A stretch of 64,000 bases of DNA from Malacoraja senta. Lineage: Eukaryota. Each line of letters starts with the position of its first letter. The stretch's first letter is position 1. Under the pieces are notes generated by a model that was given only the letters and a program-made list of their open reading frames with translations, did no database searches and was not told the origin of the DNA. Both the position numbers and the translations under genes were made by a program. The DNA lies in assembly GCA_038087875.1 (NCBI GenBank), contig CM075989.1, positions 372,001-436,000 of the forward strand, written 5' to 3'. Below are positions 1 to 64,000 of the stretch, piece after piece.

Positions 1-2395
1 AAAATCTTTTTATTGTTTTTTTCCAAAAAACAGAAACAAAAATAAAACATAAAAAACAGAGCAAAAAGAATAATGATAAACATAACAATGGTATTGATAC
101 ATAGGGATCAGGATTACATTAATAACAGGTATAACCTAATATGAGACCAGTGTCAAAATACACAATGAATATAGACCTCCTGGTCTCTATGTAAATATAG
201 ATATATCTTTAAAAGGAAACATAAATGTAAAAAAAAGCAAAGATAAAAAGACAAAAAGAAAAAAAAAACGAAACTAAACTAAACTAAAACTAAAAAAACT
301 AAACTAAACTAAACTAAACTAAACTAAAAAAAAAAAAAAATTTGATAATAATAAAATAAGAATAAAAATAAAATAAATAAATAAAACAAAACAAAGCAAA
401 ACCGAATCTGAGCTCAGAATTTCAACAATTTAAGTCTGTTTGTCGTCAAGTCCGTTCCACCCTATGAAGGTAAAATAATTTTTATAACGATTAAAGAGGA
501 AACAATTTATGTTATATGAAAGTGTTCAATAAATTTTCCCCAAGTCTTATCAAATTTAACCAAGGGTTCAACAATGTCACCTGATTTTTTCTAAATTTAA
601 ACATGATATCATTTCAGAATATCACTGGAGTGTGGTTGGAGGGTTGGAATCTTTCCATTTAAATAAAATAAATCTTCTGGAAATTAATGTGGTAAACGCA
701 ATCAACCGATGGGCGGAGCGGGACAAATGAATAAAATCTAACATCGGTAACCCCAAAATTGCAGTAATAGGATGAGGTTGTAAATCTATACCTAAGACTA
801 CCGAAATAGTATCAAAAATTTATTTCCAATATTTTTCCAAAAAAGGGCAGGACCAAAACATATGGGTCAGTGATGCCACTTCAGAGTTACATCTATCACA
901 GGTAGGATTTATATGACCATAAAAACGAGCGAACTTATCTTTTGACATATGAGATCTGTGAACCACCTTGAATTGTAACAAAGCGTGTCTTGCACACATT
1001 GAAGAGGTATTGACTAATTGAAGAATCCTCTCCCATTTCTCTATAGATAAAGAAATTTGGAGTTCTCTTTCCCAGTCATTCTTAATTTTATCAAATGTAT
1101 CTATTTGTAATTTCAAAATCAACTCATATTTAGTCGTTATTAATCCTTTCTGATAAGGGTTCAGCTGTAAAAAAAAATCCCAAATTTCGGGTTGATGGGG
1201 GAGTGAAAAAAGGGGTATAGCAGCCTTCAAAAAATGTCTAATTTGTAAATATCTAAAAAATTGTGAATGAGGTAAGTTATATTTATTGGAGAGTTGTTCG
1301 AAAGACATAAAACAACCCTCCAAATACAAATCACGAAAGCTACTAATCCCTTCCTCTTCCATAACAAAATAACTTGATCAGTACTAGATGGTTGGATGAG
1401 AAAATTGGATAAAATAGGACTCAATAAGATAAAATCATTTAGCCCAAAAAACTTACGAAATTGAAACCATATTCGGAACGTATGTCTTATTATTGGGTTT
1501 GTCGTATATTTATTCAATCTCGTAATTGTGAAAGGTAACGAGGCCCCTAGAATAGAAGCCAATGATAGCCCTTGTAAGGAATCACATTCTAGGTTTATTC
1601 ATCCAGGGCATTGGGTATCTTCTAAATCTTTTGTTCAAAATGTTAAATAACGAACATTGACTGCCCAATAGTAGAGTCTAAGCTTCGGCAATGCCAAACC
1701 ACCAACTTTTTTTGATTTCTGTAGGTATTTTTTACCTAGTCTGGGATTTTTATTTTGCCATATATATGAAGAAATTTTGGAGTCTATAATATCAAAGAAA
1801 GATTTGGCAATAAAAATTGGTATCATCTGAAATAAATACAGAAATTTAGGTCAAATGTACATTTTAATAGCATTGAGTCGGCCAATTAAGGATAAAGACA
1901 TTGGTGACCATTTAGTGAACTGATGTTTAATATGGTCAATTAAAGGCATAACATTAGCTTTAAATAAATCCTTGTGTTTCTTGGTGATCTTAATACCTAA
2001 ATAAGTAAAACTTTCGGTAGTCAATCTAAATGGAAACTGTCCATTACTCGATACAAAATTATTTAATGGGAAAAGCTCACTCTTACTAAGATTTAATTTA
2101 TAACCAGAAAAACTACTAAATTGATTAAGTAATGCTCCTATTGCCGGAATAGATTTCTCAGGGTTAGAAATAAATAATAACAGATCATCTGCATAAAGAG
2201 ATAGCTTATGTGTCTTATTCCCGCGGACAATACCAAAAATATTAGGGGATTCCCTAATAGCGGTGGCTAAAGGTTCCAAAGCAATATCAAATAGTAAAGG
2301 ACTTAAGGGACAGCCCTGTCTAGTACCTCGAAAGAGCCTGAAAAAAGGTGATCTCTGATTATTAGTAAATACAGAAGCCTGAGGTATAAGATATA
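1..2395 (-). mobile_element. L1-clade LINE, 3' part of ORF2 (fragmented) plus 3' UTR, 5'-truncated
   Basis: Minus ORFs 1851-2279 (KLSLYADDLLLF, GYKLNLSKS), 1635-1826 (GGLALP), 1227-1562 and 820-1362 (CDRC...HMFWSC Cys-rich end) are collinear with the L1 ORF2 at 12025-14670. T-rich 3' UTR with (AAACT)n at ~270-326. Confidence 0.9.
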
Positions 2396-3454
2396 TTGAG
2401 CTACATTGAGCTAGAGAAGTGCCAAGGATATAGGTATGTACTTGTGATTCTCAATGTATTCAGCAAATGGATTGAGGCCTATCCAACACTTGATAACAAA
2501 GTGTCTACTGTTGTCAAGGTGCTTATGCGAGAAATTATCCCCAGATTCGGTATTCCAATTCGGCTTAGCTCTGACAATGGTCCTCATTTCATTGGACAAA
2601 TTGATAAAGAAATCTGTGAACAGCTGGGCATCCAGCAACAACTGCACTGTGCTTATCGACCACAGGCTGCTGGACTTGTCAAAAGGGCAAATCAGGCCCA
2701 AAAAAACTAAATTGGCTACATTAAAGTTGACAGGAATTAATTGGATTAAATTACTCACTATAGCTTTGTTTCAGATATGTGTCACACCTGCAGGGAAAAC
2801 AAGACAAGGCCCAGCTGAAATTGTGTATGGATGTCCCTTAAGAACCCCGTGAAACCAAAACACCCCAAAGGTTGTCAATTTCCATCACATGACTACAGAG
2901 ATGACCAACTATGTTCTGACCTTGACTGCCACTGAGAGATTTGCATTTGAGGGTGCGAGCAGTACACAGTGAATTACCTCCCTTGGTTTTTTCTATTAAG
3001 GTCAAGTCTGGTAATTTTGTGACGGTGAAGAATTGGGTAAGGAAAGGTTTGGAGGCTCAGTGGGAGGGACCTTATCAGGTTCTCCTGATGACCCCGACTG
3101 CTGTTAAGGTAGAAAGAAGGAAAGCGTGGGACCATTTTCCCATTGCAAAAGTATTGGTGCAAGAGTTTGAGCTGCTAACTTGTTTTCTTCAAGGAATTTC
3201 TTAAGTATAGGAACATCATACCCATCGAGAGTCAAGAGTACATCAAGCTGACATGATGGATAAAGAGGATTGATGCCCATATCAACTCGGGAGGTGGAGA
3301 CTCGTCAGTCAGGAATCTTTGAAACTATGCCTGTGAAAACTTGGGAACTTACTTAGAGCTCTGACACAATGACATCACTATCATTGTCACATTGTATAAC
3401 GAGAACCGTTGTCATCTTACTTTGTTTGTTGTCATATGTGATAAAAGAGGGGAA
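2396..3454 (+). mobile_element. Endogenous retrovirus pol fragment (integrase core and C-terminal domain) followed by polypurine tract
   Basis: YVLVILNVFSKWIEAYP, IIPRFGIP..SDNGPHF, HCAYRPQAAGLVKRAN (rve core) and WEGPYQVLLMTPTAVKVE (retroviral IN C-terminus); frameshifted. PPT AAAAGAGGGGAA at 3443-3454. Confidence 0.88.
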
Positions 3455-3936
3455 TGTTAATATCTGACATTTTGGGTTACTTGACAAGATGGAGGATGAC
3501 TGTTTAAAGGATCTGTAAAACCTGCTTGGCATCTTTTACAAAAAGCTGCAGAACCATGAGGTATAGATGGCTCCACAATGTCTCTGGCCTGCAAAGGGGT
3601 TGAATAGAGGTTGATGTCCAGATGGCCTGTAATTGTTAAAATGTATGAGATTTTGCAGAAGGAGGTAGGTCCTGATGCAAGTGCATGCTTGGGATTGGTT
3701 GGGGAAATGATGGAATACAATTATGTTGCAGAGTCTTCTCACTGCTAATTATGATTGGTCCAGGAGAGGGGCCTCACCAAAGATGTTTAATTTACCTGGG
3801 GATAATGTTTCTTTACTTAACAGAAGCGTTTCCCCCTAAGTGCTTTGTGTTGAAACTATGTTATGTGCTATTGTATGATTGGGATAGGGAACTGTCATTC
3901 AATGTATTTTGCAGCCCATATCGATAATTGTCTTGT

Positions 3937-6900
3937 AACCATATAACAATTACAGCACGGAAACAGGCCATCTCGGCCCTTCTAGTCCGTGCCGAACACT
4001 TACTCTCACCTAGTCCCATCTACATGCACTCAGACCATAACCCTCCATACCTTTCCCGTCCATATACCTATCCAATTTATTTTTAAATGATAAAAACGAA
4101 CCTGCCTTCACCACTTCCTCTGGAAGCTCATTCCACACAGCTACCACTCTCTGAGTAAAGAAGTCCCCCCTCATGTTGCCCCTAAACTTTTGTCCCTTAA
4201 TTCTCAAATCATGTCCTCTTGTTTGAATCTTCCCTACTCTCAATGGAAAAAGCTGATCCACGTCAACTCTGTCTATCCCTCTCATAATTTTAAAGACCTC
4301 TATCGAGTCCCCCCATAACCATCTGCGCTCCAAAGATTAATGACCTATCTTGTTCAACCTTTCTCTGTAACTTAGGTGCTGAAACCCAGGCAACATTCTA
4401 GCACACCAAAAGCTTTCTTTACCACCCTATCTACAGTCTTAGAATAAAGGGGAGGTCATTTAAGACTGAGGTGAGAAAAAATGTTTTCACCCAGAGAGTT
4501 GTGAATTTATGGAATTCCCTGCCACAGAGGGCAGTGGAGGCCAAGTCACTGGATGGATTTAAGAGAGAGTTAGAAAGAGCGCTAGGGGCTAGTGTATTCA
4601 AGGGATATGGGGAGAAGGCAGGCACGTGTTATTGATAGGGGACGATCAGGCATGACCACAATGAATGGCGGAGAGAGAGAGGAGGAGTGAGAGAGGAGGA
4701 GAGAGAGAAGGGGAGAGAGAGAAGGGAGGGAGAGAGGAGAGAGAGGGGGGAGAGAGAGGAGGGGAAGAGAGAGGAAGAGAGAGAGAAGGGGGAGAGAGAG
4801 AAGAGAGGGAGAGAGGGGAGAGAGAGAAGAGGGGAGAGAGAGGAGTGAGAGAAGAGGGGAGAGAGAGGAGGAGAGAGAGAAGTGGAGAGAGAGGAGGAGA
4901 GAGAGAAGAGGGGAGAGAGAGGAGGAGAGAGAGAAGGGGAGAGTGAGAAGGGAGTGAGGGAGGGGGATGAGAAAGAAGAGGGGAGGGAGGGGGAGCTTCC
5001 TTTACCACCCTATCTACATGAGATTCCACCTTCAGGGAACTATGCACAGTTATTCCTAGATCCCTCTGTTCAACTGCATTCCTCAATTCTCTACCATTTA
5101 CTATGTACGTCCTATTTTGATCTGTCCTGCCGAGATGTAGCACCTCACACTTATCAGCATTAAACTCCATCTGGCATCTTTCAGCCCACTCTTCCAAATG
5201 GCCCAAATTTCTCTCTGTAGACTTTGAAAATCTACTTCCTTATCCACAACACCACCTATCTTGGTATCATCTGCATACTTACTATTCCAATTTACCACGC
5301 CATCATCCAGATCATTGATGTATATGACAAACAACAGTGGACCCAATACAGATCCCTGAGGCACCCCACTAGTCACCGGCCTCCAAACTGACAAACAACC
5401 ATCCACCATTACTCTCTGGTATCTCCCATTCAGCCACTGTTGAATCCATCATGCTACTCCACTATTTATGCCCAACAATTGAACCTTCTTAACCAACCTT
5501 CCATGTGGAACCTTGTCAAAGGCGTTACTGAAGTCCGTATAGACAACATCCACCGCTTTACCCTCATCAATTTCCCTGGTAACCTCTTCAAAAAAAATCA
5601 AGAAGATTAGTCAAACATGACCTTCCAGGCACAAATCCATGTTGACTGTTCCTAATCAGACCCTGTTTATCCAGATTATTATATATATTATCTCTAAGTA
5701 TCCTTTCCATTAATTTGCCCACCACTGACATCAAACTATCAGGTCTATAATTAACAGATTTACTATTAGAACCCTTTTTAAACAACGGAACAACATGCGC
5801 AGTACGTCAATCATCCGGCACTATTCCCGTTTCCAATGACATTTGAAATATTTCTGTCATAGTCCCTGCTATTTCTACACTAACTTCCCTCAATGTCCTA
5901 GGGAATATCCTATCAGGACCTGGAGACTTATCCACTTTTATATTTTTCAAAAGTGTCAGTACATCCTCTTCTTTGATCCTCAGTTTCCATAGCTACTCTG
6001 CTTGTTTCCCTTACCTCACATAATTCCATATCCTTCTCCTTGGTGAATACCGAAGAAAATAAATTGTTCAATATCACCCCCATCTCTTTTGGCTCTGCAG
6101 ATAGCTGTCCACTCTGACTCTCTAATGGACCAATTTTATTCCTTGTTATCCTTTTGCTATTAATATAGCTGTAGAAACCCTTTGGATTTACTTTCACCTT
6201 GCTTGCCAAAGCAACCTCATATCTTCTTTTAGGTTTTCTAATTTCTTTCTTAATATTCTTTTTACATTCTTTATATTCCTCAAGCACCTCATTTACTCCA
6301 TGCTGCCTATTATTATTGTAGATCTCTCTCTTTTTCCAAAGTAAGTTCAATTTCTCTTGAAAACCATGGCTCTTTCCAATTATTACTCTCCTTTCAACTG
6401 AACAGGGACATAAAGATTCTGTACTCTTAAAATTTCACCTTTAAATGTCCTCCATTTCTCTACTACATTCTTCCCATAAAACAAAATGTCCCAATTCACT
6501 CCTTTTAAATCCTTTCGCATCTCCTCAAAGTTAGCCTTTCTCCAATCAAAAATCTCAACCCTTGGTCCAGTTCTGACCTCCATAATTATATTGAAACTAA
6601 TGTTATTGTGAGCACTGTACCCAAAGTGCTCCCCAACACATACCTCCGTCAACTGACCTGTCTCATTTCCTAACAGGATGTCCAGCACTGCCCCTTCACT
6701 AGTAGGTACCTCTATGTCTTGCTGCAAAAAACTATCCTGCACACATTTTACAAACTCCAAACAATCCAGCCCTTTTACAGAATGTGTTTCCCAGTCTATG
6801 TGTGGAAAATTGAAATCTCCCACAATCACTACCTTGTGCTTGCTACTAATATCTGCTTTATCCTTACATATTTGCTCTTCCAATTCTCGCTCCTCATTAG

Positions 6901-8280
6901 GCGGTCCATAATACACCCCTATAAGTGTTGCTACACCTTTCCCATTTCTCAGTTCCACCCAAATAGCCTCCCTAGACAAGCTCTCTAATCAATCCTGCCA
7001 AAGCACTGCTGTAATATCTTCCCTGACAACCTATGCAACACCTCCACCACTATCACACCTAAAGCAACGAAATCCTGGAATATTTAGTTTCCAATCACAG
7101 CCATCCTGCAACTATGTTTCACTAATCGCCTCAACATCATACTTCCACGTGTCAATCCAGGCTCTAAGTTCATCCACCTTTCTTACAATGCTCCTAGCAT
7201 TAAAATATACACATTTAAGAAACCCACCACCTCTTATTCTCTGTTTATTATCTTTTTCTTCTCTCTTCCCTACATGTTGGGTCTGAGTGCTTCCATTCTC
7301 TGCCTCCTGCCTCACACACTGTCTACTAGCTTTCTCTATTTGTGTCCCTCCCCCCAACTGTTCTAGTTTAAAGTCTCCCCAGTAGCCTTTGCAAACCTTC
7401 CAGCCAGGATATTGGTTCCCCTCGGGTTCAAGTGCAACCTGTCCTTTTTGTACAGGTCACACCTTCCCCAAAAGAGGTCCCAATGATCCAGTAACTTGAA
7501 TCCATGCCCTCTGCACCAGTCCCTCAGCCATACATTTATCCTCCACATCACTCCATTCCTACTCTCACTGTCGCGTGGCACAGGCAGTAATCCTGAGATT
7601 GTTACTTTTACCGTCCTTCTCCTTAACTCTCTTCCTAACTCCATAAATTCTCCTTTCAGGACCTCTTCTCTTTTTCTGCCTATGTCATTGGTACCTATAT
7701 GTACCACGACCTCTGGCTCCTCTCCCTCCCATTTCAGGATATCTTGGACACGTTCAGACACATCCCAGACCCTGGCACCAGGCAGGCAAACTACCATCCG
7801 GGTCTCCTGACTGCATCCACAGAATCGCCTATCTGACCCCCTAACTATAGAGTCCTCTATTACTATTGCCCTCCTCTTCTTTTCCCTACCCTTCTGAGGC
7901 CCGGCCACTGTCGCTACCCCCAGGTAGGCTGTCCCCCCCAACAGTACTCAAGCAGGAGTACTTATTGCCAAGGTGTACAGTCACCGGGGTACTCTCTAGT
8001 CCCTACCTCTGCCCCTTGCCCCTCCTAACCGTGACCCACTTGTCTTCCTCCTGTGGTCTTGGAGTGACCACCTCTCTATAACTCCTCTCTATGACCTCCT
8101 CACTCTCCCTGACCAGACAGAGGTCATCGAGCTGCTGCTCCAGGTTCCTAATACGGTCCCTTAGGAGCCCCATTTCGATGCCCATTGCGCAGATGTGGAC
8201 GTCTGGATGGCTATCAGACTCCATGACTTACCACATCTGACATCCAGAACAATAAATTGCCCTGGCACTCATACTCCTCC
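3937..8280 (-). mobile_element. CR1 LINE (family A), degenerate: ORF1 esterase, APE endonuclease, RT; composite insertion at ~4436-5018
   Basis: ORF1 SGNH/GDSL-like motifs (IVIEDSIVRG, CLPGAR, VHIGTND, LHLN; 7363-7941), EN (YFNARSI, VGDFNFP), RT ([15 protein letters not shown]), and AACCATAT-type tail at 3937. Confidence 0.92.
4671..4993 (+). repeat. Irregular polypurine (GA-rich) tract
   Basis: Directly visible; near-identical reverse-complement copy at 60469-60794. Confidence 0.95.
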
Positions 8281-8629
8281 TGTACCTTAATTAAGATAGA
8301 ATCTGGGGTTACTCCCAATCAGCTGTTTCCTCTATTGTAAATGTTGCCCCCCCCCCCCCCCATGTATTTTTGCGCCAAAGATCTGTAAGGGTATAAAAGA
8401 GTGGGGAGCACATTAGGGTGGGCCGATCTTCTGGGGTGTGTGTTCTATTTGCACGAGGCTGTTGGGCTCAATTGAGTAGAGACAAGGATCGGTCCCACGT
8501 TATTGCACTACGTATTGTATTGGTACTGGTATTGTGCACAATAAAGAAAGTTGGATTTCCAGTGTTCGTATTCAGTGTTTGACTGAACCAGACTAAAGGG
8601 GGTAAAGTTTAGGATCGGAATTACATGAG

Positions 8630-9125
8630 AAGGTAACAATGAGGCATACAGAGATAAAATGTAATCAGAGCGACAGTCAGACTGATTGGAGAACTAGGAA
8701 GGGGGTGGGATGGAGAGAGGGGCAAAGCAAGGGTTACTTTAAGTTAGAGGTAAATATTCATACAGCTGGGGTGTAAGCAGCCCAAGTGAAATATGAGGTG
8801 CTGTTCCTCCACATTGCAATGGAGGAGGCCCAGAACAGAATAGTCAATATGGAAATGGGAGGGGGAGATAAAGTGTTTAGTAACTGGGAGATCTGGTAAG
8901 TTTAAGCGGATTGAGTGGAGATGTTCAGTCAAATGATCACTGAGCCTGCCTTGGTCTCACCGATAAATAGGAGTCCACACCTGGAACAGCGGATACAGTA
9001 GAAGAGGCTGGAGGAGGTGCAAATGAAACTCTGCCTCACCTGAAAAGACTGTCAGGGTCCTTGGACATAGTCAAGGGAAGAGGTATAGGGACAGGTGTTG
9101 CATCCTCTGTGGTTGCAGGGGAAAG
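8630..9125 (-). mobile_element. Penelope-like element remnant (GIY-YIG C-terminal region)
   Basis: ORF 8744-8932 EHLHSIRLNLPDLPVTKHF...LGLLHC..EEQHLIFHLGCLHP..MNI resembles the C-terminal end of vertebrate Penelope endonucleases. Confidence 0.7.
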
Positions 9126-9381
9126 AATAGAATAAACAAGGTATGAATGATCCTTGATTATGCTGGTTCCTTTCCTGAGGCCACATGAACTATGGGTGGG
9201 GTCGATGTGGGAGGAGGCTAGTGTGACGGGTCAACATCCACAATGTTCTACAATTTCTTGTAGTCTTCGGCAGAGCTGTGTCGATGTTTTCTATTTCATA
9301 AACAAATAAGGATCCCATCAGCTAGACGTTTCCTGACTGTCTGAACCGCCATCACCTGCAAGATTACCTGATATCTGCCTC

Positions 9382-10873
9382 AGGAAGGCAGCATCTATCA
9401 TCAAGAATCCCCATCATCATGTCTACTTCTTGCTGTTACTCTTGGGCAGGATGTACAGAAGCCTGAGGTCCCACTACACTTACCCTGATTACATGTTTAA
9501 GAACATCTTTCCTTTAATCATGAGGTTCTTGAACTAAACCTAATCCTACCTCAGCAATGGAATACTATGGACCACCTCTTGCACTACCATGAACCATTTT
9601 TGCTCCAATGTCAGAGATCAAGAGAGCATGCAAACATTCAGATATATATTTATTTATCCAGATAATTAATTAAAGTGCTTTGCTGTTAACAATTTGTAAT
9701 ACGAATGATAATTGAAGAGAGAATGGGTTTATGTTAACTGGAATTTAGAAGAATGAGAGAGAACCTAATTGAAACTATAAAATTCCAATGATATTGAACA
9801 GATCAGATGCAGGAAGGACGTTTGTGATGGTGGGTAGTCCAGAACCAGGAATCATAGTCTCAGGATATAGGATAGGCCATTTCAGACTGTGGTGTAGAGA
9901 CATTTCTTCACCATACGATTGCTGAACCTATGATGTGGTCTACCACAGAAGACAGTTGAGCTGAAATCATTATATATGCACAAGATGGAGTTTGATTTTT
10001 TAATGGAGACACAAGAAACTGAAGATACTGAAAACTGAAGCAATAAAAATGTGCTGAAATAGCTCAGCGGGTCAGGCAGCATCTCTGGAGGGAATGGACA
10101 GTCAATGTTTTGGGTCGGGACCCTTCTTCAGACTGATGGATTCGGCGGGAAAAAGAAAGCTGGGTTGGGACAAGGGATAGGTGGGCACGTGAGGGTGGAG
10201 ATTGGCAGATGTGGTGGAGTAAGTCACAAAGGGTGAGAGTGAAATGGAGACAAAAGGGTGTCAGATAAGGAGAGGAGGAGGAGTGAAATGTCAAGCCAGA
10301 GGGAGGGATATTGGTGGAAGAGGCAAGAGGGGATAAAAGGGAAATATGAATGAATGAATGAATGAATGAATGAATGAATAGTTTATTTCGGTCATACGTT
10401 AAAAAGAACAAAACTTTACAATCTGTGTGAATATGAACCAACACTGTATCCATTTCACACGACGTTCACATAATCAATGACCGAAAAAGGAATAGGCTGA
10501 AGCCACAAAGCTTATTTTTGCTTATCCTATACAATCCATAAAATTAGATAACCCAGAATATCAGCATTACAAAGGAAATAAAAAATTAAAATTTACTCTA
10601 AATTGTAATCCTTACTTATTTTACATTTTAATCATTTTACTTTATAAAACTTAATTATTTTACATTTTAAGGCTTTTTTGAAACTCGACAGAGCTACAAA
10701 ATTTCAACATCACTAAGCCCTTTCCATAATTTGACTCCCAAAACTGAGACACATCTATATTTTACATTAGTTCTCACTTTACATGTTTAAAAAATACACA
10801 ACCCTCTTGAATTATGATGTCCCTCTCTTAATTAAAAACAATTTTGAATACTAACAGGAAGGCATATATTCCT
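9382..10873 (+). repeat. Direct repeat copy 1 (1,492 bp)
   Basis: Matches 15001-16492 at constant offset 5619; about 8 substitutions found by eye. Confidence 0.97.
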
Positions 10874-13800
10874 TTAGGCAAATAAAGAATGGAGGAATCA
10901 TTCTGTAGTTGGAATATAAGGGGTGCCAATGAACCAATAAAGAGGGGTAAAATTTTTGCTCACCTTAAAATCTTTGAAAAGCAACATAATCTACTTGCAA
11001 GAAACTCACATGAAACAGGAAACACAAATGAGATTAAAGGCGAAGTGGATAGGCCAAACATATTATTCGTCATTTACTTCTAAATCTAGAGGTACGGCTA
11101 TTCTTATTCGAAAAGGTATACCGTTCAAATTAAAGAATACTATATCAGATAAAGAGGGAAGGTATATTATAGTTTCGGGAGAAATTTATGCTACCCCAAT
11201 AACTATGGTAAATATTTATGCTCCGAATTTTGATTACCCTCAATTTTTTGAGAAAATTATAGATATAATACTGGAGTTTAATTATCAAAATGTCATAATA
11301 GGAGGGGATTTTAATTGTGTTTTAGATCCTTACTTAGACAAATCAGCAAAACAAAGAAGGAGTAATACAAAATCTAAGACTAGTGAATTTCTAAATACAT
11401 ATATAAAAAATACTAACATAACAGATGTATGGAGATCTGCTGACCCAGCAGGAAGGGAATACTCGTTTTACTCTTCGGTACATAAAACATACTCAAGAAT
11501 TGATTATTTTTTAGTGGATAGGAAATTAATGCCATATATAATTAACCCAACTTACCATATTAGTAGTATTTCTGATCACTCTCCATTGACTTTTTTAGTA
11601 AAATTTGAAGGAATGCTGGGAAAAAATTTTTTTTGGAGGTTTAACACATATATATTAAATGACCTACAGGGTTATCAATATTTGAAACAACAAATGATAT
11701 CATTTTTTTAGATAAATGATACACCAGGTACCTCACCTTCTTTAATATGGGAAACTTTTAAAGCATTTATTAGAGGAATTATAATTTCATATGAAATTTT
11801 TCAAAATAAGAAGAATAAAACTGAACAGATGCTGTTAGAACAAGAAATAAGACAGTTAGTTAGATAATGCTAAAGATCCCACTATAGATAAACATAATAA
11901 GATAATACTACTGAAATTTAAACTTAACCGAATTCTCTCGGCAAGAGTAATAAGATTATTCCAAATTACAAAACAGGAACATTTTGAGTTTGGTGACAAA
12001 CCACATAAGCTGTTTGCGCGTCAATTGAAAAAACAGGAAAAGGAAAATACTATAAATAAAATTAAATCTGAGAATGGTGAATTACTAACACTACCTAAAG
12101 ATATCAATAAAAGATTTGTTCAATTTTATCAGAATTTATACACGTCAAAAACCAAAACAGAAGATAGTAAAATTACAAATTTTTTAGATAAATGTAATCT
12201 ACCAAAACTTGACCTTTTGGAACAAGAAGAACTAGGAGCGCAAATTACAATCGAAGAAATAGGTGAAACAATAAAATTGCTGAAAAATGGTAAGACACCG
12301 GGACCAGATGGTTTTAGTAATGAATTTTATAAAAAGTTTCATGAGATAACGCCCCCCTATCTATTTAATTTATATACTCACGTTTTTAAAGAAAATAAAT
12401 TACCTGAAACATTAGCAGAATCAACTATTACGCTTATTCCAAAGAAAGATAAAGATCTAGAGGAACCGGGTTCATATAGAGCTATATCACTTCTAAATAC
12501 CAACCAGAAAATTCTAGCAAAGACCTTAGCTAGAAGACTAAGCAAATATATTAGTAAATTGATAAACCCTGATCAAACGGGGTTTATACCCAAAAGATAT
12601 TCATTTAATAATTTGAGACGCCTGTTTAATATAATGTACTCACATAAAAAGGAAGAAAAAGACTTAGCAATTATTTCTTTGGACGCAGAGAAAGCATTTG
12701 ATCAGGTAGAATGGCAGTATTTATACATAGTATTACAAAAATTTAATATGGGAGAGAATTTTATTGCATGGGTGAAATTATTATATGATAAACCGATGGC
12801 AAGAATATTAACTAACAACATGTTATCTCAAAAATTTCAATTATCAAGGGGTAATAGGCAGGGATGTGCTTTATCACCCCTGCTATTTGCCCTTATGATA
12901 GAACCTCTGGCTGAAAGTATAAGAAGCCATCCGAATATTCAGGGTTATAATACTAGGGACTCAAATAATAAAATTTCATTGTATGCAGACGATATTTTGT
13001 TATATATAACAAATTCACAAACGAGTATACCAAATTTATTAAATTTAATAGAGGAATTTGGGTCCTTTTCAGGATATAGAATAAATTGGAACAAAAGTGA
13101 AATTATGACGTTAAAACCTCAAGAATCCACACACTTATTGAAATTCCCCTTTAAAATAGCAACAGAAAAATTCAAATATCTGGGTATACAGATTACTAGA
13201 AAACATAAAGCTTTATTCAACGCTAATTTTATACCCTTAATAAATAAACTTAATATAATTATAAAATTTTGGAAAACACTCCCTTTATCATTAATAGGCA
13301 GAATAAATGCTATTAAAATGAGCTTCTTACCACAGTTATTATACTTATTTCAATCTATACCAGTATATGTACCAAAATATTTCTTCCCTAAACTGAATGC
13401 TAATATTACTAATTTTGTTTGGGATTACAAATCACATAGAATTAAAAAAGAACACTTATGTAAACCAAAAGATGTCGGGGGACTTTCACTCCCTAATTTT
13501 TTGTATTACTATTGGGCAATACATATTAAGAATATAATTTACTGGCTGGATAGTTCAACTCAACAGACAGAATGGATAAAAATGGAGAAAGAGGATTGTT
13601 ATCCTTGTAATATAGGAACAATCCTCTTCTCCCCGAAAAAAATGAACAATACAATATATAAGAAAAACCCAATTATACAAGATACAATAAGAATATGGAA
13701 ACAAATAAAACTATCCTTAAAATTAAGAAACCTATCATTGTTAACACCGATAGCGAATAATCCTTTATTTAAACCATCTATGATGGATAAAATATATAAT

Positions 13801-15000
13801 CAATGGGAAAGTTTAGGAATTAAAAGGATCGGGGATATGTATGAAATGGGAGATTTATTATCATTTCAACAATTACAATTAAAATTTAAACTGAAAAACA
13901 CTCATTATTTTAAATATTTTCAGATTTGTAATTTTTTGAAGACATACATACAGGGATATCAAAAAATAACTCCTGATTTACTAGAAGAAGTAATGAATAT
14001 AAAAGCTGATACACAAAAATTAATAGCATATTTATATAATAGTATCTTAAATATAGATTTACCTGTGACCGAGGTAATTAGAGAAGAGTGGGAACGGGAA
14101 TTATTGATAAAAATTACGAAGGCTACATGGGAAAAGTATTTGACATACATTCACAAGTGTTCGATTAACGCAAGACATAATCTAATCCAATTTAAAATTT
14201 TACATAGATTATATTACTCAAAAACAAGATTAAATAAATTTTATCCAAATATATCGCCCATTTGCGATAAATGTTTAATCCAAGAAGCAACTATAACACA
14301 CTCTTTTGTTTCTTGTATAAAACTTCATGGATTTTGGAGTGATATTTTCGAAATATTTACAAAATTATTTAAGACAAAAATGGAACCCAATAATGAATTG
14401 ATTATATTTGGGGTAATGGAAGACGGGAACAAATTGAGCTCATCTCAAAAGTCAATTTTTAATTATGGTTTAATAATAGCAAAAAAATTAATATTGAAAT
14501 TTTGGAAAAATACACCAATACCAACGCTCAAAATGTGGATTGCAAGTATGTTGGATACCGCACATCTTGAGGAAATGCGATTCCTCCTAATAGATAAATT
14601 TGACCAATTCATAACGAGTTGGTCTCCATTTGTCGTCTTTTTGGAAACGTATGGTGCAAAACAGGTGTAAAAGCTAATCCGTGACTGCGGATGGTCAAGA
14701 TTATAAATGATCTCCTTCTATTTTCTTTTCTTCTTTTCTTTTCATTTATTCTCTTTCTTCTATTTTCTATGTCTCAACTTTCTTATTTCATTCTTTATTT
14801 TTCTTTTTCACACACTATATATCTCACATTTTTCTATTTTTCATTATCTAACTTTTTTCTTTTTCTTCTTTATTTCAAAAAAATTTAAAAATAAGAAGCT
14901 GTACATAAAAGGTATTATGAAAATATGATTGTATACAATTGTACTTACTTCTAATAAAATAAAAATATTAAAAAAATATTTAAAAAAAGAAGAAAAAAAA
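10874..15000 (+). mobile_element. L1-clade LINE, ORF2 nearly complete, ORF1 absent, with 3' UTR and A-rich tail
   Basis: EN motifs (SWNIRG, LQETH, NIYAPN, GGDFN, SRIDY, SDH), 881-aa RT ORF (DAEKAFD, RQGCALSP, YADD, CDKC...HSFVSC), AATAAA and A-tail ~14953-15000. Lesions: +1 near 10970, in-frame TAG 11709-11711, indel near 11860. Confidence 0.95.
12025..14670 (+). CDS. L1 ORF2 reverse transcriptase/C-terminal segment (881 aa uninterrupted)
   Basis: ORF track; canonical non-LTR RT motifs. Confidence 0.9.
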   Translation: MKKQEKENTINKIKSENGELLTLPKDINKRFVQFYQNLYTSKTKTEDSKITNFLDKCNLPKLDLLEQEELGAQITIEEIGETIKLLKNGKTPGPDGFSNEFYKKFHEITPPYLFNLYTHVFKENKLPETLAESTITLIPKKDKDLEEPGSYRAISLLNTNQKILAKTLARRLSKYISKLINPDQTGFIPKRYSFNNLRRLFNIMYSHKKEEKDLAIISLDAEKAFDQVEWQYLYIVLQKFNMGENFIAWVKLLYDKPMARILTNNMLSQKFQLSRGNRQGCALSPLLFALMIEPLAESIRSHPNIQGYNTRDSNNKISLYADDILLYITNSQTSIPNLLNLIEEFGSFSGYRINWNKSEIMTLKPQESTHLLKFPFKIATEKFKYLGIQITRKHKALFNANFIPLINKLNIIIKFWKTLPLSLIGRINAIKMSFLPQLLYLFQSIPVYVPKYFFPKLNANITNFVWDYKSHRIKKEHLCKPKDVGGLSLPNFLYYYWAIHIKNIIYWLDSSTQQTEWIKMEKEDCYPCNIGTILFSPKKMNNTIYKKNPIIQDTIRIWKQIKLSLKLRNLSLLTPIANNPLFKPSMMDKIYNQWESLGIKRIGDMYEMGDLLSFQQLQLKFKLKNTHYFKYFQICNFLKTYIQGYQKITPDLLEEVMNIKADTQKLIAYLYNSILNIDLPVTEVIREEWERELLIKITKATWEKYLTYIHKCSINARHNLIQFKILHRLYYSKTRLNKFYPNISPICDKCLIQEATITHSFVSCIKLHGFWSDIFEIFTKLFKTKMEPNNELIIFGVMEDGNKLSSSQKSIFNYGLIIAKKLILKFWKNTPIPTLKMWIASMLDTAHLEEMRFLLIDKFDQFITSWSPFVVFLETYGAKQV

Positions 15001-16492
15001 AGGAAGGCAGCATCTATCATCAAGAATCCCCATCATCATGTCTACTTCTTGCTGTTACCCTTGGGCAGGATGTACAGAAGCCTGAGGTCCCACTACACTT
15101 ACCCTGATTACATGTTTAAGAACATCTTTCCTTTAATCATGAGGTTCTTGAACTAAACCTAATCCTACCTCAGCAATGGAATACTATGGACCACCTCTTG
15201 CACTACCATGAACCATTTTTGCTCCAATGTCAGAGATCAAGAGAGCATGCAAACATTCAGATATATATTTATTTATCCAGATAATTAATTAAAGTGCTTT
15301 GCTGTTAACAATTTGTAATAAGAATGATAATTGAAGAGAGAATGGGTTTATGTTAACTGGAATTTAGAAGAATGAGAGAGAACCTAATTGAAACTATAAA
15401 ATTCCAATGATATTGAACAGATCAGATGCAGGAAGGACGTTTGTGATGGTGGGTAGTCCAGAACCAGGAGTCATAGTCTCAGGATATAGGATAGGCCATT
15501 TCAGACTGTGGTGTAGAGACATTTCTTCACCATACGATTGCTGAACCTATGATGTGGTCTACCACAGAAGACAGTTGAGCTAAAATCATTATATATGCAC
15601 AAGATGGAGTTTGATTTTTTAATGGAGACACAAGAAACTGAAGATACTGAAAACTGAAGCAATAAAAATGTGCTGAAATAGCTCAGCGGGTCAGGCAGCA
15701 TCTCTGGAGGGAATGGACAGTCAATGTTTTGGGTCGGGACCCATCTTCAGACTGATGGATTCGGCGGGAAAAAGAAAGCTGGGTTGGGACAAGGGATAGG
15801 TGGGCACGTGAGGGTGGAGATTGGCAGATGTGGTGGAGTAAGTCACAAAGGGTGAGAGTGAAATGGAGACAAAAGGGTGTCAGATAAGGAGAGGAGGAGG
15901 AGTGAAATGTCAAGCCAGAGGGAGGGATATTGGTGGAAGAGGCAAGAGGGGATAAAAGGGAAATATGAATGAATGAATGAATGAATGAATGAATGAATAG
16001 TTTATTTCGGTCATACGTTAAAAAGAACAAAACTTTACAATCTGTGTGAATATGAACCAACACTGTATCCATTTCACACAACGTTCACATAATCAATGAC
16101 CGAAAAAGGAATAGGCTGAAGCCACAAAGCTTATTTTTGCTTATCCTATACAATCCATAAAATTAGATAACCCAGAATATCAGCATTACAAAGGAAATAA
16201 AAAATTAAAATTTACTCTAAATTGTAATCCTTACTTATTTTACATTTTAATCATTTTACTTTATAATCCTTAATTATTTTACATTTTAAGGCTTTTTTGA
16301 AACTCGACAGAGCTACAAAATTTCAACATCACTAAGCCCTTTCCATAATTTGACTCCCAAAACTGAGACACATCTATATTTTACATTAGTTCTCACTTTA
16401 CATGTTTAAAAAATACACAACCCTCTTGAATTATGATGTCCCTCTCTTAATTAAAAACAATTTTGAATACTAACAGGAAGGCATATATTCCT
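15001..16492 (+). repeat. Direct repeat copy 2 (1,492 bp)
   Basis: Begins AGGAAGGCAGCATC immediately after the L1 A-tail and ends GCATATATTCCT, as copy 1 does. Confidence 0.97.
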
Positions 16493-16700
16493 AACTCGGA
16501 AAAGTATTTCTACTGTCTATACATGCACAATATCCAAACATTTTAAGGTACTGGACCATGAATAATGGATTTGTAGTTTCACGGTAAGAAGCGTTATGTA
16601 TTATTCTAATAGCTCTTTTCTGGAGTTTAATGATAGGGTCTATATTTGTTTGATATACATTTCCACAAACTTCAACACAATATGACATATATGGGACACA
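15965..16700 (-). mobile_element. L2/Crack/Daphne-like LINE 3' fragment with (ATTC)n tail; partial copy at ~10346-10873
   Basis: SYCVEVCGNVYQTNIDPIIKLQKRAIRII...TNPLF is typical of the RT C-terminus of this group. (GAAT)n on the plus strand is preceded on the minus strand by ATAAAC. Confidence 0.7.
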
Positions 16701-16839
16701 GGAATGGGAGATGTGTGTGTGGAGATCCTGGGGATTGATTTGTGCCGCTAATTCGTGTGAATTCTCTGAAGATGTTGGAACTCCAACCAGTCCTCTCCTG
16801 TGCCATTCCCAGAACGTGCTTTTCCTGTTCTTGATCCAA

Positions 16840-16944
16840 TTATACATTTGCATATATGGAATCTTCCACCAGGCAGTTTGCATAAATATCTTCATGACGT
16901 TGATTCATGTTCAGCGTGGTTTTGGGGTCTTTCAGACCTTAGTC
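16840..16944 (-). CDS. Terminal cytoplasmic exon of Siglec-like locus: D*GLKDPKTTLNMNQRHEDIYANCLVEDSIYANV*
   Basis: Acceptor tttccattcctgtcacag (AG at 16945-16946). SIYANV fits the ITIM consensus S/I/V/LxYxxI/V/L. In-frame TAA at 16939-16941. Confidence 0.72.
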
Positions 16945-17033
16945 CTGTGACAGGAATGGAAATAGACAGAGTGACAAATGGCAGCACTGGCAATTGCTAT
17001 GTACGGGTCTGGAGAATACTCCACCCACAATAG

Positions 17034-17340
17034 GCGGCACCGTGGCGCAGCGGTAGAGTTGCTGCTTTACAACGCTAGAGTCCCAGGTTCAATCCTGAGT
17101 GTGCATGTTGTCTACGGAGTTTGTGCATTCTCCCCGTGACCTTTGTGGGTTTTCTCCAAGTGCTCATGTTTCCTCCCACGCTCCAATGTCGTACAGGTTT
17201 GCAGGTTAAATGGCTTCTATAAATTGTCCCTAGTGCGCAGGACAGTGCTAGTATATGGGTAATCGCTGGTAGGCACAGACTCGGTGGGCCAAAGGGTCTG
17301 TTTCTGCGCTGTATCTCTAAACTAAATTAAACTAAACTAA
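17034..17340 (+). mobile_element. tRNA-derived SINE (HE1/V-SINE-like)
   Basis: A box TGGCGCAGCGG 17043-17053, B box GGTTCAATCC 17086-17095, central GGAGTTTGTGCATTCTCCCCGTGAC domain, and (CTAAA)n-type tail. Confidence 0.85.
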
Positions 17341-17601
17341 ATAAATGCCGATAATCATTGATCAATAGTGGGTTTGATTTTATGATTTCAGTCTCAGGGT
17401 GACAGGTGGGATCACAGGGGAGTACACTCCCACCTCTCCGAGAGGTGGTTCTGGGTTGAAGACCCTCCAGCTGTGTCTTTAACACAGAAACCAAGGCAGA
17501 CACTCGCAGGCAGTACTGAGAGACCGGCTGTGTAGTGGGGCATTGCTGAGGGAATGTCACACGGCTGGAGGTGCTGCAGATTCCAAGCTGTGTTTGGAAA
17601 T

Positions 17602-17740
17602 CGAAGATCTCGGAGAAAACCCACATAGTCACGGGGAGAACATACAAACTCCACACAGACAGCAACCGTAGTCAGGATCGAACCCGGGTCTTTGGTGCTG
17701 CAAGCGCTGTAAGGCAGCAACTGCTGCGCCCCCGTGGCCA
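17602..17740 (-). mobile_element. Partial tRNA-derived SINE (same type, opposite strand)
   Basis: Minus strand GGTTCGATCC B box and GGAGTTTGTATGTTCTCCCCGTGAC. Confidence 0.75.
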
Positions 17741-17840
17741 CTGGAGTTGTGTCTGGAAAAGTGGAGCGGTGTTATACCAGTGTCCACCTTGCTTTAATCT
17801 CAGTGACCTGTGTTTGTCCAGTGAGAAAGGAATACAGTAA

Positions 17841-18405
17841 AGGGCCTGTCCCACTTACATGTCCTTTGCATGCAAATTACACGACCTCATGGTCTCGTTG
17901 ATGCGCAGGGGCATCGTATGAACGCGCGGGGCCAGTGCAACTGAGAAGTGCGGAAGGGTATGTAGTTGTGCACGACATCGCGTGGGGCTCCGAAATTTTT
18001 GTAGCAAACAAAATCTTCGCGCGCCAACGGCCTTTCGCGGAACATCGCCAAACTCGGCCTGGGGCTCACGGCTCCGCCCCCACTTCTACTCCCAGAGCGG
18101 GGCCAAGAAAATTGAAGATAGGCACAAAATACTGGAGTAACTCAGCGGGACCGGCAGCATCTCTGGAGAGAAGCAATGTGTGATGTTTCGGGTCAAGACC
18201 TTTCTTTCAGACTGAAGAACGGTCTCAACATGAAACATCATCCATTCCTTCTCTCGAGAGATGCTGCCAGTCCCGCTGAGTTATTCCAGCATTTTGCGTC
18301 CATCTTCAAATGATGTCACACGCTCCAGACATCTGTGCGGTTGAATGAAGTCGCGACCACGAGGTATGTAATTAGCGTGCCAAGGACACGTAAGTGACAG
18401 GCCCT
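17841..18405. mobile_element. Non-autonomous PIF/Harbinger-like DNA transposon with a nested ~200-bp palindromic element (~18112-18308)
   Basis: TIRs AGGGCCTGTC(CC)ACTTAC / GTAAGTGACAGGCCCT, flanked by TAA at 17838-17840 and 18406-18408. Confidence 0.75.
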
Positions 18406-18440
18406 TAACTGTGACAGGCATCACTCAGGATGGTTATTAC

Positions 18441-18485
18441 CTGGGCTGTTTCAGACCGTGTGTGGTGCATTTTATAACGTTCCTC
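18441..18485 (-). CDS. 3' half of split cytoplasmic exon (EERYKMHHTRSETAQ)
   Basis: Ends CAG|GTAATA donor (GT at 18439-18440), phase 0; directly abuts the CR1 5' end. Confidence 0.55.
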
Positions 18486-19341
18486 CTGAGTGGACAAATG
18501 CATGGCAGATGCAGTATAATGTGGATAAATGTGAGGTTATCCACTTTGGTGGCAAAAACAGGAAAGTAGACTATTATCTGAATGGTGGCCGATTAGGAAA
18601 AGGGGAGATGCTTTCGAGACCTGGGTGTCATGGTACACCAGTCATTGAAAGTAGGCATGCAGGTGCAGCGGGCAGTGAAGAAAGCGAATGGTATGTTAGC
18701 ATTCATAGCAAAAGGATTTGAGTAATCGAGCAGGGAGGTTCTACTGCAGTTTTACAGGGTCTTGGTGAGACCACACCTGGAGTATTGCGTACAGTTTTGG
18801 ACTCCTAATCTGAGGAAAGACATTCTTGCCATAGAGGGAGTACAGAGAAGGTTCACCAGACTGATTCCTGGGATGTCAGGACTTTCATATGAAGAAAGAC
18901 TGGATACACTTGGCTTGTACTCGCTAGAATTTAGAAGATTGAGGGGAGATCTTATAGAAACTTACAAAATTCTTAAGGGGTTGGACAGGCTAGATGCAGG
19001 AAGATTGTTCCCGATGTTGAGGAAGTCCAAACAAGGGGTCACAGTTTAAGGATAAGGGGGAAATCTTTTAGGACCGAGATGAGAAAAACATTTTTCACAC
19101 AGAGAGTGGTGAGTCTGTGGAATTCTCTGCCACAGAAGGTGGTTGAGGCCAGTTCATTGGCTATATTTAAGAGGGAATTAGATGTGGCCCTTGTGGCTAA
19201 AGGTATCAGGGGGTATGGAGAGAAGGCAGGTACAGGATACTGAGTTGGATGATCAGCCATGATCATATTGAATGGCGGTGCAGGCTCGAAGGGCCGAATG
19301 GCCTAATCCTGCACCTATTTTCTATGTTTCTATGTTTCTAT
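18486..19341 (+). mobile_element. CR1 3' fragment with (TTTCTATG)n tail, inserted in a putative exon
   Basis: [38 protein letters not shown]; tail at ~19318-19341. Confidence 0.92.
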
Positions 19342-19411
19342 CTGTCTTTCTCTCATCTGCACGGTTCCAGATTCCTCCCTTGTCACTGTTCTCGATGCAT
19401 CCACTGGAGGT
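19342..19411 (-). CDS. 5' half of split cytoplasmic exon
   Basis: Acceptor ttaattctgctcttag (AG at 19412-19413); open reading frame up to the CR1 tail. Confidence 0.5.
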
Positions 19412-19965
19412 CTAAGAGCAGAATTAAAGGCTTTGTTAACCCACAGTATTAGAAATGTTCCTTGTCGAGGAGAAAATTATTGACTATATATGCATTTGCG
19501 TTATTTTGTTAAAGGGCCTGTAAAGCTGCAGCAGATAAGCCTTTCACTGCTGGTACATGTGGTAATTAAACACTCTTGAATGCACAACCTGCACAACCCT
19601 CATCCTACCTCAACAACAGAACACTACGGACCACCTCATGCAAGACCATGGAACAGTTTTATTTTATTTTGTTTTTGCAATGATATATTATTTTTGCATG
19701 TTGAAGAAAGAAACTGCAGATGCTGGAAAAATCAAAGGTAGACAAAAATGCTGGAGGAATTCAGCGGGTGAGGCAGCATTTATGGAGATATTTTCTAGTC
19801 AAATATTGTAAGTATAATTTGTTTTTGTAAGTTTGTCTATTATGTTGCAAGCAAGATTTTTAATTGTCCCTGTGTCTCTGTATGAAAATAAACGTGAAGG
19901 ACCTGAACGGCTGGAATTGGGTTGGAGGGATGGAGGGGATCTCAGGGACGGGGACAACCACCCAC

Positions 19966-20063
19966 CTGTCTGTTCTTCATGTAGCGAATCACAGCAAATG
20001 GGATGATCAGGAACACAACCCCTGCTGCAGCAGCCAATGGGATGTATGGTAACCTCTGCCCAT
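19966..20063 (-). CDS. Transmembrane exon: (Y)GQRLPYIPLAAAAGVVFLIIPFAVIRYMKNRQ
   Basis: Acceptor ttcctgcaacag, donor CAG|GTGGGT. Hydrophobic stretch followed by basic residues; phase-1 start matches the preceding C2 exon. Confidence 0.75.
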
Positions 20064-20499
20064 CTGTTGCAGGAACTGAGGCCAAAGAGATGGTTATTAG
20101 TGACGGTGTTCACAGTTTCATTAACTTGCTTTCACAAAGACCCACCTCTCGTCCACAGTAGCCTTCAGCAACCCACTGTGTTTAAATGTACACAGGTGCA
20201 GCAGTTGTTGAAAAGAGAAAAATAACCAATTTCAGAATATAGTGTTTCAGTTAAAGCATTAAAGTTCTAGAGAAAACATTGTTGGCCAGTGTGGGCAAGT
20301 TGGGCCGAAGGGCCTGTTTCCACACTGTATCACCCTATGACTGACTCTAAGCAATGTCTGTAATCATTCTCACCTAGCACACAGCTAACAATGGCCTGTT
20401 TTCTTTATTATCGTTACTTTTTTGTATATCTTTCATTAATTTGTTCTGTGCATTCTATAACCACTGCTATCAGTGGCAGCAATGAAACATAGAGCCACA

Positions 20500-23400
20500 G
20501 ACTAATTGATTGATACAGTGTGGAAACAAGTCCTTCGGCCGAACATGTCCCAGCTACACTAGTCCCACCTGCCTGCTTTTGGTCCATATCCCTCCAAACT
20601 TGTCCTATCCATGTACCTGTCTAACTCTTTCTTAAATGTTGGGATAGTACCAGCTGCATTACCTTCTCTGGCAGCTTGTTCCACACACACACCACCCTCT
20701 GTATGAAAACGCTACCCCTCAGGTTTCTATTAAATCCTTTCCCCTTCACCTTAAACATATGTCCTCTGGTCCTCGATTCACCTTCTCTGGATAAGAGAAT
20801 TTATACATCTACCCGATCTATTTCTCTCGTGATTTTATATACCTCTATAAGATCACGCCTCATCCTCCTGCTCTCCAGGGAATAGTCCCGGCCTCCTCAA
20901 CCTCTCCCTATAGCTCACACCCTCTAGTCCTGGCAACATCCTTGTAAATCTTCTCTGTACCCTTTCCAGCTTGACAACATCTTTTCTATAACATGGTGCC
21001 CTGAACAGAACACAATACTCTAAATACAGTCTCACCGACGTCTTATAAAACTGCAACATGACCAGCTTCTATACTCAATACTCTGACAATACTTTGACCA
21101 CCTTATTGACCTGCGTCTCAACCTTCAAGGAACCATGCACCTGCATTCCAATAACTCTCTGCTTTGCAACACTCCCCAGACCCACACTTAGGTCCTGCCC
21201 AAGTTAGACTTCCAAAATGCAACACAACATATTTTTCTGTATAAAATTCCATCTACCATTCCTCAGCCCACCTGACCAATCGATCCAGATCCTGCTGCAA
21301 TTTTTCAAAACCATCTTCACTATCTGCAAAACCACCAAACTTGCTAAGATTGCCATGTATGTTCTCATCCATATCATTGATGTGGATGACAAACAGTATA
21401 GGGCCCAGCACCAAACCCTGAGGTACACCACTAGTAACAGGCCTCCAGTCCGAGAAGCAACCTTCCGCCATCACCCTCTACTTCCTTCACTTAAGCCAAT
21501 TTTCCATCCCTTCAGCTATCTCTCTTTGGATCCCAGACGATCTAACATTCCAGAGCAGCCTACCATGCCGAACCTTGACGGATGCCTTGCTAAAGTCCAT
21601 ATAAACAACATCTGCAGCTCTACCCTCATCGACCTTTTAAGTCACGTCTTCAAAATACTCAATCAGATTTGTGAGACACGACCGCCCATGTACAAACCAA
21701 TACTGACTATCCCTAATCAGCCTTTGTCCATCCAAATACCTGTATATCCTATCCCTCAGAATACTCTTGAGTAACTTTCCAACGACAGATGTTAAGCTCA
21801 CTGGCCTATAGTTCCCAGCATTTTCCTGCAGCCCTTGTTGAATAGAGGCACAACATTTGCCACCCTCCAGTCTTCCGGCCCTTCTCCTGTATTTAAAGAT
21901 GACTAGTAAATTTCAGCCTGGGCTCTAGCAATTTCCTCGCTAGTTTCCCAATGTCCTCAGAAATATCTGATCAGGCCCAAGAGATTTGTCTACCTTCATA
22001 CACGACAGTTCCTTCAGCACCCCTTCGACCTTAATATAAACTGCTCTTAAGACACTTCACAGAAACATAGACATAGCAACATAGAAAATAGGTGCAGGAG
22101 GAGGCCACTCGGCCCTTCGAGCCAGCACCGCCATTCATTGTGATCATGGCTGATCGTCCCCTATCAATAACCCGTGCCTGCCTTCTCCCCATATCCCTTG
22201 ACTCCACTAGCCCTGAGAGCTCTATCTAACACCCTCTTAAATCCATCCAGTGATTTGGCCTCCACTGCTCTCTGTTGCAGGGAATTCCATACATTCACAA
22301 CCCTCTGGGTGAAAAAGGTTTTTCTCACCTCAGTCTTAAATGACCTCCCCTTTATTCTAAGACTGTGGCCCCTGGTTCTGGACTCGCCCAACATTGGGAA
22401 CATTTTTCCTGCATCTAGCTTGTCCAGTCCTTTTATAATTTTATATGTTTCTATAAGATCCCCCCTCATCCTTCTAAACTCCAGTGAATACAAGCCTAGT
22501 CTTTTCAATCTTTCCTCAGATGACAGTCCCGCCATCCCAGGGATCAATCTCGTGAACCTACGCTGCACTGCCTCAATCACAAGGATGGCCTTCCTCATTT
22601 TAGAAGACCAAAACTGTACACAATACTCCAGATGTGGTCTCACCAGAGCCCGATACAACTGCGGAAGTACCTCTTTACTCCTATACTGAAATCCTCTTGT
22701 TATGAAGGCCAACATTCCATTAGCTTTGTTCACTGCCTGCTGTACCTGTAAACCAACTTTCAGTGTTCGGTGTACAAGGACGCCCAGGTCTCGCTGCACC
22801 TCCCCCTTACCTAACCTAACCCCATTGAGATAATAATCTGCCCCCTTGTTTTTGCCGGCAAAGTGGATAACTTCACATGTATCTATATTATACTGCATCT
22901 GCCACGCCTCTGCCTACTCACTCAACCTGTCCAGGTCACACTGCAACCTCCTAACATCCTCTTCACAGTTCACACTGCCACCCAGCTTTGTGTCATCCGC
23001 AAACTTGCTAATGTTGCTCCTAATTCCTTCTTCCAAATCATTAATATATATGGTAAACAGTTGCGGCCCCAACACCGAGCCTTGCGGCACTCCACTCGCC
23101 ACTGCCTGCCATTCTGAACAGGACCCGTTCCACTCCTACACTTTGCTTCCAGTTTGCCAACGAATTTTCTACCCATGTCAACACCCTTCCCCCAATACCA
23201 TGTGCTCTAATTTTAGTCACCAGTCTCCCGTGCGGGACCTTATCAAAGGCTTTCTGAAAGTCTAGATACACTACATCCACTGGCACCCCTTCATCCATTT
23301 TACTTGTCTTATCCTCAAAATATTCCAGAAGATTAGTCAAGCATGATTTCCCTTTCATAAATCCATGTTGACTTGAACTAATCCTTTTACTGCTATCCAA

Positions 23401-26250
23401 ATGTCCCATTATTACCTCTTTAATAATTGATTCCAGCATCAATTCCACCACCGAAGTCAGACGAACTGGTCTGTAATTCCCCATTTTCTTTCTCGCTCCT
23501 TTCTTGAAAAGTGGGACAACATTAGCTATCCTCCAATCCACAGGAACTGATCCTGAATCTATTGAACATTGGAAAATTATCACCAATGTCTCCACTATTT
23601 CTAGAGCCACCTCCCTGAGGACCTGGGATGCAGAACATCAGGTCCAGGGGATTTATCATCCTTCAGTCCCGTTAGCCTACCCAATACTATTTCTCGCCTA
23701 ATGAAAATTTATTTCAGTTCCTCTACCCCCCTAGATCCTCTGTCCTCCAGTACATTGGGAGATTGTTTGTGTCTTCCTTAGTGAAGACAGATCCGAAGTA
23801 TCTTTTCAACTCTTCTGCCATTTCCTTGTTGCCCATAATATTTTCACCCGTGTCTGCCTTCAAGGGACCCATATTTGACTTTGCTACACTTTTTCCCTTA
23901 ACATATCTAAAGAAGCTTTTACTGTCCTTCTTTATATTCCTGGCCAGCTTCCCTTCGTATTTCATCTTTTCAGCCCGTATTGCCCGTTTAGTTTCTTTCT
24001 GTTGTCCTATGAAAGTTTCCCAATCCTCTGGCTTCCGGCTACTCTTTGCTGTGTTATACATCTTTTCTTTTAGTTTTATTCTATCCCTAACTTCTTTTGT
24101 CAGCCACGGTTCCCTCCTACTCCCCTTAGAATCTTACTTCCTTTTTTGAATTAAATGATCCTGCGTCTCCCGGATTATGCCCAGAAATTCCTGCCATTGC
24201 TGTTCCATCATCATTCCTGCTATGATCCCTTTCCAGTCTACTTTGGCCAGCTCCCCTCTCATGCCTTCATGGTCCCATTTATTCAACTGCATCACTGACA
24301 CTTCCGATTTAACGTTCTCCTTCTCGAATTGCAGATTAAAACTAATCGTATTATGATCACTACCTCCAAGCGGTTCCTTTACCTCGAGTTCTCTTATTTT
24401 AGACAATAGACAATATACAATAGGTGCAGGAGTAGGCCATTTAGCCCTTCGAGCCAGCACCGCCATTCAATGTGATCATGGCTGATCATCCCAAATCAAT
24501 ACCCCATTCCTGCCTTCTCCGCATATCTGCTGACTCCGCTATTTTAAGAAACCTATCTAGCTCTCTCTTGCAAGCATCCAGAGAACCTGCCTCCACCGCC
24601 CTCTGAGGCAGAGAATTCCACAGACTCACCACTCTCTGTGAGAAAAAGCTTTTCCTCGTCTCCGTTCTAAATGGCTTACTCCTTATTCTTAAACTGTGGC
24701 CCCTGGTTCTGGACTCCCCCAACATCGGGAACATGTTTCCTGACTTTAATGTGTCCAAGCCCTTAACGATCTTATATGTTTCAATGAGATTCCCTCTCAT
24801 CCTTCTAAACTCCAGAGTGTACAAGCCCAGCTGCTCCATTCTGTCAGCATATGACAGTCCCGCCATCCTGGAAATTAACCTTGTAAACCTACGCTGCACT
24901 CCCTCAATAGCAAGAATGTCCTTCCTCAAATTAGGGGACCAAAACTGCACACAATACTCCAGGTGTGGTCTCACTAGGGCCCTGTACAACTGCAGAAAGT
25001 CCTCTTTGCTCCTATATTAGATTCCTCTTGTTATAAAGGCCAACATGCCATTTGCTTTCTTCACTGCCTGCTGTACCTGCATGCTTACTTTCATAGACTG
25101 ATGTACTAGGACTCCCAGATCCCGTCGTACTTCCCCTTTTCCCAACTTGACGCCATTTAGATAGTAATCTGCCTTCCTGTTTTTGTTACCAAAGTGGATA
25201 ACCTCACATTTACCCACATTAAACTTAATCTGCCATGCATCAGCCCACTCCCCCAACCTGTCCAAGTCACCCTGCATTCTCAAAGCATCCTCCTCACAGT
25301 TCACACTGCCACCCAGCTTTGTGTCATCTGCAAATTTGCCAATGTTACTTTGAATCCCTTCATCCAAATCATTGATGTATATTGTAAATAGCTGCGGTCC
25401 CAGCACCGAGCCTTGCGGTACCCCACTAGTTACTGCCTGCCATTCTGAAAGGGACCCATTAATCCCTACTCTTTGTTTCCTGTCTGCCAACCACTTCTCT
25501 ATCCATGTCAGCACTCTACCCCTATACCATGTGCCCTAATTTTGCCCATTAATCTCCCATGTGGGACCTTATCAAATGCTTCCTGAAAGTCCAGGTACAC
25601 TAAATCCACTGGCTCTCCCTTTTCCATTTTCCTAGTTACATCTTCAAAAAATTCCAGAAGATTAGTCAAGCATGATTTCCCCTTCGTAAATCCATGCTGA
25701 CTCGGACCGATCCTGTTACTGCTATCCAAATGTGCGGCAATCTCATCTTTTATAATTGACTCCAGCATCTTCCCCACCACCGATGTCAGGCTAACTGGTC
25801 TATAATTCCCCGTTTTCTCTCTCCCTCCTTTCTTAAAAAGTGGGATAACATTAGCTACCCTCCAATCCACAGTAACAGATCCTGAGCCTATAGAACATTG
25901 GAAAATTATCACCAATGCACCTACGATTTCTAGAGCCACTTCCTTAAGTACCCTGGGATGCAGACCATCAGGCCGTGGGGATTTATCAGCCTTCAGTCCC
26001 ATCAGTCTATCCAACAACATTTCCTGCCTAATGTAGATTTCCTTCAGTTCCTCAAGTTCTCTTATTCCATTGAGTTCCGTAAGTTCCTCCGTCCTCCTGT
26101 GTTTATCCTCAGTATATACAGAGGAGAAATACTCATTAAGGACCTTTCACATCTCCTGTGGCTCCACACAGAGGTGACACTTTGATTCTTGAGGGCACCC
26201 ATTCTCTCCTGAGTTACCCATTTCTCCTTTATGTATTGATAAAAGCTTAG
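20500..26250 (-). mobile_element. Three nested CR1 LINEs: host ~20500-22060 + 26067-26250; family B 22061-24398; third 24401-26049
   Basis: Three sets of RT motifs, each with its own 3' tail (CATAGAAA-type at 22061, TAGACAA-type at 24401). 17-bp TSD CCTCRAGTTCTCTTATT at 24382-24398 and 26050-26066. Confidence 0.88.
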
Positions 26251-26324
26251 GTAATTACAGCTTAGGTAATTTACAAAACGTCCTATGTTTGTCTTTGGAG
26301 AGACACGTCGGTGTGTTCACCCAC

Positions 26325-26606
26325 ATTCTATGGCGAGGGTCACGGTCTTTTCCGCTGTCCCATGCTTATTCTCTGCCACACACTGATAGACCCCAGTGAG
26401 GCTTGGTGTCACCTGAGGGAACTTCAACCACAGCTCGTTGTTGGAACTTGTTCTGTTCAGTGTGACACCGAGATGTCTCCATGTCAGGTTGGATGCTGGG
26501 AAACTCTGGACAGAGCAGAGGATCGCTGCAGAGTTCCCTTCCTTTATACTGACCCAGGAATTGTTCACCTTGTCGGAAGAATTGATTGATAGATTCTGTG
26601 GGGAAT
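26325..26606 (-). CDS. Ig C2-type domain exon 2 of Siglec-like locus
   Basis: SPQNLSI...EGNSAAILCSVQSFPASNLTW...GVYQCVAENKHG; acceptor ttgcttttag, donor T|GTGGGT; 282 nt, phase 1-1. Confidence 0.88.
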
Positions 26607-26768
26607 CTAAAAGCAAATACAGGTCAGTGCCTGGGCACCAGTTGTGGGGCATCTTTGGAGATCACTGGTGGAAAACGTCTGATATTCGTGCAAGTTTTTT
26701 TCTGTCACAGTTCAGGCTACTGAGGAAATTGCTATATGATAGAAAGGGCATAATGCAGCATATTATGG

Positions 26769-27050
26769 GGCAGTGCTGAGGGAGCTCCATACTGTTAATG
26801 GGGCAGTGTTGAGGGAGTGCCACACTGTGGGAGGGTCAGTAGTGAGAGAGAGCTGTGCTGGCAGGTGGGCAGTACTGAGGGAGTGCCGCACTGTGGGAGG
26901 GGCGGTACTCAGAGAGCACCACATTGGGAGGGCCAGTACAGTGGGAGCTCCACACTTTGTAAGGGGCAATACTGAGGGAGCATCAACCCTGGGGAGGGGC
27001 AGTATAGAGGGAGCGTCGCCCAGTAGGATGGGCAGTGCAGTGGGAGTGTC
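26769..27050 (+). repeat. Degenerate ~33-bp minisatellite, about 8 units (GGCAGTACTGAGGGAGTGCCGCACTGTGGGAGG)
   Basis: Units visible directly; related sequence at ~17505-17575. Confidence 0.85.
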
Positions 27051-27180
27051 TCCTGAAGCAGGAGAGGAGTATCCCAAGTGTCTTTGCCAGAGTTACTTGG
27101 GAAAATAGTTACGTTTCTGCCAGTTTTACAGTGCTGCTGTGGAATCATGCTGTGTACAATGCCGACTATTGTTTGTTTAC

Positions 27181-27478
27181 AATAAATAATCAGTCAGTGT
27201 GAGGGTCTGCTCCGATGAAACAGTTAGGTATCTGAATCTGCAGGTGAGGTTTTGCCCGTGATGTTGGAGCGCTGGGGTCAGGGACACAACATAAGTATAT
27301 GTCAGACTGTCACCCCACTGAGTTACACTGTGTGAGACTGACAGTGGTTCATCAGTGGGGGTGACCCAGGTTAAGTTGGGAGCCGTTCCATCACATGTGG
27401 TGTTGAAGGTGCAGGTTACGTTCACAGTCTTTCCTTCCACCGTTTCAACAGGGAATATTGAGGGTTTATCTGTGAAAT
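27181..27478 (-). CDS. Ig C2-type domain exon 1 of Siglec-like locus (donor out of phase; read-through stop at 27177-27179)
   Basis: (D)FTDKPSIFP...EGKTVNVTCTFNTTCDGTAPNLTW...LTPALQHHGQNLTCRF matches the Siglec domain-2 pattern; acceptor ctctgtttattag. Confidence 0.85.
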
Positions 27479-27581
27479 CTAATAAACAGAGAAACTTTCA
27501 GTTAAATGTCACCAGACGTTGCCCTGTGAGGGAACAGCACAGCTGGCAGTTTAGATGTTGTTAACTTGCCCTTGCACTGGG

Positions 27582-27720
27582 TGGAAGATTGCAACCTTCA
27601 CAATTGCAACCGCCCTGTTTCGATGAATGCAATCAACCCGGCATGCACAATCAAATAAGATCAAATAGAACAAGTTGTCCTGCAACTTTAGGCTGTGCAC
27701 GCCATATGCAAGAAGAAGAA
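27582..27720 (+). mobile_element. Short 5'-truncated non-LTR insertion with (GAA)n tail (RTE-like)
   Basis: 8-bp TSD GCACTGGG at 27574-27581 and 27721-27728; ends CAAGAAGAAGAA. Confidence 0.65.
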
Positions 27721-28585
27721 GCACTGGGCCTCTCAGCTTGAGGGAGCACTGCAATGGTGGAGTGGTCTCTGGTTCTCCAGTTGTGACAGACCTGATAAAT
27801 CCAGTAGGGAATTCATGAGAAATTCCTCTATCCAGTCGAGGAAACGGCAACTCATTCCCATTAGAAGGGTTTGTGGTGAATAACAGAGATGGATTTGTGA
27901 GGAACCAGATAAACACTGAGGAGAGAGGGGCATCTGAAGTGGTGATGAGGGACATGGGAAGAGGTGGAAGGAGTTCAAGTCTATTGTCATATGCACACGT
28001 AAGGTGAGGGATAGGAGTAGTGAAAATCAGCAGGATCACAGGCACATGGATAAACACACAAAAAACACCATTTGCATAAATTACACAAAAGATTATAAAA
28101 GAAAGACTGCAATAAAAACAAACAATTTGTGCAAAAACATAATTAGAATAGAAGAAACCAAGTCCGCGCCAGTACAAGGTGGTCTGTAGTGTTCCACTGC
28201 TGAATTAGTATTAGAGTTGTGTAGGTCGGTTCAAGAATGTGTCCATAGTAGTAACATGGCTGTTGCTGACCTGTGGTGTGGGACTACAGGATTCTGTAGC
28301 TCCAACCTGTCGGTAGCAGTGAGAAGAGAGCATGGCCCACATGATGGGGATCCTTGATGATAGATGCTGCCATCTGGAGGCAGGACATTGTAGTTGCCAC
28401 ACTCCATGATGCCATGATGCAACCAAGCAGGATACTTTCTTCAGTGCCTCTGTGGAAGTTTGTTGGAGTATTTGGAGACGTAGTGTACCAACTCTCCCTA
28501 AACTCAGGAAGTAGAGGTACTGGTTTACCTTCTTCACAATTGCATCAATGTGCTGCACACCCACGACATGTCATCCAGGAATTTA

Positions 28586-31500
28586 ACCATATAACCATAT
28601 AACCATAACAGCACGGAAACAGGGCATCTCGGCCCTTCAAGTCCGTGCCGAACATTATTATTATTATTATTTTTGTTTTAAATTCCCCCTAGTCCCATCT
28701 ACCTGCACTCAGACCATAACCCTCCATTCCTTTCCCGTCCATATACCCATCCAATCTATTTTTAAAGGATAACATCGAACCTGCCTCCACCACTTCCACT
28801 GGAAGCTCATTCCACACAGCTACCACTCTCTGAGTAAAGAAGTTCCCCCTAATGTTCCCCCTAAACTTCTGTCCCTTAATTCTCAAGTCATGTCCCCTTG
28901 TTTGAATCTTCCCTACTCTCAATGGGAAAAGCTTATCCACGTCCACTCTGTCTAACCCGCTCATAATTTTAAAGACCTCTATCAAGTCCCCTCTTAACCT
29001 TCTGCGCTCCAAAGAATAAAGACCTAACTTGTTCAACCTTTCTCTGTAACTTAGTTGCTGAAACCCAGGCAACATTCTAGTAAATCTCCTCTGTGCTCTC
29101 TCTATTTTGTTGACATCCTTCCTATAATTAGGCGACCAAAATTGTACTCCATACTCCAGAATTGGCCTCACCAATGCCTTGTATAATTTTAACATTACAT
29201 CCCAACTTCTATATTCAATGCTCTGATTTATAAAGGCCAGCACACCAAAAGCTTTCTTTACCACCCTATCTACATGAGATTCCACCTTCAGGGAACTATG
29301 CACAGTTATTCCTAGATCCCTCTGTTCAACTGCATTCCTCAATTCGCTACCATTTACCGTGTACGTCCTATTTTCATTTGTCCTGCCGAGATGTAGCACC
29401 TCACATTTGTCAGCATTAATCTCCACCTGCCATCTTTCAGCCCACTCTTCCAAATGGCCTAAATGTCTCTGTAGACTTTGAAAATCTACTTCATTATCCA
29501 CAACACCACCTATCTTAGTATCATCTGCATACTTACTAATCCAATTTTCCACACCATCATCCAGATCATTGATGTACATGACAAACAACAGTGGACCCAA
29601 CACAGACCCCTGAGGCACCCCACTGGTCACCGGCCTCCAACCTGACAAACAGCCATCCACCATTACTCTCTGGCATCTCCCATTCAGCCACTGTTGAATC
29701 CATCTTGCTACTCCACCATTAATACCCAACAATTGAATCTTCTTAACCAACCTTCCATGAGGAACCTTGTCAAAGGCCTTACTGAAGTCCATATAGACAA
29801 CATCCACTGCTTTACCCTCATCAATTTCCCTAGTAACCTCTTCGAAAAATTCAAGAAGATTAGTCAAGCATGACCTTCCAGGCACAAATCCATGTTGACT
29901 GTTCCTAATCAGACCCTGCTTATTCAGATGCTTATATATATTATCGTTAAGTGTCCTTTCCATTAATTTGCCCACCACTGACATCAAACTAACAGGTCTA
30001 TAATTGCTAGGTTTACTCTTAGAACCCTTTTTAAACAACGGAACAACATGCGCAGTACGCCAATCCTCCAGCACTATTCCCGTTTCTAATAACATTTGAA
30101 ATATTTCTGTCATAGCCCCTGCGATTTCTACACTAACTTCCCTCAATGTCCTAGGGAATATCCTGTCAGGACCTGGAGACTTATCCGTTTTCATATTTTT
30201 CAAAAGTGTCCGCACCTCCTCTTCTTTGAATCTCACGGTTTCCATTGCTACTCTGCTTGTTTCCCTTACCTCACATAATTCCATATCCTTCTCCTTGGTG
30301 AATACCGAAGAAAAGAAATTGTTCAATATCTTCCCCATCTCTTTTGGCTCTGCAGATAGCTGTCCACTCTGACTCTCTAATGGACCAATTTTATTCCTTG
30401 TTATCCTTTTGCTATTAATATAGCTGTAGAAACCCTTTGGATTTACTTTCACCTTACTTGCCAAAGCAACCTCATATCTTCTTTTAGCGTTTCTAATTTC
30501 TTTCTTAATATTCTTTTTACATTCTTGATACTCCTCAAGCACCTGATTTACTCCATGCTGCCTATAATTATTGTAGATCTCTCTCTTTTTCCAAACCGTG
30601 TCCAATTCCCCTTGAAAACCATGGCTCTTTCCAATTTTTACTATTTCCTTTCAACCGAACAGTGACATAAAGGTTCTGTACTCTTAAAATTTCACACTTA
30701 AATGTCCTCCACTTTTCTTCTACATCCTTCCCATAAAACAACATGTCCCAATTCACTCCTTTTAAATCCTTTCGCATCTCCTCAAAGTTAGCCTTTCTCC
30801 AATCAAAAATCTCAATCCTAGGTCCAGTTCTGACCCTCTCCATAATTATATTGAAACTAATGGTATTGTCATCACTGGACCCGAAGTGCTCCCCGACGCA
30901 TACCTCCGCCACCTGCCCTGTCTCTTTTCCTAACAGGAGGTCCAGCACCGGCCCTTCTCTAGTAGGTACCTCTATGCAATGCTGCAAAAAACCGATCCTG
31001 CACACATTTTACAAACTCCAAACCATCCAGCCCTTTTACAGAATGTGTTTCCCAGTCTATGTGTGGAAAATTGAAATCTCCCACAATCACTACCTTGTGC
31101 TTACTACTAATATCTGCTATCTCCTTACATATTTGCTCTTCCAATTCTCACTCCCCGTTTGGCGGTCTATAATACACCCCTATAAGTGTTGCTACACCTT
31201 TCCCATTTCTCAGTTCCACCCAAATAGCCTCCCTAGACGAGCCCTCTCATCTATCCTGCCAAAGCACTGCTGTAATATCTTCCTTGACAAGCAATGCAAC
31301 ACCCCCATCTCTTGCCCCTCCAATTCTATCACCCCTGAAGCAACGAAATCCTGGAATATTTAGTTTCCAATCACAGCCCTCCTGCAACCATGTTTCACTG
31401 ATCGCCACAACATCATACTTCCAGGTGTCAATCCAGACTCTAAGCTCATCCACCTTTCTTACAATGCTCCTAGCATTAAAATATACACATTTAAGAAACC

Positions 31501-31627
31501 CACCACCACTTATTCTCTGTTTATTATCTTTTTCTTCTTTCTCCCCTACATTTTGGGTCCAAGTGCTTCCCTTCTCTGCCTCCTGCCTCCCACATTTTCC
31601 ACTAGCTTTCTCTATTTGAGTCCCTCT
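28586..31627 (-). mobile_element. CR1 family A, inserted into an older L2-like fragment (~28200-28585 and ~31628-31760)
   Basis: (AACCATAT)n tail at ~28586-28608, EN fragments 30568-31510, 638-aa RT ORF. Confidence 0.93.
28689..30605 (-). CDS. CR1 ORF2 reverse transcriptase segment (638 aa uninterrupted)
   Basis: [39 protein letters not shown]. Confidence 0.9.
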   Translation of the reverse strand: MDTVWKKREIYNNYRQHGVNQVLEEYQECKKNIKKEIRNAKRRYEVALASKVKVNPKGFYSYINSKRITRNKIGPLESQSGQLSAEPKEMGKILNNFFSSVFTKEKDMELCEVRETSRVAMETVRFKEEEVRTLLKNMKTDKSPGPDRIFPRTLREVSVEIAGAMTEIFQMLLETGIVLEDWRTAHVVPLFKKGSKSKPSNYRPVSLMSVVGKLMERTLNDNIYKHLNKQGLIRNSQHGFVPGRSCLTNLLEFFEEVTREIDEGKAVDVVYMDFSKAFDKVPHGRLVKKIQLLGINGGVARWIQQWLNGRCQRVMVDGCLSGWRPVTSGVPQGSVLGPLLFVMYINDLDDGVENWISKYADDTKIGGVVDNEVDFQSLQRHLGHLEEWAERWQVEINADKCEVLHLGRTNENRTYTVNGSELRNAVEQRDLGITVHSSLKVESHVDRVVKKAFGVLAFINQSIEYRSWDVMLKLYKALVRPILEYGVQFWSPNYRKDVNKIERAQRRFTRMLPGFQQLSYRERLNKLGLYSLERRRLRGDLIEVFKIMSGLDRVDVDKLFPLRVGKIQTRGHDLRIKGQKFRGNIRGNFFTQRVVAVWNELPVEVVEAGSMLSFKNRLDGYMDGKGMEGYGLSAGRWD

Positions 31628-32851
31628 ATTTGAAGCTGCTAATCCTCTCCACCAATAAAAACCGACATGTGGTTTCCCCACTTCCACTTTCTGAATTCAA
31701 CAATTAGTTCCTTGGTCTTGTTGACCCTAAATTAGAAATAATTGTTGCCGAACCATTTATCCAGCCTTGTGTGGAACAGGAACCCTACACAGAGCTAATA
31801 TGGGAGATACCAACTCTTTAAAAAGAAGTACATTTCAATGCTGGCTTCAAGAAGAGAAATGGATTACAGCTTTGAGTCATTCTCTCAGTGAATATGCCCA
31901 ACATTACATTACACATCTGCAGCAAAAATAAAAAAAGAATACGTATCAGTAGCAGCAACCAAAGAGAAATGCTGTGGAGGTTGCTGGAACTTTGCTACAC
32001 ACGGCTGCTTTTTCAATGTATTTGGGCAGAGAGGGACGGAGGGTTTGGGGTGGTGGATAAGATGCAAATTGAGCAGATTGTGTAGTCGTGTACCTACACA
32101 GTATGGGAACAGGCCCTTCAGCCCACCTTGTCCATGCTGGTATTAGTGGTATTCCACGCTAATGTCATTTGCCTACGTTTAGCCCCTATACCTCCATATG
32201 CTTCCTGTCCATGTTTATGTCCAAATGTCTTTTGAAGGTGTAATTGTACCCACTTCCTTTTGTTCCTCTGGAATCTCATTCCAGATGTGGACTACTGTCT
32301 GGGTGAAAAAATTCCCCCTAAGTTCCTTTTTAAATATCTCCCCTCTCACCTTAAGCTGAAGCCTTCTAGTTTGAGCATTGTCTACCCTGGGGCAAAGACT
32401 GTGAACACTCACTTTATCCATGCCCCTCACTACATATTGTGCTGCGGGAGTTGGCAAGTGGGGAATACATAGAACATAGAAAAATGCAGCACAGCACCAG
32501 GCCCCTTGGTGCACAATGTCTCTGCCAACATGCTGCCGAGACTAACTCGATCTGCCTGCACATAATCCATATCCCTCCGTTCCCTGCATAACCATGTGCC
32601 TATCCAAAAGTCTTTTAACTGCCACAATCATATCTTCCTCCACCACCACCCTTGATAGCGTGTTTCAGTTGCTCACCACCCTCTGCGTAGAAAAACTTGC
32701 CCTGCACATCTCTATAATTATAAAACTCTGATCTTGGATGTGGATGTATTTATTTGTGCCTGCGTGTCTTGTTTGTCTGTGATTCACATCTGCTCTAAAA
32801 CACGATGCGCCTACGGTGAAATGTTTACATATTCCGATAGAGATTTACCTT

Positions 32852-32955
32852 TTATTATTAAATTAGTATTAATTATTAATTATTTATTAAGATTATTATA
32901 ATTATAATTATATAATTATATAATTATAATTATAATTAATTATTAATTAATCAAT
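32852..32955. repeat. AT-only low-complexity tract at a CR1 5' junction
   Basis: (ATT/AAT/TTA) runs visible directly. Confidence 0.9.
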
Positions 32956-34242
32956 TATTAAAGAGGTAATAATGGGGCATTTGGATAGCAGTAAAAGGAT
33001 TAGTTCAAGTCAACATAGATTTATGAAAGGGAAATCATGCTTTACTAATCTTCGGGAATATTTTGAGGATGTGACAAGTAAAATGGATACTGGGGTGCCA
33101 GTGGATATAGTGTATCTAGTGTAGTGTAACTAGACTTTGAGAAAGCCTTTGATAAGGTCCCGCACAGGAGACTGGTGACTAAAATTAGAGCGCATGGTAT
33201 TGGAGGTTAGGTGTTGACATGGATAGAAAATTGGTTGGCAAACTGGAAGCAAAGAGTAGGAGTGAACGGTCCTTTTCAGAATGGCAGGCAATGGAGAGTG
33301 GAGTGCCTCAGGCTTGGTGTCGTTTACCATATATATTAATGATTTGGAAGAGGGAATTAGGAGCAACACTAGCAAGTTTGCGGATTACACAAAGCTGGGT
33401 GGCAGTGTGAACTGTGAAGAGGATGTTAGGAGGTTGCAGGGTGACCTGGACAGGTTGAGTGAGTGGGCAGATGCATGGCAGATGCAGTATAATATAGATA
33501 AATGTGAGGTTATCCACTTTGGTGGAAAAAACAAAAAGGGGCAGATTATGATCTCAATGGGGATAGGTTTGGTAAGGGGGAGGTGCAGCGAGACCTGGGC
33601 GTCCTTGTACACCGGTCACTGAAAGTTGGCTTACAGGTACAGCAGGCAGTGAAGAAAGCTAATGGAATGTTGGCCTTCATAACAAGAGGATTTCAGTACA
33701 GGAGTAAAGAGGTTCTTCTGCAGTTGTACAGAGCTCTGGTGAGACCACATCTGGAGAATTGTGTACAATTTTGGTCTCCTAATTTGAGGAAGGACATCCT
33801 TGTGATTGAGGCAATGCAGCGTAGGTTCACGAGATTGATCCTTGGGGTGGCGGGACTGTCATATGAGGAAAGATTGAAAAGACTAGGCTTGTATTCACTG
33901 GAGTTTAAAAGGATGAGGGGGGATCTTATAGAAACATATAAAATCATAAAACGACTGGACAAGCTAGACGCAGGAAAAATGTTCCCAATGTTGGGCGAGT
34001 CCAGAAGCAGGGGCCATAGTCTTAGAATAAAGGGGAGGTTATTTAAGACTGAGGTGAGAAAAAACCTTTTCACCCAAAGAGTTGTGAATTTATGGAATTC
34101 CCTGCCACAGAGGGCAGTGGAGGCCAAATCACTGGATGGATTCAAGAGAGAGTTAGAGCTCTAGGGGCTGGTGGAGTCAAGGGATATGGGGAGAAGGCAG
34201 GCACGGGTTATTGATATGGGACGATCAGCCATGATCACAATG

Positions 34243-37200
34243 AATAGTAAGATTAACCGAGAACTTACCAGTTTGAAGTTTGATCTTTATTTTATGTGGA
34301 GTTACATTTGTGATTACGTGAAGAAGACCCGTCAGGGCGCATGCGCGTCAATCTTCAAAGCAGCGGTATGAAATCACAGACAACACCATAATTGAAGTAA
34401 CATATTAAGATGATCAACATGAGAACTGCCATTATGACCTTTTTTCTATGAGAGAGGGTTGGGCGTGGCGAGCACGTAATCACCAATGTAACTCCTCATA
34501 AAATAAAGATCAAACTTCAAACTGGTAAGTTCTCGTTTAATCTTACTATTTTACTTCGGAGTCACGTGAGTGACTACGTGAAGATTTTAAAGCTCTGTGA
34601 TTTTTATGCCGCAGATCAAAATCCCGGCTTCTCACTGCATCGATTGACTGAGTATCATCAATAATGCTGTAAACATGACATTGCCTATCATGCAAAAACA
34701 AAACAGTTTTATTTTTGGTCATAAAACAACCAATAAACCCTCTTAATGTAGGGGCAACAAACGAAACAGAATTAAACAGTATTGAAAACAGACTTTAAAC
34801 AATAGCAACAGCACTCAATATTGAGTGGGCAAACAGCCCTCCATCAGCAATCGGCCGATGGTAGTATTGCTGAAACACAAGTTCATTTTTCCAACCTGCG
34901 GCTTTTAATATATGGTCGATGGGAACGTCCATCGCCCTGGCCGCGGATGTTGCTACTGCGCTAGTGGAATGAGATGTAAACACATAAATGTTCATTCCTG
35001 CCTGAACCAACTCTTGCTTTAACCACCTTGAGATAGTCTGAACTGCCACTCTTTTATGTTGGCTTCTTGTAACTGACAAATAATCCTGTTTCTTCTTGTC
35101 TTAAAGCCCTTGTGGCTTCAATGTAATGTAAGAAATGTGTCCTTACACATAAACATGGATCTGTAGGATATGCTGAGAACACAATCTTAAATCCTGTCAC
35201 ACCTGGCCTGCTTTGTTTGAGCAGGTCAATAATATAAAACAGAAGATTCTCTGTATTCACTTCCATTTTTGCAAAGTCTGCACTCTCGGTACTGACACCA
35301 ATGCCATTAGCATAGCCAATTTCATGGTTAATTTTAACAAAGTTATAGACGTGACAGGGACCCAATGACGAAGCATGTTAAGAATAACGCTTACATCGCA
35401 GATTACCATATACCTAGGCTTAGGCGGTTTGGAACTAAAGATTCCTTTCATCAACCTAGATATGAGAGGGTGAGAACCTATACTTTGTGTCCGTGTACCT
35501 ATTACAAGATATGCCGACAAAGCACTTCTAGCTGTATTGATAGCAGTATAGCTAAGACCCTCATGATAATAAAGTGTAGATAAAACTCTAACACATTTTC
35601 AATAACTACAGTATCATATTGAATATTCTTTTGAACACCATATTGTTCCCATTTTTTTACGTCATATACTGCTTTTGAGTACTCTTTCTCCAGGCTGCAG
35701 TGAGTATATCCACCGTTGGCCTAGAAAGTCCTCGACCAATGTAAGGCATTCTTAAAAACCTGCAAATTAACAGATCAATACAATCACATAACAGATGAAC
35801 TTAACGCGTTACTGGATGCTCCAGCAAGTTCCTACTGTTTGGAATCCGCAAAAGGAGGTTGGATCGCTATCTGTAACATGAAAGGGAACCAAGGTTGAAT
35901 CGGGCAATTTGGTATCACCAAAACCCCTGAATCGGCATCCTGCTTGATTTTCTCAAACACCGACCTATGAGGCAGAATGGTGGGAAAATGTACACAAACA
36001 TATCATCCCAATTTAGTGAAAAAGCATCAATTGCCACTGCCCCTGGATCTGGTGCCCATGAAACATATTTTGGCCTTCCATATAGAAGTACTCTCTTCTT
36101 GAACACATCCTGGTTCAACATCCACTCTGTATTATCACAGAATTTTCGTGACCTGCCGTCTGGTACTACGTTAAGTTTCCCTGGCAGATAGATAGCTCCA
36201 ATCCAAATATCCATACTCCAGGTCCAATTTTATTTGCCAACCTGTCACATGATAACGATTTGATTCCACCCATGTGATTCATATAAGCAACTGCTGCAGT
36301 GTTGTTTATTTGGCACTGCACATGCAAACTAGTTTAGTTAGTGCCATAAGCCTTGAGTCCATAAAATACTCCTGGTTAATTACCCATGTTTGCAGAAGCA
36401 ATGTCCATCTGTCTCCACAGCTGGATCTTGTATCAGTAGCACCCTACCCAAGTGCTCTGACATCTGTCTGCAAAATCATGGAAGCTTGGTCCAATAACAC
36501 TTTTGAACTACTAGTGGACACATGCTGAATCCACCATTGTACATCAGCAACAGCCTCTGTTGATAGAAGCATAGGGCTATTATAATGACCCCAATGTATC
36601 CTCAGTGCTTGTTCCTTTGACCTTTGTAATTGTAGATAATAAAGTGGCCACTATTGAACTGCTGTCAGCAATTTCACCAGCAGACTTGTCACCTGGCTAA
36701 TTGAAGGCTGTGTGTCAGCAATTAACTTGATACAGCTCTTAATTAGCGCTACACTTTTTTGCCTGGGCAAGGACACAATCATGTTGATTAAGTCTATTGT
36801 GAACCCAACTAGTCAATTTGTGTCACAGGTATTAATTTAGATTTCTCTGGATAGCTTATGAAGCCCAATTTAAAAAAAAGTGTTTTTACCAACAAAGCTG
36901 TTTCCTTTGATTGTCCTACAATCAAGATATTATCTCGATAAGCCATGAGCACATGCCCTTGACTTCTCATCATGCCTAGAATAGGTTTTAACAACTTTGT
37001 AATCTCTCTAGGAGCTGAAGACAAACGATTAGGCAGTGCATTGTATTGCCATAATTGCCCCATCCAGCTGAATTTTAAATCTTCTATCCTGCAAATGAAC
37101 AGACACAGAATCCGGATCTTTAAAATCTCCTCAAACGTTTCCATCTTAAATTGTCTATACCGTACAAAAAGGTTTAAGACTATTCAGGTCCAGTATAATT

Positions 37201-38935
37201 CTGCATCCCCCATCCTTTTTTGGTCTGGGAAAGATATTGGACACAAACTGATGGCTTTGGTAAACTGCCTGAGCAATTACACCTTTATTACATAAGCTTG
37301 CAAGTTGCACCTGAACTTCCAATTGTTCAGTGATACTGGTCAAACTCCGTTTTTTAAAAGTTTTTTTTTAACATGTTTGCATGGGTAAATCAGAATTTGC
37401 ATTAAGCTTTATTACAAACCCTTCAATAACCTTCAGTATAAACATATCTGAGGTATCACATTAGATGTGTCTACATGAGAACCAGACCCACTTACCTCCT
37501 TACCACCTGGCATTCTTCCCCGGCCCCGAGCTGGATATCTCACCTTCCCTGGCGCTGCTACAGCCGAATGCCAACTGCGCTGCATCGTAGCTTGGACTCA
37601 TCCGTTGCCCGGACCAGTCTCCTCGCTTATAGGGATACTCTCCTCCAGCTCCTTCACCTGCTTTGCGAAATCCTCGGCAAACAGATTTGCCGGTTGCCCT
37701 GTGGCAGGCTGGCAGAGTGAAGCATATTTAGGATTGATGGTTGGTCTAAACGCAGTCTTGCGGAGGCAGTTGATATTAAAGTGGGTACTCCACAATAGCA
37801 CCACACCTTTTGTTGTAATTTCATCATGTCCTCTCCATCCACCATCCTGGCAAAGCTCGATATGCCAGATGTCAGCAACTTTAAAATATACTGGAGCTTC
37901 ACCTACTCCTGGGCTCTCATTTGTATGCCCATCTTGCTTCCTTACTGTCTCATCCATTGTTAGCTCCTGTAGCTGATGTGAGACTTGGTTATTTATGCTG
38001 GTGGCAAGTTACTCACCCAGAGGCTCACCAGCGTCCGACGACATGGCAAACCGTGCTGCACAAGGTGTCAGCTCTGGCCGCTGCATGCCCTCCTTTTGGA
38101 ATTCGTCGTCAGACTCAGGGTCAGAGCGTATCTGCCCTTCTGCACTCACCTCTTGCAAAGAGGGTGCTTTCAAGCAGGCCTCTGCCAGGCACTGCCGGTG
38201 GAGCCTTCCCGACGGCCTCCCGCCCTCACAACTCCTCCTGGAGTGTGGCTTTGTGAAGCAGGCCTCTCCTAGACACTGCCAGCGGAGCTGTCCCCACGGC
38301 CTCCCGCCTGCACAACTCCTCCTGGAGTGTGGCTTTGTGAAGCAGAACCTCTCCTAGGCACTGCCAGCGGAGCCTTACCTATGGCTTCCCGCCTGCACTC
38401 CTCCTCCTGGAGCGTCTCTGTGGAGCAACCCCTGTATGAGCTGCTCCTTTTGGATAACTGCTGGGGCACGGTATCCTGTCCCCGACGGGACTCTCGTGGC
38501 CCGACTCTGCGGAGTCTATGGCCCTGACAGACTTGGGTTATGCCTACCGCCCGACTGGCGTTGGCTGTGTACCCAGCTGGGCACTTTCCGAAGTCAGTCG
38601 CCGGACCGCTACCGGCTTGCGACTCCCCCGAGGTGACAGGCTGCCTTTCAGAGACTGCGCTCCCGCAGCTCTCTCTCTCCTTGTCGGTAGCAGACCTGCA
38701 CCTTGATAATTTTTTACTTGTTCCTGTAATGTGTGGGGAAAACATACAGCAACAATTTCTACTTTTTTCTAACTCCTCCAAAGTCTCCCGGACTTTGGTG
38801 GAGCTGTAACTACTCACCTGCAGGAGGAGCTCCGTCCTCCTGCTGCCGTTCGCGCCAATACGTCAGACATAATGACGCGCATGCGCCCTGACGGGTCTTC
38901 TTCACGTAGTCACTCACGTGACTCCGAAGTAAAAT
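34243..38935 (-). mobile_element. DIRS1-like tyrosine-recombinase retrotransposon A (full-length, degenerate)
   Basis: ITRs (TACGTGAAGAAGACCCGTCAGGGCGCATGCGCGTCA and its complement at ~38873-38908), ICR ~34475-34583, RT (PKKDGGCRIILDL, WQYNALP), RNase H/MTase (YIFPPF), YR (SHST..ATS...GW...FQQYY). Confidence 0.93.
38180..38412. repeat. ~83-bp tandem repeat, about 3 copies, in the gag region of DIRS-A
   Basis: Repeated CACTGCCAGCGGAGC...CTCCTCCTGGAGTGTGGCTTTGTGAAGCAG. Confidence 0.85.
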
Positions 38936-39439
38936 GTCTGTGCTGGCTCAAAGGGCCGAATGGCCTCCTCCTGCACCTATTTTCTATGTTACTATGTTTC
39001 TACCTCACGATCCCAAAAATCGCCTCATCTGAAAATTTGATTCATTAATTCTTGAGTTATTTATTTAAATTGTTCACAAAAATGAAATCATTTTTAAAGC
39101 TAACAAGCTGATGACGTCACAATGGCTATGCTCCTCGCTGCCCGCTGCGCATTGTTTTCAACACGCAGCCTGCTGGCCATTTTTTCCACGCGCTGCGAGT
39201 TACGTCCCCACCCCCCCGACTCACAGTCATTTGTTCACCGCCCGCTCGCAGTCAACGCTCACTCGGCCGGCTGCCCCGCCAGCAGCTCAGCCTCTCTCCC
39301 CCCCACAGGGCGCTGGATTGAAGCTGCTGTACACACAGTAATTTAGTTGGGTTTCCGAGGGATTCAGAAGTCCCACGAGGTCTCGCGAGGTCCCGAGTGC
39401 TACCGAGGCCCACCACCCGCGCGCGCGAGTTCAAGTACG

Positions 39440-39645
39440 CCCTCTCGCTCTCTCTCCCCCCTTCCGCTCTACTCTCCCCCACCCCCCTCCTCTCCATCCT
39501 CCCCCTCCACTACACTCCCCCCTCTCCCCCCTCCCCCCCCCACCTCTCCCACTCCTCTCCCCCCTCTCCCCCTCCCCACTCCTTCCCCCCTCCCCCCTCT
39601 CCCCCCTCCCTCCCTTCTCCCCTCCCTCCCCCCTCCTCCATCCCA
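39440..39645 (+). repeat. C-rich polypyrimidine tract (G-rich on minus strand)
   Basis: Directly visible. Confidence 0.9.
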
Positions 39646-40187
39646 CCTTATGCTACCCCTCTTACCTTAAAACTATGCCCTCTAGTATTTGATATTTCCT
39701 TCCTAGCAAAAATATTCTAATTGGCTATCCTATCTATGTCTATTATAATTTCATATACTTCTATCAGGTATCCTCTCAATGTCCAATGTACCAGAGAAAA
39801 CAATTCAAATCTGTCCAACCTGACTTTGTGGTTATTTCCTCCTGATGCAAGTATCGTACTGATAAACCTCTGCAGCTTTTCCAAAGCTTCCTTCTTTGGG
39901 GCGACAAGAACTGCACACAATACTCCAAATACTCCCCCCAAAAGTTTCATCATGTCTTCATGACTCTTATACTCAATGCTCCTACGAATTAAGGCAAGCG
40001 TACCAAAAGCCTTCTTTACCACACTATCTACTTGTGTTGCCACCTTCAGAGTTATGGGCTTGGACTCCAAGATCCCTTTGCATTTGCAATGCTGTTATGG
40101 ATCTTGCCATTAAATTCCTCTTGCATTCGACTTTGCAAAGCTCAATATCTCACACTTGCTGATGAAAATTCCAACATCATAGCCTGA

Positions 40188-41752
40188 AACCATATAACCA
40201 TATAACCATATAACAATTACAGCACAGAAACAGGCCATCTCGGCCCTTCTAGTCCGTGCCGAACACTGATTCTCCCCTAGTCCCATCTACCTGCACTCAG
40301 ACCATAACCCTCCATTCCTTTCCCATCCATAAACCTATCCAATTTATATTTAAATGATAAAATCGAACCTGCCTCCACCACATCCACTGGAAGCTCATTC
40401 CACACAGCTACCACTCTCTGAGTAAAGTTCCCCCTCATTTTACCCCTAAACTTCTGTCCCTTAATTCTCAAATCATGTCCTCTTGTTTGAATCTTCCCTA
40501 CTCTAAATGGAAAAAGCATATCTACGTCAACTCTGTCTATCCCTCTCATCATTTAAAAGACTACTATCAAATCCCCCCTTAACCTTCTGTGCTCCAAAGA
40601 ATAAAGACCTAACTTGTTCAACCTTTCTCAGTAACTTAGTTGCTGAAACCCAGGCAACATTCTAGTAAATCTCCTCTGTATTCTCTCTATTTTGTTGACA
40701 TCTTTCCTATAATTTGGCGACCAAAATTGTACACCATACTCCAGAATTGGCCTCACCAATGCCTTGTACAATTTTAACATTACATCCCAACTTCTATACT
40801 CAATGATCTGATTTATAGAGGCCAGCACACCAAAAGCTATCTTTACCACCCTATCTACATGAGATTCCACCTTCAGGGAACTATGCACAGTTATTCCTAG
40901 ATCTCTCTGTTCAACTGCATTCCTCAATTCCTATGTACGTCCTATGTACGTCCTGTTTTGATTTGTCCTGCCAAGATGTAGCACCTCACACTTATAAGCA
41001 TTAATCTCCTTCTGCCATCTTTCAGCCCACTCTTCCAAATGGCCTAAATCTCTCCGTAGACTTTGAAAATCTATTTCATTATCCACAACACCACCTTAGT
41101 ATCATCTGCACACTTATTACTCAAATTTACCACCCCATCATCCAGATCATTGATGTATATGACAAACAACAGTGGACCCAACACAGATCCCTGAGGCACA
41201 CCACTAGTCACCGGCCTTCAACCTGACAAACAGCCATCCACCATTACTCTCTGGCATTTCCCATTCAGCCACTGTTGAATCCATCTTGCTACTCCACCAT
41301 TAATACCCAACAATTGAATCGTCTTAACCAACCTTCCATGTGGAACCTTGTCAAAGACCTTACTGAAGTCCATATAGACAACATCCACCACTCTACCCTA
41401 ATCAATTTCCCTAGAAATCTATTCAAAAAATTCAAGAAGATTAGTCAAACATGACCTTCCAGGCACAAATCCATGTTGACTGTTCCTAATCAGACCCTGT
41501 TTAACCAGATGCTTATATATATATCATCTCTAAGCATCCTTTCCATTAATTTGCCCACCACTCGTCAAACTAACAGGTCTAAAATTGTTAGGTTTACTCT
41601 TAGTACCCTTTTTAAACAACGGAACAACATGCGCAGTACGCCAATCCTCTGGCACCATTCCCGTTTCCAATGACATTTGAAATATTTCTGTCATAGCCCC
41701 TACTATTACTGCACTAACTTCCCTCAATGTCCTAGGGAACATCCTGTCAGGA
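40188..41752 (-). mobile_element. CR1 family A 3' fragment
   Basis: (AACCATAT)n tail; RT fragments 40277-41742. Confidence 0.92.
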
Positions 41753-41831
41753 TTAAATTTCCTCTTTCACCAGAGATGACTCTTGATTGTTTATAAAGTA
41801 TATTGTAACATCCTGAGCTATTGCAAAGTAC

Positions 41832-44800
41832 ATTAGTAAGATTAAGCGAGAACTTACCAGTTTGAAGTTTGATCTTTATTTTATGAGGAGTTACGTTGGT
41901 GATTACGTGAAGAAGCCCCGTCAGTTCGCATGCGCGTCAATCTTCAAAGCAGCAGTATTAAATCACAGGTAACAGTAATTGAAGTAACATAGTAAGATCA
42001 GAAACTTGAAAACTACCAGATGACCTTTGTGAGAGAGGGTTGGGAGTGGAGGGCACGTAATCACCAACTTAACTCCTCATAAAATAAAGATCAAACTTCA
42101 AACTGGTAAGTTCTTGTTTAATCTTACTATTTTACTTCGGAGTCACGTGAGTAATTCCATGAAGAGTTCAAAGCTCTGTGATTTCATGCCGTAGATTCAA
42201 ATCCTGGCGTCTCACTGCATCGATTGTCTCAGGATGAGTGAATAATCAACAATGCATTATACCTGACATTGATTTAAACGTATTAATGGTTTACGTTAAT
42301 AAAGAAAATCAATAGCAACCCTTATATCTCAGGGGAGGCTAAAGTGGACGCTAAACAGAATGGCCAAATAGCCCCGGGTCGGCAATCGGCCTATGTAAAA
42401 AAAAAATTGAAAATCAATTCACTTGACCATCCTGTCGCCGCGAGGATATGGTTGATGGGAATGTCCATTGCACTGGCCGCTGACGTTGATGCCACCCTGG
42501 TGGAATGAGATGTAAAATTATCAATGTTAATACATGCATAAACCAGAACCTGCATCAGCCACCTTGAAATAGTCTGAACCGACTTTTTCTTGTGTGGTTG
42601 TTTGTGGCTAATAAACAATGCTGATTCCACACCTCTTAGGGTTCTGGTGGCCTTGATATAATATAGCAAGCCTGCCCTCACACATAGACGTGAGTCCGTG
42701 GGGTATGCCGAAATATGATCTTAAACCCTGTCACCCCTGGTCTGCTTTGCTTGTGTAGACCAGAAATGTAAAACGTAATGGCATCTGCAACCTCTCCCAT
42801 CCTATCTGGCCACAGCTTTTGCAATGTCTGCACTCATTGTGCTGATACTAGTGTCATGACTAAGGAAGTAGCTGGCCCCTGGTGAAGTATTGTTAACACA
42901 ATGTCAATATCCCATACTGCCTCTACTTGTACTGGGAGAACTTGTGTTAAAGATATTGTTTACAAACTCGATATCCAGGGTTGAAACCCAACAGAGTGGG
43001 TCCTGTGTGTTGCAGCTAATATGATGGGAAGGCACATTTGGCACAGTTAATGGCCCTAAACTCAATTATTGTCAGAAGACCATTTAAGAATGAACTGGAA
43101 GATGTCAGTAATCTGTACCGTATTAAATGTAACATTAACATTAAACAAAACCGCTTCCCACCTGAATAGGGAATGTACTCTTTTTTGGTGCTATCGCTGC
43201 ACCCTGCAGTGAACACATACATGGATTGATGTGACAACCTGAGCTGTAGGGCAGTCTATTCAGAATCTGCAAGTCAATAAATTGATTTTATCATGCAGAG
43301 GCTGGTTTCCTGAACCACAGTTTGCACCAGCAAAGTTTTCGTTGTTTAGAATAACCGTATATGTTTGTATTATTATGCCTGACAGAAGTAGGAATCATGG
43401 CTGCATAGCCAGTCAGACAGTACGAAAACTAAAGTGAGATCTTGCTAGCTTTATTTCAAGACCCGACTGATGAGGCAAAATGGAATAAGACATAAAAGAA
43501 CATTCCTCCTTCCTGTAGCGAGAATGTATCTCTCAACACTGTTATGCCACATATTTTTGCAATCAGTGAATAAGCATGAAACCAACATGTCGATATTCGG
43601 TGTTTCATTGAACCATACTTTCATAAATACTTTGTGATCCAACACCTATTCTGTGTTGTCATTGATCTGAACTTGATGATCCACCAGTGGCAAAGGAGAT
43701 TAGGTAAATTATTACAGGATAATTTTACTTGATTGCCATGTGACTAACATATGCCACCACCGTCGTGTATCAACGAAGTTGAGCATGTAGATGATGTATA
43801 TTCGCTCAATAGCCCTTTACCCATGGGATGCATCTAGTGTCTATAGCTAGTTAATACCAATAACTGAAGAATTGGCAACTCATGCAAATCTCCTCCTCCT
43901 CCAAACTGGAGATAACATTTGCAATTTTCCACCTTAGAGCCCTTAGCATTAGTTTGTAAAATTACTGAAATTCGACTCACCAAACCACTGGAGCAATGCT
44001 GAATACAGTTTGTTCATCATTGTGACTTAGGTAGCTTCAGCTGGTCATAGCATAAGCCTGTTAACAATGACCTACATGTCATATGAGAGGTTGCTACTCT
44101 GCAAGATGTCAGTTCCCGACTTGCACAGCTGAATCACAGCTACTATATTGCCAATTACACTTGATGAATAGAATTCAGCTTAATAACAGGTTTCTATTAA
44201 TTCCAATCTCATGCCACAAGGCGGAGTCATAGGCTAATTATTAGTTAAAGGTAAATCCCAATGACCAACAAGTCTATTTGGTAACAACTTAAAGTTAACT
44301 GGATGGATGAGCCCAATTTCTCAAATATAGTTTGAGGCTGAAACAGGTGATTTTAACAAATTACAGCGTTAGAATATCATCCATTCAAGACATAACAAGT
44401 GTTTTCGAACTGTCCAAACACCGATTTACTAATTAGTTAAATAACCTGGGGAAATAGTTTATCCCATTTTGCAATGTTTTACTGTTATTAGTACAGTAAT
44501 CATTGCCTTTTGATAATTTCCAATGTCTCTTATGATGCCTATAATGGGAACTGCAGAGAATGGATCTTTGAGACCCTTATGAATCCGTTGTTAGTCAGTA
44601 AATAAGTTTCCTATTTGGAAAGTTCATATGCGAGTTAAACGGCATTCTCCATTTTTCATAATGAACAGGCCACTCCTGCCATCATTCCATGGGTGCTTTG
44701 CACCATAACTCTGGCCTGATTTCCGAGCCTGTCTTGAAACCGACAATTCTGGCCCTAATTCCAAACTTGCTTGGAATGCTAGTATTGTGTAGTTTTACAT

Positions 44801-46326
44801 GGTTAGATGCCTCTAAGCAGATGACAATGCCTTTATCCTTTGTGTGCTGTACAAACAAGTGTAAAAATTAACAACTTGTGAGTGGCCCATTTACCCTTGT
44901 TTCGGAAGTGCCAGACCCACCTTGTTGAGTAGGACTGGTAGGGTGCGTGGAACCTCTGCCCAGCTGTCATGTTGCCACCAGCTTCAGTGAACCTCTTACT
45001 GCCGATGAAGGCATGGGGTGCGTTCTGAAACGATGAACCTTTGCCCTTTGTTCTTGATTGGTCCGACAGCTTTGTTTCGTCCTCCAGGTTTTTGCTGTTG
45101 AATAGAGCTTACCTGAATAGAAGGTTCGGCGGCTGGCTCTCATATCCCCCTGATAGCGCTGTTCACTGCTGGCACACATGTGTTCCAGTACGTTCCACGG
45201 ACATCTTTAGAATCTGAAGTCAGTTACATCTGACCTTTCGCACTCACCTCCTTAGAGAGGGCGATTCGTAGGCAGCCCTAAACAGGTGCTGCCGCAGGCC
45301 CCTGGGGATACCTGCGCGGATACGGCCCCCAATGGACCTATACCAGGATGGAACATTCTGTTGGGATGGCAAACTTTGTTGTCAGGAAATGATACCTCTG
45401 ACACGTGCCCTTCATCCCTTGAGGTATGCTCCACCGCTATACCTTCAGACTCGGCATCAGAATTACACTGACCCGGCATGCTCTCTTCAAAAAGGGAGAC
45501 ATTAAGTAGCCCTGTCCCAGGCGCTGCTGGCATGACCTCTCCTACAGGCCGGCGCTGTCACACATTAAGTAGCCCTGTCCTAGGCACTGCTGGCGCGGGC
45601 TCTCCCGTAGGCCGGCGCTGTGACAGATTCGGTGATGGTCTCCCCCTCCAACAGGGAGACATTAAGCAGCCCTGTCCCAGGCGCTGCTGCCGTGGCCTGT
45701 CCCATAGGCCCGCGCTTCCAAATTCAATTTTAGAGTGTGGAGCTTCACCTGTAAAGGGTTAAAATGACAACAGAATCCTCCAAATACATACATATTTCCG
45801 GAAGGGAATCCTTGCAGCCCGACTCGTCAGAATTCAATAGGGCTGATCGATGTATCGGTGATTTCACCCCATGCCTGGGGACCACCGAACGATGATATGT
45901 TTGTGAGCCACTGACCGCACTGTCAGCGACTCTGGAGGTGATACCGCCTTCCTGCTTGACTTTCCCTCCCCGGGAACCACAGCAGGCTGGAAACCACTGA
46001 CCGCCTTGTCAGTGACTCGGATCACGAACCCGACATCTGCCTACTATCCGCTTTCGCGGTCGGAACCGGGGTCTCCCCACAGCCCATAGCCAGTTCACTC
46101 GCCGGAATTCACCAATATCTACCAGGATATCTCTGTGAAAAGAGGTTCCTGCAAGAAACTCAAAAAACCTGGAAAGTAATACAAACTTACTTGAAGTTTT
46201 AAACTTACCGCCGGCAGGAGCAATGCCCTGCCAGTCTGGTGCTTCGCAATGCGAACGACGATATGATGCGCATGCGAACTGGCGGGGCTTCTTCACGGAA
46301 TCACTCACGTGACTTTGAAGTAAAAT
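41832..46326 (-). mobile_element. DIRS1-like retrotransposon B (heavily decayed interior)
   Basis: Same termini as DIRS-A (AGTAAGATTAA.CGAGAACTTACCAG... / ...CACTCACGTGACTTTGAAGTAAAAT), ICR ~42054-42163, YR fragment SHSTRVASTS...GWS. ~65-bp internal repeats at 45497-45715. Confidence 0.9.
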
Positions 46327-46610
46327 ACAAACTTGAGTCCCACTTTGCTGTGTACATTACTGGAGCAATGTGTGATTAGCAACATGTATCACAGCTGGTA
46401 ACATAGCTGCATATAGTGCTCTTGTTTTACTGATGATCATGGAAGAAGTATCAGCATTGTGGTGAGATTGGACTGGAGGGCAATGCCAGGGTTTAACCAT
46501 CAAACACTGTGATACTGAGCTATGGTTTGTGTTCATTGGGCAGAAGCGCAGTTTGTGTTACTTCCCACTGCCTGAATATCAGTTGTTGACTGATTATACA
46601 GAACACTTAC

Positions 46611-46976
46611 CAGAAACGTGGAGCCGTGTTACAGGGAAGAAGCTGATACGATCGTTGTTGTTGAATTCAATTCTGAAATGATAAGGACCTTCATCTTCCT
46701 GTGTCATGTTGTCTATAACCAGGGAACAGTTGCCATCTCTCAGGACTCCAGACAGCCGGGTCCGATGGTGAAACCTTAGTGATTCTCTACTGCGATTCCC
46801 GGAGTGGAAAGCGATAGACTGAGAGTTCCAGTCCTCATCATTAATCCAGATTCCAACCGGTGTTATTTTGTTCAGACGCGACGGGTAACTGTAGTGGCAC
46901 GGAATCCGGGCACACAGACCCCTCTGTGCTGTCACCTCTAATGGAGTGTTGATTGTCCACTCCATTGACACTGCAG
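46611..46976 (-). CDS. Siglec-type V-set Ig domain exon
   Basis: GLCARIPCHYSYP, GIW, RTRLSG..DGNCSLVID, DEGPYHFRIE; acceptor ccttctctcctcag, donor G|GTAAGT; 366 nt, phase 1-1, no stops. Confidence 0.92.
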
Positions 46977-47622
46977 CTGAGGAGAGAAGGAACAACATTA
47001 GGCACTGGAGGGCTTGTGGATCATCCAGACTCCATTGTGTAGGAATCACATCCTGGGCATTGTGGGATGACAAAGTGTGTGAATACCTTCTCGTGCTTTT
47101 CTGCCTCTGAAAATGTGAACTGCACGTGAACTGACTCTCTTACTGAGGGTCAGCTGCTGCAACTCACATGCACTGACCCAGGGGAAGACCTCAAGGTCTC
47201 TCTGGCAGCCTGTGAGAACAGTGGTGGGTGGAGTGCAGTGACAGACACAGCAAGCACCAGGTGAAAGAAGGTTGTTCATACCAGAGACAGGTTTTAGATC
47301 CCCCTCCCGTTGTAGGGAGTCTCAAACTAAAGGCCACAGGTTTAAGGTGAGATGGGAAAGATTTAAAGGGGACCCGAGGGACAGATTTTTCACACAAAGG
47401 TGGAGGGTATATATGACGAGCTGTGAGAGGAAGTGGTTGAGGCCTGTACAATAACAACATTTAAAAGACATTTGGACAGGCACGTGGGTGGGAAGGGAGC
47501 AAATGGGCAAAGCTCAGGGGTACAGAGAGAGTGAGGGTTGCAGCAGTGATGGAGGTTATTCCCCATCATGAGAATGTACAGACAGTCGGCCATAAACACA
47601 CACAAGCTGTTGCTGACGGTAC

Positions 47623-47662
47623 CTTGGAGAAGTGACAGGAAAAAGTTCGATTTCACCATCAT
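47623..47662 (-). CDS. Signal-peptide exon MMVKSNFFLSLLQ(A)
   Basis: Donor AAG|GTACCG, phase 1, joins in frame to AVSMEW. Acceptor ttctctcttccag at 47703-47704 implies an upstream non-coding exon. Confidence 0.72.
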
Positions 47663-48619
47663 TGTCCGATCCCACATATCCCGTCAGTTTCCCACTCCAG
47701 GTCTGGAAGAGAGAATAGTTAATGATATCTCTCCACCTGCCCGGCAGCTCTCGAGAGATTCCAACTGCTGCTGGACAGTGGGGCTGAACTTCCCCTGATC
47801 CAAAACTGCTGCTGTCTGCGCTTGGACCCCACTGTCCCTCCAGAGCTGTCCCAGGTACAGTCTCCCTCTGGAAGCCGACTCCCAGCGCAGTGTCCTGGGC
47901 CAGGCCAGGGCCTCTCCTAGTCTTCTGTACATTCTATCCTGGAGATTGACAGATTCTTGATAGGTACGGGTGTCTGAGGTTATGGGGAGAAGGCAGGAGA
48001 ATGGAGTTGAAAGGGAAAGATAGATCAGCTATGATTGAATGTTGGAGTAGGATCGATGGGCCGAATGGCCCATTTGCTCCTGTGACATGAGCTTATGTTC
48101 AGTGTCCGCTGGACTTACAGAATGACTTTGACAGCTGTCCCCAGACCCACCCATTGACGGAGTTGTCCCCCACTGCTCAGACCCTGGAAACCAGGCATGA
48201 ATAACGAGTTTAGAAATTATCACAGAGATACAGGACACAGCACGAGCTGGAATCTTGGGTTAAAACAACAAAGTGCTGGAAGAACTCAGTGGGTCAGGCA
48301 GCATTTGTGGAGGGAGTAGAAAGATGACGGTTCTTGTCGGGTCCCGGCAAGGATATCCGGCTCACCACCACGACATTGGAGGAGACGCCCACCGTGGACT
48401 GAGCTCCTACTCACCGCAGTCAGAGGACCGAGAAACACCCACGGCAGACCAAGAATGGAGGACCCACCGGTAGACCTGGCTCTCCACCGAACTTGGTCCT
48501 GAGCCACCTGTGTCGATGGAACCCGCGTCACCAAGAGTGAGGAGGGAACTTAGAGCGAGGTGGACCGTCGAGAACAAAGGGGGGACCCAGCGGAGGGGCT
48601 ACAATAATCAATGGGTTCT

Positions 48620-49210
48620 GGTAAACCTCGTCCTCGCCCTTTGCAAAGCCTGTACATCCTTCTCACACTGGGGGCAATTGTTCCTCTAAATGCGGCCTAT
48701 AAAGTAGTATCATAACTTTCTGACACTTATACTCCATACCCCGAACATTGAAGGCAAGCCTTATTCACTACTCTATCTTGTGTTGTTACTTACTGGTTGT
48801 GGACATGTACCCCATGATTCCTCCGTACGTCAATACAGTTAAATGTCTTTCCAGTAATTGTATATTTTCCCCTTGCATTTGACCTCCCAAAGTGCAACAC
48901 CTCACATTTGCTGGCATTAAATTCCATCTGCCATTTCTCCACCCATTTCTGTCGCTGATCTGTATCTGTATACTTTGACAGCCTTCCTCAAAGTTTGCAA
49001 CTACAGCAATCTTGGTGGTGTCTGCAAATTTGCTATCCAAACCATCTACATTTACATTTGACTTGTTCATATATATATATATCGATGTATATCAGAAACA
49101 ACATATTCCCAGCACAGATCCTTGTGGAACTACACTGGTCGCAGACCTCCAATTAGAATAATACCCTTCCACCACAAACCTCTGTCTTCTAAGAGTAAGT
49201 CAGTTCTAAA
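48620..49210 (-). mobile_element. Old CR1 RT fragment
   Basis: SKFADTTKI motif in ORF 48786-49070. Confidence 0.75.
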
Positions 49211-49339
49211 GCTAAACATGTGTAGGAAGGAACTGCAGGGGCTGGTTTAAACTGGAGATAGACACAAAATGCTGTAGTAAATCAGTCTAGACAATGTTTC
49301 GGGTCGAGACCCTTCTTCAGACTCGATCTTCAGAGTAAT

Positions 49340-49367
49340 CTGAAGATGGGTCTCGACCTGAAACGTC
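49340..49367 (+). ncRNA. Minimal hammerhead-ribozyme-like motif within a palindromic Penelope-type repeat (~49255-49436)
   Basis: CTGAAGA-T-GGGTC-TC-GACCT-GAAA-CGTC; opposite-strand copy at 49293-49320. Helix I pairing is poor. Confidence 0.5.
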
Positions 49368-49732
49368 ACCCATTCTTTCTCTCCAGAGATGCTGCCTGTC
49401 TAGCTGAGTTACTCCAGCATTTTGTGTCCACCTTCAACATGGATCCTGTGCTTCTTAATCTTTTGGAGCAGCCCAGATGAGGAGTGAAATATGAAGCTGG
49501 AGCGAGGGATATGGGTGGAAAGGACAGGGGAGTGGGGAAAGAAGGGGGATAAAGGGGAAATATTGGACTGAGGGATGGGATATGAGCAAAGGGAGGAGGG
49601 GAAAGAAGCAGAGTGAGCAGGGTGATGGGAGATGGTTGTAGAAATATGTGCACAGCAGGATTATTTGGGGTCTGGGAAAAGAGGAGAGGGGCAGGATGTA
49701 TTACTTGCAACTGGAGAATTCAGTATTCTTAC

Positions 49733-50080
49733 CGTTGTGCTGTACCTGTTGTCAAGTCCCTCATTCCTTTCTGAACAAGGACAGTGTTGTTCACAATGTC
49801 CAGTCCTCACCCAGGAAGGTGTGGGGTTGATCAGGATCACAGGCAACCAGCTTGTCCTCTCAGCTGCAGCCGGTCAGGCTGAGATACTTGAGGGGACTGA
49901 GTGAGTGTCCAGGGGAAGCGGAACATGAGTCATGAGTCTGTGGGATGTGAGTCTTGGTGTGGTGCAGGAAATGGATGAGGTGGCTTTGGGCTTGAGGTTA
50001 CTTTTTCTTTATTTAGAACAGAAGCTGCCAATTTGTCAAAAAGCCGTGAACTTTTTGTTTCACAGATCACTTCCATCTGA
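49733..50080 (-). promoter_or_regulatory. Candidate first (non-coding) exon/promoter of the Siglec-like locus
   Basis: Non-repetitive stretch ending in donor ACG|GTAAGA (GT at 49731-49732); GGAAGTG ETS-like site near 50068-50074. The 5' boundary is a guess. Confidence 0.3.
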
Positions 50081-51121
50081 GCAGAGCACGTATACACGCT
50101 GTGACTATCAAAGAGGTTGACAAAGATAAATTACAAAGCTTCAAGAAGACAGAAAGGGTTATGGATAGGTAGAGCTTAAAATGTTAAAATCCTCTTCATG
50201 CGTTATCATAATTTAATGCTTTAAAGACGGTTGAAACTGAGCATGCGTAGCCGACACTCACTGCTATTTACTTTAGTTAGATTCTGTTCTCTGTTGTCAA
50301 AGGACTAATGGCAATCGTAAAACAATAAAAGAAGGTCGAAAGGGTAACAGGACATTTGCTTATCTGTAATGGTGTGGAATTGGGCTGTGTTTACGCTGCT
50401 GTGCGTTTTGGAGGTGGACGATGTATATTTGTTATAAGACCATTTGGAAGAAGGAAAACTTCTAAAGTGCTTGCTATAATAAACAGAAGATCAAAGGGGA
50501 AGTCTGTGTATAAGGAGCAGATGAATAGCAAGATAAAATGAGGACTTACCAGTGTGAAGTTTGATCTTTATTTTATGAGGAGTTACGATGAGAGATTACG
50601 TGTAGAAGGCCGCCAATGCGCATCAATCTTCAAAGCAGCGGTGTAAAATCACAGATAACAGATGTTGAACTAACATAGTAAGATTAGAGATGACTAGAAC
50701 TACCAGATGATCTTTATGATATGAGGGTCAGGAGCGGAGGGCACGTAATCGCTCATTGTAACTCCTCATAAAATAAAGATAAAACTTCGAACTGGCAAGT
50801 TCTCGTTTAATCTTACTATTTAACTTCGGAGTTGCATGGAGTTGTGCGGAGCTGGTCCCCACATCGCGCGGGGCTACGAAAAACTGACCCTGTTCAAAAA
50901 TTCCGTGCGGCAACGGGCTGCCACCCCGCAGCTGCATCGAGGCCGTGCGCGCCGCATCGCCGGCCGTGCGCACCGCCTCGATGCCGGACGCAGCCGCATC
51001 GACGGCCGTGCGCACTGCCTCAACGCCGGACGCACCGTCTTGATGGCACTCAATCTCCGCGCGGCCCCCGCTTCCGATTTGACAAAGACAATAATAGTGA
51101 CCCCTCTCATCCAGGGGGAAA

Positions 51122-51787
51122 CTATAAAACAGAACTTAAAATAGAATTAGCAAAAGCCCCCGGTCTGACGATAGGTTTGTTATAAAACCTTTGGTACGTC
51201 AGTTCATTAGACCATCCTACAGCCGCTAGAATGTGGTCAAGAGGGACGTCAATATCCCTCGCTGCTGACGTAGATGCAGCCCTGTTGGAATGAGGTTTAA
51301 AAGTGTCAGTGTCCACTCCTGCACATGCCAGAACCTGTTTTATCAATCTTGAAATGGTCTGTACTGTAACCTTCCTATGAGGTTTTGTGTAGCTGATGAA
51401 TAAAGATAATTCCGAGCTTCTGAGGCTCTCAGTGACCTTAATGTATCGTAGTATGTGTGTAACTACACACAACCATAGGTCTAAGGGGTATGCCATAAAC
51501 ATTAATTTGAGCCCCGACACCCCTGGTCTGCTCTGCTTAATTAAATCATAAACAAAAAAGGTAATATTGTCAAAAGATGAAACCATGCCGTCCAGTCTTA
51601 GTTTATTTAACGTCTGGACCTGTTGCGCTGAAACCAGCGTCATGAGGATGACTACCTTAAGAGTGAGATGTGGCAGAGATAGAGATGAAGCTGGAGCCCA
51701 CTGGTGAAGCAGCGTGAGAACCATGCTCACATCCCATATCTGTGAATATCGGGGCCTAGGGGGAGTGGAGTTAAAAATGCCCTTCAT
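51122..51787 (-). CDS. DIRS tyrosine recombinase catalytic fragment
   Basis: KQSR, HSNRAAS, GWS...YQRFY; the first catalytic Arg position reads SAQQ, suggesting decay. Confidence 0.88.
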   Translation of the reverse strand: MKGIFNSTPPRPRYSQIWDVSMVLTLLHQWAPASSLSLPHLTLKVVILMTLVSAQQVQTLNKLRLDGMVSSFDNITFFVYDLIKQSRPGVSGLKLMFMAYPLDLWLCVVTHILRYIKVTESLRSSELSLFISYTKPHRKVTVQTISRLIKQVLACAGVDTDTFKPHSNRAASTSAARDIDVPLDHILAAVGWSNELTYQRFYNKPIVRPGAFANSILSSVL

Positions 51788-52227
51788 AAATCTTGTTATT
51801 AAGGGGTGAGACCCGACAATGTGGTTCCCTGACCCCAGACATAAGTAAGAAGATAAAGCGCTCCTAGCACTATTAATGGCACTATAACTGAGTTTCTGAT
51901 CGTAGAACAGTGTTGATAGGAACTACAAAACATCCGTAATGGAAGCCGTGTCATACGAAATTTTCGAGAGGGAGCAGTACATCTCCCATTTCCTTATATG
52001 AGTGAAATACTGTTTCTGGGTACTCTTCCTCCAGGCCGCAGTGATCACATCTACCGTACGATCTGAAAGTCCGAGCCCCAGGAACGGTCTCCTCAGGATC
52101 TGCAAACCAATAAATTGATTCGGTCATGTAGTGGATGGTTTTCCCCTGTCACAGGATGTACCAGCAGATTCCTGCTATTGGGGACAGCCATAAAAGGCTG
52201 TGTAATCATACCTAGGATGAGTGGGAA

Positions 52228-52752
52228 CTAATGCTGAGCAGGCCAGTCTGGTACTACCAATATGCCAGAAGCAGTGTCTTGCTTGATCTTGGCCAAGCAC
52301 CGACTGATGAGGCAAAATGGGGGAAAGGCATACAAGAACTTTCCACCCCAGATAAGCGAGAAAGCATCTAATGCCACTGCCCCAGGGTCTGGTTCCCATG
52401 AAACGTAATTAGGTAACTGGTGACTTAGTCTAGATGCAAACAAGTCGATATCCGGTAGGCCATACCGAGCGACAATGTCGTTAAACACTTCATGGTTCAA
52501 CATCCATTCTTTGTTGTCATTGAATTCCCATGACCTGGTGTCCGCCACCGTGTTATATCTACCTGGTAAGTAGATAGCTGAAACCCAGATGTTTCTCGTA
52601 ATACACCAGTGCCAAATAAGGTTAGACAATTTATCACAGGATACAGACTTAATTCCACCCATGTGATTAATGTATGCCACTGCTGTAGTGTTGTCATGCA
52701 CATGTAGCATATTGCTACAATAAGCCTTTAGCCCATAGAGTGCTCCCAACAA
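52228..52752 (-). CDS. DIRS RNase H C-terminus plus N6-adenine methyltransferase-like domain
   Basis: DNTTAVAYINHMGG, YLPGRYNTVAD, then DIDLFAS, DAF, YAFPPF, VPDWP. Confidence 0.85.
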   Translation of the reverse strand: MLGALYGLKAYCSNMLHVHDNTTAVAYINHMGGIKSVSCDKLSNLIWHWCITRNIWVSAIYLPGRYNTVADTRSWEFNDNKEWMLNHEVFNDIVARYGLPDIDLFASRLSHQLPNYVSWEPDPGAVALDAFSLIWGGKFLYAFPPFCLISRCLAKIKQDTASGILVVPDWPAQH

Positions 52753-52892
52753 CTCTAACTAGTTAATACCATGTGACTAAAGAATTAATGATTCCTGCAT
52801 GTTCCATCTGCCACCGTAGCTTGAGATGGTGTTGGTAGCACCGCATCCTAGAGCACTAGCATCAGTTTGTAGGATAACTGATGGTGTATCGA

Positions 52893-53618
52893 CTAAAATT
52901 GCCGAATATTGGTCACCCACCATTGTAACTCAGCAATGGCTTCAGCTGGCAACCGCATAGGTCTACCGAAGTGACCTTTATGAAGTTTGATTGCCTGCTC
53001 CTTTGCACGTTGTAAGTTTTGGTAGTGCAAAGGCCCGAACCGAGCAGCTGGGAAAGCAGCCACTAATTTGCCAATTATACTAGCCACATGTCTAATAGGT
53101 TGGTCCTTAACAATGAGATTATTACAGGCTTCAATTAATTCTAATTGCTTGCTCCTAGGCAGAGTCACTGACATGTGAATAGAGTTAATGGTGAATCCCA
53201 AATAATGAATTACTCTAGATTGTACCAATTTGGATTTAACTGGATGGATGAGGAACCCCAATCTCTCAAACATGTGTTTGGTAGCTGACACTGATAATTC
53301 AGCTAATTTCATAGTTTTCCCTATGATAAGGATGTCATCCAAGTATGCCATGACAATATGATTCTGTGCCCTGAGTTGCCCCAGGACTGGTTTTAGCAAT
53401 TTAGTGAATAATCTGGGGGCTGAGGTTAACCCAATGGGCAATGCTTTAAACTGCCACAGTTGCCCCATCCAGCTAAACTTTAAATATCTCCGGTGATCAC
53501 CATGAATGGCCACCGAATAGTATGCATCTTTGACGTCGATACATGCCATATAACATCCCTTGGAAACCAGTTGTTTGGCAGTAACAACGTTTTCCATTTT
53601 GAAGTGTTTATACTGCAC
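52893..53618 (-). CDS. DIRS reverse transcriptase fragment
   Basis: YLDD box and flanking RT motifs. Confidence 0.9.
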   Translation of the reverse strand: MQYKHFKMENVVTAKQLVSKGCYMACIDVKDAYYSVAIHGDHRRYLKFSWMGQLWQFKALPIGLTSAPRLFTKLLKPVLGQLRAQNHIVMAYLDDILIIGKTMKLAELSVSATKHMFERLGFLIHPVKSKLVQSRVIHYLGFTINSIHMSVTLPRSKQLELIEACNNLIVKDQPIRHVASIIGKLVAAFPAARFGPLHYQNLQRAKEQAIKLHKGHFGRPMRLPAEAIAELQWWVTNIRQF

Positions 53619-55519
53619 AAAGGTGTCAAGTCAAGGATGATTTGGCATCCTCCATCCTTCTTTTGCTTAGTAAATAAATTGGACACAAATTGGTGAAACT
53701 CATGACACGACATCTCAATTACCCCTTTTTGGGGTAAAGATTCAATTTCAGCTTGCGCATCCGCACACTCCTGTTGTGAAAGAACAAATGTGTGGTTCGG
53801 TGTATGCTGTGTGGGTGGAGGTGAATTTTCTAGAAGGAACTCAATTTGGAAACCTTGTATACTGTATAAACGTATATGAAGTTATCCAATGACATTCATT
53901 CAAGAAAAATTGTAATCTCCTTCCAACTTGTAACTGATCCATAGACAATGTGTTCCGCAAACAACCAGACTCACTTACCTCACTAGTTATCGGCGGTATG
54001 GTATTTGTTTCTGCCCCCGAGGTTTGGGGGGTAGCACTGTTCGAGTGCGCCATCCGCGCATCTTGAACGTGGGCCGGCTTAGGCCTAGCCCTAAAAAAGG
54101 CCTCTGTGCCTGTTGTTCGTGCTTCCCACCATATTCGGCAAACCGTCTGGTGTTGAGAGGAGCATAGGGGTGCTGCCGCCGGAAAGATGAGGTCTTGAAA
54201 GATGTTGGGACCTTCATAAGCCTGACTGCTTTAGCCTCATCATCCAGCTCCCTGACCTGCTTTGGCAGGTCTTACCCGAACAGGAGGTTTGGTGGTTGGA
54301 TGTTCCCGGCCTTGCACAATGCTGCAAATTTGGGGTTCAGAGCAGGACAGATGGCATTCTTTCACAGGCAATTGATCTCAAAATGTGCATTGCACATTAA
54401 TGCCATGGCGTCCTGCTGAACATCTGAGAGGGGCCCCCCATCCAACTACCTGGCAAAGGCCGTGATGCGTGAGGCGAGCAATCTTAATATTTTTTGTAAT
54501 TTTACCTCCTGGGCTCTGACGCCCCCTCCAATGTAACCCCAGATGGAGTGATTTACTGCCGGGACATTCAATGAGACACAGTTTGCAGGGGTATGGTACT
54601 TGGTGGTGGTTTCCTCCATGACCTGATCTTGGAGCTGGTGAGAGGTCAGGTAATTAATGCTCTTGGCAAGATCCTCTCCCAGCAGTTCCCCTGTTAGGGA
54701 GCGTATAGCAAATTTGGATGCCATAAGGGGCACTTCTGAATCATGCCCTTCATGCCTGGAAGCATGCTCCCCAGCTGTGCCTCCGTACTCATGAGTCAGT
54801 GTAGAACTGACCTCGTATACTCCCCTCCTCAGAGAGGGAGATATTGTGCAGCCCTGAGACAGGTGCCGCTGTCGCGGGCTCTCCAGAATACTCGGGGCTC
54901 AGATAACTCCCTCCTTTGAAGCATATCACTTTGGAGCAACCTCTCCATTAGGTGCTCCATGTGGGTCAGTCACCCATAGACGCTGCCCGTTGAAGGAGGA
55001 GAACCCTCCTGGCCCGACTCGTCCAAGTCCACGGGCCTGACAGACTTCCTGGTGGATTTCCGCCCCAGCGGGGTAGCCAAGGTGCTTTATATCGGCGCCA
55101 AGTCTGTAGCAGCTGGCTCCACTGCCAGCGACCCGGAAGGCGAAATCGGCGGCCGCCCGCTACCCGCACTCCGGCGGTCTTCAGTAGTCGGTTTCCCCGC
55201 GGCCCGCCTCTTCACCTTAGACATGGTCTCCGCAAAGTTTGAATACTTTCTGTAACAGAGTAAACGAACTGGGAGCAACGACCTCAGAGAGAGTATAAGC
55301 ACTTACCTGAGGGTTTTAAACCTACCGCTGGAAGGAGCGACGCACCTGCCAGTCGGTCGTTGCGCAATGCGTTAGACATAATGATGCGCATGCGGGCTGA
55401 CGGCCTTCTTCACGTAGTCACTCACGTGACTCCGAAGTAAAATCTTTGTTCGTTGAGCAATCTCCTAGATTGCACCCAGTGATCACTATATTTGACGCTC
55501 TTGAATAGTCTTGATTGTC

Positions 55520-56530
55520 TATAGACAATAGGTGCAGGAGTAGGTCATTCGGCCCTTCGCTGATCATCCCCAATCAGTACCCTTCCTGTCTTCTCCCCAT
55601 ATCCTCTGACTCCATAATCTTTAAGAGCCCTATCGAGAATTCCACAGACTCACAACTCTCTGTGAGAAAAAATGTTTCCTCGTCTCCGTTCTAAATGGCT
55701 TACCCCTTATTCTTAAACTGTAGCCCTTTGTTCCGGTCTCCCCCAACATCGGGAACATGTTTCCTGCCTCTAGCATGTCCAAACCCTTAATAATCTTATA
55801 TGTTTCAATAAGATCCCCTCTCATCCTTCTAAACTCTAGAGTATACAAGCACAGCTGCTCCATTCTCTCAGCATATGACAGTACCGCCATCCCAGGAATG
55901 GCATGTTGGCCTTCATAACAAGAGGAGTTGAGTATAAGATCAAAGAGGTCCTTCTGCACTTGTACAGTGCCCTAGTGAGACCACAACTGGAGTTTTGTGT
56001 GCAGTTTTGGTCCCCTAATTTGAGAAAGGATATTCTTGCTATTGAGGGAGTGCAGCGTAGGTTTACATGGTTAGTTCCCGGGATGGTGGGACTGTTCTAT
56101 GCTGAGAGAATGAAGCGGCTGGGCTTGTATTCTCTGGAATTTAGAAGTATGAGAGGGGATCTTATTGAAACATATAAGATTATTAAGGGATTGGACACGC
56201 TAGAGGCAGGAAACATGTTCCCGATAGTGGGGGAGTCCAGAACCAGGGGCCACAGTTTAAGAATAAGGGGTAAGCCATTTAGAACGGAGATGAAGATATA
56301 CTTTTTCACACAGAGAGGTGACTCTGTGGAATTCTCTGCCTCAGAGCGCGGTGGAGGCCGGTTCTCTTGATACTTTCAAGAGAGAGCTAGATAGGGCTCT
56401 TAAATATAGCGGAGTCAGGGGATATGGGGAGAAGGAAGGAATGAGGTACTGATTGGGGATGATCAGCCATAATCTCATGGAATGGCGGTGCTGCCTCGAA
56501 GGGCCGAATGGTCTACTCCTGCACATCTAT
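55520..56530. mobile_element. Two CR1 3' fragments joined head-to-head (minus ~55520-55899; plus ~55897-56530)
   Basis: ORFs 55630-55959(-) and 55903-56370(+) encode the same RT C-terminus; 3' ends point outward. Confidence 0.88.
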
Positions 56531-57199
56531 TGACGTGACGTCCTTTATTCTTATATGGAGCAATGGTGGTCTGCATTCTTGAACAGCAGTGCAACAACAC
56601 TCTGTTCAATCACACACTTTAATTGTAATCTTTCCTGTCCAACCAGGACACAAACACACAGCTGCCTTTCCATGAGATGGAGATTGTGGTTTCATTAGGT
56701 TCAGCAAAAGTCATGTCTCTATCCACGTGTCTTTACGGAAAATCATTTCCTGAGGTTGACATTGTGGTTTGGGTGGGTTGAACAAGCTCAGCCCATGTAA
56801 CACTTTCTGGTTTATTCCTGCCTGAGAAGCCACCATCAACTCTTTAGCGAATAGGGTTGAGTTGCCACCTTGAGCAGCTGCAGTCCTTCTGGTTAAGGTG
56901 TTCTCAGCGCTGCAGGGGAGAGAATTCCAAGATTTAGACCCAACAGCAATGAACGAACCCCCAGTGTATTTCCAAGTTAAAAACAAAATACAGGAGGAAC
57001 TCAGTGTTTCCAACAGCGTCTATGGAAGGAATGAACAGATGCTATTTCAGGTCAGGAGACTTCTTCAGACTGATGGAGCAGGGGCTGGAAAAGGGAGGTG
57101 GGGATAGGGCAAAGCCTGGCAAGTGGTAGGTGGAATTAGGTGAGGGAGGGAGATTGGCAGATGGGTGGTGGTTGGCAGGTGGAGAGGGGAGATTACATT

Positions 57200-57561
57200 G
57201 AAACATAGAAAACATTGAAAATAGATGCAGAAGGAGGAGACCATTTGGCCCATTCGAGAAAGCACTGCCATTCATTATGATCATGGCTAAGGATCCACAA
57301 CCAGTAACCCGTGCCTGCCTTCTCCCCATATCCCTTGATTCTGCTAACCCCTAGAACTCTATCTACCTGTAACTCTCTTTTAAAGTCACCCAGTGAATTG
57401 GCCTCTACTGCCTTCTGTGGCAGAGAATTCCACAAATTCACAACTCTCTAGATGAAAAAGTTTTTTCTCATCTCAGTTTTAAATTGCCTCCCCTTTATTC
57501 TAAGACTGTGGCCCCTGGTTTCAAATTTCAGAGGTCCTTTTGCAGTTGTACAGGGCCCTAG
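57200..57561 (-). mobile_element. Short CR1 3' fragment with small inverted 5' piece (~57529-57561)
   Basis: CATAGAAA-type tail at ~57201; then plus-strand AGAGGTCCTTTTGCAGTTGTACAGGGCCCTAGT, from further upstream in CR1 ORF2. Confidence 0.7.
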
Positions 57562-58125
57562 TATCGAAGTCTGTCGAACTGAACGAGTAAAATAACTTAA
57601 AACACAAGTCTCAGTAAAAGAGTCTTTACTAGAAGTCACCCGGGTGGTGAGAGAACACAGTCACTCGTATGGACAAGGAGCCCACACAAGAGCCTGTTGC
57701 TGTTCCCTCTGAGAATACAAAGGAGTACAATCATGTTTAAAAAGATAAAACAGCCCAAAACACATGGTTAGTGTACTCAATACGAAGAAAGGAACTCAGT
57801 TTAAAAGAGATACAAAATGAAGTTCCTCAGACAGGTAATGGAGGCATGGGAGTATTTAGGGGAGCGCAGGCAGATGCTGTAGCAATAAGGCACATATTGT
57901 ATTGTAACAACCCTACTGCAGGACATTAGTATCAGTATTAGAATGTGAGAACGGCTCTTATCTTAGTTCTCACAGACACAGTGAAGGTCGCTTTATTCGC
58001 TTTACAGAATTACTGCAGAAGTCAGTTTTAAAGTGAAACTAGCATCCTTTACATAAAATGGCAGTCAAAGCTAAAATAACTAAAATAAGCTAAATAAAAT
58101 GGTGGCTATTGCCTTAACTCTTACA
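57562..58125 (-). mobile_element. ERV 3' LTR (different from the LTR at 3455)
   Basis: Begins TGTAAG at 58125 after PPT AAAAGGGAGGAA (58126-58137); distal boundary approximate. Confidence 0.7.
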
Positions 58126-58157
58126 TTCCTCCCTTTTGATTAAACTTAATCAATATA

Positions 58158-58580
58158 TCAAATGATGCAGCCAGAAGCCATACATTTGCAAATATATGGT
58201 GCACAGGAATAAAGCAGTAAAATGATGATTATAATTATCAAAATAGTAGTTCCATAATGCCACACAGGGCACCATGCAGACCCTCCAGTAAACCAACTCC
58301 ACATACCATGGTTTTGATCCTCAACCAGATTCTCCCCCTCACCCTGGATCTCGGTAATTTCCTTTCTTAAACGGGCTGCTAGGTCAGCTATGTTGGAGGA
58401 TTCGTCAGGAATATAGGTACAGCATTCTTGCCCAATGATAGCACAGGTGCCCCCTTTCTTGGCCAGAATAAAATCTAAGGCCATTCGATTCTGTAGCACC
58501 ACCATCCTGATGGCAACCATTACAGCTGTCAGTGACCCAATCTGGGCCTGAGTTCCCATAAGGCCAGCTGCTGTATTGGT
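58158..58580 (-). mobile_element. env: ERV env transmembrane-subunit fragment (gamma-type)
   Basis: Immunosuppressive domain LQNRMALDFILA, CX6CC (CAIIGQECC), W-rich MPER, TM ILIIIIIILLLY, then PPT and LTR. Confidence 0.92.
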
Positions 58581-58582
58581 AC

Positions 58583-58885
58583 CTGGACGTGGCGCTGATG
58601 GATGAAAGGCCGAAGCAAAGAAGTCGAAGCTAAAGAACCGAATGGAAACGAGGCCAAAACACCAATAAACCGAAAGAGTACGAAGACGAAACGCCTGCTA
58701 ACCGAAAGGATGAGACGCCTAAATGTCCACTAACCGAAAGGGCGGGACGCCTAAAAGCCAATGAACCTAAAAGCTGCATCGCCGAAAAGCAAACTTACCA
58801 AATGGCCGCTCTGTCGAAACGCCACCTACCCAAAAGGCGGTGTCGCCTACAAGCCAACGGACAGTCTGCCCCTCAACAGAAAAGT
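58583..58885. repeat. Degenerate short-period CCGAA/CCTAA repeat, probably part of a non-autonomous DNA element
   Basis: CCGAA-like cores recur at roughly 15-bp (or multiple) spacing. Confidence 0.5.
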
Positions 58886-58889
58886 CCAA

Positions 58890-60468
58890 TAATCTCCCTT
58901 GTGCCAGGGTCTGGAATGTGTCTGAACGTGTCCAAGATATCCTGAAATGGGAGGGAGAGGAGCCCAAGGTCGTGGTACATATAGGTACCAATGACATAGG
59001 TAGAAAAAGAGAAGAGGTCCTGAAAGGAGAATTTAGGGAGTTAAGAAGAGAGTTAAGGAGATGGACCGCAAAAGTAACAATCTCAGGATTACTGCCTGTG
59101 CCACGCAACAGTGAGAGTAGGAATGGAGTGAGGTGGAGGATAAATGCGTGGCTGAAGGGCTGGTGCAGAGGGCAGGGATTTAAGTATCTGGATCATTGGG
59201 ACCTCTTTTAGGGAAGGTGTGACCTGTACAAAAAGGACGGGTTGCACTTGAACCCGAGAGGAACCATTATCCTGGAGGGGAGATTTGCAAAGGCTACTGG
59301 GGATACTTTAAACTAGAATGGTTGGGGGGAGCGGCTCAAATAGAGAAAGCTAGTAGACAGTGTGTGAGGCAGGAGGCAGAGAAGGGAAGCACTCAGACCC
59401 AACATGTAGGTTGGAAAGAAGAAAAAGATATTAAACAGAGAATAGGAGGTAGTGGGTTTCTTAAATGTGTATATTTTAATGCTAGGAGCATTGTAAGAAA
59501 GGTGGATGAGCTTAGAGCCTCAAAAATATAAAAGTGGATAAGGCTCCAGGTCCTGACAGGATATTCCCTCGGACATTGAGGGAAGTTAGTGTAGAAATAG
59601 CAGGGGCTATGTCAGAAATATTTCAAATGTCATTAGAAATGGAAATGGTGCCGGAGGATTGGCGTACTGCGCATGTTGTTCCGTTGATTAAAAAGGGTTC
59701 TAAGAGTAAACCTAGCAATTATAGACCTGTTAGTTTGACGTCAGTGGTGGGCAAATTAATGGAAAGGATACTTAGAGATAATATATATAATCATCTGGAT
59801 AAACAGGGTCTGATTAGGAACAGTCAACATGACTTTGTGCCTGGAAGGTCATATTTGACTAAACTTCTTGAATTTTTTGAAGAGATTACCAGGGAAATTT
59901 ATGAGGGTAAAGCGGTGGATGTTGTCTATATGGACTTCAGTAAGGCCTTTGACAAGGTTCCACATGGAAGGTTGGTTAAGAAGGTTCAATTGTTGGGTAT
60001 AAATAGTGGAGTAGCAAGATGGATTCAATAGTGGCTGAATGGGAGATACCAGAGAGTAATGGTGGATAACTGTTTGTCCGTTTGGAGGCCGGTGACTAGT
60101 AGGGTGTCTCAGGGATCTGTTGGGTCCACTGTTTTGTCACATACATCAATGATCTGGATGATGGTGTGGTAAATTGGATTAGTAAGTATGCAGATGATAC
60201 CAAGATAGGTGGTGTTGTGGATAATGAAGTAGGTTTTCAAAGTCTACAGAGAGATTTTGGCCATTTCGAAGAGTAGGCTGAAAGATGGCAGATGGAGTTT
60301 AATGCTGATAAGTGTGAGGTGCTACACCTTGGCAGGACAATTCAAAATAGGGCGTAAATGGTAAATGGTAGTGAATTGAGGAATGCAGTTGAACAGAGGG
60401 ATCTAGGAATAACTGTGCATAGTTCCCTGAGGGTGGAATCTCATGTAGATAGGGTGGTAAAGGAAGCT
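58890..60468 (+). mobile_element. CR1 family A fragment with large internal deletion at ~59520
   Basis: ORF1 esterase (VHIGTND) and EN start YFNARSIVRKVDELRA jump directly to DKAPGPD of the RT region. Confidence 0.9.
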
Positions 60469-60794
60469 CCCCCTTCTCTCTCCCCTCTTCTCTCTCAACC
60501 CCCTCCCTCACTCCCTTCTCACTCTCCCCTTCTCTCTCTCCTCCTCTCTCTCCCCTCTTCTCTCTCTCCTCCTCTCTCTCCACTTCTCTCTCTCCTCCTC
60601 TCTCTCCCCTCTTCTCTCACTCCTCTCTCTCCCCTCTTCTCTCTCTCCCCTCTCTCCCTCTCTTCTCTCTCTCCCCCTTCTCTCTCTCTTCCTCTCTCTT
60701 CCCCTCCTCTCTCTCCCCCCTCTCTCTCCTCTCTCCCTCCCTTCTCTCTCTCCCCCTTCTCTCTCTCCTCCTCTCTCACTCCTCCTCTCTCTCT
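60469..60794 (+). repeat. Irregular polypyrimidine (CT-rich) tract
   Basis: Reverse complement of 4671-4993. Confidence 0.95.
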
Positions 60795-63700
60795 CCGCCA
60801 TTCATTGTGGTCATGCCTGATCGTCCCCTATCAATAACCCGTGCCTGCCTTCTCCCCATATCCCTTGATTCCACTAGCCCCTAGCGCTCTATCTAACTCT
60901 CTCTTAAATCCATCCAGTGACTTGGCCTCCACTGCCCTCTGTGGCAGGGAATTCCATAAATTCACAACTCTCTGGGTGAAAAAGTTTTTTCTCACCTCAG
61001 TCGTAAATGCCCTCCCCTTTATTCTAAGACTGTGTGGCCCCTGGTTCTGGACTCGCCCAACATTGGGAACATTTGTCCTGCATCTAGCTTGTCCAGTCCT
61101 TTTATAACTTTATATGTTTCTATAAGATACCCCTCATCCTTCTAAACTCCAGTGAATACAAGCCAAGTCTTTTCAATCTTTCCTAACATCCCAGGGATCA
61201 ATCTCGTGAACCTACGCTGCACTGCCTCAATCACAAGGGTGTCCTTCCTCAAATTAGGAGACCAAAACTGTACACAATACTCCAGATGTGGTCTCACCAG
61301 AGCCCCATACAAATGCAGAAGGACCTCTTTACTCCTATGCTGAAATCCTCTTGTTATGAAGGCCAACATTCCATTAGCTTTCTTCACGGCCTGCTGAACG
61401 TGTAAGCCGACTTTCAGTACAAGGACGCCCAGGTCTCGCTGCACCTCCCCCTTACCTAACCTAACCCCATTGAGATAATAATCTGCCCCCTTGTTTTTGC
61501 CGCCAAAGCGGATAACCTCACATTTATCTATATTAATCTGCATCTGCCACGCATCTACCAACTCACTCACTGTCCAGGTCACCCTGCAACCTCCTAACTT
61601 CCTCTTCACAGCTCACACTGCCACCCAGCTTTGTGTCATCCGCAAACTTGCTAGTGTTGCTCCTAATTCCCTCTTACAAATCATTAATATATATGGTAAA
61701 CAGTTGCGGCCCCAACAACGAGCCTTGCAGCACTCCACTCGCCACTGCTTGCCATTCTGAAAAGGACCCGTTCACCCCTACACTTTGCTTCCGGTCTGCC
61801 AACCAATTTTCTATCCATGTCAACACCCTACCCCCAATACCATGTGCTCTAATTTTAGTCACCAGTCTCCCGTGCGGGACTATATTAAAGGCTTTCTGAA
61901 AGTCTAGATACACTACATCCACTGGCACCGCTTCATCCATTTTACATGCCACATCCTCAAAAAATTCCAGAAGATTAGTCAAACATGCTTTCCCTTTCAT
62001 AAATCCATATTGACTTGGACTAATCCTTTTACTGTATCCAAATGCCCCATTATTACCTCTTTAATAATTGACTCCAGCATCTTTCCCACCACCGAAGTCA
62101 GGCTAACGTGTCTGAAATTCCCCGTTTTCTCTCTTGCTCCTTTCTTGAAAAGTGGGATAACATTAGCTCTCCACCAATTCACAGGAACTGATCCTGAATC
62201 TATTGAACATTGGAAAATGATCACCAATGCGTCCAATATTTCTAGTGTCACCTCTCTAAGGACCCTGAGATGCAGACCACCTGGCCCAGGGGATTTATCA
62301 TCCTCCAGTCCCATTAGCATACCCAATGCTATTTCTCGCCTAATGAAAATCTCTTTCTGTTTGTCTACCCCCTTAGATCCTCTGTCCTCCAGTACATCTG
62401 GGAGATTGTTTGTGTCTTCCTCAGTGAAGACAGATCCAAAGTACCTATTCAACCTGCCATTTCTTTGTTGCCCATAATAATTTCACCCGTGTCTGCCTTC
62501 AAGGGACCCACATTTGACTTTGTTACTCTTTTTCCCTTAACATATCTACAGAAGTTTTTACTGTCCTTTATGTTCCTGGCCAGCTTCCCTTCGTACTTCA
62601 TCTTTTCAGCCCGTATTGCCCGTTTTGTTTCCTTCTGTTGTCCCATGAAAGTTTCCCAATCCACTGGCTTCCGGCTACTCTTTGCAGTGTTATACATCTT
62701 TTCTTTTAGTTTTATTCTATCCCTAACTTCTCTTGTCAGCCACGGTTGCCTCCTACTCCCCGTAGAATCTTTCTTCCTTTTTGGAATGAAATGATCCTGC
62801 GTCTTCCGGATTATGCCCAGAAATTCCTGCCATTGCTGTTCCACCGTCATTCCTGCTGGGATCCCTTTCCAGTCCACCTTGGCCAGCTCCCCTCTCATGC
62901 CTTCATAGTCCCCTTTGTTTTTACTGCATCACTGACACTTCCGATTTAACCTTCTCCTTCTCAAATTGCAGATTAAAACTAATCATATTATGATCACTAC
63001 CTCCAAGCGGTTCCTTTACCTCGAGTTCTCTTGTCATATCTGGTTCATTGGACATCACTAAATCCAGAATTGCCTTTTCTCTGGTCGACTCCATTACAAG
63101 CTGCTCTAAGAATCCATCTTGGAGGCATTCTACAAACTCTCTTTCTTGGGGTCCTGAACCAACCTGATTTTCCCAGTCTACCTGCATATTGAAATCCCCC
63201 ATCACCATTGTGGCATTACCTTTGTTACATGCCAGTTTTAACTCCTGCTGCAACCTACACCCTATATCCGGGCTACTATTTGGGGGTCTGTAGATAATAC
63301 CAATTAGCTTCTTCTTGCCTTTACAATTCCTCAACTCAATCCACAGTGACTCTACCTTGTCAGTCCCTATGTCTTCCCTCGCAAGGGACTGAATTCCATC
63401 CCTCACCAGCAGAGCTACCCCCCCCCTCCTCTGCCCACCTGCCTGTCCTTTCTATAGGATGTATAACCCTGAATATTAAGTTCACAGGCGTGATCCTCCT
63501 GCAGTCACGTCTCAGTAATCCCCACAATGTCATATCTACCAACCTCTAACTGAGCCTCTTGCTCATCTACTTTACTTCTTATACTTTGCGCATTCATAAA
63601 CAATACCTTTAATTCCTTACGCATCTCACCTTTCACATCGATCCCTATTACACTTGGCCATACTCTCTTATCCCTTTGTGAGCATTTCCCGTTAATTCTG

Positions 63701-64000
63701 GGGTCATTAACTATCCTTTTACTCTCTTTCCCTTTAACTCCATCCTCGACTATCCAATTTGACACCCCGCCCCCCTTATTCAGTTTAAACCCACCCGTGT
63801 AGCAGTGGCAAACCTCCCTGCCAGAATGCTGGTCCCCACCTGTTAAGATGCAATCCGTTCCTTTTGTACAGTTCCCCCTTACTCCAAAACAGATCCCAGT
63901 GATCTAAGAATCTAAATCCCTGCCCCCTGCACCAGTTCCTCAGCCATACATTCAGGTCCCATATCTCCCTGTTCCTTCTCTCGCCAGCACGAGGAACTGG
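60795..64000 (-). mobile_element. CR1 family B (RT, EN, end of ORF1), running off the window
   Basis: ORFs 61142-63765 with RT and EN motifs (GIIYRPP, MGDFN, GGSDHN, GITET). Confidence 0.93.

Follow-up and report, generated by a model that had tools for sequence, protein, structure and literature searches.

The closest described systems are the vertebrate Siglecs. The CD33-related Siglecs (CD33, Siglec-5/7/8/9/10) have a short V-C2(-C2) ectodomain with a conserved arginine and a tail with tyrosine motifs, and their genes are clustered together with pseudogenes. MAG (Siglec-4) is a single-copy, strongly conserved receptor with five Ig domains, and Siglec-1 (sialoadhesin) has a long multi-Ig stalk. 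One source gives the ITIM consensus as [I/V/L/S]xYxx[L/V], reports that fish MAG has an ITIM, and describes Siglec-1, which has no ITIM, as having 'no regulatory domains'; writing about teleosts, it also states that inhibitory CD33-related Siglecs are missing from fish genomes (PMC7226832). Broken copies in a fast-evolving Siglec cluster are described for human in another source (SIGLEC12P, 14 null, 16P and 17P; PMC7379906).

Here, we analysed a 64,000-nt stretch of the Malacoraja senta genome (the window; GCA_038087875.1, CM075989.1, positions 372,001-436,000), in which the exons of a Siglec-type receptor lie on the minus strand at 16840..47677. Judged from sequence comparison, this locus is most probably a pseudogene of recent origin, a copy of a Siglec-type receptor gene of elasmobranchs that is broken by four lesions. 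It resembles the human SIGLEC pseudogenes in this respect but belongs to another lineage, and polymorphism is documented for the human genes.

A Siglec-type family in sharks and rays

The three Ig exons of the window gave Pfam matches to V-set (E 1e-11), C2-set_2 (3e-7) and Ig_3/I-set (3e-11), and a tblastn search of the window with 140 family proteins revealed no Ig exon beyond these. The V exon aligns with the F-strand arginine of sialoadhesin and Siglec-5, a pattern matched by 116 of 127 V domains of the family. The Siglec cysteine pattern, taken as a B-E intra-sheet pair plus an extra cysteine to domain 2 with no F-strand cysteine, was also found: CxxIPC and an E-strand cysteine in the V domain and an extra cysteine in the first C2 domain align with those of Siglec-5, CD33 and MAG, the bonds themselves being putative. 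A Foldseek search using an AlphaFold model of the V domain (pLDDT 76.6) returned sialoadhesin as the top four matches (TM 0.67-0.71), with other V-set folds scoring just slightly below. Sialoadhesin is the best match of the V domain in both sequence and fold, including the A-strand Trp and the F-strand Arg, and the V exon scores 53.6 bits to Siglec-1 and 41.9 bits to MAG. No single Siglec is the best structural relative throughout: the V domain matches Siglec-1 best, the first C2 domain CD33, and the second C2 domain MAG, which also gives the best PDB match when the ectodomain is compared as a whole. Sialic acid-dependent glycan binding by members of the family is predicted from these features. 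The Siglec-type architecture and the cartilaginous-fish host given in the preliminary description both hold.

Members of the family are already present in the automated NCBI annotation of 21 sharks and rays, one being a 448-aa protein of the little skate, Leucoraja erinacea, with the same layout. These relatives, whose names are automated labels, form one clade and share with the window copy the signal-V-C2-C2-TM-tail layout, the tail motifs and the V exon (77% identical), whereas the window copy carries four disruptions. The family had been described as one of three-Ig receptors. The local cluster indeed has three Ig exons, but the named relatives range from about 250 to more than 1,000 aa, and some have an additional membrane-proximal domain ahead of the TM segment.

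The family falls outside the tetrapod CD33-related clade in a careful tree of 32 of the 62 rows of a quick tree, the two clades being separate with 100/100 support each, and also in the quick tree. As to the suggested tie to CD33-related Siglecs, a sister relationship was not rejected: the constraint costs 4.5 lnL (p-AU 0.30) in a tree without named MAG, CD22 and Siglec-15 orthologues. The family further differs from CD33-related Siglecs in its proximal tyrosine motif, which is YxNC and not a canonical ITIM. Named sialoadhesins also lie outside the elasmobranch clade. With three Ig exons in the local cluster, multiple copies, fast turnover and no more than distant similarity, the family is distinct from MAG. 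Neither protein searches nor searches of the same genome with PF24518, the second C2 exon and P0053 gave a true MAG orthologue; they returned Siglec-like families only. Because no MAG orthologue was found for the tree, the placement relative to MAG, CD22 and Siglec-15 was taken from PDB scores only.

Exon map and lesions of the window copy

The exons occur in the order previously proposed, namely signal, V-set, C2, C2, TM and two tail exons, all on the minus strand (Table 1). The reported TE-filled intron of about 19 kb was confirmed, with 85.5% of it matching repeats elsewhere in the 524 kb examined; the equivalent intron measures 8.2 and 7.5 kb in two open paralogs.

Table 1. Features of the Siglec-type locus, in window coordinates.
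Feature	Position	Strand	Remarks
Signal-peptide exon, coding part	47623..47677	-	55 nt; intact, with a phase 1 donor; also present in 4 paralogous copies
V-set exon (Siglec ligand-binding)	46611..46976	-	366 nt, intact
F-strand Arg codon of V exon	46674-46672	-	from alignment to Siglecs
Cys codons of V exon (starts)	46914, 46899, 46728	-	
V-C2 intron	27479..46610	-	19,132 nt, at least 85% repeat-derived
First C2 exon	27192..27478	-	18-nt deletion at 27192/27191; read-through stop 27179-27177
Second C2 (I-set-like) exon	26325..26606	-	282 nt, open, AG/GT
Transmembrane exon	19966..20075	-	110 nt vs 124 in paralogs; hydrophobic
First cytoplasmic exon, 5' half	19341..19411	-	donor gone
Retroposon insert	18490..19340	+	851 nt, 5'-truncated, antisense within first cytoplasmic exon
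First cytoplasmic exon, 3' half	18441..18489	-	original donor kept; possible cryptic acceptor giving a 45-nt exon from 18485
Last exon	16840..16944	-	105 nt; premature TAA 16941-16939; ends SIYANV-stop at 16840
Remnant tyrosine motifs DIYANC, SIYANV	last exon (SIYANV 16860-16843)	-	behind premature TAA

The locus, however, is not complete as had been claimed, and its exons do not form an unbroken GT-AG series. Alignment with three or four paralogs for each lesion, on the same contig, revealed four disruptions. First, the deletion at the end of the first C2 exon removes its final 7 nt together with the GT donor. Second, a 14-nt frameshifting deletion near 19978 shortens the TM exon, which retains its full length in four of four paralogs; seven substitutions are also clustered at 19977-20000, and the exon ends in phase 0 instead of phase 2 as in the paralogs. 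Third, the retroposon splits the first cytoplasmic exon, which is unbroken (117-130 nt) in all four paralogs. Fourth, codon 2 of the last exon is TAA, the paralogs having AAA (three) or GAA (one). The best other copy of the retroposon nearby is 96% identical; we take the element to be LINE/CR1-type, and its 107-aa frame has no Pfam match. By exon phase logic, the retroposon by itself abolishes the normal tail, even were the small lesions errors. The 14-nt deletion could be 'compensatory', restoring the frame after the retroposon insertion, for which chance alone gives 1 in 3. A hidden extra exon mending the phases was ruled out, as the paralogs splice without one and tblastn of the window found none.

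Because the four lesions separate the coding frame from the ITIM-like motif, the window copy is not a complete inhibitory receptor. The exons cannot all be joined in frame via AG/GT sites and no cytoplasmic ITIM is translated, the DNA of the claimed C-terminal motif sitting behind a stop. SIYANV fits the ITIM consensus; DIYANC (YxNC) is non-canonical. All lesions lie at or 3' of the first C2 donor (3' clustering by chance, P about 0.10), and no stop or frameshift was found in the signal, V and first C2 exons. The private changes of the window copy number 8 nonsynonymous to 6 synonymous (neutrality, P about 0.09), resembling the 9:8 of the intact copy C. Therefore, either the copy began to decay only recently or its 5' part remains under constraint.

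Predicted transcripts and alternative readings

We enumerated 16,000 splice paths, of which 192 lead to SIYANV, none of these through the genuine last-exon acceptor. The nearest GT past the first C2 exon leads to a frameshift and then a stop within the second C2 exon, and no GT donor that would leave the first C2 exon intact links it in frame with the genuine second-C2 acceptor. The stretch from the read-through stop to the second C2 donor contains no AATAAA or ATTAAA; such a hexamer first occurs at 24750. A transcript of the window copy would likely end in or shortly past the first C2 domain and undergo nonsense-mediated decay. No spliced joint appears among the listed public-contig rows over 19290-20150, and no listed public record bridges the retroposon junction; cover gaps (e.g., X3 19957-19985) carry no weight.

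A truncated product might still be made, either a 240-aa secreted V-C2 protein (reading through to the 27177 stop) or, if the first C2 exon is skipped, a two-Ig membrane protein of 272-287 aa that lacks tyrosine motifs, serving as a decoy for sialylated ligands. We regard this as unlikely. The 3' position of the lesions and the clean 5' exons with their retained Arg and Cys would suit such a product, but the chance probability of this clustering given above speaks against it. Skipping of the first C2 exon preserves the frame; however, the Siglec V domain pairs an inter-domain cysteine with the first C2 domain, and this cysteine would be left unpaired. The 14-nt deletion brings the TM exon into frame with the remaining tail exons, but this is expected once in three cases anyway, and with no poly(A) hexamer nearby the read-through message is a target of nonsense-mediated decay.

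It is a little less probable still that the lesions are partly allelic or due to assembly error and that a less damaged or intact allele segregates, as in the polymorphic pseudogenes SIGLEC12/14/16, for which such pseudogenisation is documented in human (PMC7379906). A public contig (run X2, record 16) has a 124-nt TM exon with the 14 nt present and window-type letters on both flanks, and an allele without the TM deletion may exist. Seven substitutions within 24 nt beside a deletion are also unusual. However, the TM end of record 16 matches paralog B letter for letter, and a de Bruijn chimera is possible because paralog-shared stretches of 44 and 67 nt (>31 nt) flank it. Furthermore, the 851-nt insertion cannot be a base-calling error, and four lesions on a single haplotype take time. 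Record 16 is the one public contig spanning the TM exon; the lesions other than that in the TM exon were compared in the assembly only.

It is very improbable that the locus encodes the receptor of the earlier model, complete with three Ig domains, inhibitory and with an ITIM at its C terminus: every exon remnant is in order with recognisable domains, but several cryptic sites would be required together (weak splice sites, both donor and acceptor, near the first C2 exon; a cryptic donor within or past either the TM exon or the first tail exon; and an acceptor beyond the premature stop), and the paralog alignments contradict it.

Neighbouring copies and meaning for the family

The window copy likely originated in a duplication, tandem or inverted, and decayed afterwards. 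Neighbouring copies with the same exon order, which the preliminary description had suggested looking for, were found. Two of them are open (contig C13, 608-631 kb and 699-717 kb), each with seven exons that splice in frame. In these paralogs, C and E, each of the six introns keeps its AG/GT sites. The spliced products, 451 and 448 aa long, are 87-88% identical over the full length to annotated relatives (396/451 and 389/448 identical residues with the Leucoraja erinacea protein). The tail of C carries an ITIM; E ends in SIYANE and has none. The window copy, C and E form one group in the quick tree (97), and two Leucoraja genes are its sister (99).

In the local cluster, four of six copies or fragments are broken or partial and two are open, which is consistent with birth-and-death; across the family, 21 of 29 V loci are complete in one frame. 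Recent lineage-specific duplicates and pseudogenes thus occur together within a separate elasmobranch clade, in agreement with the proposed lineage-specific family undergoing birth-and-death. Only retroelement or transposon families were found as flanking genes in the 98 of 452 non-repeat frames scanned over 524 kb.

The intact copies would encode type I membrane proteins with a V-C2-C2 ectodomain, which may bind sialylated glycans via the conserved F-strand arginine. SH2 proteins, SHP-1/2 among the candidates, would likely bind to their tail tyrosines and damp leukocyte activation, as with inhibitory Siglecs. The sequence predicts a sialic acid-binding, immune-damping role for the family.

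Taken alone, the window locus is unremarkable: it is a duplicate that has decayed within an immune-receptor cluster, and its intact equivalents are already in the NCBI annotation. Greater weight lies with the family than with the locus, and the intact neighbours are the apt subjects for study. A literature search for an elasmobranch Siglec-type clade found no description of it. In contrast to the statement on teleosts cited above, short Siglec-type receptors that have tyrosine motifs form a large clade in elasmobranchs. Tentatively, sharks and rays may have built a large paired Siglec system independent of the tetrapod CD33-related Siglecs, with ITIM/ITSM-tailed inhibitory members and short-tailed members coupling through a TM arginine to an activating adaptor, and with turnover so fast that loci like the window copy segregate as null or truncated alleles. 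If functional tests hold, the use of a fast-evolving Siglec cluster for inhibitory sensing of sialylated 'self' would either go back to early jawed vertebrates or have arisen twice.

Exon anatomy of the window copy and its lesions

A preliminary description had reported here a complete seven-exon, three-Ig Siglec-like gene with a C-terminal ITIM. We located its exons on the minus strand, and Pfam supports all three Ig domains of this copy (copy A). The V-C2 intron, described as about 19 kb and filled with transposons, measures 19,132 nt, of which 85.5% matches repeats elsewhere (524 kb examined); it is 8.2 and 7.5 kb in two open paralogs.

Features of copy A, its neighbours on contig C13 and the mobile elements (window positions unless marked C13)
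Feature	Position	Strand	Support or state
Signal exon, 55 nt	47677-47623	minus	reading of minus strand
V-set exon, 366 nt	46976-46611	minus	Pfam
181-aa open frame around V exon	46597-47139		in all four local copies
First C2 exon	starts 27478	minus	Pfam Ig domain
Second C2 exon, 282 nt	26606-26325	minus	Pfam Ig domain
TM exon	20075-19966	minus	reading of minus strand
First tail exon, two pieces	19411-19341 + 18489-18441	minus	
Last exon	16944-16840	minus	ends SIYANV-stop
Copy A	window copy	minus	
Copy B0		minus	two tail exons only
Copy B		plus	lacks both C2 exons; last exon with acceptor lost and 2-nt deletion
Copy C	C13, 608-631 kb	plus	open
Copy D		plus	lacks V; first C2 exon frameshifted; second C2 exon duplicated; TM acceptor lost
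Inverted 56-nt scrap of copy D V exon	G000:C13:668692-668747		
Copy E	C13, 699-717 kb	plus	open
LINE reverse-transcriptase frame, 936 aa	11860-14667		open; RVT_1, weak zf-RVT
Endonuclease-like frame	10941-11708		upstream of LINE frame
Retrovirus-like integrase core fragment	2390-2707		rve, E 3e-15
Retrovirus-like envelope fragment	58161-58697		TLV_coat, E 3e-13
RT fragment and recombinase-like frames	52231-53630, 34798-35598, 42394-42720		RVT_1 (RT fragment)

Four lesions private to copy A were defined by aligning its exons with those of close paralogs located on the same contig, found by searching the source genome. Between 27192 and 27191, 18 nt are deleted, and with them the last bases of the first C2 exon and its GT donor, which is kept in all four aligned paralogs. 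Without this donor the frame stays open until the stop codon at 27179-27177, which would yield 240 aa, and no poly(A) hexamer was found between that stop and the next donor. The TM exon has 110 nt rather than the 124 nt found in four of four paralogs, and therefore ends in phase 0, not phase 2. An 851-nt antisense retroposon, 96% identical to its closest neighbour copy, splits the first tail exon, which is continuous in all four paralogs. Finally, the second codon of the last exon reads TAA, where three paralogs have AAA and one has GAA.

Adjoining the 14-nt TM deletion are seven substitutions in 24 nt (19977-20000), all of which change TM-frame amino acids; the cluster may stem from error-prone repair, conversion or assembly error. 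The intron that follows the first tail exon carries, close to that exon, another insertion of about 560 nt (approximately 17839-18406) that the paralogs lack. An in-frame ATG stands just 5' of the V-exon acceptor, where the Leucoraja gene model P0011 starts. Among the mobile elements, the LINE frame looks young. The RT fragment and recombinase-like frames resemble DIRS-type elements; a Pfam search with the frame at 35260-35598 returned no match.

Splice paths were enumerated using every nearby GT and AG. Of the 16,000 paths, 192 reach SIYANV, none of them via the genuine last-exon acceptor, and a three-Ig product requires two cryptic sites at once, one donor and one acceptor. Of the preliminary description, the exon anatomy stands and the interpretation is supported in part; the gene is not complete. 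Private changes in copy A (8 nonsynonymous, 6 synonymous) occur in a ratio resembling that of copy C (9:8), suggesting that the decay is recent.

Three public contig sets were compared over 19290-20150. One contig across the TM exon (X2 record 16) contains the 14 nt and carries window-specific letters on either flank. The TM end of this contig is that of paralog B and is flanked by 44- and 67-nt stretches common to the copies, so it represents either an allele without the deletion or a graph chimera; it counts against fixation of the deletion. The retroposon insertion alone would abolish the normal tail, whatever the status of the deletion. Copy A is probably a pseudogene of a known kind of receptor, already annotated in databases, and likely yields no functional protein.

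Paralogs in the genome

A paralog search, proposed in the preliminary description, revealed close paralogous exons clustered on the same contig. The window covers C13:372001-436000, and mapping of all exons over C13:372-836 kb gave six copies or fragments (A, B0, B, C, D and E). In copies C and E all six introns are bounded by AG/GT sites, and the spliced products are 451 and 448 aa long, ending in SIYANV and SIYANE, respectively. Near B0 and D the assembly has two 200-N gaps (460.6 and 689.0 kb), so the parts absent from these two may be assembly gaps.

A V exon search of the whole genome gave 67 matches among 106 candidates. Of these matches, at least 29 belong to the family, and at least 21 of those 29 are complete in one frame; both counts are minimum values, and some of the small contigs may represent redundant haplotypes. 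The genome also has four or more other expanded families with Siglec-like V domains (C2317, C5841, C1, C4033 and others; loci L030, L098-L131). In one of them, with about 10 nearly identical copies that sit mostly on C5841, Tyr or Cys occupies the position of the essential Arg; another resembles Siglec-15, as we read its sequence.

Identity and phylogeny of the family

Copies A, C and E belong, with a 448-aa Leucoraja erinacea protein of V-C2-C2-TM-tail layout, to an elasmobranch family of Siglec-type receptors; copies C and E match that protein at 396/451 and 389/448 positions. Sequence alignment matches the V domain to sialoadhesin (E 2.5e-13), Siglec-5, Siglec-10 and MAG, with the A-strand Trp, CxxIPC, E-strand Cys and F-strand Arg all retained. 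For the AlphaFold model of the V domain (pLDDT 76.6), the top four Foldseek matches were all sialoadhesin. The first C2 exon is most like CD33; the second, like the whole ectodomain, is most like MAG. Among named proteins the nearest belong to the skates Leucoraja erinacea (77-79%) and Rhinoraja longicauda (75-76%), so the source of this DNA is probably a skate. With the Leucoraja protein as query, 148 of 7,997 scored candidates matched; 119 of the 120 matches listed are named as shark or ray proteins, drawn from 21 species, and their labels read Siglec-n-like, MAG-like or CD33-like.

A V+C2 tree was built from 32 rows, plus a quick tree of 62 rows, neither containing a bona fide MAG, CD22 or Siglec-15. 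All family members grouped in a single clade (100/100), distinct from that of tetrapod CD33-related Siglecs (100/99) and from Siglec-1, the reference labels coming from look-ups of 20 representatives and those of other tetrapod and teleost rows from sequence reading. A forced sister grouping with the CD33-related clade was not rejected (p-AU 0.30, 32 rows).

Tail motifs and possible function

Inhibitory Siglecs bind the sialic-acid carboxylate through an Arg, and their phosphorylated tyrosines then recruit SH2 phosphatases. By analogy, in intact copies the V-domain Arg would bind the carboxylate, and phosphorylated tail tyrosines may recruit SH2 phosphatases. Both tail tyrosine motifs are YxN, which we take to be a Grb2-type pattern. 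The distal motif of copy C fits the ITIM consensus given in PMC7226832, but the proximal DIYANC does not. A TM segment is predicted in 109 of 140 family proteins, and in 60 of these 109 it is followed by a consensus ITIM pattern. A basic TM residue occurs in six family proteins. Two look like faulty models; the other four (P0002, P0054, P0066 and P0093) are shark members with a TM arginine and tails of at most 17 aa, features that hint at candidate paired activating receptors. Short-tailed skate members lack a TM charge.

A literature search, with most subscription journals outside its reach, found no paper on elasmobranch Siglec expansions; reviews of Siglec evolution may cover them. In the published sources, fish are said to lack inhibitory CD33-related Siglecs while fish MAG has an ITIM (PMC7226832), the general Siglec layout and essential Arg are described (PMC6288428), polymorphic SIGLEC pseudogenes are described in humans (PMC7379906), and a single mention places the origin of Siglec families in jawed vertebrates (PMC8455134, whose supplementary file 9 may list them). 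The question at the level of the family is of moderate interest for comparative immunology.
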